From Deltaproteobacteria bacterium (GTDB lineage Bacteria; Desulfobacterota; Desulfobulbia; Desulfobulbales; BM004): 40,341 nt of DNA. The stretch is taken from contig JAHEID010000003.1 of the NCBI GenBank assembly GCA_024639555.1, positions 1 to 40,341 of the forward strand, read 5' to 3'. Position 1 is the stretch's first letter. Each line of letters begins with the position of its first letter. Made by a program: the position numbers and the translations under genes. The notes below the pieces were generated by a model, which had not been told where the DNA came from, made no database searches, and saw only the letters and a list, made by a program, of their open reading frames with translations. This document shows, one piece after another, positions 1 through 40,341 of this stretch.

Positions 1-2
1 AA

Positions 3-152
3 GTGAGGGTAGCAGAAAATTACCCAAATGGAACCTGGGTAAATACAGATGATTTGGGTACTATTGATAATGGTTTACACTTTGATGATGTTGGATATCG
101 ATTACTTGGTGAAAGATTTGCACTCGCAGCAATTAGTTTAATTGACCCTTAA
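3..152 (+). CDS. C-terminal fragment (5'-truncated by window) of a probable SGNH/SASA-type carbohydrate acetylesterase
   Basis: Own translation VRVAENYPNGTWVNTDDLGTIDNGLHFDDVGYRLLGERFALAAISLIDP*; the D-x-x-x-HF...GY..LG.RFA ending is typical of SGNH block V in sialate O-acetylesterase-like proteins. Confidence 0.6.
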   Translation: MRVAENYPNGTWVNTDDLGTIDNGLHFDDVGYRLLGERFALAAISLIDP

Positions 153-697
153 AATGAAATAGTTCAGATAAACAACAAAGCCAAGTAACAGACTATTATT
201 GAATTTGTCATTACTGCTGATATGTCTGACAGTGTCAAGTAGAAAAAACCTAGCCATTGCCCGTGTTTTATCGGGAGTTTTTCATTTCATATGCAGGGCA
301 CCGCCAACTGTAAAGATCTGCTATATCTTTACAGTCGTGAATCATTCCTGAATTATCAAGGTATCCACAATACATCTTAACTTTTTTAGTCAACATATCT
401 CCCTAATATATTGACCCGACTCATAAATCACGATATCTATATCCATCCAGTACTGATATTTTGGATATATCTTGACTTTTGATTGCCAGTGGACATCTTG
501 AATCATTTTTTGCAAGATGAAAGTTAAGATGTGGCAAGACATCTATAATTTTTAAAACCTTTCAAATAACCTCACTGTGGCACTTCCCCCCTTGACTTAC
601 CTTTTTTAGGTTTTAATATTTATTCTTATATAAAAGTAACTCATACAACCTCTACAAAATCTTTTTAAATAAAGAGGTGTACATAGACTAAAAAATT

Positions 698-1009
698 ATG
701 GCAAACAACAGGGTGAGAACTATGTCTGATGTCACTGATGACAACAGCAAGAATCAGCAGGAGTCCGGAGAAGAATCGGAATTGGAAGCATCGAACGATA
801 CTGGGGAAAAAAAAGTACAGACAAAGTCCTATAACCACCTCAGAGGAGCAAGTTATATGGTTCTGCTCATTGCGGCTGTTTTTGTGATATACAAAATAAT
901 GACAAAAAGCTGTTGCGGAGCGTCTTGGTCAACGGTTGTCTTCACAGCTGTCCTCGGTTTTGGACTGCTGGCATATTCTTTCTATCACAAATCCCATGAT
1001 CATGATTGA
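698..1009 (+). CDS. Hypothetical small membrane protein (acidic N-terminus, two TM helices, CC motif, His-rich tail)
   Basis: 103-aa ORF with two hydrophobic segments; TTGACT -35-like box at 592 upstream; terminator directly downstream. Confidence 0.65.
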   Translation: MANNRVRTMSDVTDDNSKNQQESGEESELEASNDTGEKKVQTKSYNHLRGASYMVLLIAAVFVIYKIMTKSCCGASWSTVVFTAVLGFGLLAYSFYHKSHDHD

Positions 1010-1043
1010 TTCTTACAATACCAAAATATCCATTGGATACATT

Positions 1044-1070
1044 AATCCTGCCTTCGGGCGGGGTTTTTTA
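1044..1070 (+). terminator. Rho-independent terminator (near-identical copy at 4574)
   Basis: AATCCTGCC-TTCG-GGCGGGGTT followed by T run. Confidence 0.85.
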
Positions 1071-1427
1071 TTTGATATTTAAAATGTACAGTGGAAATAT
1101 TCAGTCAGATTTTGTATGACAAAACCCAAGATGTTGGCAAGACATCTATAGTTCATGAAAAATCCCTTTCCTAACACATTGTGACACTTGATTTATCCAT
1201 CCACAAAATGTTATTAATAAAACTTAATCTTACCATAAATATAAACCTCTAAGAGAGAAGACTCTAGTGAGAGAGGTTTTTCTTAAAATGCCAGTTTAAA
1301 GCCTTCATCGGGAAGTGTTGTTTTCTTTGAAGGCCATTTGTGTTTTTGACAAGGACCGAAAGAAGCGATTACTTATCACCAATGTATAAGTACAATAATT
1401 AGCAACAATCCTTTCTAATCCATCATC

Positions 1428-2906
1428 ATGGAGACAAGTATGCATAGTAAATATATTCGATCAATCTGTGCAGCCGTAGCCTCGGCGTTTCTGTATATAA
1501 ATGCTATGCCTGCTTTCGCCGACTACACCAGAGTTACTGTTACTGGTACTGTCAGTGGCGTAGAAAGTGATTTGGGTGGTGGAACCTTTTTCGATCTCGG
1601 AGTGGACGATACAATTACCGGGCAGTTTGTTTACGGCACCAGCGAGGCGGATGCGACTTCAGTAGATTCAGAGGGCACTTTTAGCAAAGATTACTTTTTT
1701 ACCGGAAACAACTACGGCGCATCCATTACGAGCGCGAGCGGATCGGCAGGTTTTCAGAACGATCGGCTATCGCTTTTTGTCGATAATAATTTTCCGGTCG
1801 AAGCCGAAGATGCCGCTATTGTTGATCTTATTAACGAGGAATTCGGACTGAACATTCAAGTGGGGAACCAGCTGGATGGCTGGGGGATTGACGCAGAGTC
1901 ACCAGACGCAATCTGGGATAATCAGAATGACTGCCTGGTTAATGGTGCAGATTTGGAAATTATATTGCTTGATGTTGATGCAACGATGTATGACGGTCTG
2001 CCAGCAGCCCCCAATCTTCCGGAGCCGCCTGCTCAGAATGTGATCGATGCCCCTTTGTTCTTTATCGAGGAGGCCAGTGGCTCAACAGGCTGCGAAAATA
2101 TAGTCTACTCCGCTTACGGCAGGATTACCGATCTCCAGTACGAGCTGATTGAAAATGTAGCGACTCCCTATAATGATACCCAGGTTGCTATCATCGATGA
2201 TTTCACCATCGTGAAAAACGGCAATACCATCTGGTCGGATTCCTTTGGTGATGGCATTGCACCGATTACCAATGACGACTATCTCGTGAATGGTGCCGTG
2301 GGGCCGGAGTCGGGTGGAAAGCTCGCAATGGATACCTCTGTGGGTTCGGAGATCACTACGGGTACGAGCGGGCTCGAGATCGTTCGCCACCGGGTGCGCA
2401 AGAAGACCTCCACTGGCAGTGATATTACCAAAGGCCTCAGGACCGACGATACCTTTTCGGTGACGGCGACCTTTGACCTGACAGTGCCCGAGTTGCCTGG
2501 TGAGCATTACGGGATCATGCTGGCTGATAGTGTCAGCGGCACACCGGGGAATGACCACCTGGGCCTGGGTGTGCGGCACACATTCAAAGGCGATTTGAAG
2601 ATTCAATTCCGTCGACATGACAATCAGACAGGTACAGTCACCGTAATTGACGAGGTGGCACTGGATACGACCTCAGGTCATGAGCAGATTACCCTGAAAC
2701 TCAACCGGGCGAGTACGGGTACCAATGCCATTACCGCCTCCTATACCTACGGAGCCGGGTCGCCTGTTCCCTTTGCATCTACCGCAACCATCTTCAACGG
2801 GGAGAATTATACCCGGGCACAGTTTATGGCAGTGACGCCTTTGGAAGTGCCGGAAAGCGCCGCGCCCAAGGCCATGCCCTGGTTGTTCTTGCTGCTCGAG
2901 GAATAA
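1428..2906 (+). CDS. Secreted/surface acidic protein with C-terminal hydrophobic tail (AMPWLFLLLEE)
   Basis: 492-aa ORF, signal peptide ending AMPAFA-D, Asp/Thr/Gly-rich beta-type composition; start may be 1440. Confidence 0.8.
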   Translation: METSMHSKYIRSICAAVASAFLYINAMPAFADYTRVTVTGTVSGVESDLGGGTFFDLGVDDTITGQFVYGTSEADATSVDSEGTFSKDYFFTGNNYGASITSASGSAGFQNDRLSLFVDNNFPVEAEDAAIVDLINEEFGLNIQVGNQLDGWGIDAESPDAIWDNQNDCLVNGADLEIILLDVDATMYDGLPAAPNLPEPPAQNVIDAPLFFIEEASGSTGCENIVYSAYGRITDLQYELIENVATPYNDTQVAIIDDFTIVKNGNTIWSDSFGDGIAPITNDDYLVNGAVGPESGGKLAMDTSVGSEITTGTSGLEIVRHRVRKKTSTGSDITKGLRTDDTFSVTATFDLTVPELPGEHYGIMLADSVSGTPGNDHLGLGVRHTFKGDLKIQFRRHDNQTGTVTVIDEVALDTTSGHEQITLKLNRASTGTNAITASYTYGAGSPVPFASTATIFNGENYTRAQFMAVTPLEVPESAAPKAMPWLFLLLEE

Positions 2907-3079
2907 TGGTTTTTATCAATGAGACAGATGTCATCCGTAAGATCCTGGAGCATCTTGGGCTATGGGAAGACAAGACTCCCCCAGAACGCGCTCCACCCGA
3001 TTCAATTCCCTAAAAGAATTACGAACCGTATGACGACGGCTGGCCGCAGTAAGAGGAACCGTCAGTTACTATCCATTGA
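2906..3079 (+). pseudogene. IS91-family transposase C-terminal remnant
   Basis: Own translation MVFINETDVIRKILEHLGLWEDKTPPERAPPDSIP*KNYEPYDDGWPQ*EEPSVTIH*; FI....VI.KIL.HLGLW...RAPP resembles IS91/ISCR transposase C-termini; two in-frame stops. Confidence 0.7.
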
Positions 3080-3535
3080 GCCTGTCTTTTAAGATTATAT
3101 TTTCAGGCTGGTGGATTATTGCGCTGTTTGTTTTAACCAATAATCTAGATTTATTCCTCGCTTATCTATTTACGCATAACTGCTATATCGTTACACTCTT
3201 GAATAATTCTCAATGTGTCAAGATGTACAGTGGATATGTTGACTCTCATCAAAGAGTAAGGGGACCAACCAATCACGGCTGATCCCCTTTTTTCGTTGAA
3301 TTTCAATGACGACACCCCGGACGGCTTTTTGTTTTTTGCCTCCCTCCATTGGTTTAAAATCGTTAATCTTTCCTATAGAATCAAGGTGTACTTTGGACAT
3401 CTTGAATGGCAAGCAATCTGAACTTTAGGCTCAATCTCCCCAAGCCACCACATTGTGGTACTTTCTTCTTGACTATCTGATTGTTTCTATTTAAGAATAA
3501 CAATTACATACATAACCTCTATGAGGAGTTTCGCC

Positions 3536-3568
3536 ATGAAAAGGAGTAAGTTTAAAAAGCTTATATAA
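3536..3568 (+). CDS. Putative 10-aa leader/micro-peptide MKRSKFKKLI
   Basis: GAGGAG RBS 7 nt upstream, TTGACT-17-TAAGAA promoter-like pair from 3469, terminator hairpin directly after the stop. Confidence 0.35.
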   Translation: MKRSKFKKLI

Positions 3569-3606
3569 GGCCTCGTGGGTATAGTCCACCCCAACGGGGC
3601 TTTTGT
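3568..3606 (+). terminator. Putative intrinsic terminator/attenuator
   Basis: GCCTCGTGGG pairs with CCCAACGGGGC, followed by TTTTGTGTTTT. Confidence 0.6.
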
Positions 3607-3617
3607 GTTTTATTATC

Positions 3618-3694
3618 TCAAGAAAAAGCCAAACCTGCCGTGAGACAGGGACGGAAAATTGCGGGTCTTATAGGAGATAGCCGGGTTGCCTTGA
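3618..3694 (+). ncRNA. Cyclic di-GMP-I (GEMM-I) riboswitch
   Basis: P1 TCAAG/CTTGA; G-C-C-AAA-CC-TGCC-GTGA-GACAG-GGACGGAAA P2 with GNRA loop; P3 GGGTCT...AGATAGCCGGGTTGCC; located upstream of ORF 3773. Confidence 0.88.
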
Positions 3695-3772
3695 AAAGGG
3701 TTTCGGCACGCCCCAATTATTGGCGCGTGCCGAAAAAAAATTACTTATCACCCCAATCTTGAGGAAAAGAAA

Positions 3773-4267
3773 ATGAACACAAGCGGAAGACATCGAATCT
3801 ACATCACCCTGCTGCTGGGAAGCTTGCTGATTGCTCCGTCGCAAGTATTCAGCGAGCCACCCCGTCCTGAAGCTGAAGCTCAAGCAGAACTTAAACAAGT
3901 TCTTAAAGCAATTTACGATGATGCTATGTCAGCAAATGTCGAAGGACTTACAACTAGTCATCTTATTTCATCTAAGTTTACTAAATTTGGACCTCGAAAT
4001 TTCAGTAGACAAACAGCCGATGAAACGAATGAATCAGAGGCATCTTTCTTTACTTCAATCAAAGATCTAAAAGTGGAACTAAAAGATGTCAAGATAGATG
4101 TCTTTGGAGAAGTCGCAGTTACAACATTCTATCCTCATTTTTCATTCGTGAAGGATGACCAACTTAAAGAAGGCTCCAGTCGACAGACTCTTGTCTTTCT
4201 AAAAACAGATCAGGGCTGGAAAATCATTCATGAGCATGGAACTCCTAAGAAGTGTTTCACTGAATGA
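3773..4267 (+). CDS. Secreted NTF2-like/SnoaL-like domain protein
   Basis: Signal peptide; C-terminal R-x-T-x-VF-x-K...WKIIHEH motif of the SnoaL_3/DUF4440 fold; GAGG RBS. Confidence 0.8.
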   Translation: MNTSGRHRIYITLLLGSLLIAPSQVFSEPPRPEAEAQAELKQVLKAIYDDAMSANVEGLTTSHLISSKFTKFGPRNFSRQTADETNESEASFFTSIKDLKVELKDVKIDVFGEVAVTTFYPHFSFVKDDQLKEGSSRQTLVFLKTDQGWKIIHEHGTPKKCFTE

Positions 4268-4359
4268 CAGTCAAAACTCTATTTAAAAATAGCAACGAAA
4301 GTGAGTGACCATTTCACGGCCTAATGCTTGAATTAGAATACAAAAGTGATGATTAGAAA

Positions 4360-4548
4360 GTGGGCACTATTACTTCATATTATCAAGTTAACAGTGTTGA
4401 TTGCGATCCCCATGGGCCAAATCCAGAAAATTTTTATAAAGTTTTTCCAAACGACCCAAGCATAACAGGAGTGCAAAACTCTTCGTATCCGACACCGTCT
4501 TTTTCACTTGGTGAGATCCCCATAGCCTGTTGCGCTCCTGATCAATAG
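4360..4548 (+). CDS. Short hypothetical ORF or gene fragment
   Basis: 62 aa, GTG start, followed by terminator at 4574; no recognisable motif. Confidence 0.3.
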   Translation: MGTITSYYQVNSVDCDPHGPNPENFYKVFPNDPSITGVQNSSYPTPSFSLGEIPIACCAPDQ

Positions 4549-4573
4549 AGAGCAGTTCACATACCACAAGAAG

Positions 4574-4600
4574 AATCCTGCCTCCGGGCGGGGTTTTTTA
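4574..4600 (+). terminator. Rho-independent terminator (copy of 1044)
   Basis: AATCCTGCC-TCCG-GGCGGGGTT plus T run; one mismatch to 1044-1070. Confidence 0.85.
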
Positions 4601-4810
4601 TGTGATATTAAGATGTACGTTGGATATGTTAAGTCAGAGCTTGAATTACTAAACTCAACATTATGGCAAGGATATTTAACTTTCAGCGACAGAGAAAAGT
4701 TAACATATCCAGTGGATATATTGAATCTGATTCTGACGGCTTTTAAATCACATAGACGGCGTTAAACGGACATAGCCGGAGGTAAAGTCAGGTAAAGTAC
4801 TCTCAAAATT

Positions 4811-4857
4811 GGCCTTTCACGCCGGCGACACGAGTTCAAATCTCGTTGGGGGCGCCA
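4811..4857 (+). mobile_element. 3' half of tRNA-Glu(TTC): probable attR-type island boundary
   Basis: Anticodon loop CTTTCAC, T arm ACGAG-TTCAAAT-CTCGT, acceptor strand TGGGGGC-G-CCA; no D arm or 5' acceptor strand upstream; core gene purL follows. Confidence 0.85.
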
Positions 4858-4885
4858 CATTATAGGAGTTAAGGCCGCAAAGTGT

Positions 4886-7800
4886 TTATTCTGTTTCCCT
4901 GCACCACTGGTAAGCATTCTGGAACATCTGCAGCCAAGGGGTAACCCTCAGTTCCTTTTTCATCTCTTCAGGGAGCCAGTGGGCCTGCCATTTCAAAAAG
5001 GAACGCTCAGGGTGCGGCATCATGGCAAGATGTCTTCCATCATTTGAACAGAGTCCGGTTAAGCCCTCAGGAGAGCCATTCGGATTAAAGGGATATTGCT
5101 CGGTCGGCAAGCCTTCATCATCTACGAATGCCAGGGCGGCTAAACCATCGTTGCTGATCTTTTCGTGAATTGTTCCATCCGGGAACTGAAGGCGTCCTTC
5201 CCCATGCGCCACATGAATACCAAAAGTCAAATTTTCCATGCCCCTGAGCATGATTGCCTTGCTGTTCAGTACCTTTACAGTTGACCAGCGGGACTCGAAA
5301 CGGCCTGACACATTCCTGACAAATCTCGGCTGATCGGCAGGTTCAATTCCCTGCCACGGCACCCAGCCGAGAAGGGCGAAAAGCTGGCAGCCGTTGCATA
5401 CGCCCAGGGAAAAAGTATCAGCGCGTGAGTAAAAATCATCAAACATTTTTTTCAGCCGTTCATTGAAGAGAATAGTCGCCGCCCAGCCCTTGGCACTTTC
5501 CGGCACATCGGCATAGGAAAACCCTCCCACTGCTGCCAGTCCCCTGAAGCCTTCAAGCCCTACTTTTCCTGCAAGCAGGTCTGTCATGGCAATATCCCAT
5601 GGCTCAAACCCGGCAGCATAAAATGCTGATGTCATCTCCCTGTCGCTGTTGCTTCCTTCATCTCTTAGGATGGCTACTTGGGGCTTATCGGGACTTTCAA
5701 GAACCTCTTGCGATGTTTCCCTGGGGGTAAAGCCCATGAAATATTGGGGGCCCTGCCGATCATAAATGTTTTGTTTTTCTTCGACAGCGCAAACAGGATT
5801 CATCTGCAACCTTTCAAGCTGATAACTTGTCTCCTCCCAAACCTGGCGAAGCTCCTGCATGCTTTCAGCAAGAACTGGCTCGTTGTTAAACTGTACCTGT
5901 ATGTGCTTTTCAGAAGTCGTCCGGCCAATAACCGCAAAAGGGATGGCCCTTTCCGTGAGCAGGCCTTCAACTTCCTGAACCTTTTCAGGTGTGCACTCAA
6001 CAACCAGGCCCAATTCTTCAGAAAAAAGATGCTCGATAGGGCTCCCGGTTCCCCTTAGGTCAATATCAAGACCACAGTTGCCCCCAAAGGCCATTTCAAG
6101 AAGGGTGGTGATCAGGCCTCCGTCACTTCTGTCATGCCCGGAGAGAACCAGTTCTTGGGCGATGCATTCCTGCAAGGCATTAAACCCTTTTTTCACCAGG
6201 GTCGGGCTATCCATATCCGGTGCAGTATTGCCTATCTGCTTAACGGTCTGGGCAAGAGCTGATCCTCCCAGCCGGTTTTGTCCCTGTCCAAGGTCTACAA
6301 ACAACAGGATACTTCCGCCGGCTCTTTTTAAATCAGGTGTAACAACCCTGGTGATATCCTCCATGGTTGCATAGACGGAAATGACTAATTCTCTTGGTGA
6401 TTTTACCGTTTCTTCATCTACGCGGGTAGCCATGGAAAGGCTGTCTTTACCACCGTCAACTGCAATGCCCAACGATATCATGGCATCACGCATGGCGCAG
6501 GCAGCATCATAGAGCGCCGCTCCCTCACCGGGTAATTTCGGGGCCCACATCCAGTTGGCAGAGCACTTTACCCCTTCCAGGGTATCAATTTGAGCCCACA
6601 CCAGGTTGGTCAGCGCTTCACCGACTGCCATCCGGGCTCCTGCCATGGGGTCTACCAGCATTTTTATGGGTTGCTCGCCAATTGCTGTTGCCGCGCCGCT
6701 CAGTTCAAAATGACTCTGGGCAATAACAGCAACATCAGCAACGGTTGCCTGCAAAGGCCCGCAGCATTGCTGTTGGGCAATAAGCCCGGTGACGCTCCGG
6801 TCGACTTTATTAGTGAGAAAACGCTTGGAACCAACTGAGACAAGGCGCAAAACATTTTTCAAGGCTTCACGCACCGTCAAATTATGCGGCAGTTCCAGGG
6901 GGGCGAGTGGTTCTTGCAGCCGCCTGTCATAAAATGTCTTCTGGGGAATGTTGCCAAGAACTTCATGCAACTCCAGATCTACGGGCGTGGTGTTGTCCTG
7001 CCCGTCGGAAACAACAAAACGACCATCGCCTGTCACTGTGCCCAGAACTTCACAGTTTACCTTTTCTCTTTTACAAATCTCCTTAAATTCTCCGATGTTC
7101 TCCGGACGGATCAGCAGGCCGTTACGCTCCTGGTACTCAGCCACATAGATTTCAAGGACCGACATGGTGGGATCGCCTACCTTGATTTCTCTGATATCAA
7201 TCCTGCCCCCGGATTTTTCTACCAGCTCTTTAAGCACATTTCCCGGTCCGCCGGCTCCCTGGTCATGGATAACATCTATGAGAGACTTTTCCCCCATCTC
7301 TATACAGGTACGGATGGCACGATTCATTTTCTGTTCCATTTCCGCATCACCGCGCTGCACTGCATTGAAGTCAAGGTCCTCTACATTATCTCCCTGCAGC
7401 ATGCTGGAGGCTGCTCCACCGCCAAAACCCACCCTGTAGGCCGGCCCGCCGATCTGGACAATAAACATGTCTTTTTCAGCATCTGCCTTTTCTATATGCC
7501 TGTCATCAATCTGCCCAATACCTCCTGTAAACATGATCGGCTTCAGAAACCCCCAGCGCTCACCGTTGGAAAGACGCATATCAAATGACCTCGTAAAACC
7601 CTGTATAATCGGTTCACCAAACTTGTTTCCATAATCAGAGGCTCCGTTGCTGGCCTCAATTTCAATTTCAAGACCACTCGCCAGATTGGAAGGATAGGCA
7701 AAACCTTTTTCCTCCCAGGGTAAATCATAGTCCGGAATTTGCAGGTTCGCGACGCAGTATGCAGCAGTACCACCCACCACGAGTCCGCCCCTGCCTGTTC

Positions 7801-8713
7801 CCTGGATATCCCTGATCCTGCCGCCTGTCCCCGTTTCAGCCCCGGGAAAGGGGGCGACACCAGTTGGGAAGTTATGGGTTTCAGCAGTAAAGATTATGTG
7901 ATAGGGCAACTTGCGTTTGGTAAAAGGAGAAGGGTTTCCGGGGCTCTCCGGCAGGATGGTGGAAATATCCCGGCCGCGGATGCCGCTGGAGTTGTCCTTA
8001 AAAGCTATAATACTGTTGGTCCCATTGGCTTCCAGGGTAGACTGCACAATTTCCATCAGCGTCTCGGGTTCTTCCTTTTCATCAATAATATGCTTGCCGC
8101 GAAAAAAACCATGGCGTGAATGCTCGCTGTTGGCATTATTTAAGTCCATGATTTCTACGATGGTCGGGTTGCGCCCATGCTTTGCGACAAAGTAGTCATA
8201 ATAGAAATTTCTATCCCACTCATCCATTGAGATGCCAGGTAACTCCTGAAGAGCCGCTGGTCCTTTTTCCATCAGAGGAACATCGAAGACGCCATCAGGG
8301 GCGATGCCGGTTTCAAATGTTGAAAGCGGTTCGGGGTATAGACATTCCGTCATACGGTCATGATGCTCGGCTATAAACTTTTTCCGGTCACTAACGTCTT
8401 TAACAAGATATCTCCGGGAGCGTTCCATGCGGGTAACCTTGTTTAGGCCGGTAGCATGACAGATTGAAACCATGTTGGACGACCAGGCAGTTGCAAAATT
8501 CAGCCTGGGTCCAAGCTCCACCACATCTTTTTCTGCCGCCAGAAAATGTGAGCGTATACCGACTGTTTCCAAAATAAATCCATCTGCAAGAAGAAACTGC
8601 AACCTGGATATTTCCCCATCTGTCAGGGGTCCTGTCGATTCAATATTAAAGCAGAACTCCTTTTCATTGTTTACCTGCCTGTATAAATGTCTGATATGCA
8701 TCACGGTCCTCAT
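4886..8713 (-). CDS. purL: Phosphoribosylformylglycinamidine synthase, large single-chain type
   Basis: NSEHSRH, ETHNFPT, GGKDSLSM, glutaminase GVCNGCQ and MPHPER motifs; start uncertain (8701/8713/8746). Confidence 0.97.
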   Translation of the reverse strand: MRTVMHIRHLYRQVNNEKEFCFNIESTGPLTDGEISRLQFLLADGFILETVGIRSHFLAAEKDVVELGPRLNFATAWSSNMVSICHATGLNKVTRMERSRRYLVKDVSDRKKFIAEHHDRMTECLYPEPLSTFETGIAPDGVFDVPLMEKGPAALQELPGISMDEWDRNFYYDYFVAKHGRNPTIVEIMDLNNANSEHSRHGFFRGKHIIDEKEEPETLMEIVQSTLEANGTNSIIAFKDNSSGIRGRDISTILPESPGNPSPFTKRKLPYHIIFTAETHNFPTGVAPFPGAETGTGGRIRDIQGTGRGGLVVGGTAAYCVANLQIPDYDLPWEEKGFAYPSNLASGLEIEIEASNGASDYGNKFGEPIIQGFTRSFDMRLSNGERWGFLKPIMFTGGIGQIDDRHIEKADAEKDMFIVQIGGPAYRVGFGGGAASSMLQGDNVEDLDFNAVQRGDAEMEQKMNRAIRTCIEMGEKSLIDVIHDQGAGGPGNVLKELVEKSGGRIDIREIKVGDPTMSVLEIYVAEYQERNGLLIRPENIGEFKEICKREKVNCEVLGTVTGDGRFVVSDGQDNTTPVDLELHEVLGNIPQKTFYDRRLQEPLAPLELPHNLTVREALKNVLRLVSVGSKRFLTNKVDRSVTGLIAQQQCCGPLQATVADVAVIAQSHFELSGAATAIGEQPIKMLVDPMAGARMAVGEALTNLVWAQIDTLEGVKCSANWMWAPKLPGEGAALYDAACAMRDAMISLGIAVDGGKDSLSMATRVDEETVKSPRELVISVYATMEDITRVVTPDLKRAGGSILLFVDLGQGQNRLGGSALAQTVKQIGNTAPDMDSPTLVKKGFNALQECIAQELVLSGHDRSDGGLITTLLEMAFGGNCGLDIDLRGTGSPIEHLFSEELGLVVECTPEKVQEVEGLLTERAIPFAVIGRTTSEKHIQVQFNNEPVLAESMQELRQVWEETSYQLERLQMNPVCAVEEKQNIYDRQGPQYFMGFTPRETSQEVLESPDKPQVAILRDEGSNSDREMTSAFYAAGFEPWDIAMTDLLAGKVGLEGFRGLAAVGGFSYADVPESAKGWAATILFNERLKKMFDDFYSRADTFSLGVCNGCQLFALLGWVPWQGIEPADQPRFVRNVSGRFESRWSTVKVLNSKAIMLRGMENLTFGIHVAHGEGRLQFPDGTIHEKISNDGLAALAFVDDEGLPTEQYPFNPNGSPEGLTGLCSNDGRHLAMMPHPERSFLKWQAHWLPEEMKKELRVTPWLQMFQNAYQWCRETE

Positions 8714-9208
8714 CTGTTCGTTCTGTGAAAATGCTTCGAAAAACACAATGATACTGGGGTGTTACGGGAAGCCCTTTTTAAAAGGCCGATCTTCTGTGCT
8801 TGAAGCGTAAAAGATAGCGCGAGACAACAAATAGAACAAGGGTCTTTCAGCAGAAAAGTACCTCTGAAATAAAATTCTGGCGCGGCTCTTCCCGGGCTCT
8901 TAATTTTATGAATAAAGTTGACGGGTTAAAATGAGTCTAAAGACTGCTGAAACTAAACGTTGTATCCTCCAAATACTCGGCGCAGGAGCCAGTACCCCCC
9001 ACTTCTTCTTTTTGCCCTCAAGCTTTGCTTTTTTATAGAAAAGGATATTATTTATTAGCCACTTCGGGCTATAAATGTTCCACTTATATCTGAGAGAATA
9101 TTCTCCTTGACAATTGGTATTGTATTCCATAGGTAATGAAGCTGTTGAAGACAAAATATACCTATTGTTAAAGCCCTAAATACAAACCCGATCAGTAAGG
9201 ATAACCAC

Positions 9209-11530
9209 ATGTCAATCCCGGATAAAGACGGCGGTTCAAAAGATGTAAAAGGCCAATCCACAAAAGCTGTGGAGCCGGATTTTCTTATAGAGTTATTGGA
9301 TGGAAAAGAAGAGGCTACTCTCAGCAGTCCTTTTCTGCCTGATGAAAAAAAAATTGAGGTCATTTTATCCCGCAACGGCAAGAAAAAAACCTATGCTCTG
9401 CATGAGGTCTGTTGCATCCTGCAAAAAGACGACCCGAACCATCGCAGCAGCCTGCACAAAGACCATGACCTCATGGAAATCGAAACCCTTGCCGGCTCCC
9501 AACACCTTGTAAGGATTGCCAAGGGGCAATCATTCCAGGAAGGATTTTATGGTTCTTTTCTTGACCTGGACAATCCCTACAGGTCTGTTTTTTTTACCCA
9601 CCTTGGAGTGAAATCAAGCCGGCAGCTCAACTTTCTTGGCACAATACTTGAAGAGCAGGGAATGGTGTCCCGCGAAACTCTGCAGGAGGTTATCCGTGAT
9701 TACAACAGCATAAAGAAAAAAAGGATTGGCGAGACAATTGCCCAGAAGCATAACCTGAACCAGGAGGAGATTGAAAAAATCCTGCGCAAGATGCAGAAAG
9801 CTGGCAAAATTCCTTCCAGTGCACGTGTCGGTGATATTCTCATTGCCTCAAAACTTATTACCCAGGAACAACTGGAAGATGCTATTGCCCAGCAGGTCAT
9901 AGATAAAAAGAAAAAAATCGGGGCATTGCTTGTTGAACGCAAGCATATAAATGCAGACCAGCTCCTCTCAGCACTTGCAATCAAATTCCAGCTTGAGTTT
10001 GTTAACCTTGAAGGTTTGGAGCCGACACAAAAGGCTTTAAATGCAATCCCCCCCCCCCTTGTCTCGCAAATGCAGATACTGCCGCTTAAAGACAAGGGTG
10101 ACCACTTATTGGTAGCCACCTCAAAACCTGCCGAGCATGCGGAGCTTGGGGACCTCCTGCGATTTATTACCAACCGCAGGATAAAATTTGTGGTGGCGCC
10201 CACCGCACAAATCAGTGAGGCCATCGACAAACATTACACCAGAGATGAAGAAAAGGTTCAAGACCTCATCGGCGAAATGACCGAAGAAGCCGTGGCTGTT
10301 GCTGATCCAGCAGACTCAGCAGATATTGATGAAACAGATTCTCAAATCATCAAACTGGTGAATAAAATTCTTATAGATGCATATAACAAAGATGCGTCAG
10401 ACATCCACCTTGAACCGGGGATAGGAATAGACCCCCTCACCGTACGCTACCGAGTTGATGGCATGTGCCATATCAGCCATAAAGTCCCCTTCGGGTATAA
10501 AAAAGCCTTGCTGTCTCGAGTAAAAATTATGTCCAATTTGAATATTACCGAGCGTCGCAAACCCCAGAGCGGCAAGATAGCAATCCGCTACAAAAATAGA
10601 AAAATCGAATACCGGGTGGAAACCACTCCTACAGTTGGCGGCAATGAGGATGCTGTGCTGCGTATCCTGACAAAGGCGGAGCCCATGCAGCTAGAAAAAA
10701 TTGGCTTTTCGGCCCATGGGCTGAAAAAATTTAAGGAGGTGCTTTCGCGGCCCGCTGGAATGATCCTGTGTGTTGGGCCTACAGGATCAGGCAAAACAAC
10801 AACGCTTCATTCTGCCTTAAGTTTTATCAACACGCCGGATCGAAAAATATGGACCGCGGAAGATCCCGTGGAAATCACCCAGAAAGGGTTGAGGCAGGTC
10901 CAGGTCAACCCGCTGATAGGCTTCACGTTCCAGGAAGCACTCCGCTCATTCCTGCGCTCCGACCCTGATGTCATTATGGTTGGCGAGATGCGTGACAGGG
11001 AAACAGCCAAGACAGCCATTGAGGCATCCCTTACCGGCCACGTTGTTTTTTCGACGCTCCATACAAATAATGCCCCTGAGACTCTGGTTCGCCTTGTTGA
11101 AATGGGCATGGACCCCATAAGTTTTTCCGAGGCACTTGCCATGGTTATTGCCCAGCGACTGATTCGCCTGCTCTGCCTAAAATGCAAAAAGGAACACAAA
11201 CCCGGCACTGAGGAATATGACAAGCTGAAAGAGGCTTATGATCCAGTATGGTTTAAGAAACACGGCATGGATAAAATTTATGCAAAAGCGATCTTTAAAA
11301 AAAAGGTGGGGTGTAAAGAATGTGACCAGGTAGGCTACCGGGATCGAAGGGCAATTTTTGAAATACTGGAAAGCACGGCCGATATAAAGCGTGGCATTAA
11401 AGAAAGGGCATCAACCGAAGAGTTAAAAATGATGGCCCTTCAAAACGGCATGCACACCTTGCGCATGGATGCAGTTGAAAAAATTTTTCTAGGTGTAACC
11501 GACCTTAGTGAGGTTTTAAGGGTCTGTTAA
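9209..11530 (+). CDS. GspE/PulE/PilB-family secretion ATPase with MshEN repeats
   Basis: Walker A GPTGSGKT, EDPVE, LRSDPDVIMVGEMRD, TGHVVFSTLHTN, CxxC...CxxC; N-terminal RxG-xxL repeats. Confidence 0.93.
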   Translation: MSIPDKDGGSKDVKGQSTKAVEPDFLIELLDGKEEATLSSPFLPDEKKIEVILSRNGKKKTYALHEVCCILQKDDPNHRSSLHKDHDLMEIETLAGSQHLVRIAKGQSFQEGFYGSFLDLDNPYRSVFFTHLGVKSSRQLNFLGTILEEQGMVSRETLQEVIRDYNSIKKKRIGETIAQKHNLNQEEIEKILRKMQKAGKIPSSARVGDILIASKLITQEQLEDAIAQQVIDKKKKIGALLVERKHINADQLLSALAIKFQLEFVNLEGLEPTQKALNAIPPPLVSQMQILPLKDKGDHLLVATSKPAEHAELGDLLRFITNRRIKFVVAPTAQISEAIDKHYTRDEEKVQDLIGEMTEEAVAVADPADSADIDETDSQIIKLVNKILIDAYNKDASDIHLEPGIGIDPLTVRYRVDGMCHISHKVPFGYKKALLSRVKIMSNLNITERRKPQSGKIAIRYKNRKIEYRVETTPTVGGNEDAVLRILTKAEPMQLEKIGFSAHGLKKFKEVLSRPAGMILCVGPTGSGKTTTLHSALSFINTPDRKIWTAEDPVEITQKGLRQVQVNPLIGFTFQEALRSFLRSDPDVIMVGEMRDRETAKTAIEASLTGHVVFSTLHTNNAPETLVRLVEMGMDPISFSEALAMVIAQRLIRLLCLKCKKEHKPGTEEYDKLKEAYDPVWFKKHGMDKIYAKAIFKKKVGCKECDQVGYRDRRAIFEILESTADIKRGIKERASTEELKMMALQNGMHTLRMDAVEKIFLGVTDLSEVLRVC

Positions 11531-11558
11531 GATCTACCCTGAAGAAATAATTCTGCCA

Positions 11559-11891
11559 TCAGGCCATAATCCTTTCTTCATGCAGCATTTTATCAACGAA
11601 CCGCAGGACAAAGTCGCGCTGTGCCGCTGTCGCATAAGCAATACAGGAACAGTGCAGATTCGCCTGGCTGCGGACCAGCATTTCAAAGCAAACCGCCTCG
11701 GCTTCAAGCACCACGCCAAAGAAGAAGGGGTTGCAGCCCTTATGGGCACGCTGTTCATGACCGAGTAAATCCTGCGGAACCTCAATCCAGTAGACCCCAT
11801 CTACCGGACCGGGCGTCAGGGTCCTTTGCAGATAGCTTTCAATGTTTGCCCTTTCCTCCCTGCTGAGCTCGTCAATCTTATACTGTCGCAC
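11559..11891 (-). CDS. Conserved-looking hypothetical protein
   Basis: GTG start at 11891 with GGGAGG RBS; HCSCIAYA motif. Confidence 0.75.
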   Translation of the reverse strand: MRQYKIDELSREERANIESYLQRTLTPGPVDGVYWIEVPQDLLGHEQRAHKGCNPFFFGVVLEAEAVCFEMLVRSQANLHCSCIAYATAAQRDFVLRFVDKMLHEERIMA

Positions 11892-12067
11892 AGCGCGCCT
11901 CCCTTTACAGACATTTCGCTGCAATCCCGCCCAGGCTAGGCTGTTTACCTTTCATCCGGGCAATATAGCTTTTTTATTTGCACCTCTTGCTCGCTTCCTG
12001 CCGGAAAACCTATAGTTGCTTCTTCAATCCTGATATGGGAGCTATCTGTCACGGTTCAAACGGCTGC

Positions 12068-13159
12068 CTACAGATCAAGAAACGTTTTGTCCCGGTTGAG
12101 GATGGTGCATCCTTTCTTTTCAATAACAACCATGTTTTCCAAGCGAACCCCACCCCGGCCTGGAAGATAGATACCCGGTTCCACGGTCACAACCATTCCT
12201 GCCTGGAGTTTATTGCGCCGCATCCTGTTGAGGGACGGTGATTCGTGCACAGCAAGACCAACGCCATGCCCGAGACCGTGCCCAAAGTTTTTCCCATATC
12301 CCGCCCCGGAAATTACCTCCCTGGCCGCCCTGTCTGCCTCCCTGGCCATGATGCCGGCTTTGATGGTTTTGAGGGCAGCGCGCTGGGCCTTGCGCACCAA
12401 ACGTATAATTTTTACAATGCCCTTGTCGGGTTTACCCAGAACAACTGTCCGGGTCATATCAGAACAGTAACCGTCCAGCTTCAAGCCCATGTCAATAATT
12501 ATTGTCTCCCCTTCGCTCATCACCCTATCTGTAGGTACTGCGTGGGGCAAGGCAGCATTCGGGCCGGCAGCAACAATAGTTGGAAATGCCACCGCATCTG
12601 CACCTCTATGCATCATGGTTGACTCAATGTCAAGGGCAACCTCTCTTTCTGTTTTTCCTGGTTTTAAATGAGCAAATACCTCCTGAAAAACAGACTCATT
12701 CAACAAAACAGATTGTTGGATTTTCTGTATTTCTTCCCGGGATTTTCTAATCCGCAGCTTTTCAACCATGCCGCTGACCGGTATCATTTCAATCCCCTGC
12801 TTTTGCCCCAAATCCATGAGCTTTATTGCGGCACCATACAGCAGGTAGTGGCTTTCAAAGGCCAGCCTTCGATGACCGCGCCGCCTCAAAATCCTCTTCA
12901 ATCCTTCCAGCAGGCTGCCCTGCAAGAGCAAGACCTCAAAGCCGACTGCCTCCTTCTCGGCCTGGAGCTGATAACGGGAATCGGTTAAGAGAAGAGGGGT
13001 TCCACGCCCGGGAACAAGCAGGACACCGGCGCTTTCTGCAATGGAGAGGTCGGTGGCTGTAAAGCCACTGAGATAACGCCTGTTTTCTGGCTGGGTAACC
13101 AAAAGGGCGTCAGCACCCTTTCGCCTTATCGCTGCCTGGATTTTATCAAGTGATTTCAA
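12068..13159 (-). CDS. Xaa-Pro aminopeptidase (M24B; creatinase N-domain + peptidase M24)
   Basis: NRRYLSGF, GYCSDMTRT, HGLGHGVGLAVHE, VEPGIY, GVRLE; start probably the TTG near 13159 rather than 13270. Confidence 0.93.
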   Translation of the reverse strand: MKSLDKIQAAIRRKGADALLVTQPENRRYLSGFTATDLSIAESAGVLLVPGRGTPLLLTDSRYQLQAEKEAVGFEVLLLQGSLLEGLKRILRRRGHRRLAFESHYLLYGAAIKLMDLGQKQGIEMIPVSGMVEKLRIRKSREEIQKIQQSVLLNESVFQEVFAHLKPGKTEREVALDIESTMMHRGADAVAFPTIVAAGPNAALPHAVPTDRVMSEGETIIIDMGLKLDGYCSDMTRTVVLGKPDKGIVKIIRLVRKAQRAALKTIKAGIMAREADRAAREVISGAGYGKNFGHGLGHGVGLAVHESPSLNRMRRNKLQAGMVVTVEPGIYLPGRGGVRLENMVVIEKKGCTILNRDKTFLDL

Positions 13160-13181
13160 ATTGTGAGGAGTTAATTGTTTT

Positions 13182-13445
13182 TTATAATGGGACAAAGTAG
13201 ATATATGCCTTTGCTCCCAGACGATAGACCCTGGCGTGCAGGTCCCGAATTGCCGCAATAGGATCAACATTGCCCAGACTAACCCGATAGCTGAACGGTT
13301 TTTCCAGTTCCATCATGTGGCCGAAACAGTTTTTGTCATAGCGTATTTCGGCTCCTTCGGCATACCACTCTGCCAGGCGCTGCTTGATCTTTGGGTAATC
13401 TTCCGGTGCGGCTTCTTCTAAATCCAGGTGGATTTCTATTTCCAT
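13182..13445 (-). CDS. Hypothetical protein
   Basis: 87-aa ORF, GGAG RBS, co-oriented within the operon. Confidence 0.7.
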   Translation of the reverse strand: MEIEIHLDLEEAAPEDYPKIKQRLAEWYAEGAEIRYDKNCFGHMMELEKPFSYRVSLGNVDPIAAIRDLHARVYRLGAKAYIYFVPL

Positions 13446-13494
13446 GTTTTTTGCTGCTCCAACGTATTCAATATCGGAAAAGTGCCTTGGTCTT

Positions 13495-14082
13495 CTACAG
13501 GGTAACGGAAAAGCTCTGGGCTACCAATTCTTTATGCTGCTGCAGAACTTGATTGTACTGGCCGTCCAGGTCTGACTTCACCTTGGACCACTCCTCCTGA
13601 AACTTGGGATGCGTCCTCGGGTCCATCTTCATGCCCAGGCCCTTTTGGCCTGTCTGCTGGGCCAGGGCCTGCTCCATCTGCTGCCTGAAGGCGTCTTCCA
13701 CCTGCTGGTGAATTTCTTTTTTGTGCTGCTGGTAGTGCTCCAATATTCCTTTCATTTCCCTGAACACCGATTCCAGATCGCCGCTTCCCTTCGCAAGCTC
13801 TAAAAGACCCTGCATCGCCTTTTCGGCTCTTTGCTTTTCATCATCTCTTGGCAGGGTGATATTTCTTAAAAGGACCTGCACCAGGCCTTTTTTTACAAGA
13901 GCTGAAACGCCTGTTGCCTCCAGAATACCAGAAAAATCAACCTCCTTTCCCTGAAGATAGTCAGCAGCCATGCGCATGCCTGCTTTCATTCTTTCTTCGG
14001 TCTGAATTTCTTCCTGGCTGGCGCGGCCCATGGAGGCGGCCCGTTCCATTACTTTTTCAAGTGTGCTTTTTATCTCTGCCAT
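13495..14082 (-). CDS. Conserved hypothetical helical protein (MAEIKSTLE... type)
   Basis: Gln/Glu-rich helical ORF; ATG at 14082 preferred over the TTG at 14118. Confidence 0.8.
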   Translation of the reverse strand: MAEIKSTLEKVMERAASMGRASQEEIQTEERMKAGMRMAADYLQGKEVDFSGILEATGVSALVKKGLVQVLLRNITLPRDDEKQRAEKAMQGLLELAKGSGDLESVFREMKGILEHYQQHKKEIHQQVEDAFRQQMEQALAQQTGQKGLGMKMDPRTHPKFQEEWSKVKSDLDGQYNQVLQQHKELVAQSFSVTL

Positions 14083-14453
14083 TATGGAGCACCTTTTAGG
14101 GGAAGCTTTTGCAAACAATTTCAGCCTGAATTCAACGCCTCATTTCTTATGGCGTGACGAGCTTTATACGCTATATTCGGTCAAGAGACAAGAGAGCAAC
14201 ATAAAGATATTCTTTCTCTGCCTGCCTGTTAACTTTTACTGTCTGCGCTGGACAAAGAAGATCTTTTATCAGGAAGTTTTTTACCCCACTTCGTGTGGCA
14301 CTAAACAGATGTGAAAAAGAACTTTTTACAGTACAGTGCTTCCGTGTAAATCTTGCCCCCGGTCAACAAACATCGAAATATGCGGCGAAAGCCCAATTAT
14401 ATATTTGCATATATCTATAACGCAATTGCTTCTGTTTGAGGAGAATAAAAACA

Positions 14454-15137
14454 ATGGTCCACATAATTGTCCTTGCCACAAGAAATGCAGGCAAAGTAAA
14501 AGAGTTTCAACAGCTCTTGAAAGATTTTCCTGTGCAGGTAAAAAATCTCAATGATTTTGGTCCTATTCCAGAGGTTGAAGAGGATGGCGCCACTTTTGAT
14601 GACAATGCCTATAAAAAGGCTTCATTTGCGGCCAAGGTCCTTGGTTTGCCGACTATCGCCGATGACTCCGGGCTTGTGGTTGAGGCCCTTGGCGGGGCCC
14701 CTGGTGTAATGTCAGCCCGTTATGCCGGCGAGAATGCCACAGATCAGGAAAACATTGAAAAACTACTGGGAGAAATGGAGGGGAAAACCGATCGGGGCGC
14801 TGCATTTGAGTGCGTCATATCAATAGCAGTACCTTCCGGCCCGGCCTTGACATACGAGGGGCGCTGTGAAGGAAAAATCTCCACGGAACCGAAAGGTGTT
14901 TCAGGCTTTGGTTATGATCCGGTCTTCTACTTCCCGGAATATGGCAAAACCTTTGCCGAATTAACGAGCGAAGAAAAAAACAGGGTCAGTCACAGGGGAA
15001 AGGCGCTGGCTCAGGTGGCAGCGGAGTTCGATAAAATTCTCGCATGGCTGAAGGCGCGGTTGGCTGAAGTCAGGCCTCCAAAGCCAGACCACACCAAATT
15101 TGAGCATAATGACTGGTCGGAAGACAAAATGGTATAG
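14454..15137 (+). CDS. rdgB: XTP/dITP diphosphatase (RdgB/HAM1 family)
   Basis: ATRNAGK, ADDSGL, PGVMSARY, GFGYDPVF, SHRGKA; GAGGAG RBS. Confidence 0.96.
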   Translation: MVHIIVLATRNAGKVKEFQQLLKDFPVQVKNLNDFGPIPEVEEDGATFDDNAYKKASFAAKVLGLPTIADDSGLVVEALGGAPGVMSARYAGENATDQENIEKLLGEMEGKTDRGAAFECVISIAVPSGPALTYEGRCEGKISTEPKGVSGFGYDPVFYFPEYGKTFAELTSEEKNRVSHRGKALAQVAAEFDKILAWLKARLAEVRPPKPDHTKFEHNDWSEDKMV

Positions 15138-15245
15138 TTCCTCTCTTCACAGACTTTGTGGGTTTCATAAAGCTCGACCAATTAAACTTGCAATCTGTTC
15201 CTTTTGTTCTCTGTCACCTTTTCAAAGGGGTGTCACTGGTACTCA

Positions 15246-15372
15246 TGATGGCAAACAAAAAAATCCGGATACTAGGCGTGCACATTTTGCGGAATGAGGC
15301 GTACTGCTGGTACGCCGCAATGACAAAAAATGTAGCACAACAACGTAGACGGACTTTTTTTGTTTGTCATTA
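15246..15372. repeat. MITE/REP-like element with terminal inverted repeats (copy 1)
   Basis: TGATGGCAAACAAAAAAATCCG ... CGGACTTTTTTTGTTTGTCATTA; colinear with 37660-37787. Confidence 0.75.
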
Positions 15373-16395
15373 GTATTGTTCTTCTTTAAGGCTCCTGGCC
15401 AATAGATCCCTGACAGCATCCTTGCATGGTTTATCCTGGTATAAAACCTGATAAACCTGGTCCAGGATGGGCATTTCCACGCCAACTTTCCTGGCAAGAT
15501 TCCAGGCAGAGCGCGTTGTCTTTACCCCTTCGGCAACCATATTCATCTCAGAGAGGATCGTGCTTAATTTTTTGCCCTGTCCCAGCTTCAAACCTACCAT
15601 GCGGTTACGGCTCAGGTCTCCTGTACAGGTAAGAACCAGGTCTCCCAACCCCCCCAGGCCGGAAAAGGTGAGAGGGTCTGCCCCCATTGATACTCCGAGC
15701 CGGCTTATTTCCGCCAAGCCTCTCGTGATAAGCGCTGCCCTTGTATTTGTGCCGTATCCGAGTCCGTCACAGATGCCGGCCCCAATGGCAACAATATTTT
15801 TTAATGCGCCGCCCAGCTCTAAACCGATCACATCTGTTGCGGCATATACTCTGAAAAGAGGGGTGGAAAGAGCCCTTTGGATATAGATGGCCTCTTCCTT
15901 ATTCTGCGAAGCAACCGTAACAGCAGTGGGTAATCCTGCGGCAACTTCCTTGGCGAAACTGGGGCCGGACAGCACCCCTGTCTTAATATTTCTTTCTCCT
16001 GCACCTGCTGCGGATGACAGGACATCCTCCATAACCTGGGTCATGGTGAGCAATGAGTCGTTTTCAATTCCCTTGGACGCGGAAACGACGGACGCTTCAT
16101 TGTGCAGATATGGTTCGAGCCCTGTGAATACTTCGCGAAAAACATGGGAGGGTACAACCATTATGATGATTGTATGACCTTCAACCGCTTCCCTGAGATC
16201 AGCAACCGGCGTAACCGTGTCTGCAAGTGTAAACCCCGGGAGATAGGCCTTGTTCTGGCGGGTCGCTTTGAGCTCTTCAACGTGTTCCTTGCGGTGGGCC
16301 CATAAAGATACTGTTTGGCCCAGGTCACCAATTGGTTTTGTCAGGGCTGTTCCCCAGCTGCCTGCCCCTATAACAGCTATCTTTTCAACTGTCAT
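15370..16395 (-). CDS. gpsA: NAD(P)H-dependent glycerol-3-phosphate dehydrogenase
   Basis: GAGSWGTAL, SGPSFA, GGALKN, GLGDLVLTC, SRN motifs. Confidence 0.97.
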   Translation of the reverse strand: MTVEKIAVIGAGSWGTALTKPIGDLGQTVSLWAHRKEHVEELKATRQNKAYLPGFTLADTVTPVADLREAVEGHTIIIMVVPSHVFREVFTGLEPYLHNEASVVSASKGIENDSLLTMTQVMEDVLSSAAGAGERNIKTGVLSGPSFAKEVAAGLPTAVTVASQNKEEAIYIQRALSTPLFRVYAATDVIGLELGGALKNIVAIGAGICDGLGYGTNTRAALITRGLAEISRLGVSMGADPLTFSGLGGLGDLVLTCTGDLSRNRMVGLKLGQGKKLSTILSEMNMVAEGVKTTRSAWNLARKVGVEMPILDQVYQVLYQDKPCKDAVRDLLARSLKEEQY

Positions 16396-16502
16396 CAGTT
16401 CGCCACCTGACCTTTCTCCTGAAGAAATTCTTCATAATTATCCCCATCCAGGCGTCAACTACCGCAACTTGCTGGAGGGGCATATCTCACCGCCAGGTTA
16501 GA

Positions 16503-19004
16503 TTAATCCTCGGCTGATGTCTCCGTCCCATTGCTTTCCTTGTCATCAGACGGCTCGGCCATCCGGTCCATGCCGACAACCTTTTCACCCTCGGCCAGCC
16601 TAAAGAGGTTCACTCCCTGGGTGTTCCGGCCGATAACCCGAACATTCTGCATATTGGTCCTGATAATCTTGCCGCCGTTGGTGATCATCATGATCTCATC
16701 ATCATCAACGACCTGAAGAGCACCAATCGCCTTACCGTTCCTTTCGCTGGTCTTGATTGTGAAGACTCCCTTGCCGCCGCGGTTCCTAACCGGATAGTCT
16801 TCGACCGAGGTCCGCTTGCCAAAACCGTTCTCGGTAACAGAAAGGATCGATTCGGTGGTATCATCAACAACCACTACGCCGACTACGATGTCGCCGGGAT
16901 TAAGGGTCATGCCCTTGACTCCTGATGCTGTTCGGCCCATTGGGCGGACTCTCTGCTCGTTAAAGCGGACCGACATGCCGTTGCTGGAGAAAAGCATTAT
17001 ATCGTTATTGCCGCTGGTCATGACCGCAGAGATAATTTCGTCGCCTTCCCTGATCTTCAGGGCGATTTTGCCTCGCCGCATCGACCGCTCATATTCACGA
17101 AGATCGGTCTTCTTGACGATACCGTTCTTAGTGACCATCATTACGTAGCGTTCTTCGCCTTCTTCCAGTTCAAAGCTCTTGACCGGCATGATCGCCGCAA
17201 CCTTTTCACCGGGGGTCAGATCCAGCAGGTTTACCAGCGCCTTGCCGCGCGCGACCCGGCTGGCCTGCGGAATTTCAAAGACTCTTCGGTGAAAAACCTT
17301 ACCGTAGTTGGTCAAGAACAGGAAGGTATCGTGGGTGTTTGCCAGGTAAAGGCTGTTGACAAAATCCTCCTCGTGGGTCTGCATGCCCTTGACCCCTTTG
17401 CCGCCGCGGCGCTGGGACCGGTAAAGGTCAACCTGGTTGCGCTTTATATGGCCCTCATGCGAAACGGTGACCACCATCTCTTCCTGGGCAATCATGTCCT
17501 CAGGCAGAATCTCATCCGGGGCCTCGGTTATCTCGGTACGGCGTTCGTCGCCGTACTTCTCCTTGATCTCTTCGAACTCATCGTGGATGATCTTAAGAAC
17601 CTGTTTTTCGTCTGAGAGGATCTCCTTAAACCGGGCTATCTGACGCATCAGCTCTTCGTATTCCTCAACTATCTTGTCACGCTCAAGACCGGTCAGCCTC
17701 TGGAGGCGCATATCAAGGATCGCCTGAGCCTGAATCTCCGAAAGATCATACTTGTCCATCAATCCCTGCTTGGCCTCTTTCGGACCCGGCGATGCCTTGA
17801 TCAGTTCTACCACCTCATCAAGATTACTGATTGCGATCTTGAGACCTTCAAGGATATGGGCCTTTTCCTCTGTTTTTCTCAAGTCGTAAGCAGTACGACG
17901 ATAGACGATGGTTTTACGATGCAGAAGAAAATGCTGGAGTATCTGCTTAAGGTTAAGTATTTCCGGACGGCCGTTGACAATACTCAGCAAAATCACCCCG
18001 AAGCTCCTCTGCAGCGGGGTCATCTTGTAAAGCTGGTTCAAAACCACTTCGGCGATCTCGTCCTTTTTTAACTCAAGAACGATGCGCATACCGCGCCGGT
18101 CCGATTCATCGCGGACCTCGGAGATCGAATCTATTTTCTTGTCCTTGATCAACAGGGCTATTTTCTCGATCAGGCTTGCCTTGTTCTGTTGATAAGGGAT
18201 TTCGGTGATGATGATCGATTCGCGGTTGGCTTTCTTGCTCTTCTCAACCTCGGTCTTCGAGCGCATGAGGATCGAGCCGCGGCCGGTTTCGTATGCCGCC
18301 CTGATTCCTGCCCTGCCGCAGATGTAAGCGGCTGTCGGGAAATCCGGCCCGGTGATGATATTCATCAGCTGATGGATTGAGATACTGGGGTTGTCGATCA
18401 GGGCTATGAGTCCGTCCATCACCTCGGTAAGGTTGTGGGGCGGAATATTTGTGGCCATGCCCACGGCGATCCCGGAAGAGCCGTTGATTAACAGGGTGGG
18501 AACCTTGGCCGGAAAGACCACCGGCTCCATGTGGCTGTTATCGTAGGTGGGGGAGAATTCGACGGTTTCCTTATCGAGATCGGCGATGATCTCCTGGACG
18601 AGCTTGGTCATCCGCGCCTCGGTATAACGCATGGCCGCCGGCGAATCGCCGTCCACTGAACCGAAGTTTCCCTGGCCGTCAACCAGGAGATAGCGCATTG
18701 AAAAATCCTGGGCCATCCGAACAATGGTGTCGTATGCCGCCGTATCACCGTGTGGGTGGTATTTACCTATCACGTCACCGACAATCCTGGCTGACTTGAG
18801 GTAGGGGCGATTGTGGTAGTTGTTCAGTTCCCGCATCGCAAAAAGGGCGCGTCTATGGACCGGCTTAAGGCCGTCGCGTACATCGGGCAGAGCCCGGCCG
18901 ACTATGACGCTCATGGCATAGTCCATGTAGGATTTTTTCAACTCGGCTTCTATGGATATATCAGGGAACATTTCCCTGAGTATTTCTTTTGTTTCTTCCA
19001 CCAT
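16503..19004 (-). CDS. gyrA: DNA gyrase subunit A
   Basis: [15 protein letters not shown], GyrA box QRRGGKG, C-terminal pinwheel repeats. Confidence 0.98.
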
Positions 19005-19085
19005 TGTGTGTTTACCTGTCGCTTTTCTTAAACATCTCGTTTGTTAATAGTTATGATACGGTGCATAGGTCAGTGAAGTTGGTTC

Positions 19086-21539
<2,454 letters not shown>

Positions 21540-21559
21540 TTAAAATTCATTTTTTTCTA

Positions 21560-21646
21560 TCTCGCTAAAAGCCGCATTTCTATCTTTGGACGTATTGTCG
21601 GCCAACGAAACAGTCGATGATTGATACGACTTTTATGAAACCATCA
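21560..21646. repeat. Degenerate/short member of the MITE-like family
   Basis: Ends TCTCGCTAAAAGCC ... GACTTTTATGAAACCATCA resemble the ends of the 37640-37787 copy; interior differs. Confidence 0.5.
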
Positions 21647-22777
21647 TATTTTCATGGGCATTATTATACTAATAAACCCCTGATCAGCAGCACCCTCTAA
21701 AAGACATGGACTCTGGTCTGAATTCACATAGGCCCTTACCGTGTCACTCCTCATTACCTGGAGTGTGTCTATGAAATAACGGCAGTTAAATCCAAGCTCC
21801 AACGGTTCACCTTTGTAATTTATTTCCATTTCATCTTTGGCATTTCCGTAATCCATATTTTGTGATGACAGCACAAGCTTATTCTCATCAACAATCAACT
21901 GGATTGCGTTAAATGTGTCTTCGGTAAAAAGGTTTGTTCTTTTCAGGGATTCAAGAAAACCCTGTCTTTCAATTTCTAGAAAATTGTTTTTTTCAATAAC
22001 ATTTACAATACTTCCATAATCTGGAAACTCTCCGTTCATTAGACGCACAATCATCAGAGAATTTTTTGTTTTTACAACAATTTGTTTTTTATCAGAGCCA
22101 ATGGAAAAATTTTTCTGCCCCTCGCAGGCCTTCTTAATTTCTGAAACCCCTTTTCTGGGTATAAGCGTATTTTTTTCTATAATAATATCATTACTTTCTT
22201 TATCTAACTCCTTTTCCATGATAGACAAACGGTGTCCGTCCGATGAAACCATTCTTAAAATATTTTTTTTATCTTCATTTTTTCCTTTTTCGAAAAGAAT
22301 GCCTGTCAGGGTGTAGTTGCTTTCCCTTTCCTGGGCTACTGAAAAAATAGTCTTATCTATAAGTTCCTTAACTAAATCACAGGGTATGGAAATAAGTTTT
22401 TCTTCATTATACTCAGGAAAATCAGGATACTCTTCACTCGCAGTACCTGCTAGGTTATACATACTGGTGCCTGCTTTAATTTTGGCCCAGTTTTTATCCT
22501 TTTCTTCTATTTTTATACTGTCTGATCCTGACTCTTTTACTATTTCATATAAAATTTTAGCCGGTAAGGTAATCGAGCCAGGGTTTATTATTTCAGCAGC
22601 AACACTTTTTTTTATTCCAACTTCCAGATCAGTTGCTATTATTTCAATAAAATTGTCCTGGGTTTGGATAAGTACGTTGGCCAATACAGCCATGGTCCCC
22701 TTTTTGCCGGTGATGCTTTGCAAGGAACTAAGAGCAGGTAAAAAATCTTCTTTTGAAACATTGATTGATAAAGGCAT
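21644..22777 (-). CDS. dnaN: DNA polymerase III beta sliding clamp
   Basis: ATDLEV, SDGHRL, GEFPDY, GFN..Y, IIMPMKI; upstream of gyrB. Confidence 0.97.
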   Translation of the reverse strand: MPLSINVSKEDFLPALSSLQSITGKKGTMAVLANVLIQTQDNFIEIIATDLEVGIKKSVAAEIINPGSITLPAKILYEIVKESGSDSIKIEEKDKNWAKIKAGTSMYNLAGTASEEYPDFPEYNEEKLISIPCDLVKELIDKTIFSVAQERESNYTLTGILFEKGKNEDKKNILRMVSSDGHRLSIMEKELDKESNDIIIEKNTLIPRKGVSEIKKACEGQKNFSIGSDKKQIVVKTKNSLMIVRLMNGEFPDYGSIVNVIEKNNFLEIERQGFLESLKRTNLFTEDTFNAIQLIVDENKLVLSSQNMDYGNAKDEMEINYKGEPLELGFNCRYFIDTLQVMRSDTVRAYVNSDQSPCLLEGAADQGFISIIMPMKI

Positions 22778-22789
22778 AATTTGAGACCT

Positions 22790-23100
22790 CTCTATATTTA
22801 TTATTTATGTAGTAAGAAGAATATTATTATTAAGAGCGGGAATATGTTAATAATAAATATAAAATATTGATTTTTTTATAAAAGTTTTTAAGAAAAAATT
22901 TTTATAAAAAAGGTAAAAAAAAAGAAAATAAAGTTATCAACATTTTATAAAAATAATACCAAACAAAAGAACAAAAAAAAGCAGCAAAAGAACATAATTA
23001 TTATAGTGGAAAAAGAACAAAAGAACAATGTTTTTAAATATTAAAAACAACTATTTTTTCTTTTTAATTACAAACACTTACAATATATAAAAAATAGTAA
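22790..23100. other. Candidate replication origin (oriC)
   Basis: Extremely AT-rich intergenic region upstream of dnaN; trinucleotide run (TAG TAA GAA GAA TAT TAT TAT TAA) + GAGCGGG + DnaA-box-like TGTTAATAA (22845-22853); TTATCAACA (22934-22942); AGTGGAAAA (23005-23013). Confidence 0.6.
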
Positions 23101-23103
23101 AAA

Positions 23104-24249
23104 ATGAAGTGCGGAAAACCCCCTCTTATTATACTGCAAAAGGAGATTAAAAAACTGCTTGAAAAGGGGGCTTTAGAAGGGGTTTTTCCTTCTGCTGCAG
23201 CTGGTATTGCCTGTGGTTTAGGAAAAGGAAAAAAACAAGCCATTGTCCATCATGGCAATGCATCGCTATATCCGGAAAAAAGGAAACTCCATAAAAATAA
23301 TTTTTTTGATCTTGCCTCATTAACAAAACCACTTGCCACAACACAGGGAATCCTTTGCCTTATCAAGGATAAAAAAATTGATGTTGATGAAAAACTATCC
23401 TCTTTACTGGAAAAAAAAATAACAGGAGAAAAAAGCAATATTACCACAAGGCACCTGCTGAGTCACAGTTCCGGATTTCCGGCGCACAGGGAGTATTTTC
23501 ATATTCTGCAGGATATACCCGGAAATAAAAAAAATGAGTTTGTTGAAAACCTTATACTGCAAGAATCCCTGGTATATGCCCCTGGAACCGCTTCTATATA
23601 CAGCGATCTTGGCTTTATTCTGCTTGGTAGAATAATTGAAAAAAAAGCAAGATGTAGCCTGGCGCACTATGTTGAGGAAAAGGTTTTAAAGCCACTTCGC
23701 CTGGAAAAGAAAATTTTTTATAATCCCCTGTATGAAAGAAAAAACAACCGCCCCATTACAGGTTTTGTTGCAACAGAAAAATGTCCGTGGAGAAAAAAAA
23801 TACTCTGTGGAGAAGTCCATGATGATAATTGCTATACCATGGGAGGTGTTGCCGGCCACAGTGGGCTGTTTGGAAACATTGAGGGCGTGACAACATATGC
23901 CGGCGTTATCCTTGACTTGTGGAAAGGAGCGGCGGAACATCCGAATATTAATAAAGAGGACCTGGTAAGCTTTCTGGCCAGGCAGCAACAAATACAAGGC
24001 AGCAGCTGGGCTCTCGGGTTTGATACACCGGCAGCAGAAGAATCGAGCTGTGGCAGCCGTTTATCACCAATAAGCGTAGGGCATCTTGGTTTTACGGGGA
24101 CATCATTTTGGATAGATCCGGAAAAAGAGGTTGTCATTGTTTTACTCAGCAACCGCGTGCACCCCAGCAGGGAAAACATCAGCATAAAGAAATTCAGACC
24201 CTATTTTCATGACAGGATCATGGAAAAATTGTGTCCGGAGGGCAAATAA
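23104..24249 (+). CDS. Serine hydrolase, beta-lactamase class C-like family
   Basis: FDLASLTK (SxxK), LLSHSSG, YSDLGF, GEVHD, GHLGFTGTS, LLSNRVHP; no signal peptide. Confidence 0.92.
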   Translation: MKCGKPPLIILQKEIKKLLEKGALEGVFPSAAAGIACGLGKGKKQAIVHHGNASLYPEKRKLHKNNFFDLASLTKPLATTQGILCLIKDKKIDVDEKLSSLLEKKITGEKSNITTRHLLSHSSGFPAHREYFHILQDIPGNKKNEFVENLILQESLVYAPGTASIYSDLGFILLGRIIEKKARCSLAHYVEEKVLKPLRLEKKIFYNPLYERKNNRPITGFVATEKCPWRKKILCGEVHDDNCYTMGGVAGHSGLFGNIEGVTTYAGVILDLWKGAAEHPNINKEDLVSFLARQQQIQGSSWALGFDTPAAEESSCGSRLSPISVGHLGFTGTSFWIDPEKEVVIVLLSNRVHPSRENISIKKFRPYFHDRIMEKLCPEGK

Positions 24250-24281
24250 AATTTTTTTATGGCAGAGAGTAAAAATATTGT

Positions 24282-24305
24282 TTAAATGAATGAACATTCA
24301 TTTAA
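24282..24305. promoter_or_regulatory. Perfect inverted repeat, operator-like
   Basis: TTAAATGAATG-AA-CATTCATTTAA upstream of the cold-shock gene. Confidence 0.5.
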
Positions 24306-24440
24306 GCGAATGTACTATTTTAGATCGGTGTTTTGTTGGCAGCTGCAGCAGCGTTTCACCAAGAATAAGAATTTCGCATTATTTTCCACCGGAACACCCT
24401 TTGGACAAAACCACAAAAACGAAAAGGAGTTAACAGTACT

Positions 24441-24647
24441 ATGGAAGGCAAGGTGAAGTGGTTTAATGACAAAAAAGGATATGGCTTTATTGAAACAGAT
24501 AGCGATGGTGATATTTTTGTACACTATTCTGGCATTGAAGATTCCGGTGGTTTTCGTTCCCTGCAGGAAGGTGAGAAGGTGGACTTTCAGATAGAACAGA
24601 CACAAAGGGGACCGCAAGCAGTTCAGGTAAAAAAACAGGCCAGTTGA
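24441..24647 (+). CDS. Cold-shock protein (CspA family)
   Basis: GKVKWFN, KGYGFI (RNP1), DIFVHYS (RNP2); AAGGAG RBS. Confidence 0.97.
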
Positions 24648-24676
24648 AAGCCTTATTCGATAGATACCTTGTTTGT

Positions 24677-24722
24677 AAAAAGCCGGAGGGTGCAGTTAAT
24701 TACCCCCTTCCGGCTTTTTTTG
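24677..24722. terminator. Bidirectional intrinsic terminator
   Basis: AAAAGCCGGAGGG...CCTTCCGGCTTTTTT between convergent genes. Confidence 0.8.
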
Positions 24723-24740
24723 TAAAGATGGTCCGGCCGG

Positions 24741-25415
24741 TTAAATATCAACCAGCTGGCCCCTGCTCATTCTGTATTTTTTTTGTGCCTTTCCTGCCAA
24801 GCCAAGGTTGTGGGTTATCAGAATGATGGTCACTCCCTGCTTCTTGTTAATTTCTTCAAGCAGGTGCATAATTTCAGCCTCTGTCTCCTCATCCAGATCG
24901 CCAGTTGGTTCATCAGCAAGGATGATATCCGGGTTGTTTAACAGGGCCCTGGCAATTGCAACTCTTCTTTGCTGACCGCCTGAGAGTTGCGAAGGGTAAG
25001 AGTCCAGCTTTTCTCCGATCCCGACCATTTCCAGAAGGCCCCGGGCGGTATTGTCGTTATCTGTTATTTGACCGGGGTTGAATATTCCAGGCAGCAGTAC
25101 GTTTTCTTTGGCTGTAAGAATGGGCAGCAGGCTGGCAAACTGGAACATAAAGCCGATTCTTTTGGCCCTGAATTCAGACAATTTGCTGTCGTCAAGGGTG
25201 CAGATATCCACACCCTCAAGCAATACCCTTCCGGCGGTTGGCTTCAGGATGCCGCCGATGATGGAGACCAGGGTGGTTTTGCCGGAGCCAGAGTGTCCGA
25301 CAATGGATAAAAACTCTCCCCTGTTGATTGAGAGGGAGACGTTGTCCACCCCCATAAGGGTTTCGTGGTCAACAGTATAGGTTTTTGTCAGGTTTTCAAT
25401 GTGTAGAAACGACAC
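24741..25415 (-). CDS. ABC transporter ATP-binding protein (LolD/MacB-like)
   Basis: GHSGSGKT, LSGGQQRR, ILADEPTG, ITHN. Confidence 0.95.
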   Translation of the reverse strand: MSFLHIENLTKTYTVDHETLMGVDNVSLSINRGEFLSIVGHSGSGKTTLVSIIGGILKPTAGRVLLEGVDICTLDDSKLSEFRAKRIGFMFQFASLLPILTAKENVLLPGIFNPGQITDNDNTARGLLEMVGIGEKLDSYPSQLSGGQQRRVAIARALLNNPDIILADEPTGDLDEETEAEIMHLLEEINKKQGVTIILITHNLGLAGKAQKKYRMSRGQLVDI

Positions 25416-25416
25416 G

Positions 25417-26610
25417 TTATTCCTCTTTAATAACCAGCAGCGGTTCCATTTTTTTAATGCGGTTGATCGGCATCATGGCACCGGTCACACAGATTGTGGT
25501 TCCAACAAGAAGACCCACCATGGCGATTACACTTTGCTGGCTGACTGTCAGGCCCGCAGAAATGTTTTTCAGCAGGCTGAACGATCCTGCAAGCATTGCA
25601 GAAAGGTACGTGCCGGCCAACACTCCAATTATGGAGCCCAAAAGGCCCAGTACCAAAACTTCTATAAGGTAGAGTCTGACAATGTGGGACTCTTTGGCGC
25701 CCAGGGCCCGCATAATTCCAATCTCCTTTGAGCGCTCATTGGCAATGGCAGAAAAAATAGCCCAGACAAGAAAGGTTGTCAGAACTGAGGCCAGAATTGT
25801 GGTAAGCAAAAATATTTTGTTAATATCAGCCAGGGTATTGATAAACTTTTCACCCATATCACTTCTAGCCACAACATCAACCTCGGGGATTTCACCCTCA
25901 AGCACCCTTCCCACAAAATCAGGGTCATAGCCTTTTTTAAGCTTGGTGAAAATTATCGATATTTCCCCTTTTTTCAGGGGTGATTTGCCGCTTTCAATGA
26001 TGTTTTTCAGGTTATCTTCGGTCATGAACAGGGCATGATCCAGGCCGGTACCGGTTTGCTCAAGCACGCCTACAATTTTAAAGCGGTTGTCAAAAATTGT
26101 CGCCTCAATATCCAGGAGGCCGAGGCCAAGGTTTTCACTGGTGCCGAAACCTGCTATAGACTCTCCAAGCTGCAGCGGCCTGCCGAGAGACTCCTGCAGC
26201 CAGGGGTTGATGATAAAGTCTGTTTTCGGGTTATAGGCAACAATTCTGGTCGGCATGATATCGCAACAGAGCCCGGAAATTGAAGAAAGGTATGTATGGT
26301 AGGTCAAAGCCTCAATGCCTTCAATTTCCCAGACCTTTTCGATAATGCTTATCGGCATGTAGAAGGAGGTGTTTTTTGATTCAAGAAGAAATTCTTCGGC
26401 AAAGCCCCGGGCACCAACAGGCACAACAACAAGATCAGCCCCCAGGCGATCCGCAGATTTTTTCAGGCTCGACGCAACGCTGACCGTAAAAGAGATGGCA
26501 AATATCAGGAGTGATACAAGCAGGGCTATGGCGAAGACAAGCACCCCTGTGCGGAATGTTTTTCTCTTCAGGTTTTTGAGAGCTACTGAAAAAAAAGAAA
26601 TTTGAGCCAT
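25417..26610 (-). CDS. ABC transporter permease, MacB/FtsX type
   Basis: 1+3 TM topology with large periplasmic domain, ERSKEIGIMRALGA motif, unusual periplasmic GLCCD. Confidence 0.92.
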   Translation of the reverse strand: MAQISFFSVALKNLKRKTFRTGVLVFAIALLVSLLIFAISFTVSVASSLKKSADRLGADLVVVPVGARGFAEEFLLESKNTSFYMPISIIEKVWEIEGIEALTYHTYLSSISGLCCDIMPTRIVAYNPKTDFIINPWLQESLGRPLQLGESIAGFGTSENLGLGLLDIEATIFDNRFKIVGVLEQTGTGLDHALFMTEDNLKNIIESGKSPLKKGEISIIFTKLKKGYDPDFVGRVLEGEIPEVDVVARSDMGEKFINTLADINKIFLLTTILASVLTTFLVWAIFSAIANERSKEIGIMRALGAKESHIVRLYLIEVLVLGLLGSIIGVLAGTYLSAMLAGSFSLLKNISAGLTVSQQSVIAMVGLLVGTTICVTGAMMPINRIKKMEPLLVIKEE

Positions 26611-26655
26611 GCGATTTATCTTCTAATAAGCTTAAGAAAAATGAGCAGAATAAAT

Positions 26656-26695
26656 AAAAAACGGGCTTCGGATCAAAATAACCCGAAGCCCGTTT
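26656..26695 (-). terminator. Intrinsic terminator after the secreted CxxCH gene
   Basis: 13-bp stem AAACGGGCTTCGG/CCGAAGCCCGTTT with T run on the minus strand. Confidence 0.8.
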
Positions 26696-26733
26696 GTATC
26701 AATATTTACTAACTATTGCAAGACCGGAAAGAG

Positions 26734-27876
26734 TTATTTCCAGTTAGCATCCAGACCACAGAGAATGGCCTTGCCGAGTCCCTCGCCTTTATGGCAGGAA
26801 AAGCAGACAGATTCCGACTTGCCAACGGTATGCCTGTTTTCGATGTCATAAAGCAGGATGGTGCCGTCTACAGAGTCATTGCCCTCAAAGTCCTTGGCTT
26901 TTTCACGCAGGGTCATGACAGCGAATTTCCCGTCAGGCGTGGGAATGATATCATGATTTTCGCCTGGAAGCGGTGTGATCTCGTCGAGCACTTTCAGGGT
27001 TTCGGCATCGATGAGGTAACCACGGTCAGCACCGGACTGCAGGAGGTACTTGCCGTCATTGGTGAAGTACTGCCTGAAGGTGATGGTGCCGCCTGATGCA
27101 TCTTTTGGCTTTCCGGTAATCATCGCTTCGGCAAGCTTGACGGCTTTGCCCTGCTCCAGGGCTGCCATGTCAAGATACATCAGCTTGGTGTTGCCGGTCC
27201 ACTTGGTGAAGCCTGTAGGGGTGTCGTTAACGGTCAAGAGGAATTTTTTCATATCAGGTGTGTTAATGCCGTGGGCAAAGGTGGTCTCGCCGGCCTTGAT
27301 GCCGAGATCATCGAAAAACACCCTGTGCTTCAACTGCATGGTCTTTTTGTCAAACACATCGAGATATCCCTCGTTGGCCATGGAAACAGGGATGTAGGAA
27401 CTGGCGGACTGGCCGGACGCGCAATAGTTGGCGCCGGTCCATGCCGCTCTTTTCGGAGCAGGGAAGGCAGTGTCAGCTACGACTTCGCCGGTCTTGAGGT
27501 TGGTTTTTCCTACATGCAGGTTGCCGCCTTTGGCGTTTTTATCCTTCCACGTGTCGAGTTTGTAGGTTGACCAGTACATGGTATTTCTGTCACTGGCATC
27601 AATTCTGGCGTCGTGGGTAGGGTATCCGGCCCCGCCGATATCTACCATTTCAACACTGTTTACTGTAATGGGTGCAGCTTGGTTGTTGGGATTGATGCTT
27701 ACGTCGGCTTTTGAAAAGTGTCCGCCCATGCCGGCTACGTATAGGGTGCCGGAATAGGTTGGTTGCTTAGGGCTTGATGCGTCAGCAACAGGCGTATAAG
27801 AGTTTACGGTGCTGAGAGTTAGGTAGGCACCTGCTACCAGGGACAGTATCCCGACAGTTGATAATACTTTTTTCAT
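26734..27876 (-). CDS. Secreted beta-propeller-like protein with C-terminal CxxCH motif
   Basis: Signal peptide; PTHD/FAHG/ENHD repeats suggest YVTN/cd1-like blades; VCFSCH near C-terminus; GGGGG RBS. Confidence 0.8.
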   Translation of the reverse strand: MKKVLSTVGILSLVAGAYLTLSTVNSYTPVADASSPKQPTYSGTLYVAGMGGHFSKADVSINPNNQAAPITVNSVEMVDIGGAGYPTHDARIDASDRNTMYWSTYKLDTWKDKNAKGGNLHVGKTNLKTGEVVADTAFPAPKRAAWTGANYCASGQSASSYIPVSMANEGYLDVFDKKTMQLKHRVFFDDLGIKAGETTFAHGINTPDMKKFLLTVNDTPTGFTKWTGNTKLMYLDMAALEQGKAVKLAEAMITGKPKDASGGTITFRQYFTNDGKYLLQSGADRGYLIDAETLKVLDEITPLPGENHDIIPTPDGKFAVMTLREKAKDFEGNDSVDGTILLYDIENRHTVGKSESVCFSCHKGEGLGKAILCGLDANWK

Positions 27877-28063
27877 GTTTCCCCCCGTTTTTTAATTGTG
27901 TTTTTTTGTGAATTATTTTTAAGCACGACCAATAAAAATACTTAAGTATTTTTTTACCTCCTCTAGTTCAAATTAATTAAAGCTACCATCTTTGGTGGTC
28001 GCGGTAAGATGGCCTTCCTCTAACTGTTTCAATATGTTGTAAAAAAAAGATTGTAGGTAGCAT

Positions 28064-28092
28064 TAGATACCACACTGTGGTATAGTAGTCAA
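28064..28092 (-). promoter_or_regulatory. Sigma70-like promoter overlapped by a perfect palindrome
   Basis: Minus strand TTGACT-17-TATCTA; ATACCACA-C-TGTGGTAT at 28067-28083. Confidence 0.6.
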
Positions 28093-28152
28093 GAAAAAAT
28101 ATTTTTTTTTGAAACTTTTCTAACCACCTGAAATGAATAAACAAACCCTGCC

Positions 28153-28371
28153 CTATCCTGTAAGAATTTTGGTTTTGAATCCAAGCTTTTCTACTTTTTT
28201 TATTATAGTTTCAACAGCAATTTCGGCAGGCTCAAAGGTAATGGAAAAAACTCCATCCTTGTAATTGACTGAAGCGTCTTCAACCCCATCCATATCAAGC
28301 ATGACAGTTTCCATATCCATGGCACAGCCGGTGCAGACAATGCCCTCAACAAGAAACTTGATCTCGGCCAT
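28153..28371 (-). CDS. Heavy-metal-associated (HMA/CopZ-like) domain protein
   Basis: VEGIVCTGC CxxC motif, ~72 aa, ends LGFK. Confidence 0.88.
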   Translation of the reverse strand: MAEIKFLVEGIVCTGCAMDMETVMLDMDGVEDASVNYKDGVFSITFEPAEIAVETIIKKVEKLGFKTKILTG

Positions 28372-28608
28372 GATTTTTTCCTTTGATATCTCCCGAAACA
28401 AAATAATATGCAAAGGATAGGTTTATTGTTTATCCGCATTTAATTGTCAAGATTATAATAAAAAGTCAAAAATACATATAGATGTAGGGTGCGTATCGGT
28501 AGATGTATACCTTGGCAGGGCAACGCGGAACTCAAGCAGCCCTCGCAAAATAATGGACTGATATCAAAGCAAATAAAAGCAGCAGAGAAAGCACAGTACA
28601 GAAAAGAC

Positions 28609-30288
28609 ATGAAAAGAGGCAAAAAAATAGATGTGGATCAGCACCTGTTCATTTTCATCCTGAGCCTGGTTACCCCCCTTGTGCTTTATTTCAACAGACA
28701 CCTTGATGACAACAGGCTTACCAGCTGGAACTGGGTGTTTGATTTTGTTGACCTTTCCCGTGTTGGGCTTATGTTGACCGTGGCATTAATTTTAGCCTGG
28801 CTACTCAGCCGGATTTCCTTTTATGAAAAAAATAAACCACTGGTGCTTTTTGTCACTTCCTGTGTCATGGCTTCATCATTTTGGTCTATACCGGAGGTTA
28901 TTGTCGATGGAGCGCGGTATTTTACACAGGCAAAGCAACTCAGTGTTTACGGGGGTGGCTATTTTGCAAAACAGTGGGGCAGGGAAATTTTTGCCTGGAC
29001 AGATCTGCCGCTCGTTCCTTTCCTGTATGGCTTGGTGTTTAAATTTTTCGGGGAGCAAAGAATTTTCATCCAGGCCCTTAATACATTTTTTTATTCCTCG
29101 ACCGTTGTCTTAACCTACCAGCTCGGAAAAACCCTTTGGGATGAAGATACCGGGTTCCGCTCCGGATTGCTGCTTCTCGGCTTTCCATACGTGTATACCC
29201 AGGTTCCATTGATGTTGACGGATGTACCGACCATGTTTTTTTTCATGCTTGCGGTTGTTGCCACTGTCAAGGCCTTAAAAAATGGCGGAGCAGTCCGTAT
29301 TTTACTGGCCGGTTTCGCATTGTTTTTGGTTTTTTATATAAAATATTCAACCTGGATGCTTCTGACGCTTATACCGATTATTTATGCGTACTTTATATAC
29401 GTAAACCCGACCCAGACAATAAGGCGGGGGCTGGTGTTGGCCCTGTTGGCCCTTGTTCTGACAGGAGCCTTTTTTCTTGTATATAAGGATATTCTGGGTC
29501 CACAGCTTGGCTTTCTGCTAGAGTACCAGAAACCGGGCCTGCATCGCTGGGGCGAGAGCTACATTTCCACTTTTTTATTCCAAATCCATCCCTTTATAAC
29601 TGCAGCAGCCCTTTTTGCAGTTTTTACTGCAGCCAGAAAAATGGATTTCAGGTTTTTAATCGTCAGCTTTCTCCTCTTCCTCTTTTTGTTTCTGCAGGTG
29701 AAAAGAATACGCTATACAATGCCGGTTTTCCCCATGTTTGCCCTGATGGCAGCCTATGGCATGGGCGAGATACAAAACAAAAAAGTGACAAAACAGGTGG
29801 TTTTCTCTATTGTCGTCACCTCCTTTGTTGTGGCTTACATGGGCTTTCTGCCTTTTTTGAATACCCTGGGGGTCCAGAACCTGCAGGCTGCGGGGCACTA
29901 TGTAAATTCAATCCCGGGGGCCAATGTTGAGGTCGTAAGTTTTGCCGGGGACAATGCAGTGGTAAACCCTGCTACAGCTGTGCCTGTTTTGGATATTTAC
30001 ACGCATAAAACGCTTGTTTATGAGTATGAACCGGTAAAGCCGGAGGTTTTGGAACGGGTCAAATCCGCCCCGCTCCGTTTCACCTGGGAATTTTCTCTGC
30101 CCGGATACTATTCCCCCAAACCAGGCACAAAAAATATTGATGCACTGGTCCTAATTTCAGATGATCCAAAGCGGCCCCTGCCGCAAGACATTGATAAGAA
30201 AACGTCACTCTATCCATTTCAAAAAATATTTAATCAGAGTTCCAATATTTTTCAGTACCAGACATTTGTAACGGTGTACCACAAATGA
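28609..30288 (+). CDS. GT-C fold membrane glycosyltransferase (ArnT/PMT-like, family 39/83)
   Basis: Many TM helices, D..RY in first loop, D-LPL, TDVP, IKYS motifs; start uncertain (28489 or 28609). Confidence 0.82.
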   Translation: MKRGKKIDVDQHLFIFILSLVTPLVLYFNRHLDDNRLTSWNWVFDFVDLSRVGLMLTVALILAWLLSRISFYEKNKPLVLFVTSCVMASSFWSIPEVIVDGARYFTQAKQLSVYGGGYFAKQWGREIFAWTDLPLVPFLYGLVFKFFGEQRIFIQALNTFFYSSTVVLTYQLGKTLWDEDTGFRSGLLLLGFPYVYTQVPLMLTDVPTMFFFMLAVVATVKALKNGGAVRILLAGFALFLVFYIKYSTWMLLTLIPIIYAYFIYVNPTQTIRRGLVLALLALVLTGAFFLVYKDILGPQLGFLLEYQKPGLHRWGESYISTFLFQIHPFITAAALFAVFTAARKMDFRFLIVSFLLFLFLFLQVKRIRYTMPVFPMFALMAAYGMGEIQNKKVTKQVVFSIVVTSFVVAYMGFLPFLNTLGVQNLQAAGHYVNSIPGANVEVVSFAGDNAVVNPATAVPVLDIYTHKTLVYEYEPVKPEVLERVKSAPLRFTWEFSLPGYYSPKPGTKNIDALVLISDDPKRPLPQDIDKKTSLYPFQKIFNQSSNIFQYQTFVTVYHK

Positions 30289-30393
30289 CAGGTTCATGCC
30301 GTATAGGTATTTCCCCCTAATCGCAGGCCATCCCAGGAAATTTTTTTAAACACAAGGGGTTTTTCAACCACCAGTGACCATGAACCTTTTTTC

Positions 30394-30422
30394 TTGACAT
30401 TTATCATACGACAAATTATACA
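30394..30422 (+). promoter_or_regulatory. Sigma70-like promoter of the yeeE operon
   Basis: TTGACA-17-TATACA about 200 nt upstream of the start codon. Confidence 0.6.
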
Positions 30423-30626
30423 CTCCAAATTATCAAAATGAGTGAGGGTTCATTTTTTTTGTTGCTGAAAACTGCCCGCTACCTTTAAATAAAGAACAAT
30501 GCAGAAGGTTTTCAGGCAGCTTTGTATAGGGTATAGGGAAGACAAACGGTTAATTTATTCATTGAGATTTTGCATTATCAGTTCAAAATGCACCACAGTT
30601 TAATGATTTAACCATAGGGGGGAAGT

Positions 30627-32072
30627 ATGGAAGATCAAAAGAAAAAGAATATACGCAAGGCATACATTATAGCCGGTGTGTTTATCCTGATCACTGTTCT
30701 GTATGCAAGCGCAAGTGCAAATTACATGTACCTGAATGTGTATATCTGGTTTGGGCTCGCGTACGGCATGATGCTGCAATACGGCAGGTTCTGCTTTGCA
30801 TCTGCCTCGCGTGACCTTTTTGCGGCAGGGGTTCCAAGGATGGCGGTCGGGATTCTTATAGCCCTGATTTTTTTCAGCCTTATTCAAGCGTTGCTGATGG
30901 CCACAAACATGAGCACCTTCCACCCGGCACCGGCAGGGATACATACCTTGATCGCCGGGGTCATATTCGGAGTGGGGATGGTTCTTGCCGGTGGTTGTGC
31001 ATCCGGCTCCCTCTACAAAATTGGTGAAGGAAACGGCACCTCCATATTGTCCATTATGGGAATTTCTTTTGGCCAAGCCATTTTTGTAACCGCCGGAGGG
31101 CCGTTCAACAAGCTGCTGCCGCAATCCTGGATTCAGTCTTCCATGTCAAAAACCTGGCTGCCCCGCGAGAACGTCACCTCCTGGTTTGATACTTACATGA
31201 CAGGTTACATTTTTGACCTGGACACAGTCCAGCTGTCGCATACAAAATTGTTTTCAGTCCTGCCCGGCGCCTGGAAGTACTTTATCGGTGACGCACTTGT
31301 CAACGCCATTATTCCGGCGATTCTTGTTGTTGTTGTTATCTACTTCGCCTATATGAAAAAGGGCTTTATCAAGAAACGCAAAAAACATAACAAGAAAAAT
31401 CCCGACGCCCAAATTCCATTATCAGGCATGGGCGTTCATATGACAGGCATCAAGGATATGGTCCTGGCTTCCAAGCGTACCACTTTGATGGGTGTGTTGA
31501 TCGGTTGTACTGCGGGTTGGCACATTTTTGTTATGAAAGGTATGCAGCTCAAATACAATGTAACAAACTTCGGGCAGTTGCTTACCCAAATGGGCCATGG
31601 TTCAGATACAGGGATATTTGGTAACGTCTTTGATCCAGGGTACTGGTATATCACTACCCAGGAAGCCCAGTTTGCCGGTTGGATTATGGAAAAAATAGGC
31701 ATTGATATGCGCCACAATGTCTTTTTCGGCGTGGTCAACGGTTTGCCGGAATTATGGCGCAACCCGGCTCTCTGGATGTCCGTTGGTATTATTTTCGGTG
31801 CCATGATACTCTCTTTGATCAGCAACGAGTTCAAGTTCAAGGCGCCCAAGGGCGAGCTTATCGTCTGGGGTCTTGTGGGCGGCACCCTGATGGGAATCGG
31901 TTCCCGCCCCGGCCTCGGGTGCAACATCGGCGCATTTTTTATCCGGGCGGCCGGCGGCGACCCGGGCGGCTGGCTGTTTGGTCTTGGCATGGTTACAGGG
32001 GCCTTTTTTGGGGTTAAGTTCTTTAACTGGTGGACTGAAAGGAAGATGGCAAAAGAGATGGCAGATTTTTAA
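30627..32072 (+). CDS. YeeE/YedE family sulfur (thiosulfate) transport membrane protein, long form
   Basis: Three conserved Cys motifs GRFCF, LAGGCASG, GLGCNIG; adjacent TusA-like gene. Confidence 0.92.
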   Translation: MEDQKKKNIRKAYIIAGVFILITVLYASASANYMYLNVYIWFGLAYGMMLQYGRFCFASASRDLFAAGVPRMAVGILIALIFFSLIQALLMATNMSTFHPAPAGIHTLIAGVIFGVGMVLAGGCASGSLYKIGEGNGTSILSIMGISFGQAIFVTAGGPFNKLLPQSWIQSSMSKTWLPRENVTSWFDTYMTGYIFDLDTVQLSHTKLFSVLPGAWKYFIGDALVNAIIPAILVVVVIYFAYMKKGFIKKRKKHNKKNPDAQIPLSGMGVHMTGIKDMVLASKRTTLMGVLIGCTAGWHIFVMKGMQLKYNVTNFGQLLTQMGHGSDTGIFGNVFDPGYWYITTQEAQFAGWIMEKIGIDMRHNVFFGVVNGLPELWRNPALWMSVGIIFGAMILSLISNEFKFKAPKGELIVWGLVGGTLMGIGSRPGLGCNIGAFFIRAAGGDPGGWLFGLGMVTGAFFGVKFFNWWTERKMAKEMADF

Positions 32073-32122
32073 TATAGTTTAACTATCGGAACTATCATAA
32101 ATGAATTTGGAGGAAAACTAAA

Positions 32123-32377
32123 ATGGCTGAAATGAAATTTACAAAAACCAGTGATGATACCTATGTATTGGATGTTTGCGGATATGTTTGCCCGCATCCT
32201 CAGCTGTACTGCAAAAAATCATTGGAAAAAATGGAAGAAGGCGACACCTTAAAGCTTATCTTTGACAATGCTTCATCGGGTGAAACCATTATTCAGATGT
32301 GCGAGCAGGCCGGCCACGAAATCCTGGAGCAGGACAAGGAAGGCGGCAAAATCATCTTTATGATCGAAAAAGGATAG
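32123..32377 (+). CDS. TusA/YeeD/YedF family sulfur carrier
   Basis: LDVCGYVCPHP (CPxP) motif, 84 aa, GGAGG RBS. Confidence 0.92.
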   Translation: MAEMKFTKTSDDTYVLDVCGYVCPHPQLYCKKSLEKMEEGDTLKLIFDNASSGETIIQMCEQAGHEILEQDKEGGKIIFMIEKG

Positions 32378-32424
32378 GAACTCTTTTTCTTTTGGAGCAT
32401 AAAAGGCTCTAAGGAGGTCAACAC

Positions 32425-32874
32425 ATGAATAAGCCTCTGGCGATAATAATAGTAATAGTGGTTGGAATGCTGGGGTACCTAACTATGTACAGTCAGACCG
32501 GTAAAGTGCCTGAAGTAGAAAAGGTTGGGGAAAGCCAGGAAGGGCAGGATGCACAGCCTTCCGGTGGCTATGGAGCCGCCCCAGCCCCGGCCGCAGGTGG
32601 CTATGGTGCCCCACCACCTCCAGCAGGCGGTTATGGCGCTCCGCCACCAGCTGCAGGCGGATATGGTGCTCCGCCACCAGCTGCAGGCGGATATGGTGCT
32701 CCGCCACCTCCAGCAGGCGGTTATGGCGCTCCTCCGCCTCCAGCAGGCGGTTATGGCGCTCCTCCGCCTCCAGCAGGCGGTTATGGCGCTCCTCCGCCTC
32801 CAGCAGGTGGTTATGGTGCTCCTCCGCCTCCAGCAGGTGGTTATGGTGCTCCTCCGCCTCCAGCGCGGCAATAG
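32425..32874 (+). CDS. Membrane-anchored Gly/Tyr/Pro repeat protein
   Basis: N-terminal TM/signal anchor, then 10 GGYGA(P/A)n units; AAGGAGG RBS; repeat variation is largely at third codon positions in this frame. Confidence 0.85.
   Translation: MNKPLAIIIVIVVGMLGYLTMYSQTGKVPEVEKVGESQEGQDAQPSGGYGAAPAPAAGGYGAPPPPAGGYGAPPPAAGGYGAPPPAAGGYGAPPPPAGGYGAPPPPAGGYGAPPPPAGGYGAPPPPAGGYGAPPPPAGGYGAPPPPARQ
32563..32865 (+). repeat. 30-bp coding tandem repeat x10 (GGYGAPPPPA)
   Basis: Unit approx. GGYGGTTATGGYGCTCCKCCRCCTCCAGCA; first unit 33 bp. Confidence 0.97.
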
Positions 32875-32943
32875 AGTATTTGATTACGGGGGCCATCAAA
32901 CAATATGATATGGATTCTCGTTAACCGATAACGGGTGAATGTG

Positions 32944-33405
32944 ATGAATAAAATATTGATCTCAGTTGATGATACGAAAAGTTCGAAAGAAATTTTTGAG
33001 AAATGTACGCAGATGTGCAAATGCATGGCACCTGAAGAAATCATCCTGCTGTACGTTGAAAAATTTGCCGGCAGGTCTCTTATGGACGAGATGCTGGGTG
33101 ATGCTGAGCTGAGTACACTTGCGGATGTGGTCCAAGGCACTGAATTTAAAGAAGCCATGGACAAGAAGGCTGAAAAGATACTGAATTTTTATAAAAGTTC
33201 CCTTGAAGAACGGTCTCCGGTACCCAATATCCGGACAATGGTAAAGACCGGTATACCGGCTGAAGAAATTGTCCAGACAGCCAAAGATGAGGATGTCAGC
33301 TTGATTATCATTGGTTCCAGAGGAAAAAGGGCCCGCCTTTTCATGGGAAGCGTCAGCAGGGAGGTTGCCAATACTGCTGACCGTCCGGTGATGATTGTCA
33401 AATAA
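32944..33405 (+). CDS. Universal stress protein (USP)
   Basis: KILISVD, G.PAEEI, IIIGSRG, MGSVS, PVMIVK. Confidence 0.93.
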   Translation: MNKILISVDDTKSSKEIFEKCTQMCKCMAPEEIILLYVEKFAGRSLMDEMLGDAELSTLADVVQGTEFKEAMDKKAEKILNFYKSSLEERSPVPNIRTMVKTGIPAEEIVQTAKDEDVSLIIIGSRGKRARLFMGSVSREVANTADRPVMIVK

Positions 33406-33493
33406 TATTTTAACTGCTGCCAATGTATCGCAGCACGCTTTTCAGTTCAGATAATACCTGAGCCCGAAATAATCGTGGGTCCGGGAGATATTG

Positions 33494-33533
33494 AAGCCAG
33501 GAGAGTCAGCGTATGGGCTCTCCTGGCTTTTTT
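33494..33533 (+). terminator. Intrinsic terminator of the yeeE-tusA-repeat-usp operon
   Basis: AAGCCAGGAGAGT/GCTCTCCTGGCTT stem plus T run. Confidence 0.85.
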
Positions 33534-33646
33534 ATTTGGCGATGTTGCCTTTACAATTTATTACCAGCATAGAAGCCCTTAAAAGACTATAATAGATATA
33601 AAGAAAAGTAAATTCCCGTGAAAGTTCATTGGAAAATAAGCAAAAG

Positions 33647-35080
33647 ATGAAATGTGCGCTTATAATACCCGCCTGGGCCCCGGAGGATATTTTTTCCACA
33701 AAAACAGCGGGCTCCCAGATTAATTACTGGCAGCCGCTTGGTACACTTTATGTTGCTGCAGCTTTGCAACAGGCAGGCCACAAGGTGCGGTTTTATAATG
33801 GGGCCTTTATGGCTCATGATGAAATAATGCAGCATGTTCAAGAGTATCAGCCGGAATTTGTCGGCCTCTATTCCACCGCCTTTGGCTGGGGAAAGGCCAA
33901 AGTGACGGCAGCTGCCGTAAAACAAAGCCTTACTGATGTTTTCCTGACAGTTGGCGGGCCCTATCCCGTAGCGCTGCAGGAAAAATGTTTTGAGGACTGC
34001 CCGGATATTGATGCTGTAGTAACAGGCGAGGGAGAGATAACGATTGTTGAAATGCTCGCCAGGCTTGACTCTGGAGCAGACCTTGACGGGGTAGAGGGAG
34101 TGGCCTACCGACAGGGCAAAAAAATCAAGAAAAACCCACCCCGTCCCCTTATCACCGACCTGGATGCGCTGCCCTTTCCTGCCCGGGAACTTTTGGGTGA
34201 AGCCGGCAAATATATTCCCCCGCCTGCCACCTACAAAAGAAAGCCTGTTGCCGTCATCATGACCGCCAGGGGCTGCAACCGCAACTGCCTGTACTGTTTT
34301 CAGATAGACAAACACCGCAAAAGCGGCATACGGTATCGTTCAGTGGAAAACGTTATGGCAGAGATCGAGTTTGTCTTGGGCCAGGGCTACAGGGAGATCA
34401 AGTTTATCGATGACACTCTTGCAGCTGATTACAACAGGGCCATGACTCTTGCCAATGAAATAAAGAAGCGTAACCTTGATTTCACCTGGTTCGCCTCAGC
34501 TGTTGTGAACCAGGTTGACAGGCCTTTGCTGCAGGCCTTTAAGGATGCTGGATGCTGGGCTATTTTATTCGGTGCTGAAAGCGGCGTGCAGAAGGATTTG
34601 AATGCCATCCGTAAAGGCATAACACCGAACCAAATCCGTAAGGCGGTGAAGGCTGCCAAAGAGGTGGGACTGACAGTGTATACACCTTTTCTCTTTGGTA
34701 TACCGGGGCAGACCTTCGAGGATGGACTGAAAACCATTGAATTTGCCCTGGAACTCGACCCGGATATTGCCAATTTTCATGCCATAACACCGTTCCCCGG
34801 CACCGAGCTCTATGATAATATCGAAAAATACGGCACAATGTCTGAGGATTTGTCAGACTTCACTTACCAGGGTGCAGCCTTTGTACCGTTTACCATGACA
34901 CGGGAGCAGATTTCCGAGCTGCGGCAGCTGGCCCTCAAGAAATTCTATTCCCGCCCAAAGTTCCTCTGGCGCCGGGTCCTGGCGCTTCGCAGTTTAAACG
35001 ACCTTCTTGCCGCCTGGCAGGGAATTAAAAGCCTGTTTTGGCTGCAGGCAGAAAATAACCTTTTCAAGCGCAGCAGGTAA
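33647..35080 (+). CDS. Cobalamin-binding radical SAM protein
   Basis: PLGTLYVAA, VGGPYP, GEGE (B12 domain); RGCNRNCLYC; FIDD; GAESG; TPFPGT. Confidence 0.93.
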   Translation: MKCALIIPAWAPEDIFSTKTAGSQINYWQPLGTLYVAAALQQAGHKVRFYNGAFMAHDEIMQHVQEYQPEFVGLYSTAFGWGKAKVTAAAVKQSLTDVFLTVGGPYPVALQEKCFEDCPDIDAVVTGEGEITIVEMLARLDSGADLDGVEGVAYRQGKKIKKNPPRPLITDLDALPFPARELLGEAGKYIPPPATYKRKPVAVIMTARGCNRNCLYCFQIDKHRKSGIRYRSVENVMAEIEFVLGQGYREIKFIDDTLAADYNRAMTLANEIKKRNLDFTWFASAVVNQVDRPLLQAFKDAGCWAILFGAESGVQKDLNAIRKGITPNQIRKAVKAAKEVGLTVYTPFLFGIPGQTFEDGLKTIEFALELDPDIANFHAITPFPGTELYDNIEKYGTMSEDLSDFTYQGAAFVPFTMTREQISELRQLALKKFYSRPKFLWRRVLALRSLNDLLAAWQGIKSLFWLQAENNLFKRSR

Positions 35081-35248
35081 TATTTTCTTCCTGAAAATAT
35101 ACGAGTTGGGGTTGCAGGCTTATTCAAGGAGTCAATATTCCTGCCACTGTGATGCAGTACAACAGCAGGTTTCGCTATATGCGCCAGTTTGCGAAGCCCC
35201 CCTATAAAGATAGAATGCTTTTTCTGAAATGGTCATGAATACTTCGGG

Positions 35249-36337
35249 TTAGAGCTGCAGGTATTCCTTTAACAGGGCAGGGTAGCGGCTGGGATTGAAT
35301 AAAATATTGGTCATGAAATAGCACTCGTGGGTACAGTGGCAGCCCATGTCGTGTATGAATTGAAGAATTTGTCTGGAGCGATCAGATTCCAGCAATTTCT
35401 GCAGGTCATATTCACTCTCCCGCACATTGCCGAATTTCATCTGCTCAGAAAAATCCTCACAGGGGTAGAGGTCTCCGGTTTCGGTCAGCACCAGGTTCAG
35501 CTTTCCGGCATAACAGGGGGCGGTGCGCTTTGATTGGCGGGAAGCCTCATGGATAAGACGGCGCTGGAGAATATCCTGGGCCGCCTTGAGTTTGGCCCCC
35601 CGGAAACGATACATTGATGCCAGTCTTTTTTTCAGGTCTGACTCCAGCCGGTCAATAACTTTTTTGTACTTGTCTAGATCCACCTGCTTCAGGTCATCAC
35701 GGAAGACCTCGCCCCGGATGAGGGAGACCGTATGGGTCTTGACCTGGGGCAGAGTTTGGACCTTGTCTATGACTTCATCAATATATTCCTGGTTGTCCCG
35801 GCAGAATACGGTGTTGATGCCGAGTTCAAAGTTGCCATACCTGTGAACGAGTTTTCCCAGTGCCTTGCAGGTCTTGAGAGTTTTCTGGTAAGCGCCTGCA
35901 ACCCCGCGCAGCTCATCATGGACCTTTTCCGGGCCATCAAGGGAAAGCTTGACCACAATGGAGCTTTTGGGGCACTCCTGCAGGATGGTTTCCACCGCAT
36001 GGTAAATTGTCTCCTGCAGCAGGCCGTTGGTGGGCAGAAGAATGATCGCCGGCCGGTTGATTCTGTAAAAAAGCTGCGTAATTTGAACAAGGTCGGAACG
36101 CAGAAAAATTTCGCCGCCGGAAAATGCCAGCCACAGAAGTTTACCGAGCTGCGGCGCTAATTTTTCTATTTCAGCAAGGGAAAGCTCATTGCGCGACGAA
36201 AGGGGTTGGTCCTTTTGGGAGACATAGAAGCAGAAAGGGCACTTGGCATTACACCTGCGGGTGAGAAAAAAAGTAAACTGGATAGGGCGGCTTTTCCATA
36301 CGATAGAACCAAGGTGCCGGAAAGGGGAAAAGGTCAT
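35249..36337 (-). CDS. Radical SAM protein with SPASM/twitch domain
   Basis: CNAKCPFC, SGGE, SLDG, CYAG...GDLYPCE...CHCTHEC; ATG at 36337 overlaps the GT2 stop (ATGA). Confidence 0.92.
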   Translation of the reverse strand: MTFSPFRHLGSIVWKSRPIQFTFFLTRRCNAKCPFCFYVSQKDQPLSSRNELSLAEIEKLAPQLGKLLWLAFSGGEIFLRSDLVQITQLFYRINRPAIILLPTNGLLQETIYHAVETILQECPKSSIVVKLSLDGPEKVHDELRGVAGAYQKTLKTCKALGKLVHRYGNFELGINTVFCRDNQEYIDEVIDKVQTLPQVKTHTVSLIRGEVFRDDLKQVDLDKYKKVIDRLESDLKKRLASMYRFRGAKLKAAQDILQRRLIHEASRQSKRTAPCYAGKLNLVLTETGDLYPCEDFSEQMKFGNVRESEYDLQKLLESDRSRQILQFIHDMGCHCTHECYFMTNILFNPSRYPALLKEYLQL

Positions 36338-37335
36338 GGCCGCAACCCGAAATGTTGGCTGAAAAAACCGCTGCAGACGCCAATGCCCACAGCAAAGGGA
36401 TAGACCAAGGTATAATACAGCACGGCGGGGATTGCAAAAAAAGGACCGCGGACCGCGAAAAAAGCCCGGGCAAGATGCCGGTTGAGGAACAGGTTGCTGC
36501 CAAAGAGCAGCAGGATCGGCAGCACGAAAGTCCAGTTTTTCAGCAGAACACCTGTAAGTATCAGCAGGATATTGATAAAACACGAAAGCACATTAAATTT
36601 GAATTCCTGTGAAGCGGTGCCGGAGTCGGAAAGCAGGTCTTTGTTTTTAATGGAATAGATGGACCAGTATTTTGATTTTTTTATGCCGTTGCGCATTGAT
36701 CCGGCCAGGGTGAAATTAAAAATATGCTGTACCTGGATCTCTGGAACCATGCGCAGTTTAACACCCACTTTTTTCAGGCGATGGCTGAATTCCACATCCT
36801 CCAGTATGGGCATGAACTGTTCATTAAAACCGCCACTTTTTTGAAAAAGGTCTTTTGCGATAAGCATGGCGTGGGTGGCTACATAGTCAGGGTTCCGGGT
36901 GTTTTTTGTTTCAGAATAATGAATGTAGACGGATTGGAAGATGCTGAAGAATTGCTGATCATAGGGCAGCAGGGTATAAGTGCCGCCAATAATAACTCCG
37001 GGCCCCTCTTCCTGATATGCAGCAGCCGCCTTTGCCAGGGTGTCGGATTGCAGGAGGCAGTCACCGTCAATGAAAAAGAGCACATCGCCGTTGCTGTTTT
37101 GGGCCCCGGTGTTTCTTGCCCTGGAAGCACCGCCATGTTCTGACAGGCGCATGAGTCTGCAGGGATATTTCTCTATAATAGTTGTGGAGCTGTCAGCAGA
37201 ACAATCGTCAACGACAACAACTTCAAAGTTGGTATATTGTGAAGCAAAGGCGGCATCCAGGCAGCGGCCGATGGTTTTTTCGCCGTTGTAATTTGGAATG
37301 ATAACAGATATGAAGGGCGTCACGGGGAGATTCAA
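36334..37335 (-). CDS. Glycosyltransferase family 2 with C-terminal TM helices
   Basis: SVIIPNYN, VVVDDCSAD, ARNTG, FIDGD, GGF...EDVEF. Confidence 0.93.
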   Translation of the reverse strand: MNLPVTPFISVIIPNYNGEKTIGRCLDAAFASQYTNFEVVVVDDCSADSSTTIIEKYPCRLMRLSEHGGASRARNTGAQNSNGDVLFFIDGDCLLQSDTLAKAAAAYQEEGPGVIIGGTYTLLPYDQQFFSIFQSVYIHYSETKNTRNPDYVATHAMLIAKDLFQKSGGFNEQFMPILEDVEFSHRLKKVGVKLRMVPEIQVQHIFNFTLAGSMRNGIKKSKYWSIYSIKNKDLLSDSGTASQEFKFNVLSCFINILLILTGVLLKNWTFVLPILLLFGSNLFLNRHLARAFFAVRGPFFAIPAVLYYTLVYPFAVGIGVCSGFFSQHFGLRP

Positions 37336-37369
37336 TGACTATCCTGGCCTTGATTCGCATGGGGAGATT

Positions 37370-37406
37370 AAACAAAAAGAGGCCCCATGGAGAGGCCCCT
37401 TTTGTT
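37370..37406 (-). terminator. Probable terminator after the tusA-dsrEFH-like operon
   Basis: AACAAAAAGAGGCC...GGCCCCTTTTGTT inverted repeat. Confidence 0.55.
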
Positions 37407-37427
37407 GTCTAATCTTGTCAAATATTC

Positions 37428-37601
37428 TTACCACCAGCAGATGGTCTGGTCTGCGGCAAAAACCTTGCCTACCAGGGCATCATAATCAGGATTATCTGCA
37501 TTAAGATCAAAGCTGTCGCTGTCTCTTCCTTCGGAAACGATTTCAACGAGTTTTTTCGTGGTTTCAGAAGGCGCTGAACGATATACATGTAAAATTTTCA
37601 T
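37428..37601 (-). CDS. Small DsrH/TusB-like protein (absent from ORF track)
   Basis: Own translation MKILHVYRSAPSETTKKLVEIVSEGRDSDSFDLNADNPDYDALVGKVFAADQTICWW* (57 aa); AAGGAG RBS; M.LH...DY..LV....W pattern recalls DsrH. Confidence 0.75.
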   Translation of the reverse strand: MKILHVYRSAPSETTKKLVEIVSEGRDSDSFDLNADNPDYDALVGKVFAADQTICWW

Positions 37602-37639
37602 AATTATTATCTCCTTCTTGTTTAGCGTGTATTTTTAAT

Positions 37640-37787
37640 ATTCTCGTAAAAGTCTCAGGGATGGTTAAGCAAAAATTTTGATATACAAGGAGTAGTGAAT
37701 TTTTGAGAGTGAAGCCATACATGCGGTATGCTGCACGAACAAAAATGTGCTACGACGCAGTAGATCGGACTTTTTGCGATGCCATCA
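37640..37787. repeat. MITE/REP-like element (copy 2)
   Basis: GATGGTTAAGCAAAAA...GTAGATCGGACTTTTTGCGATGCCATCA, colinear with 15246-15372. Confidence 0.75.
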
Positions 37788-37790
37788 TCT

Positions 37791-38096
37791 TTAGTTGCCG
37801 TAGGGAACAATAACGTCCATCTCTCTGAGCTTCTGTCCCACCTCTTCCAGCGTGACAGCAGTTAAACCGTTGGTGTCAATATTGGCCTGCTCAGTCGAAT
37901 AAACATCCCCTTCCATGTCAAGAATCCACTCGACATTTTCAGCGTTGTAGTCATCAAACTTGGCCAGGGTGTGATTCATGATCACAGCATATGAGTAATG
38001 GTTGGCAACGGAAAGCCCCAGGGTGGAGCGGAGGGCATCCAAGGTGTTTTTTTCGTCATCACTTTTATCTAATAGAAACATAACTTTTTTCGGCAT
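37791..38096 (-). CDS. DsrF/TusC-like protein
   Basis: KKVMFL...DALRSTLGL...MDVIVPY fits the DsrE/F fold; no Cys; lies between DsrE-like and DsrH-like genes. Confidence 0.65.
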   Translation of the reverse strand: MPKKVMFLLDKSDDEKNTLDALRSTLGLSVANHYSYAVIMNHTLAKFDDYNAENVEWILDMEGDVYSTEQANIDTNGLTAVTLEEVGQKLREMDVIVPYGN

Positions 38097-38106
38097 GGCT
38101 TCCCCC

Positions 38107-38421
38107 TTACAGAGTCATATATTTTTCGCAGTCATCAATGAGATATCCGTGCTTGGCCTGGGTTGACATTTCCTTGGCGGTAAGACCTTCGGGAATGTCA
38201 TTTTCAGGGTCATATCCCATCTTTTTGTAGCTGTCTGCACAGATCGCAACTTCATCAGCAATTTTGCAGATCTCGGGGAACTGGGGATCCCTGGCAAGCA
38301 TCGTTCCTTTCCATGTGAAAAACACTTTGACAGTGGCCCCTTTCGCCTTGGCCGCCTTGGTAACCCCCATGACGTGCGCCATGTTCTTGGGGTTCGTTAC
38401 AAAAATACCTAAATTTGCCAT
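38107..38421 (-). CDS. DsrE/TusD-like sulfurtransferase
   Basis: VKVFFT..G, AICADS (candidate active Cys); GGAGG RBS. Confidence 0.82.
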   Translation of the reverse strand: MANLGIFVTNPKNMAHVMGVTKAAKAKGATVKVFFTWKGTMLARDPQFPEICKIADEVAICADSYKKMGYDPENDIPEGLTAKEMSTQAKHGYLIDDCEKYMTL

Positions 38422-38496
38422 GTTTACCTCCTAAACAGAAATTAGGTCGCATCTTTGCTGAAAAAAGAAAGTGCAACAGTTAATGTTTTGTTTGAT

Positions 38497-38733
38497 TTAC
38501 CCCTTTTTAATATAAAACTTAAAATAATTCGTTTCCTCTTTTGCTCCCAGAAAGGCATGCCCAACGCGCTCACACCACCCGGGCAGATCGATTTTGGAAC
38601 CCTCATCAGTGCCGAGGATTTCGAGGACCTGGCCGCTTTCCAGTGTTTCTATAGCTTTTTTTGCTTTCAGGAGAGGCATGGGGCAATCCAAACCTTTCGC
38701 ATCGAGCGTTTTGTCAGCCTTAATGGTATCCAT
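38497..38733 (-). CDS. tusA: Sulfur carrier protein TusA
   Basis: LDAKGLDCPMP, TD.GS..D...WC...GH, FYIKK; ATG at 38733. Confidence 0.92.
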   Translation of the reverse strand: MDTIKADKTLDAKGLDCPMPLLKAKKAIETLESGQVLEILGTDEGSKIDLPGWCERVGHAFLGAKEETNYFKFYIKKG

Positions 38734-38933
38734 GTCTAAAATTCCCCGTTCATAAAAAAACAAAACCCGGTCGCCATAAGGAGTCAGGGGTTTTCAGCAT
38801 CATGAGGGGCTCTGCTAAAAGCAAGGATCCTGGCACCACAGCGTGGTAACCGCCTCTCGCTTTAATGATCAAAAAAGACTAGTTACCATAAACAAAAAAG
38901 AAAACCCACAAAAAATGAAGCATAATTCATTTT

Positions 38934-38962
38934 TTCTTACTTCCGCCATTACATTTTGTCAA
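38934..38962 (-). promoter_or_regulatory. Sigma70-like promoter for the tusA operon
   Basis: Minus strand TTGACA-17-TAAGAA, implying a ~190-nt leader. Confidence 0.55.
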
Positions 38963-39068
38963 GCCCTGGAAAGAAGAAGGGTTTTTTGCTTGCAGACATG
39001 AGGCGAAAAATGCTCTTTTGAGCGTATAAAATTAAAGCCCGGATAATTAACGATGTGAGGGTTGGGGC

Positions 39069-39650
39069 ATGAAAGAAGACCGAGAGGAATTAAGACAAAC
39101 AATATTAGGGGCACGCGATGGATTGAGTGACAAAGACAGACAAGCCAAAAGCATTTCTGTCATGCAGAATTTCTGGACTTTACCGGGTATGCAGCATTGG
39201 TCAACCCTGTTCATTTATGTTAACTTTCGCAGCGAGGTTGAGACATTGGAGTTGATCAAGAACTGCATCAACCAGGATATACACGTGGCTGTTCCCCTGG
39301 TTGATGCTTCTGCGGTTCGCATGATACCGTTTCTTATAAAAGACCCGGAGCTTGATCTTGTGCCCGGTTATTACAACATCCCGGAGCCCGACCCAAAGAA
39401 TTGTCTGCGCCTGGAACCAGGTGAAATTGATGCTGCTGTCATTCCAGGGAGTGTTTTTGATACCCATGGCGGACGTCTCGGGTACGGGGGCGGATACTAT
39501 GACCGGTTTTTGCTAACCGATGCCCCGCAGGCCAAGCGCATAGGGCTTGCCTTTGAGTTGCAGGTCGTGGATAAAGTGCCGCTGGAGCCCCATGATCAGC
39601 CTCTCGATATTCTGATAACCGAAAAAAGGATTGTGAACATTACACGTTAA
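39069..39650 (+). CDS. 5-formyltetrahydrofolate cyclo-ligase
   Basis: SEVET, IPEP, PG..FD..GGRLGYGGGYYDRFL, EPHD. Confidence 0.96.
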   Translation: MKEDREELRQTILGARDGLSDKDRQAKSISVMQNFWTLPGMQHWSTLFIYVNFRSEVETLELIKNCINQDIHVAVPLVDASAVRMIPFLIKDPELDLVPGYYNIPEPDPKNCLRLEPGEIDAAVIPGSVFDTHGGRLGYGGGYYDRFLLTDAPQAKRIGLAFELQVVDKVPLEPHDQPLDILITEKRIVNITR

Positions 39651-39666
39651 ACAATGGAGCTCTCCA

Positions 39667-40341
39667 ATGCGTAAAACGGTAATTCTTAAAAATGACCTTT
39701 TTCTGGAGCATATTCCGGATTTCAACCATGTAGAATCCCCCGACCGCTTGCGGGTAATTTATGAGCAGCTTGAACAGCCGCCATTGAATAAGCTTTTTCT
39801 GTATCCCGACTTTGAGCCGGCCTCTGTCGAAGCCCTGGAGCTCAACCATACCAAAGAGCATGTCATGCGAGTGGCCGGGACAGCGGGCAAGACATTCAGC
39901 AGCCTTGACCCGGATACGCAGGCCTCGCCAAAATCATTTGATGCGGCCTGCCTTGCAGCCGGGGCCGTTATCAGTGGTATGGAGATGATTCTCCAGGGTG
40001 AAGCAGACAATGGTTTTGCCCTGGTGCGCCCGCCCGGGCACCATGCCGAGGTAAGCCGCGCCATGGGCTTTTGCCTCTTTAACAATGTTGCTGTTGGAGC
40101 CCGCTATGGCTTGCAGAATCTTGGGCTGCAGCGCATAGCCATCATCGATTGGGACCTGCACCATGGCAACGGCACCCAGAACAGCTTTTATTCCTCTAAT
40201 CAGGTCCTTTATTTTTCAACCCACTCCTATCCTTACTATCCCGGTTCGGGAAGCCTTGACGAGGTCGGCGCCGGGGAGGGAGAGGGGTTTACGGTAAATG
40301 TACCCCTGTCCGGAGGCCAGGACGACCGGGCCTTTGCCAGT
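39667..40341 (+). CDS. Histone deacetylase-family (AcuC/AphA-like) protein, 3'-truncated by window; absent from ORF track
   Basis: Own translation: HVESPDRL, RPPGHHA, GFCLFNNVA, IDWDLHHGNGTQ, YYPGSG, VNVPL. Confidence 0.95.
   Translation, partial: MRKTVILKNDLFLEHIPDFNHVESPDRLRVIYEQLEQPPLNKLFLYPDFEPASVEALELNHTKEHVMRVAGTAGKTFSSLDPDTQASPKSFDAACLAAGAVISGMEMILQGEADNGFALVRPPGHHAEVSRAMGFCLFNNVAVGARYGLQNLGLQRIAIIDWDLHHGNGTQNSFYSSNQVLYFSTHSYPYYPGSGSLDEVGAGEGEGFTVNVPLSGGQDDRAFAS

Follow-up and report, generated by a model that had tools for sequence, protein, structure and literature searches.

Paired sites in an insertion at tRNA-Glu

Positions 1-4810 of the window (the whole stretch of DNA analysed, 40,341 nucleotides) are an insertion at a tRNA-Glu gene and form one of the variable regions that carry arrays of a two-site repeat. 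The genus is uncultured and sulfate-reducer-related, and its 12 other genomes contain no DNA match to most of this insertion apart from repeat units. It holds three pairs of palindromes (Table 1), each consisting of a site S1, a gap of 22 bp and a site S2, in identical order; the coordinates and the fixed gap given by the first-pass annotation are confirmed by direct reading, and the deletion variant at 3381 is also as it was described there. Pair c is intact although it has no gene behind it, only a lone S1 20 nt further on. Beyond the pairs, the window contains two solitary S1 sites, an S1-like site and another palindrome with the same arms. The window has three matches to the pattern TGGA-N38-42-TGGCAAG where 0.19 would be expected, and 0 of 100 shuffles contain as many.

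Table 1. Sites and repeat units of the insertion (window coordinates)
Feature	Position	Strand	Remarks
Upstream repeat units, often joined to S1	214..355	+	terminator-like unit 214-300; pre-site with CTGCTAT box 318-355
S1-like palindrome, same arms	356..380	+	core CCACAAT; pre-site in front
Additional palindrome, same arms, different core	388..415	+	
S1 of pair a	477..501	+	core CCAGTGG 486-492
S2 of pair a	524..547	+	core TGGCAAG 532-538; left arm 1 base shorter
Box 3 (ACAyTGTGGCAC-like)	571..585	+	immediately 5' of predicted -35; further copies 1175-1189, 3449-3463
S1 of pair b	1079..1103	+	core ACAGTGG 1088-1094
S2 of pair b	1126..1150	+	core TGGCAAG 1135-1141
Solitary S1 with pre-site (3180-3217)	3218..3242	+	joined to sequence found elsewhere after tRNA-Glu
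Deletion variant	3381..3413	+	S1 3381-3405, one A, TGGCAAG 3407-3413
S1 of pair c	4608..4632	+	core ACGTTGG 4617-4623
S2 of pair c	4655..4679	+	core TGGCAAG 4664-4670
Solitary S1, array end	4700..4724	+	immediately 5' of the island's end repeats
Direct repeats GACGGC..TTAAA	4735..4790	+	right end of insertion; common to G001, G006, G010
tRNA-Glu(TTC) 3' fragment	4811..4857	+	right boundary of inserted region holding all pairs

Copy number and conservation of the module

The paired palindromes are copies of a previously undescribed 73-bp module, S1-linker-S2. Both sites have a 9-7-9 layout with the same AT-rich arms (TCAAsAT...ATsTTGA), and their centres lie 47 bp apart (about 4.5 helical turns). 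Iterated nhmmer searches of the whole genome (G000) revealed 44 full copies and one S2-only copy, 45 in total, and S1 precedes S2 in 44/44 full copies. All 12 other genomes of the genus carry the module, in 3 to 81 copies each (79 in G007 and 40 in G011), a 25-fold range among congeners, and outside the genus it is almost missing. The pattern TTGCCAGTG-N38-44-TGGCAAG gave 50 matches in 41 genomes, 45 of which span exactly 57 nt, while a reversed control pattern gave none.

It had been proposed that the spacers are conserved even where the arms drift. This is true of S2, the core of which is exactly TGGCAAG in 37 of the 44 full copies, but not of S1, whose core takes 23 heptamer forms among the 44 copies (CCAGTGG in seven of them). 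The S2 core has a mean information content of 1.71 bits per position in these copies and the S1 core 1.06, against 0.92 to 1.14 in the arms and only 0.61 in the 22-bp linker. The outcome that would have refuted the first-pass interpretation, spacers no better conserved than the linker, thus did not appear in this larger sample, although the S1 core shows no better conservation than its arms. Pairwise identity is 0.95 for the S2 core (0.89 in the 15 weakest copies) and 0.48 for the linker, which comes in two or more families, unrelated in sequence but identical in length. The least conserved arm positions (columns 54-55 and 63-64, 0.2 to 0.7 bits) adjoin the S2 core. Where weak or syntenic copies have decayed, they still keep the S2 core and the spacing, which suggests selection, subject to a detection bias as copies are found via conserved columns.

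Genomic setting and breaks in similarity

Every copy is intergenic and most are co-oriented with the next gene (17/21 modules in three stretches of G011). In G000, 38/45 copies have a same-strand ORF start within 650 nt (mechanical ORFs, some of which look spurious), and the start codon lies anywhere between about 25 and more than 500 nt from the module. Arrays in variable regions read (S1-S2-genes)n-S1, with all modules of an array pointing one way; a lone terminal S1 occurs twice in the window and also in C200, C207 and G006. A single S1 between two outward-facing S2 sites, S2(-)-S1-S2(+), was seen once, between divergent genes. A citrate-synthase-like gene and a Fur-like gene, both flanked by modules, are each present in 3/13 genomes of the genus. 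The module adjoins such variable genes, at what appear to be points of gene exchange between species.

Alignments of 1826 copy pairs mostly stop at or just past S2 (1567 within columns 60 to 79). Their starts coincide with the left edge of S1 in 646 cases and lie about 40 nt upstream of it in 436. Between species, similarity ends in or beside S2. Seven copy pairs agree in 75% or more of the 80 nt after S2, and three of these are identical throughout. One (C107/L090) also keeps the linker (16/22), its upstream sequence being too short to judge, and in three the S2 core is kept (7/7) with 8 to 10 of 22 linker positions and just 25 to 35% identity in the 60 nt upstream. At the Fur-like gene, G000 and G004 are some 90% identical (by eye) from GGCAAG rightwards and unrelated leftwards, and at two core genes synteny with other species stops at the edge of S1 or 10 nt into it. 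The informative breaks are few, three copy pairs and three loci. Rare exchange driven by homology would also be expected to leave breaks at S2, since no other conserved stretch is as long. Neither an excised circle nor a population-level joint was seen. Paralogous copies account for the contig 'joints'.

A possible joint for cassette shuffling

Our preferred reading, a tentative one, is that proteins bind the module as duplex DNA and that it serves as a joint in cassette shuffling, with crossover taking place at S2 while S1 acts as an accessory site. The anatomy of the module, its copy numbers, its restriction to the genus, its place beside variable genes and the breaks at S2 are established, and from these we infer protein binding, site-specific strand exchange and the identity of the enzyme. 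S1 and S2 would be duplex-DNA docking sites for a protein gripping the common arms, and accessory gene units would be cut out, swapped and stacked into arrays at the module. Exchange would probably take place at S2, within the invariant asymmetric 7-bp core, so that a gene unit would move together with the sequence on the right of S2; S1, at its fixed distance of 47 bp, would serve as an accessory or partner site occupied by a second protein pair. The simplest candidate enzymes may be the host's own Xer-type tyrosine recombinases. The reading is favoured by the discreteness of the module, its fixed spacing and highly conserved S2 core, by the breaks at S2, by the variable genes alongside and the arrays closed by a lone S1, and also by the intact but geneless pair c and the lack of a fixed -10 after S2 or of a consensus promoter inside the module.

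The first-pass annotation had favoured a composite crossover-plus-accessory site over a simple operator. This is supported in part, by the 9-7-9 geometry, the invariant asymmetric S2 core, the breaks at S2 and the lone-S1 array ends, but not by the search for a co-distributed recombinase, the variable S1 core or the weak conservation of arm positions next to S2. An S1 core as variable as this (23 forms in 44 copies) counts against a site needing matching overlaps, and in dif or lox the arm positions next to the core are well conserved, the opposite of the pattern at S2. As to the annotation's further suggestion, that the quasi-symmetric S1 spacer could allow inversion, the one S2(-)-S1-S2(+) arrangement fits S1 acting in both directions.

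No recombinase was found that shares the distribution of the module. C200 carries a tandem Xer-like pair, but this has no match in G007 or G011, for all their module copies. In five genomes searched for the integron integrase TIGR02249, the sole match above cut-off was C178 of G000 (469 bits), with none in G005, G006, G007 or G011, which have 39 to 81 modules each. Serine resolvase PF00239 had 0 matches in G000 (85% complete), dif-like motifs gave no dif candidate there, and the solitary S2 on C105 is conserved in 0/18 other genomes of the family.

Xer sites (dif, cer/psi with accessory sequences and Acinetobacter pdif) have inverted arms around a 6-8 bp centre in an 11-6-11 layout. The module resembles them in its inverted arms and centre, and such sites bound gene modules; like Xer sites it could use host recombinases and would then do without a linked enzyme. 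In some S1 copies the right arm, ATATGTTAAGT (window 4623-4633), resembles the XerD arm. Unlike Xer sites, the module is 9-7-9, does not alternate in orientation and has its least conserved arm positions innermost. The res sites of Tn3-family resolvases are same-ended imperfect palindromes with different spacers at strict distances, one of them the crossover. The module shares the imperfect palindromes with the same ends, the differing spacers and the strict distances, but it occurs in dozens of copies per chromosome in a genome with no serine recombinase match.

Integron attC sites offer a further parallel: a conserved element of 60-140 nt between co-oriented, variable and often unknown genes in arrays, two 'simple sites' that are each an inverted pair around a short spacer, a variable middle and a cassette joint at the right-hand simple site. 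The end boxes of attC have the consensus RYYYAAC...GTTRRRY. The module lacks these boxes, its ends being TCAAsAT and ATsTTGA; its fold appears weak and its covariation marginal, and unlike attC it lies on the 5' side of genes, even between divergent ones. The integron of G000 (C178) has its own GC-rich attC repeats, which end in GTTAAC and differ from the module.

An integron-independent duplex cassette system, with units running from S2 on the left to S1 on the right and moved by host Xer-type recombinases, is an unlikely form of the joint. It would use two same-arm sites with different overlaps, which bound the gene units to be exchanged or stacked, and so provide a parallel in nature to recombinase-mediated cassette exchange with heterospecific sites. 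Such a system would account for the arrays and the lone S1 at their end, for the S2-S1 slot without a gene at 4655-4724 and for the missing linked enzyme.

A pair of operators as a close rival

A close rival to the cassette joint, though doubtful in itself, is that S1 and S2 are an operator pair bound by one genus-specific regulator (a repressor, silencer or insulator) before accessory transcription units. Shuffling would then be a by-product of many similar copies, as with the PeSL cassettes of T4-type phages. The wholly intergenic position of the copies favours operators, and palindromic arms in fixed phasing suit cooperative dimers. Co-orientation with the next gene and an S1 common to two outward S2 sites suit a regulatory element and speak against a crossover. 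The genes after modules include those for GGDEF and PilZ proteins and c-di-GMP riboswitch units, hinting at one regulon, and base-pair covariation is not in excess in the two local hairpins, as would suit operators.

Promoter searches were less favourable. S2 is not followed by a -10 at a constant distance (TAnnnT at the expected offsets in 0, 1 and 0 of 96 copies), TAnnnT is not enriched at any spacing compatible with a -35 inside S2, and no -10 column is common to at least 12% of 97 copies (9 of 12 consensus matches required). There is thus no consensus promoter within the module; a few pre-sites do contain TTTACA-18-TATACT, where the pre-site ends at S1. Also against operators are the variable distance to start codons, the 25-fold range in copy number, the geneless pair at 4608-4679 and the invariant asymmetric 7-bp centre, unusual for a dimer operator. 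The conservation of linker and flanks within families shows that modules multiplied by copying and did not evolve separately as operators.

PeSL are conserved intergenic cassettes, each a strong sigma-70 promoter with a terminator stem-loop, that flank non-essential genes in hyperplastic regions of T4-type phages, and the differences between related phages map to inter-cassette exchanges (Arbiol et al. 2010, PMC2839356). On the features given in that account, the module is similarly a short conserved intergenic unit beside variable genes, with differences between relatives beginning and ending at repeats, but it has no common consensus promoter, its palindromes are weak hairpins and it is on a bacterial chromosome.

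Selfish repeats, folded strands and simple duplication

It is rather improbable that the module is a selfish mosaic repeat. Such a repeat would be a short mobile or gene-converting element of the MITE, BIME or BOX-like kind, non-autonomous, with inverted ends and without a function dedicated to the host, and would be found at joints only via insertion or recombination in gene-poor spacers. Sharp edges on both sides would suit such an element, as would the outer arms, which are inverted repeats (TCAAGAT...ATCTTGA). The module also forms mosaics with the terminator unit, the pre-site and box 3, its copy number is highly variable and contigs break at the repeat units. In both genomes of the genus with a close copy, a tandem-recombinase element is inserted at the GCTGCTATC box of the pre-site. 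Against this, no transposase partner was identified in G000, where the Y1 transposase PF01797 is one 81-aa fragment (24.1 bits; 85% complete genome), and target duplication was not visible by eye in the module alignments. Orientation follows the downstream gene, and the S2 core and spacing outlast the rest in decayed copies, with the same detection bias.

The REP/BIME elements of enterobacteria are GC-rich stable hairpins of alternating orientation at the 3' ends of genes, associated with RAYT transposases. BIME/REP and the module have in common paired palindromes, a fixed linker type, mosaics with short motifs and many intergenic copies. The module differs from REP in its AT-rich arms, fixed direct order, 5' position and fragmentary Y1.

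A folded single strand is very unlikely. The module would form a long imperfect hairpin, either in DNA, like attC, or in a 5' leader RNA, with TTGCCA of S1 pairing with TGGCAA of S2 and the arms pairing a1:a4 and a2:a3. TTGCCA does pair with TGGCAA in about half of 20 DNA folds (printed structures read by eye). However, energies are small in these 77-nt folds (-2.7 to -10.9 kcal/mol), z ranges from +0.54 to -2.22 with just 3/20 at or below -2, and RNA parameters gave z of -2.09 to +0.99. In 96 rows, the 25-pair long hairpin has 0.718 of cells paired against 0.706 in shuffles (reached by 7/500) and both sides changed in 108 cells against 88 (reached by 3/500), although related rows may beat such covariation shuffles without any structure. 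The excess fades in G000's own 45 rows, where 57/500 and 24/500 shuffles reach it. The a2:a3 signal tracks the two linker families and so counts as one event, and where GTAC replaces TGCC in S1, TGGCAAG is unchanged. The module gives no strong hairpin signal.

Unconstrained duplication of one intergenic block, the null posed by the first-pass annotation, is highly improbable: some copies have up to 150 nt of common upstream sequence, but the linker is far less conserved than the cores and comes in unrelated families of the same length, which rules against simple duplication, as do the fixed spacing (45/50 matches) and the unrelated genes that the module precedes in 13/13 genomes of the genus.

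Conclusions

On the cassette-joint and operator readings alike, the module comes down to two precise 25-bp sequences that can be tested and provide a ready marker for variable regions in metagenomes. If the module is an operator pair, it would define a regulon in which up to about 80 promoter regions govern the accessory genes of the genus. If gene units recombine at it, bacteria would have a second route, independent of integrons, by which to build and reshuffle accessory-gene arrays, possibly via housekeeping recombinases; the flexible genome of this uncultured Desulfobulbales genus would then be explained in large part, and so would its poor assemblies.

Paired sites in the window

Direct reading confirmed the three S1/S2 pairs described by the first-pass annotation, each with S1 before S2 and a gap of 22 bp, as well as the compressed copy in which a single base separates S1 from TGGCAAG. 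For the loose pattern TGGA-N38-42-TGGCAAG, 0.19 matches would be expected in the 40-kb window and three were observed (three or more in 0 of 100 shuffles), all of them within the first 4.7 kb.

Coordinates of features in the window and on other contigs (C) of its own genome, G000
Feature	Position	Strand	Remark
S1 cores	486-492, 1088-1094, 4617-4623	+	direct reading
S2 cores, TGGCAAG	532-538, 1135-1141, 4664-4670	+	direct reading
S1, one base, TGGCAAG	3381-3413		direct reading
Lone S1 sites	3218-3242, 4700-4724		close arrays
S1-like site	356-380		core CCACAAT
Other palindrome with the same arms	388-415
Terminator-like unit	214-300		conserved tail CATTTCATATGCAGG
ORF before repeat unit	1428-2906
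35-aa ORF	2907-3013		no Pfam match
Repeat unit	2911-3132
Box 3 to riboswitch unit	~3445-3697
c-di-GMP-I-GGC riboswitch	3619-3694		69.5 bits (gathering score 59)
SnoaL_3 ORF	3773-4267
Direct repeats GACGGC..TT(T)AAA	4735-4790
3' tRNA-Glu(TTC) fragment	4811-4857
Intact tRNA-Glu(TTC)	C156:13085-13162
Other tRNA-Glu	C28:10083-10158
Xer-like element (L009)	C200:2136-4323		2.2 kb
Classical integron	C178:163-3400

Anatomy and conservation of the module

Both sites match TCAAsAT-N11-ATsTTGA, each having a 7-bp core between arms of 9 bp, with 47 bp from one centre to the other; 45 of 50 matches to a two-core pattern had exactly the same span of 57 nt. Conservation was computed from 44 copies of G000, detected by profile and so biased toward conserved columns, while 54 outside copies were excluded because they had been picked by a pattern fixing both cores. 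The S2 core carried a mean of 1.71 bits (pairwise identity 0.95, and 0.89 among the 15 weakest copies), followed by the S1 left arm (1.14 bits, 0.68), S1 core (1.06, 0.64), S1 right arm (0.96, 0.63), S2 left arm (0.94, 0.61) and S2 right arm (0.92, 0.61). Arm conservation was lowest at the positions flanking the S2 core. The linker, at 0.61 bits (identity 0.48), fell below both cores, as the first-pass annotation would have it. Its claim that spacers are conserved within each class holds for S2, whose core reads exactly TGGCAAG in 37 of 44 copies, but not for S1, which has 23 heptamer variants in 44 copies (CCAGTGG in 7). Linkers form at least two unrelated families of equal length (containing GAGTCAGATTTTGTATGACAAAAC or AACTGGTAATTTTTCATTTTAG), together with diverged forms.

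Copy number and distribution

The window is a complete contig (C219) of a draft genome of 2.42 Mb in 233 contigs, 85% complete. Iterated nhmmer searches of this draft rose from 25 through 33 and 40 to 45 hits, giving 44 full copies and one S2-only copy on about 30 contigs, several of them in arrays (C199, C221, C156, C86, C207 and C150). Of the 12 other genus genomes, 9 contained a match to the exact two-core pattern. It was absent from 6 genomes representing other genera in the family and turned up a single time among 22 from other families, where the span was 59 nt and the match is probably due to chance; a reversed control pattern matched in none of these genomes. A sequence-only model trained on 62 copies, whose counts are lower bounds because it scored 150 candidates per genome, found at least 44 copies in G000 and from at least 3 to at least 81 in every one of the 12 other genus genomes, while one of the 6 genomes from other genera had three weak matches.

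Scanning one genome per species gave 59 loci, 54 of them at E ≤ 1e-8 with the nhmmer profile, and nearly all came from MAGs or SAGs of uncultured organisms under a variety of labels. Full-score modules also sit on short contigs in MAGs labelled Shewanella and Balneolales, both unrelated taxa (L084, L086); these contigs are probably mis-binned pieces of this genus.

Gene setting and arrays

Modules are located between genes. In G000, a same-strand ORF of ≥ 55 aa begins no more than 650 nt downstream of 38 of the 45 modules, these ORFs being mechanical calls of which some short ones look spurious; four of the other seven modules lie less than 600 nt from a contig end. Orientation was sampled in three stretches (122 kb) of the 20-contig genome G011, picked for having hits; they hold 21 profile hits, against a G011 total of at least about 40 by the sequence-only model. 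There, 17 of 21 modules point toward the next ORF of ≥ 100 aa, and what follows may be a single gene, a run of up to five genes or an ORF as long as 3061 aa. The module in front of this longest ORF lies 73 nt upstream (G011:C2:120452-129777), so very large genes are also fronted. Between divergent genes on G011:C9, two S2 sites face outward from a single common S1. Downstream genes are varied and include those for GGDEF and PilZ proteins, a RimK operon, cytochromes, a permease, a rhodanese and VKOR, with many of unknown function.

Arrays have the layout (S1-S2-genes)n-S1. The closing lone S1, found twice in the window and also on C200, C207 and in G006, is usually accompanied by an upstream pre-site of 40 nt (CTGCTAT ... 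GTGAAT ...). S2 is seldom met alone, and such sites are weak.

Other repeated units accompany the modules. The window riboswitch precedes the SnoaL_3 ORF, and the unit of box 3 (an ACAyTGTGGCAC-like motif), promoter, leader and riboswitch has at least seven further copies elsewhere in the genus, among them a copy preceding a PilZ gene on C150. A repeat unit right behind the ORF at 1428-2906 recurs at seven or more other genus loci with 72-88% identity; the 35-aa ORF that it contains may resemble the C-terminus of an IS91-type transposase. The terminator-like unit is the commonest piece of the mosaic and probably breaks short-read assemblies, since the ends of many G007 contigs fall within it.

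Variable DNA and break points

Positions 1-4810 of the window belong to an insertion at tRNA-Glu(TTC), of which they form the right end. The intact gene on C156 is directly followed by modules, and about 140 nt beyond each of the two tRNA-Glu genes of G000 (TTC and CTC) come the same sequence and a module. Intact tRNA-Lys and tRNA-Glu adjoin purL in G011 and G012, while G001, G006 and G010 have a tRNA fragment with end repeats identical in kind to those of the window. These direct repeats, adjacent to the tRNA fragment and kept in the same three genomes, look like putative arm-type integrase sites; a similar GACGGCTTTTTG follows each of the tRNA-Glu genes and is also present at window 3325-3336. 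A search of the visible ends of the insertion found no integrase. Population joints and RNA were read via Logan contigs. Three contig ends of RNA sequencing run X16 carry the 5' half of a tRNA just upstream of position 4811.

Cassette content varies: two genes that lie behind modules, one citrate-synthase-like and one Fur-like, were each found in 3 of 13 genus genomes. The gene purL was found in 9 of the 13. When 1826 copy pairs were aligned, 1567 alignments stopped at columns 60-79, while 646 started at the S1 edge and 436 about 40 nt upstream. Seven copy pairs had ≥ 75% identity over the 80 nt that follow S2. In three of them the identity is complete all along, and a fourth (C107/L090) keeps 16 of 22 linker positions, its upstream sequence being too short to judge. 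The remaining three keep 7 of 7 positions of the S2 core, 8-10 of 22 in the linker and 25-35% of the upstream 60 nt. Similarity between G000 and G004 at the Fur-like locus is likewise lost left of the S2 core, as judged by eye. At a conserved 820-aa gene, downstream synteny with four species stops at the S1 edge, G005 having a decayed module there, and a cassette common to G000 and G005 stops 10 nt into S1. Contig joints 352>4610, 1146>3445 and 246>3219 were rejected as evidence of excision, having sides of ≤ 38 nt and fitting a mosaic of paralogous copies.

Tentatively ranked first among the readings is site-specific exchange in which S2 would be the joint and S1 would have an accessory role; it is placed no higher because no partner enzyme was found and informative break points are few.

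Recombinases and integron

G000 encodes five tyrosine recombinases; a resolvase search of this 85% complete draft gave no match and a Y1 transposase search one fragment. Two overlapping genes on the C200 element code for Xer-like tyrosine recombinases of 369 and 303 aa. The element, which carries inverted ends of 14 bp (TATACGTAACAAAA) and a direct repeat of 9 bp (GCTGCTATC), is itself an insertion, at GCTGCTATC inside a module pre-site, both in G000 and on G006:C308 (L018). Homologues of the pair were found in only 2 of 12 other genus genomes and also in module-free genera, and it was rejected as the module enzyme. Relatives in other genera show 44-58% identity, three of them (in G016, G027 and G032) with similar ends.

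The small integron on C178 (intI 469 bits against TIGR02249) has short ORFs between GC-rich attC-like repeats, its array stopping before ilvC. Profile searches of G005, G006, G007 and G011 gave no integron integrase above cut-off, with intI remnants in the first two. The module was ruled out as an integron attC, the C178 integrase having its own GC-rich repeats and the search of these four genomes giving none over cut-off. A search with dif motifs gave no candidate in G000. A solitary S2 on C105 was dismissed as dif since it is not conserved in the 18 other family genomes compared, and the dif search met another repeat, ATAGAyTTrTGyr-ATAAATAGAkTTATGT (G000:C34:23907, C44:4541 and C181:13640).

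Promoter and regulator tests

No consensus promoter column was common to ≥ 12% of 97 copies. The S2 right arm, T[TG]GACT, was ruled out as a -35 box (TAnnnT at matching offsets in 0, 1 and 0 of 96 copies), and an internal promoter of S1 core TTGCCA and TGGTAAT from one linker family (8 of 12 consensus matches) failed the scan. Consensus-scan promoters lie at cassette-specific spots, for example at 592-620 and 3469-3498 in the window, each right after box 3, and TTTACA-18-TATACT occurs in two pre-sites of C199. By reading, a sigma-54 promoter in S2 or box 3 was discarded (TGGCA is there, the -12 GC missing at the right distance), as was likeness to a DnaA box or IHF site (agreement at 6-7 of 9 positions, or no TTR part). 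In RNA runs X15 and X16, purL cover was as even as DNA would give, and these runs do not reveal transcript starts; the lack of cover of window 1201-3000 in RNA-run contigs is uninformative. An operator pair, accompanied by homology-driven shuffling, is possible and comes a close second. A selfish mosaic repeat is an unlikely third.

Duplex or folded strand

When both strands of six copies were folded with RNA parameters, z lay between -2.09 and +0.99. With DNA parameters, 20 copies had fold energies of -2.7 to -10.9 kcal/mol (z +0.54 to -2.22, ≤ -2 in 3 of 20). Two local hairpins had no pairing excess (0.626 against 0.636 in column shuffles, reached by 455 of 500). The long S1:S2 hairpin had a slight excess in 96 rows (reached by 7 of 500 shuffles) that faded in the 45 rows of G000 itself (57 of 500) and tracks the linker families. 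A module acting as a folded strand, through a weak single-strand fold, is improbable; S1 and S2 are read as candidate protein sites on duplex DNA.

Comparison with known systems

In its way of working the module comes closest to integron attC arrays, PeSL cassettes (PMC2839356), BIMEs and Xer/pdif modules, but it fails one defining feature of each of these families that could be tested. The literature searched yielded no description of this repeat; a genome paper counted only repeats > 250 bp at > 99% identity, and passages of it do not describe the module (PMC10926707). Beside a linker less conserved than either core, plain duplication deserves hardly any weight. What is secure is that this genus carries a discrete, selected and genus-specific two-site module, probably a duplex-DNA element, at the borders of variable gene units.

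Follow-up and report, generated by a model that had tools for sequence, protein, structure and literature searches.

The palindrome that separates unrelated genes near the end of a genomic island in a Desulfobulbaceae genome is the best-conserved unit, here termed A, of a modular composite repeat. The composite fills the gap from the end of one gene module to the start of the next, and dozens of copies are present in the genome. We consider it possible, with a probability of about 45%, that the composite serves as a junction for recombination and as a landing pad, and that A is a predicted double-stranded, asymmetric protein-binding site within it. The repeat falls short of demonstrating a new gene-cassette system.

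A full composite consists, in order, of XL, which holds a terminator; XR, whose arms surround the word CTGCTAT; A; a short hairpin; a second palindrome, B; and a promoter-like box. These units are extragenic and combine freely, and the repeat is specific to the genus: the pattern A-36 nt-B was found in all 12 further genomes searched from the genus, versus 0-1 matches for reversed-pattern controls. Searches with nhmmer detected 46 A-B, 33 XR and 14 XL units in the genome. The 47-nt spacing from A to B is fixed, and a single word, in inverted copies, makes up the outer arms of both. When A sites are classed by their neighbors, 20 have the arrangement XR-A-hairpin-B, 15 XR-A followed by other sequence, nine T-A-hairpin-B (T being a terminator hairpin) and four XR-A-T; all junction types have A in common. 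Some XR-A copies directly adjoin a tRNA or core gene that runs toward them. In 45 of 56 cases the unit comes after a same-strand ORF, at its 3' end. XR arms fall into two types, and both hybrid classes occur, joined at CTGCTAT. A MITE would have terminal inverted repeats and a target-site duplication, and would be present or absent at orthologous sites; no target-site duplication was found around the units, and no clean pair of filled and empty sites was available, as synteny is too broken.

The window, a stretch of 40,341 bases whose first base is also the beginning of the contig, was scanned with the palindrome consensus, allowing up to three mismatches. Eight matches were found versus 0.05 expected from shuffles, and none of 100 shuffled windows gave eight. 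The matches start at 356, 390, 451, 1126, 3218, 3381, 4608 and 4700, all within 356-4724. Sequence reading and a weight matrix add palindromes at 477-501, 1021-1045 and 1079-1103, and B-type sites with the spacer TGGCAAG occupy 523-547 and 4655-4679. The total is approximately 13, as a preliminary description of this DNA had counted. That description also placed the palindromes only within the island, which does not hold: the genome contains 31 consensus matches over 16 contigs. The weight matrix, which it had proposed to run genome-wide as a check on its own idea, gives 88 matches on both strands of the genome versus 0 in the reversed genome; the motif is thus genome-wide, also beside apparently core genes, which tells in part against that idea.

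The spacers are the best-conserved parts of the units in a consensus of 50 units. In A, the spacer is conserved and asymmetric, and A sites are co-oriented within arrays. The A arms carry constant mismatches at two positions, and left and right arms differ consistently. Arm pairing is 71.1%, versus 71.6% in shuffles, and base-pair covariation is absent; the hairpin between A and B does covary. Long-range pairing of A with B is no better than in shuffles, of which 941 and 449 of 1000 reach the observed value. Because its arms lack covariation, A resembles a double-stranded protein-binding site, and as judged from sequence it looks like an asymmetric one on duplex DNA.

The repeat units of the window lie on the forward strand with one exception. 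Behind the upstream gene is XL (214-304; nhmmer E 2e-26, aligned with 11 other copies), a conserved unit of ~90 nt with an intrinsic-terminator hairpin. It is followed by XR (307-355; E 4.8e-13), in which the arms surround an invariant CTGCTAT (318-324) and precede a GTGAATCATTCC box. The exception is the next site, an A palindrome at 356-380 recognized by consensus and weight matrix. It is on the reverse strand, reads CCACAAT as its spacer on the forward strand, and is a variant that also adjoins a 278-aa tyrosine recombinase in genome G011. Module M (388-477), containing the palindromes at 390-414 and 451-475, recurs in contig C14, in G005:C37 and twice in G005:C5. An A-hairpin-B unit then spans 477-547, with A at 477-501, a linker and B at 523-547 (nhmmer AB match 480-545, E 5e-10).

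Farther right, a T hairpin of repeat family D2 (1044-1070), with a 94% identical copy at 4574-4609, directly precedes a second A-hairpin-B unit (1079-1150, E 4e-17; A 1079-1103, B 1126-1150). Behind this unit, at 1160-1215, is a promoter-like box P, a CACATTGTG word followed by a pair resembling -35 and -10 elements, which was recognized by eye, belongs to repeat D11 and is conserved in C156; similar boxes are present at about 565-625 and 3445-3500. The 3' remnant of an IS91-family (Y2_Tnp) transposase gene, with its downstream end, occupies 2906-3130 and is homologous to G000:C205 and G006:C335, both of which carry Y2_Tnp matches. It is followed by an XR-like module (3176-3213, E 0.009; CTGCTAT at 3180-3186) and by the A palindrome with the top matrix score, 39.5 bits (3218-3242, also a consensus match). 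The segment 3243-3380, a terminator plus about 85 nt, aligns with copies behind tRNA-Glu on C156 (13223-13329) and C28. The A palindrome after it (3381-3405; consensus, alignment and weight matrix) has the spacer ACTTTGG and is trailed by a degenerate B. A c-di-GMP-I-GGC riboswitch (3619-3694; Rfam 69.5 bits, gathering score 59) precedes a SnoaL-like gene (3773-4267, Pfam SnoaL_3); it is cargo and lies outside the repeat. The last cluster (4574-4724; consensus, nhmmer and weight matrix) comprises T (4574-4600), A (4608-4632), a B-like site (4655-4679) and A (4700-4724).

The window holds the rightmost part of an island that is inserted in tRNA-Glu beside purL, and these units lie in it. The island end at 4735-4810, common to genomes G001, G006 and G010, and the 3' 47 nt of tRNA-Glu(ttc) at 4811-4857 form the right attachment repeat (4735-4857, forward strand). 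The tRNA fragment noted in the preliminary description is real, in that 4811-4873 aligns with the 3' half of relatives' tRNA-Glu(ttc); in Rfam, a tRNA match at 4799-4854 stays below threshold. The insertion site is empty in G004, G011 and G012, in which tRNA-Lys and tRNA-Glu directly adjoin purL. In the genome, arrays separate unrelated accessory genes in variable islands that are often beside tRNA genes, and 8 of 33 tRNA or tmRNA genes have a unit within 1.5 kb. Array units share one strand on each of contigs C199, C221, C156, C150 and C86 and in the window, where the inverted A at 356-380 is the sole exception. Among the products encoded by the cargo are cytochromes, a diguanylate cyclase, transporters and secreted proteins. 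In the window, the G+C content of the cargo ranges from 33% to 56%, consistent with the differing base composition reported earlier.

A physical link to recombination is a 2.2-kb element with two tyrosine-recombinase genes, which, in copies of the repeat other than that at 307-355, sits exactly at CTGCTAT in XR, 33 nt to the left of A. Its proteins match Pfam Phage_integrase (E 4e-35 and 1e-35), and only two ORFs of at least 70 aa are present on the coding strand between its ends. On C200, the copy is flanked on each side by CTGCTAT and has inverted ends of 14 nt. The ends are also found in G006, at L064 and at many metagenome loci; metagenome relatives number at least 433 and are abundant in sediment. 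Identity between copies is high and stops exactly at CTGCTAT, and in the close lineage of the element, six of six right flanks contain the XR right arm and A. The flanks are not generally palindromic (5.2 versus 5.09 pairs). The strand exchange documented at CTGCTAT is the only crossover readable from the sequences.

Comparisons between species also point to the composite. Similarity to G005 ends within it at positions 360 and 3242 of the window and at C199:1517, and near-identity to G005:C186 drops at the CTGCTAT at 3180-3186. The sharp borders are at CTGCTAT, at the left end of XL, or at the XL/XR join; similarity that extends to the right edge of A may be mere family likeness. Other comparisons count against a junction. 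A small cassette common to C199 and G005 retains its right XL-XR-A, and its left A-B variant is different; a cargo block at 3524-4331, 92% identical to G006, ends at no repeat unit.

If the composite is such a junction, A, and perhaps B, would be bound by a recombinase or accessory factor that serves to mark or align the junctions, and modules without a recombinase of their own could be moved or swapped through the composite. This would explain how sediment Desulfobulbaceae assemble variable islands of unrelated genes beside tRNA genes, and would provide a way other than integrons to build cassette-like gene arrays. Further observations that speak against a junction are the unequal spacers of neighboring A sites, the flanks of the two-recombinase element, which are not generally palindromic, and the lack of a universal recombinase type. 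In addition, 39 of 55 units are directed toward the next ORF at its start, as a regulatory role would also allow. The cassette system proposed in the preliminary description is upheld in several respects: the sites bound unrelated accessory genes, are co-oriented, lie in a tRNA-integrated island and are tied to recombinase elements, and interspecies similarity ends inside the composite. What is missing from that proposal is a recombinase type linked to the repeat in all 13 repeat-carrying genomes. An integron integrase, the two-recombinase element and IS91-type genes are each present in 3 of the 13. The only recombinases common to all carriers are XerC-like and XerD-like; in G011, a complete genome that has the repeat, the recombinase frames are these two, one of 431 aa and one of 287 aa.

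The preliminary description had further proposed that exchange occurs within the 7-bp spacers, that is, that the palindromes themselves are crossover sites of an integron- or pdif-like cassette system in which a tyrosine recombinase cuts the spacer and moves single-gene modules. The 9-7-9 layout, the conserved asymmetric spacer with its single direction within arrays, the left/right arm difference expected for two recombinase subunits, the presence of A in every junction type and the tyrosine recombinases that adjoin repeat copies would all suit such a site. However, spacers of neighboring A sites are unequal (ACAGTGG, ACTTTGG, ACGTTGG and CCAGTGG), so that tyrosine-recombinase exchange between them would be hindered. 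Moreover, documented insertion borders are at CTGCTAT and not at A, no crossover inside the A spacer was documented among the element and species comparisons, cargo blocks end outside spacers (that at 3524-4331 ends at neither kind of site), and carriers share no linked recombinase. Contigs aligned with the window yielded no reliable circular or deletion junction, a comparison that was unable to reveal one. We regard this explanation as quite improbable. A broader and still speculative scheme, which we judge unlikely, is that XR (CTGCTAT), A (ACAGTGG) and B (TGGCAAG) are three stacked arm-7-arm cores. Each tyrosine-recombinase element would use its own core and recombinase-less modules would be mobilized in trans, building integron-like arrays beside tRNA genes in sediment Desulfobulbaceae without an integron integrase.

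Alternatively, A and B could be operator or activator sites of one transcription factor, forming with the promoter-like box a portable promoter module for many accessory genes; if so, they define a large genus-specific regulon. A and B do precede this box and a conserved leader at fixed spacing, the majority orientation toward the 5' end of the next ORF agrees, and arms without covariation are expected of a protein site on duplex DNA. Yet 16 of the 55 units face a convergent ORF at its 3' end, and 19 XR-A copies have no B or promoter box behind them (a terminator comes next in 4 and other sequence in 15). Conservation that is greatest in the spacers, covariation in the hairpin between A and B, and a gene that keeps its 3' XL-XR-A while its 5' A-B is exchanged also leave the operator explanation doubtful.

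The units might instead be structural repeats resembling the REP/BIME elements (bacterial interspersed mosaic elements) of enterobacteria and pseudomonads; they would then bind nucleoid proteins or terminate transcription and be spread by some transposase or by gene conversion, gene shuffling and insertion of mobile elements being by-products. Like REP/BIME elements, they are short imperfect palindromes with conserved linkers and motifs in mosaic order, extragenic, lineage-specific (here, genus-specific) and present in dozens of copies per genome. However, these units are of 25 nt with conserved 7-nt centers, and their strict one-direction arrays in tRNA-linked islands and their clustering beside tRNA genes exceed, to our knowledge, what is familiar for REP/BIME. 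REPs are reported as insertion-sequence targets (PMC1525189), and one A-B unit of G006 is split by an IS200-type gene. No GTAG or CGTC end tag, the tag named in the title of PMC3733652, is present in the consensus. Also, no link to a REP-associated (RAYT-type) transposase flanked by units was found: Y1_Tnp matches are present in 7 of 13 genomes, in G000 only as an 81-aa fragment, and only one of the 12 Y1 loci fetched lies near a unit, which the Y1 gene interrupts. This explanation is accordingly improbable.

The composite as a junction shares with integrons the co-oriented arrays of unrelated genes and a site mostly located after the 3' end of a gene, and with attC two 25-nt halves (A and B) that resemble simple sites around a small hairpin. 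However, the repeat is present in 13 of 13 genomes but IntI in only 3. An IntI-like gene (C178:163-1173) has relatives in G004 (three copies) and G012, and the five loci flanking integron integrases contain no XL, XR or AB matches at E ≤ 0.01. The terminal core words of attC are RYYYAAC and GTTRRRY, and its halves pair in the folded strand, whereas the 50-unit consensus lacks these words at the unit ends, and A and B neither pair nor covary. With pdif the repeat shares short dyad sites, here only putative targets of tyrosine recombinases, at the boundaries of gene modules. However, dif/pdif sites are of 28 bp with a 6-bp center and alternate in orientation around modules, whereas here the center is 7 bp and the sites are direct repeats. 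A loose probe with the dif consensus gave no match in this incomplete genome.

With the transposon classes that encode multiple tyrosine recombinases (Tn554, SEs, GInts and RITs), as described in PMC10214605, the two-recombinase element shares the recombinase pair, short inverted termini and strong target-site selectivity. It differs in having only two ORFs and one 7-nt word on both sides; in the C200 copy, no Tfp-, Srap- or TnpC-like gene and no third recombinase were found. In this genome, apparently core genes also border the repeat, an example being citrate synthase on C28, identified by eye from its first residues.

The consensus TCAAGATRT-N7-AYATCTTGA, at up to three mismatches, has eight matches in the window, all between positions 356 and 4724. 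Only 0.05 matches are expected in shuffled sequence, and 0 of 100 shuffles reach eight. Further sites of this 9-7-9 palindrome, called A here, were recognized by reading the sequence and with a weight matrix (477-501, 1021-1045 and 1079-1103). Three sites (523-547, 1126-1150 and 4655-4679) belong to a second palindrome type, which has the spacer TGGCAAG. Together these sites make the ~13 copies counted in the preliminary description a fair estimate. That description also held that the cargo genes between the copies differ in base composition, and their G+C content indeed ranges from 33% to 56%. When contigs of four public runs were placed on the window, repeat depth was in the thousands, and the joints were short-sided and derived from other copies.

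Alignments of copies from the source genome (a 2.42-Mb assembly, 85% complete) show that A is one module of a composite repeat with a fixed order. The repeat begins with XL, a segment of ~90 nt that contains an intrinsic terminator, followed by XR, in which a pair of arms flanks the invariant word CTGCTAT and GTGAATCATTCC comes after them. Next come A, whose spacer is mostly ACAGTGG, a short hairpin, and B, with the spacer TGGCAAG, which starts 47 nt after A. Last in the order are a promoter-like box and a leader. Profile searches of the source genome found 14 XL, 33 XR and 46 A-B units. The weight matrix for A gave 88 matches there, a number that covers both strands and in which palindromic sites can therefore count twice, compared with 0 in the reversed genome. 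Two main types of XR arm exist, and hybrids of both combinations occur, with CTGCTAT as the joint. On its left, A is joined to XR or to a terminator; on its right, it meets a terminator, unique DNA, or the hairpin followed by B.

The preliminary description had proposed scanning this and related genomes, and the scan finds the repeat throughout the source genome and its genus. Each of the other 12 genomes in the genus has the pattern of A, 36 nt and B; reversed-pattern controls give 0 to 1 matches. Outside the genus the pattern occurs in 19 of 28 genomes, at one to five places each, where controls reach 2. The repeat has no Rfam match, either at the gathering threshold or at E ≤ 1; Rfam yields only a riboswitch and the tRNA piece. 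Literature searches turned up no account of repeats of this kind for cable bacteria or their relatives. In another genome of the genus (G007), many contigs break off within 53 nt of the start of XL (92-94% identity); this stretch must be a high-copy repeat there.

Units run on the same strand within each of six arrays (the window and contigs C199, C221, C156, C150 and C86), where unrelated genes or operons lie between one unit and the next. Among the cargo are a GGDEF cyclase, a RimK operon, multihaem cytochromes, a phosphonate-binding protein, a sugar transferase, a permease and VKOR, as well as a SnoaL-like protein preceded by a c-di-GMP riboswitch. A 492-aa cargo protein has no relative in a metagenome search. 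Single units also adjoin apparently core genes, both in the source genome and in a complete genome of the genus (G011). With ORFs called crudely (≥80 aa), a unit follows the 3' end of the upstream ORF in 45 of the 56 cases with an ORF within 1 kb; the next ORF downstream, within 1 kb of 55 units, presents its start to the unit in 39 cases and its end in 16.

A unit lies within 1.5 kb of 8 of 33 tRNA or tmRNA genes. The tRNA fragment reported at the end of the window's array is genuine: the array ends in the 3' 47 nt of tRNA-Glu, which is followed by purL. In three other genomes (G004, G011 and G012), purL lies immediately next to tRNA-Lys and tRNA-Glu(ttc). The source genome carries an intact tRNA-Lys/tRNA-Glu pair on C156, and from there an array continues up to the contig end. 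The window itself begins, at base 1, with the start of a contig. It thus contains the right-hand end of an island that has integrated into tRNA-Glu, and the middle of this island is unassembled. The last 76 nt of the island are common to G001, G006 and G010, and G005 has different content there. At tRNA-Leu(taa), the source genome has an array with XR-A at its end; at the same site in G005, the tRNA gene is abutted by the C-terminal part of a phage-type integrase (G005:C68, 1-355). This tRNA flank is a shared hotspot of different island types.

Comparisons of 50 distinct A-B units with shuffles bear on the form in which the palindromes might act. The arms of A have 71.1% of cells paired, versus 71.6% in shuffles, and those of B 67.1% versus 67.0%; pairing of A to B shows no excess either. 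The sole exception is the hairpin that separates A from B, with pairing above that of every one of 1000 shuffles (67.6% versus 63.6%); given the relatedness of the copies, the test can exaggerate this excess. Conservation is highest in the spacers and in the inner right arm of A. This conservation, together with the lack of excess arm pairing, marks A as an asymmetric dyad conserved in sequence, the pattern expected where a protein binds duplex DNA, and not as a folded strand. A reading of A and B as one long attC-like or CTX-like hairpin was rejected, as there is no covariation. A sigma-54 promoter in B or the promoter-like box was likewise rejected, since on visual inspection most copies lack the -12 GC or have it out of register.

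Alignments with G005 appear to break at the right edge of A. Window positions 1-360 are 91% identical to G005:C126, and 3030-3242 are 88% identical to G005:C186, with nothing shared after A in either case. In both alignments, however, near-identity drops earlier, at the left end of XL or at CTGCTAT, and the remaining similarity up to A may be family likeness. A break at A is further weakened by a mobile element that shows a sharp border at CTGCTAT. This 2.2-kb element (C200, 2129-4331) carries two overlapping tyrosine-recombinase genes, of 369 and 303 aa, both with Phage_integrase domains, and has 14-nt inverted ends with CTGCTAT on both sides. It sits between XL and the XR right arm, with A 33 nt further on. 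Copies in G006 and at locus L064 (436-2637) have the same ends, and further family members were found (L060 and L083-L162). Between element copies, high identity starts and stops exactly at CTGCTAT, and beyond it there is family-level likeness. No pre-insertion (empty) site of the C200 element was found, since relatives lack DNA that matches its left flank.

Only 3 of the 13 genomes of the genus carry the element. A metagenome scan gave at least 433 relatives, which are abundant in sediment metagenomes, and many of the 80 loci kept from that scan have the same inverted ends beside CTGCTAT. By strict patterns, both ends were recognized in 13 of 83 loci, one in 15 and neither in 55; complete elements comprise ten of 2.1-2.4 kb and one of 3.8 kb. 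Within the close lineage, the right flank is the XR right arm plus A in six of six cases. Among 14 pattern-recognized right flanks of at least 60 nt, that combination is present in five, all of the close lineage, and absent in nine. A hairpin as the element's general target was rejected, flank complementarity being 5.2 versus 5.09 of 10.

The composite is best regarded as an intergenic repeat of mosaic structure, marking where gene modules meet and providing a landing pad for site-specific elements. The earlier cassette proposal is partly supported. The exchange point demonstrated by comparing element copies is CTGCTAT, not A. By inference, A is probably the binding site of a recombinase or an accessory protein. 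Alternatively, A could be a site for a transcription factor, which would also be a protein site on duplex DNA, or the composite could be a REP/BIME-like structural repeat. REPs are reported as targets of insertion sequences (PMC1525189), and tagged REP families are reported as well (PMC3733652). Classes of transposons with several tyrosine recombinases are described in PMC10214605.

The source genome has five tyrosine-recombinase genes. Two are those of the C200 element, and two others look like XerC and XerD. A loose probe with a dif consensus had no match at ≤4 mismatches in this 85%-complete genome. Another of the five (C178, 163-1173) is, judged by eye from its extra domain, a classical integron integrase, and small toxin-antitoxin-like ORFs adjoin it. 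Its relatives occur in 3 of 13 genomes, including G004 (three copies) and G012. None of five loci flanking integron integrases contains a repeat unit, and therefore the repeat is not the attC of the genus's integron. In G011, a 278-aa tyrosine recombinase (C9; positions 12116-12952 of locus L039) adjoins XR and an inverted A of the same variant as window 356-380. Its homolog in G005 (C5, 7138-7974) has only a doubtful A-like site nearby.

Of the 13 genomes, 3 have transposases of the IS91 type and 7 have Y1 transposases; only 1 of 12 Y1 loci is near a unit. At G006:C252 (L072, 295-894), an IS200-type transposase gene follows an A-B unit broken at profile position 53, which looks like an insertion into the unit. 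The 3' remnant of an IS91-family transposase gene, with its downstream end, occupies window 2906-3130, immediately 5' of an XR-A unit, and a 285-aa open frame on C205 has a Y2_Tnp domain.

Some cargo segments recur. C199 and G005:C160 share a small cassette that is 85% alike over the stretch beginning with the promoter-like box and running to XL; similarity falls between XL and XR, and the left side carries a different A-B variant. G006 has a 92% similar copy of the SnoaL block (3524-4331), and the ends of this block coincide with no unit. A block at window 3407-3700, which combines a promoter-like box and a c-di-GMP-I-GGC riboswitch with a leader containing a tiny ORF, recurs at 69-78% identity before other genes (C31, C150, G005, G006, G007 and G011). 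Just 5' of several cargo genes, a leader hairpin, ACCTCT ... AGAGGT, is conserved (window 640-700, 1240-1290 and 3510-3600; C69 near 6650), and this hairpin may mask a ribosome-binding site.

Follow-up and report, generated by a model that had tools for sequence, protein, structure and literature searches.

A YTD/dsrEFH-type-II sulfur-relay locus carrying a co-inherited add-on of radical SAM and glycosyltransferase genes

The YTD-type relay core and the layout of the locus

The gene arrangement tusA-dsrE-dsrF-dsrH is known as the YTD cluster, alias dsrEFH type II, and its published description reports in vitro transfer of sulfur from TusA to DsrC via the proteins of this cluster (PMC13293266). 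A five-gene cluster exactly as found here, including the pair of YeeE and TusA, has been described.

The window analyzed comprised 40,341 nucleotides of a Deltaproteobacteria bacterium (GCA_024639555.1 JAHEID010000003.1:1-40341). Pfam and NCBIfam searches of the window and direct reading of the sequence confirmed the position of every gene listed in the initial annotation for the block 24741..38733. The clustering of these genes is far above chance. The description as a single 14-kb block held for the gene set but not for a single operon, because the genes form three divergent or convergent strand groups that are subdivided further by strong terminator-like hairpins. These lie between the propeller and FtsX genes (26659..26695, minus strand, 17-bp stem), 3' of the USP gene (33493..33530, plus strand, 15-bp stem) and between the dsrH-like and GT2 genes (37375..37403, minus strand, 12-bp stem). 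Contigs from RNA libraries covered the block genes, such coverage being no proof of transcription.

The relay core is encoded on the minus strand. Its first gene encodes a TusA sulfur carrier with a CPMP motif (TusA2; 38497-38763; Pfam TusA 88 bits, supported by synteny), the probable start of which, at 38733, is the end of the block. The adjacent DsrE type II-like sulfur transferase (38107..38421) contains a cysteine, Cys61, that is invariant across the aligned homologs, and it gave the only Pfam DsrE match among the three small DsrH/F/E-like ORFs (20.8 bits, short of the 22.7 cut-off). The DsrF type II-like protein (37791..38096, 101 aa) and the DsrH type II-like protein (37428..37601, 57 aa), both corresponding to YTD "chp" genes, were assigned by synteny; the former matched no Pfam or NCBIfam family and the family search with the latter gave no match. 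Twenty compact YTD loci, fetched as whole sequences, served as the comparison set for the core order. Syntenic homologs of the DsrF-like protein were found in 19 of them, the twentieth carrying the related c9 form, and of the DsrH-like protein in 18; the complete order tusA-dsrE-dsrF-dsrH was that of 18 loci, the other two being without the orf57 match only. The core is very probably a YTD/dsrEFH-II cluster, and the TusA/DsrE/F/H part together with the YeeE and TusA pair is an already described system. The lack of dsrC and dsrAB, noted initially, applies to the window but not to the genome, in which dsrC (114.9 bits) and dsrA (583.5 bits) were both detected above cut-off on other contigs. The absence of dsrC from the window is therefore no argument for a biosynthetic role.

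Genes accompanying the relay

The plus-strand genes begin with a polytopic GT-C fold glycosyltransferase (28489..30288; PMT_2/ArnT-like; PMT_2 34.2 bits) with at least nine hydrophobic segments and a probable start at the Met at 28609. It is followed by a long-form YeeE/YedE sulfur-species transporter (30627..32072; 481 aa; Sulf_transp 133 bits), in which an insert of ~210 residues separates the two YeeE halves, so that canonical YTD YeeEs align to it only at residues ~5-153 and 366-479. The next genes encode a TusA/YeeD-type sulfur carrier with a CPHP motif (TusA1; 32123..32377; TusA 75.6 bits), a protein that contains 10 GGYG units and is anchored in the membrane by a single N-terminal TM helix (32425..32874) and a universal stress protein family member (USP; 32935..33405; Usp 71.3 bits). 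The same GGYG architecture was found between TusA1 and USP in 23 loci from two phyla, every time within the add-on operon, and glycine and tyrosine are the only residues conserved in every repeat across both phyla. The positive-inside rule would probably place the repeats on the periplasmic side of the membrane, opposite to the cytoplasmic enzymes. Relatives also carry rhodaneses of three families, all with signal peptides.

The last plus-strand gene encodes a B12-binding radical SAM enzyme (33629..35080; B12-binding 63.8 bits, Radical_SAM 73.9 bits), the nearest families of which are HpnJ (200.5 bits, cut-off 577.6) and BchE (176.6 bits, cut-off 481). In most relatives the add-on is accompanied by a PRK07208-type flavoprotein; the window is without it, and a single homolog, of 38% identity, is encoded on a different contig of this genome.

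On the minus strand, a membrane GT2 with a minimal cellulose-synthase-like fold (36334..37335; Glycos_transf_2 105.5 bits) precedes a SPASM-domain radical SAM enzyme of 362 aa (35249..36337; Pfam Radical_SAM and SPASM). The stop codon of the GT2 gene overlaps the start codon of the SPASM gene in the sequence ATGA, as proposed initially for a translationally coupled pair. Comparison with the N-termini of orthologs placed the true start of the SPASM enzyme at Met83 of the long ORF, and its NCBIfam matches were all far under the cut-offs (best AhbD, 65 bits). The GT2 structure model (pLDDT 92) superposed best on 8snc_A (Z 24.2), 6yv7_A (Z 22.6) and 4p00_A (Z 22.3) and matched hyaluronan synthase, PcManGT and BcsA over 284-314 residues, whereas the fit to DPMS, ArnC and GtrB was poor (Z 15-16, rmsd 8-14). 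The invariant alignment columns are D, DxD, ED and N..K..W. The GT2 model thus resembles membrane-embedded cellulose-synthase-like GT2s more than the carrier-charging GtrB, ArnC and DPMS, so that the initially proposed scheme, in which the GT2 charges a lipid carrier and the GT-C transfers the sugar, is not the best fit.

The remaining minus-strand genes encode an ABC ATPase (24741..25415; LolD/MacB/FtsE-like; Pfam ABC_tran 125.7 bits; best NCBIfam match LolD, 230 bits, under cut-off), an FtsX/MacB-type permease predicted to span the membrane with four TM helices (25417..26610; FtsX 72.4 bits; MacB_PCD 21.9 bits against a cut-off of 27), a secreted protein of 380 aa (26734..27876) and an HMA metallochaperone-like protein with a CTGC motif (28153..28413; HMA 46.3 bits; probable start at the Met at 28374). 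The permease contains vicinal cysteines (residues 114-115) in the periplasmic loop between TM1 and TM2, which are kept in 14 of 14 family members, Nitrospirota included. The secreted protein belongs to no named family, giving no match in Pfam or NCBIfam, and was modeled as a six-bladed beta-propeller (pLDDT 79, pTM 0.81) with an N-terminal hydrophobic helix and a C-terminal CxxCH motif (CFSCH, residues 358-362); seven His and four Cys residues are invariant in its alignment. Among its 944 homologs, the 120 listed were all named "hypothetical" or "WD40 repeat", and the structural matches were generic six-bladed propellers (1npe_A, Z 24.8), as were all of the best 50. An HMA gene was present in 6 of 80 SPASM-centered loci. 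The ABC, FtsX, CxxCH-propeller and HMA genes form a separate periplasmic accessory that is frequently found with the locus but is less tightly associated with it. This unit, which the initial annotation placed in one pathway with the other genes, is separable.

Co-inheritance of the add-on and the relay in two phyla

In the same 80 SPASM-centered loci, the partners found beside the SPASM gene were GT2 (75), the B12 enzyme (30), USP (25), GT-C (23), TusA1 (23) and YeeE (19). Twenty-nine loci had flanks of 8 kb or more in both directions. One or more partner genes were present in 18 of these, whereas the GT2-SPASM pair of the other 11 had no partner gene nearby; sulfur-relay genes were present in 13. 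In the phylum of the window (401 genomes), orthologs of the SPASM enzyme (E<=1e-110) were found in eight genomes, which represent four genera and, being related, are not independent; B12 enzyme orthologs were found in the same eight, plus one weaker match. The DsrE-II profile matched in 82 of the 401 genomes, all eight carriers among them. The add-on is hence present in about one in ten DsrE-II genomes (8/82), and the relay therefore functions without it. Add-on genes were absent from all 20 YTD loci sampled from genomes without the SPASM/B12 pair (all compact) and present at 6 of 6 relay loci from genomes with the pair; the GGYG gene was found in just three of the six add-on loci fetched from this phylum.

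Among 191 Nitrospirota genomes, 31 had both radical SAM genes, one the SPASM gene only and four the B12 enzyme gene only, the two genes often being separated by 170-250 kb or found on separate contigs. A recurrent Nitrospirota order was GT2, SPASM, B12 enzyme, flavoprotein, USP, GGYG, TusA1, YeeE, GT-C and then rhodanese or DsrE. In five Nitrospirota genomes with the GT2-SPASM pair amid housekeeping genes the B12 enzyme was encoded elsewhere (5/5), in operons that contained flavoprotein, USP, TusA1 and YeeE genes (5/5), DsrE-II (3/5) and the GGYG gene (2/5 by tblastn, 5/5 by motif scan). GT-C orthologs were likewise found elsewhere in the genome in four of four Nitrospirota genomes tested. The add-on occurs in at least four different gene orders, yet its partners remain together. 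The whole set may have moved between the two phyla as a block, inflating the adjacency counts, but such transfer leaves the co-occurrence of unlinked genes unexplained. These results show that the add-on set is co-inherited with the relay in two phyla. The co-occurrence in other genomes that the initial annotation had called for was thus found, both adjacent and unlinked, and the block genes are very likely functionally linked.

Proposed role of the add-on and alternative explanations

The initial reading of the locus as a whole was partly supported. We tentatively interpret the locus, at somewhat under even odds, as an extended YTD/dsrEFH-type-II relay of a Desulfobulbaceae-like sulfate reducer or disproportionator, with a glycoconjugate add-on serving sulfur capture. 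TusA2 and DsrE/F/H type II would pass sulfane sulfur towards the DsrC and DsrAB encoded elsewhere, and the YeeE-family channel with its own TusA would carry sulfur species over the inner membrane. The add-on would comprise the cellulose-synthase-like GT2, made 1:1 with the SPASM enzyme, the HpnJ/BchE-like B12 enzyme, GT-C, USP and the GGYG protein, in most relatives also the PRK07208-type flavoprotein, and the long-form YeeE with its own TusA may be grouped with these genes. It has about an even chance of making an envelope glycoconjugate, which would be tailored by the radical SAM enzymes and made at the cytoplasmic membrane, the GT-C completing part of the work on the periplasmic side. The glycoconjugate reading draws on the GT2 fold, on the invariant columns of the GT2 alignment and on distant paralogs of the SPASM gene, which again neighbor GT2, B12 radical SAM and GT-C genes; the signal peptides of the rhodaneses in relatives speak for a periplasmic side. 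The GGYG-repeat anchor would be its likeliest carrier or partner. The glycoconjugate would serve the capture of zero-valent sulfur or polysulfide and its hand-over to the long-form YeeE, the add-on being an accessory to the relay and not a consumer of its sulfur. That the product serves sulfur acquisition is conceivable, if somewhat doubtful, and is deduced purely from co-inheritance; the nature of the glycoconjugate and its acceptor are likewise what we infer.

The model of the initial annotation, in which the relay supplies the radical SAM enzymes with sulfur or selenium for insertion into a sugar, lipid or metal cofactor that is exported and attached outside the cytoplasm, appears unlikely. 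C-S bond formation is within the known chemistry of radical SAM enzymes that have auxiliary clusters, the add-on never occurred without DsrE-II (8/8 genomes, against 82/401 overall) and it is accompanied by a dedicated second TusA and the special long-form YeeE. Moreover, the B12 enzyme is co-directional with YeeE and TusA1 in all five Nitrospirota operons, and periplasmic rhodaneses flank the GT-C in relatives. However, DsrC receives sulfur from orthologous DsrEFH-II in vitro (PMC13293266), and dsrC and dsrA are present in the genome, so that a catabolic sink for the relay already exists. Ten loci of distant SPASM paralogs (31-37% identity) contained a GT2 (6/10), a B12 radical SAM enzyme (3/10), PMT_2 GT-C (2), a Wzx-like flippase, an epimerase and UbiA, but no sulfur-relay genes, so the chemistry of such cassettes needs no relay. 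Neither radical SAM enzyme matched a known sulfur-inserting family (MiaB/RimO 27-38 bits, compared with 200 for HpnJ). Selenocysteine codons (TGA), suggested initially at the Cys positions, were not seen at the HMA CxxC (Cys in 4/4 orthologous loci), and the SPASM matches listed (26 from the phylum of the window, 36 from Nitrospirota) had no in-frame stops. No result obtained here shows entry of sulfur or selenium into a sugar, lipid or cofactor.

Quite unlikely is a tyrosine-directed peptide chemistry, in which the SPASM and B12 enzymes modify the GGYG tyrosines or neighboring residues and an MftF-like GT2 glycosylates the phenol, yielding a membrane-anchored redox-active or glycosylated polymer by a logic akin to mycofactocin/PQQ maturation. 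The retention of Gly and Tyr alone in each repeat and the constant association of the GGYG gene with the add-on operon agree with this, and the best NCBIfam match of the GT2 was the mycofactocin glycosyltransferase MftF (93.7 bits), although its cut-off is 280. Similarly, the weak SPASM matches included the mycofactocin maturase, PqqE and cyclophane-forming maturases, but all peptide-maturase matches were far below cut-off. The SPASM enzyme starts ~25 residues before the radical SAM core and therefore has no leader-recognition domain; no RRE domain was found in it, and no PqqD/MftB-like gene was seen at the loci examined. The GGYG gene was missing from the paralogous cassettes, and the probably periplasmic location of the repeats would separate them from the cytoplasmic enzymes.

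Hitch-hiking of an envelope-polysaccharide or lipid cassette with no sulfur tie, moved between Nitrospirota and Desulfobacterota on a YTD island, is improbable: the patchy distribution (8/401 and ~32/191 genomes), the high cross-phylum identity of the B12 enzyme (62-76%) and similar cassettes in non-sulfur contexts would fit, but the co-occurrence holds for unlinked genes and through the rearrangements, and TusA1, YeeE, DsrE and rhodanese genes are interleaved with add-on genes in one co-directional array. A known pathway in disguise is highly improbable, since for hopanoid tailoring (HpnI/J/K) HpnJ is the best named match of the B12 enzyme but reaches 200 bits against a cut-off of 578, with no match to HpnI, 26 bits for HpnB and no squalene-hopene cyclase found in the genome (85% complete); for tRNA thiolation (Tus), which TusA and DsrE-family proteins also serve, Pfam, NCBIfam and family searches found no mnmA or tusE-like gene in the window; and for NosZ-type copper-sulfide assembly the propeller, with its seven invariant His beside an ABC system and a metallochaperone, is a generic six-bladed one.

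Regarding the extended relay with its glycoconjugate add-on, our literature search found no account of the whole set and no paper linking the add-on genes to YTD, but the claim of an undescribed pathway does not extend to the relay part, which is YTD. The transfer from TusA via DsrE to DsrC was shown by others on orthologs (PMC13293266). The relay is known, and the new part is the add-on of radical SAM enzymes, sugar transferases and a tyrosine-repeat membrane protein, a conserved addition to known sulfur-carrier genes of sulfate reducers that may bear on cellular sulfur acquisition.

Gene content and transcription units of the block

The source genome is metagenome-assembled, 2.4 Mb in size and 85% complete, and the window, one entire 40-kb contig of it, has its nearest public relatives among sequences labeled Desulfobulbaceae or Desulfobulbales. 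Pfam and NCBIfam scans confirmed every gene listed in the initial annotation between 24741 and 38733. On the envelope and metal side, this block encodes an ABC ATPase, an FtsX/MacB-type permease, a 380-aa secreted protein without a family (here the propeller) and an HMA protein. On the sulfur side, it encodes a YeeE-family protein (30627-32072), two TusA proteins (TusA1, 32123-32377, forward strand; TusA2, 38497-38763, reverse strand) and three small DsrE/F/H-like ORFs. The remainder comprises a PMT_2-type GT-C, a protein with a transmembrane helix and repeats (here the GGYG protein), a USP, a B12-binding radical SAM enzyme, a SPASM radical SAM enzyme and a GT2. The N-termini of orthologues placed the true SPASM start at Met83 of the long ORF, and the GT2 stop and the SPASM ATG overlap as ATGA.

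The 14 kb had been regarded as a candidate cluster for the synthesis and export of a sulfur- or selenium-bearing sugar, lipid or metal cofactor. Its genes fall into three strand groups, and three strong terminator-like hairpins are located in the gap between the propeller and FtsX genes, 3' of the USP gene, and in the gap between the dsrH-like gene and GT2. The block thus comprises at least five transcription units, arranged as a mosaic, instead of forming a single operon. In RNA-library contigs from four runs of two studies, relatives 90-99% alike covered 25-29 of 30 bins; such contigs are blind to strand, level and operon ends, may contain DNA carry-over, and their uncovered bins carry no meaning.

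Upstream of the block, dnaN (21644-22777, reverse strand) follows gyrB and gyrA and has no adjoining dnaA. The most AT-rich kilobase of the window lies beside it (GC 0.31 at 22001-23000), and the region 21644-23104 could be a replication origin. A gene of the beta-lactamase/penicillin-binding serine-hydrolase fold (23104-24249; Pfam Beta-lactamase, 127 bits) separates this origin-like region from the block and was kept beside it in none of the 80 related loci described below. Two ORFs at 1428-2906 (492 aa) and 698-1009 (103 aa) lie in a stretch of low GC (0.37-0.41) and belong to no Pfam family.

The sulfur-relay core

The YTD cluster has been put forward as a marker for sulfur disproportionation (Umezawa et al. 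2020, cited through later papers). According to passages of Plum-Jensen et al. (ISME J 2026, PMC13293266), its three small proteins assemble into a complex resembling DsrEFH, which received the name DsrEFH type II in 2026. The same passages describe DsrE/F/H from orthologues of another genus as a heterotrimer or hexamer moving sulfur from TusA to DsrC. In vitro, DsrEFH type II accepts sulfur from TusA onto one conserved cysteine and passes it to DsrC, the active-site residue of the DsrE-like protein in Electronema aureum being Cys67; the genes were detected in 985 genomes, most of which belong to Desulfobacterota and Nitrospirota that have reductive dsrAB (PMC13293266, same passages). Excerpts of three papers (PMC13293266, PMC13047784, PMC12998232) present the role of the cluster as debated between a disproportionation marker and "reverse" sulfur oxidation in sulfate reducers, and name the route by which its carriers acquire elemental sulfur or polysulfide as a gap.

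The gene order of this cluster was found in the window from 38763 to 37428 on the reverse strand. Among 20 compact comparison loci, taken from other genomes of the window's phylum and fetched in full, 18 were identical in full and two lacked only a match to the 57-aa DsrH-like ORF (orf57). All 10 sequences of an alignment drawn from two phyla carry Cys61 of the DsrE-like protein, which would be the equivalent of Cys67 of Electronema aureum. The authors of dsrEFH type II define it by more than 80 bits with three HMMs; the Pfam DsrE model gave the window protein 20.8 bits only, under its cut-off. The predicted relay function of the core rests on the published biochemistry of orthologues.

The apparent lack of dsrC and dsrAB had been used as an argument for a different pathway. 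A profile search of the same genome detected DsrC on another contig (C141, 114.9 bits) and dsrA, with an adjoining dsrB-like gene, on a further one (C55, 583.5 bits), and this argument therefore falls.

Canonical YeeE proteins align to the window YeeE at residues ~5-153 and ~366-479 only, so that we refer to it as the long form. The insert between these parts (residues ~155-375) includes a Lys-rich loop and extra hydrophobic segments and has no counterpart in the YeeE proteins of canonical YTD clusters. The protein scored below the NCBIfam equivalogs YedE/FdhT (131 versus 350 bits) and TsuA (95.7 versus 400 bits) and matched only the broad Pfam family Sulf_transp (133 bits).

Co-inheritance of the extension with the relay

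A SPASM-centred search returned 402 pattern-matching stretches; a relative is encoded by 257 of them, and the analysis continued with the best 80 loci. About ten were Desulfobulbales-like and the others mostly Nitrospirota, with 51-64% identity. All window proteins were searched in these loci by tblastn, with at least half of the query covered and many loci clipped by contig ends. On this basis, GT2 was found in 75 of the 80 loci, the B12 enzyme in 30, USP in 25, GT-C and TusA1 in 23 each, TusA2 in 22, YeeE in 19, the DsrF-like protein in 18, ABC in 16, the DsrE-like and DsrH-like (orf57) proteins in 15 each, FtsX and the propeller in 13 each and HMA in six. Where a locus extended for 8 kb or more in both directions (29 loci), GT2 was always present, accompanied by at least one partner gene in 18 and by a sulfur-relay gene in 13.

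When the ORFs of the loci were clustered afresh, the commonest neighbor families were exactly the genes of the window. Recurrent families missing from the window were a PRK07208-type FAD oxidoreductase beside the B12 enzyme (18 loci), three rhodanese families with signal peptides, an ExtKL-type multihaem cytochrome and a PHP-domain protein. The cytochrome (352 bits, cut-off 250; L036:949-1857 and loci L134-L137) recurs near the extended locus in both phyla together with weakly ExtH-like rhodaneses, and the NCBIfam names of these families point to selenite/tellurite reduction.

SPASM orthologues were present in eight of 401 genomes of the window's phylum, its own included (E ≤ 1e-110, 48-56% identity), and paralogues only (29-38% identity) in 11 further genomes. 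The same eight genomes carried orthologues of the B12 enzyme (62-76% identity), with a weaker 47% match in genome G181. The DsrE-II profile, representing the DsrE-like subunit of DsrEFH type II, matched 82 of the 401 genomes, among them all eight but not G181, and DsrE-II was located within ~3 kb of the SPASM gene in all seven positive genomes besides the window's own. Since the eight genomes represent four genera, they are not eight independent events. The distant B12 enzyme homologue of G181 (C202:6746-8149) contains one in-frame TGA, which could be a selenocysteine or a break.

Among 191 Nitrospirota genomes, SPASM orthologues (E ≤ 1e-80) were present in 32 and orthologues of the B12 enzyme in 35; both occurred in 31, SPASM alone in one, the B12 enzyme alone in four and neither in 155, two of which had a SPASM paralogue only (35-36% identity). 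Here the two genes are frequently on separate contigs or 170-250 kb apart (genomes G536 and G447). In five Nitrospirota genomes GT2-SPASM lies among housekeeping genes, and all five encode the B12 orthologue elsewhere. Two of them hold a co-directional array of rhodanese, DsrF-like protein, DsrE-II, YeeE, TusA1, GGYG protein, USP and flavoprotein with the B12 enzyme last, and the remaining three hold shorter versions, one with GT-C before YeeE. GT-C orthologues were found in all four such genomes tested, one of them full of stops. This last one, at locus L109 (G401:C6:5408-7138) in a genome that retains GT2-SPASM and the B12 operon, has 10 in-frame stops and is probably a decaying copy.

For contrast, ±10 kb around DsrE-II were analyzed in 20 genomes without the pair of radical SAM enzymes. 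All 20 loci were compact, with tusA (in 16 under a stricter filter) followed by dsrE, dsrF and dsrH, and GT2, SPASM, the B12 enzyme orthologue, GT-C, USP and the GGYG gene were absent from every one of them. In pair-bearing genomes, GT2-SPASM adjoined dsrEFH-II in all six loci fetched; five contained the B12 enzyme (on another contig in the sixth), five GT-C, five the flavoprotein and three the GGYG gene. The expectation that the genes co-occur in other genomes was thus borne out, with the extension and DsrE-II together in eight of eight genomes of the phylum sample and the pair in 31 Nitrospirota genomes.

More distant SPASM paralogues of other Desulfobacterota (31-37% identity) were located beside a GT2 in six of ten loci and beside a B12 radical SAM enzyme in three of ten. 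These loci also hold the same flavoprotein type, a PMT_2 GT-C with TPR domains, a Wzx-like flippase, an epimerase and a UbiA prenyltransferase, and sulfur-relay genes were found in none of them. Such contexts indicate that GT2 with SPASM, with or without a B12 radical SAM enzyme and GT-C, is a general type of envelope-glycoconjugate cassette, of which the orthologous group of the window is the one tied to the sulfur relay.

The ABC/FtsX/propeller unit lay beside GT2-SPASM in 13 of the 80 loci, both phyla together. The propeller occurred in nine of the 401 genomes, namely in five of the eight with the extension and in four others, and eight of the nine have DsrE-II; it can be as far as 2 Mb from the extension locus (genome G278). 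In our reading, the ABC/FtsX/propeller/HMA unit is a periplasmic accessory to DsrE-II-type sulfur metabolism that can be separated from the extension and is not integral to it. A small DsrF-like gene comes before the unit in Nitrospirota. Its 89-aa product (e.g., L069:8627-8908) is often encoded without DsrE, as the first gene of a propeller-FtsX-ABC unit divergent from GT2. A periplasmic Cys-Cys of FtsX was kept in 14 of 14 members. The propeller has a signal-anchor-like N-terminus, seven invariant His, four invariant Cys and a conserved CxxCH; its 944 homologues carry only the source names "hypothetical" or "WD40 repeat" among the 120 listed. Its PDB sequence search gave one match, a cytochrome c over the CxxCH stretch (E 0.81). 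The model (pLDDT 79) shows six blades and 24 strands. The NosZ-type copper-sulfide propeller, which is accompanied by NosFY/NosL, is seven-bladed. Structure searches with Foldseek and VIA returned generic propellers, with NosZ and thiocyanate dehydrogenase not among the 50 matches shown by each, and so gave no support for a copper-sulfide site of either type.

Candidate function of the extension and comparison with known systems

The GT2 model (pLDDT 92, pTM 0.89) superposed near full length on the Chlorella virus hyaluronan synthase (8snc_A; Z 24.2, 314 residues, rmsd 3.5), and also on the minimal archaeal mannosyltransferase PcManGT (6yv7_A; Z 22.6, 284 residues) and on BcsA (4p00_A; Z 22.3, 311 residues), with rmsd 3.3-3.5 across cellulose-synthase-like matches (Z 22-24). 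In the predicted structure the GT-A domain, the interface helices and the TM bundle all superpose, which classifies the modeled protein as a cellulose-synthase-like membrane GT2. For the motif comparison we assumed the set D, DxD, (T)ED and QxxRW. The acidic motifs D43/D44, D90/D92 and E179/D180 were invariant in 30 orthologues. The GT2 differs from the three structures by an identity of 13-16% and by an equally invariant N216..K220..W224 at the place of the canonical QxxRW, a motif equivalence assigned by eye. With 333 aa, it is far smaller than processive synthases.

The partner enzymes gave less specific matches. The SPASM enzyme matched generic models weakly (best AhbD, 65 bits) and has no leader-peptide-binding domain. 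Its PDB sequence search returned only distant maturases and a tetraether synthase (E 8e-7), and its Protein Atlas search only generic radical SAM/SPASM clusters. Prediction of a GT2-SPASM complex scored 0.00, which speaks neither for nor against binding. The B12 enzyme was nearest to HpnJ (200.5 bits; TIGR03471 cut-off 577.6) and then to BchE (177 bits), far under both cut-offs. GT-C is polytopic with at least nine hydrophobic segments, exceeded the Pfam PMT_2 cut-off (34.2 versus 26.1 bits) and had no solved relative in a PDB sequence search. The GGYG protein consists of one N-terminal TM helix and 4-14 GGYG units with variable Ala/Pro/Ser spacers, Gly and Tyr being the only residues kept. 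In 23 loci from both phyla, its gene is located between those of TusA1 and USP. It may resemble the Gly/Tyr-rich sulfur globule proteins, on which a literature search gave no usable result.

We propose that the cellulose-synthase-like GT2, with the coupled SPASM enzyme and the B12 enzyme, would produce a radical-SAM-tailored membrane glycoconjugate, which GT-C may complete or attach on the periplasmic side. The GGYG anchor would be its likeliest carrier or partner, and the glycoconjugate may serve in the capture of zero-valent sulfur or its hand-over to the long-form YeeE. This model fits the finding that, in the 401-genome sample, the extension was never seen without DsrE-II (eight of eight), yet occurs in only about one tenth of DsrE-II genomes. 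It also fits the YeeE and TusA that the extension brings of its own, the periplasmic rhodaneses and GT-C within the arrays, and the paralogous cassettes that work without a sulfur relay.

The main rival is the model of the initial annotation, with the relay as the sulfur donor for the product; it shares the co-occurrence of extension and relay, and, in view of those relay-free cassettes, we consider it unlikely. In a second rival, the radical SAM enzymes would perform Tyr-directed chemistry on the GGYG protein, as in mycofactocin or PQQ. Like mycofactocin biosynthesis (SPASM enzyme MftC, GT2 MftF), the window pairs a SPASM enzyme with an MftF-like GT2 and encodes a small Tyr-bearing protein. 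However, all scores were under the cut-offs (TIGR03962, 50.1 versus 265 bits; TIGR03965, 93.7 versus 280 bits), equivalents of MftA/B/D/E and a leader-binding domain are lacking, and the candidate substrate is a membrane-anchored repeat protein instead of a short precursor peptide; this reading seems distinctly unlikely. A more elaborate form of the proposed glycoconjugate model is a long shot: a periplasm-facing "sulfur-capture coat", in which the GGYG anchor would bear a radical-SAM-tailored glycan, possibly Tyr-linked or sulfur-bearing, made by GT2, SPASM, the B12 enzyme and GT-C. The coat would bind or solubilise zero-valent sulfur and hand it to the long-form YeeE, with the CC-FtsX/ABC motor and the CxxCH propeller as mechanical and redox helper. 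If true, it would fill in the missing initial step by which some of the reductive-Dsr disproportionators and sulfide oxidisers take up elemental sulfur. A selenium reading was rejected: the best NCBIfam match of HMA, a "UxxU (seleno)protein" model (60 versus 95 bits), and that of YeeE, YedE/FdhT, were both sub-cut-off, and the suggested check for selenocysteine found no in-frame TGA at the Cys positions of four of four HMA orthologues.

The core is already known, and the extension is in no paper found. Full-text literature searches for combinations of extension and relay genes gave nothing relevant. The terms "radical SAM" and "glycosyltransferase" have 0 occurrences in the main texts of PMC13293266, PMC13047784 (BMC Genomics 2026) and PMC9751629; PMC12998232 has 0 occurrences of "glycosyl", and the search listing gave 0 of "radical SAM" for it. 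The supplements of these papers may show such neighbors. According to passages of PMC13293266, the 2026 survey scored only annotated sulfur-metabolism genes as co-localised. The extension, conserved in two phyla, offers testable candidates for sulfur acquisition, namely the two radical SAM enzymes and the two membrane glycosyltransferases, together with the special YeeE and the Gly/Tyr-repeat anchor. The YTD carriers that possess it form a subgroup whose physiology may depart from that of the others. In addition, three families without annotation (GGYG-repeat anchor, CxxCH propeller and GT2-coupled SPASM enzyme) are placed in a genomic context. These points are relevant to the fields of sulfur disproportionation and of cable-bacteria-type sulfur oxidation.

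In the tailoring of hopanoid side chains (HpnI, HpnK, HpnJ), a membrane GT2 glycosylates a membrane lipid and a B12 radical SAM enzyme reworks the sugar. The window resembles this system in that HpnJ is the best named match of its B12 enzyme, but the score is one third of the cut-off, HpnI and HpnK have no match, and SPASM, GT-C and the sulfur relay are extra. Squalene-hopene cyclase (PF13243) was not found in the genome, an absence unproven at 85% completeness, which makes hopanoid tailoring unlikely. With three-component periplasmic glycosylation (GT2, flippase and a GT-C such as ArnT/PMT) the window shares the co-inheritance of GT2 with a PMT_2-type GT-C, to which the paralogous cassettes add the Wzx-like flippase. 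However, the GT2 model superposed much less well on carrier-charging enzymes than on cellulose-synthase-like ones (DPMS, Z 16.0, rmsd 9.2; ArnC, Z 16.0, rmsd 8.4; GtrB, Z 15.3, rmsd 13.8), the window has no flippase gene, and the radical SAM partners have no counterpart there.

The window shares several features with the YTD cluster: after a tusA come the genes of a DsrE-like protein that has a single conserved Cys and of two conserved small proteins; a YeeE-family gene with a TusA partner is nearby; and the host is Desulfobulbaceae-like, with dsrA and dsrC. Canonical clusters are compact and carry a short YeeE beside tusA; among the 20 compact loci, 15 had such a YeeE next to tusA or dsrE, as detected by relaxed tblastn only. 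In the window, by contrast, yeeE/yedE does not lie directly beside the tusA of the relay. Its sole YeeE is the long form, GT-C lies upstream of it, and the repeat protein, USP, the two radical SAM enzymes and GT2 are located between the YeeE pair and tusA-dsrEFH. With this long-form YeeE 5 kb off and accompanied by its own TusA, the window thus represents a variant arrangement and not the canonical cluster.
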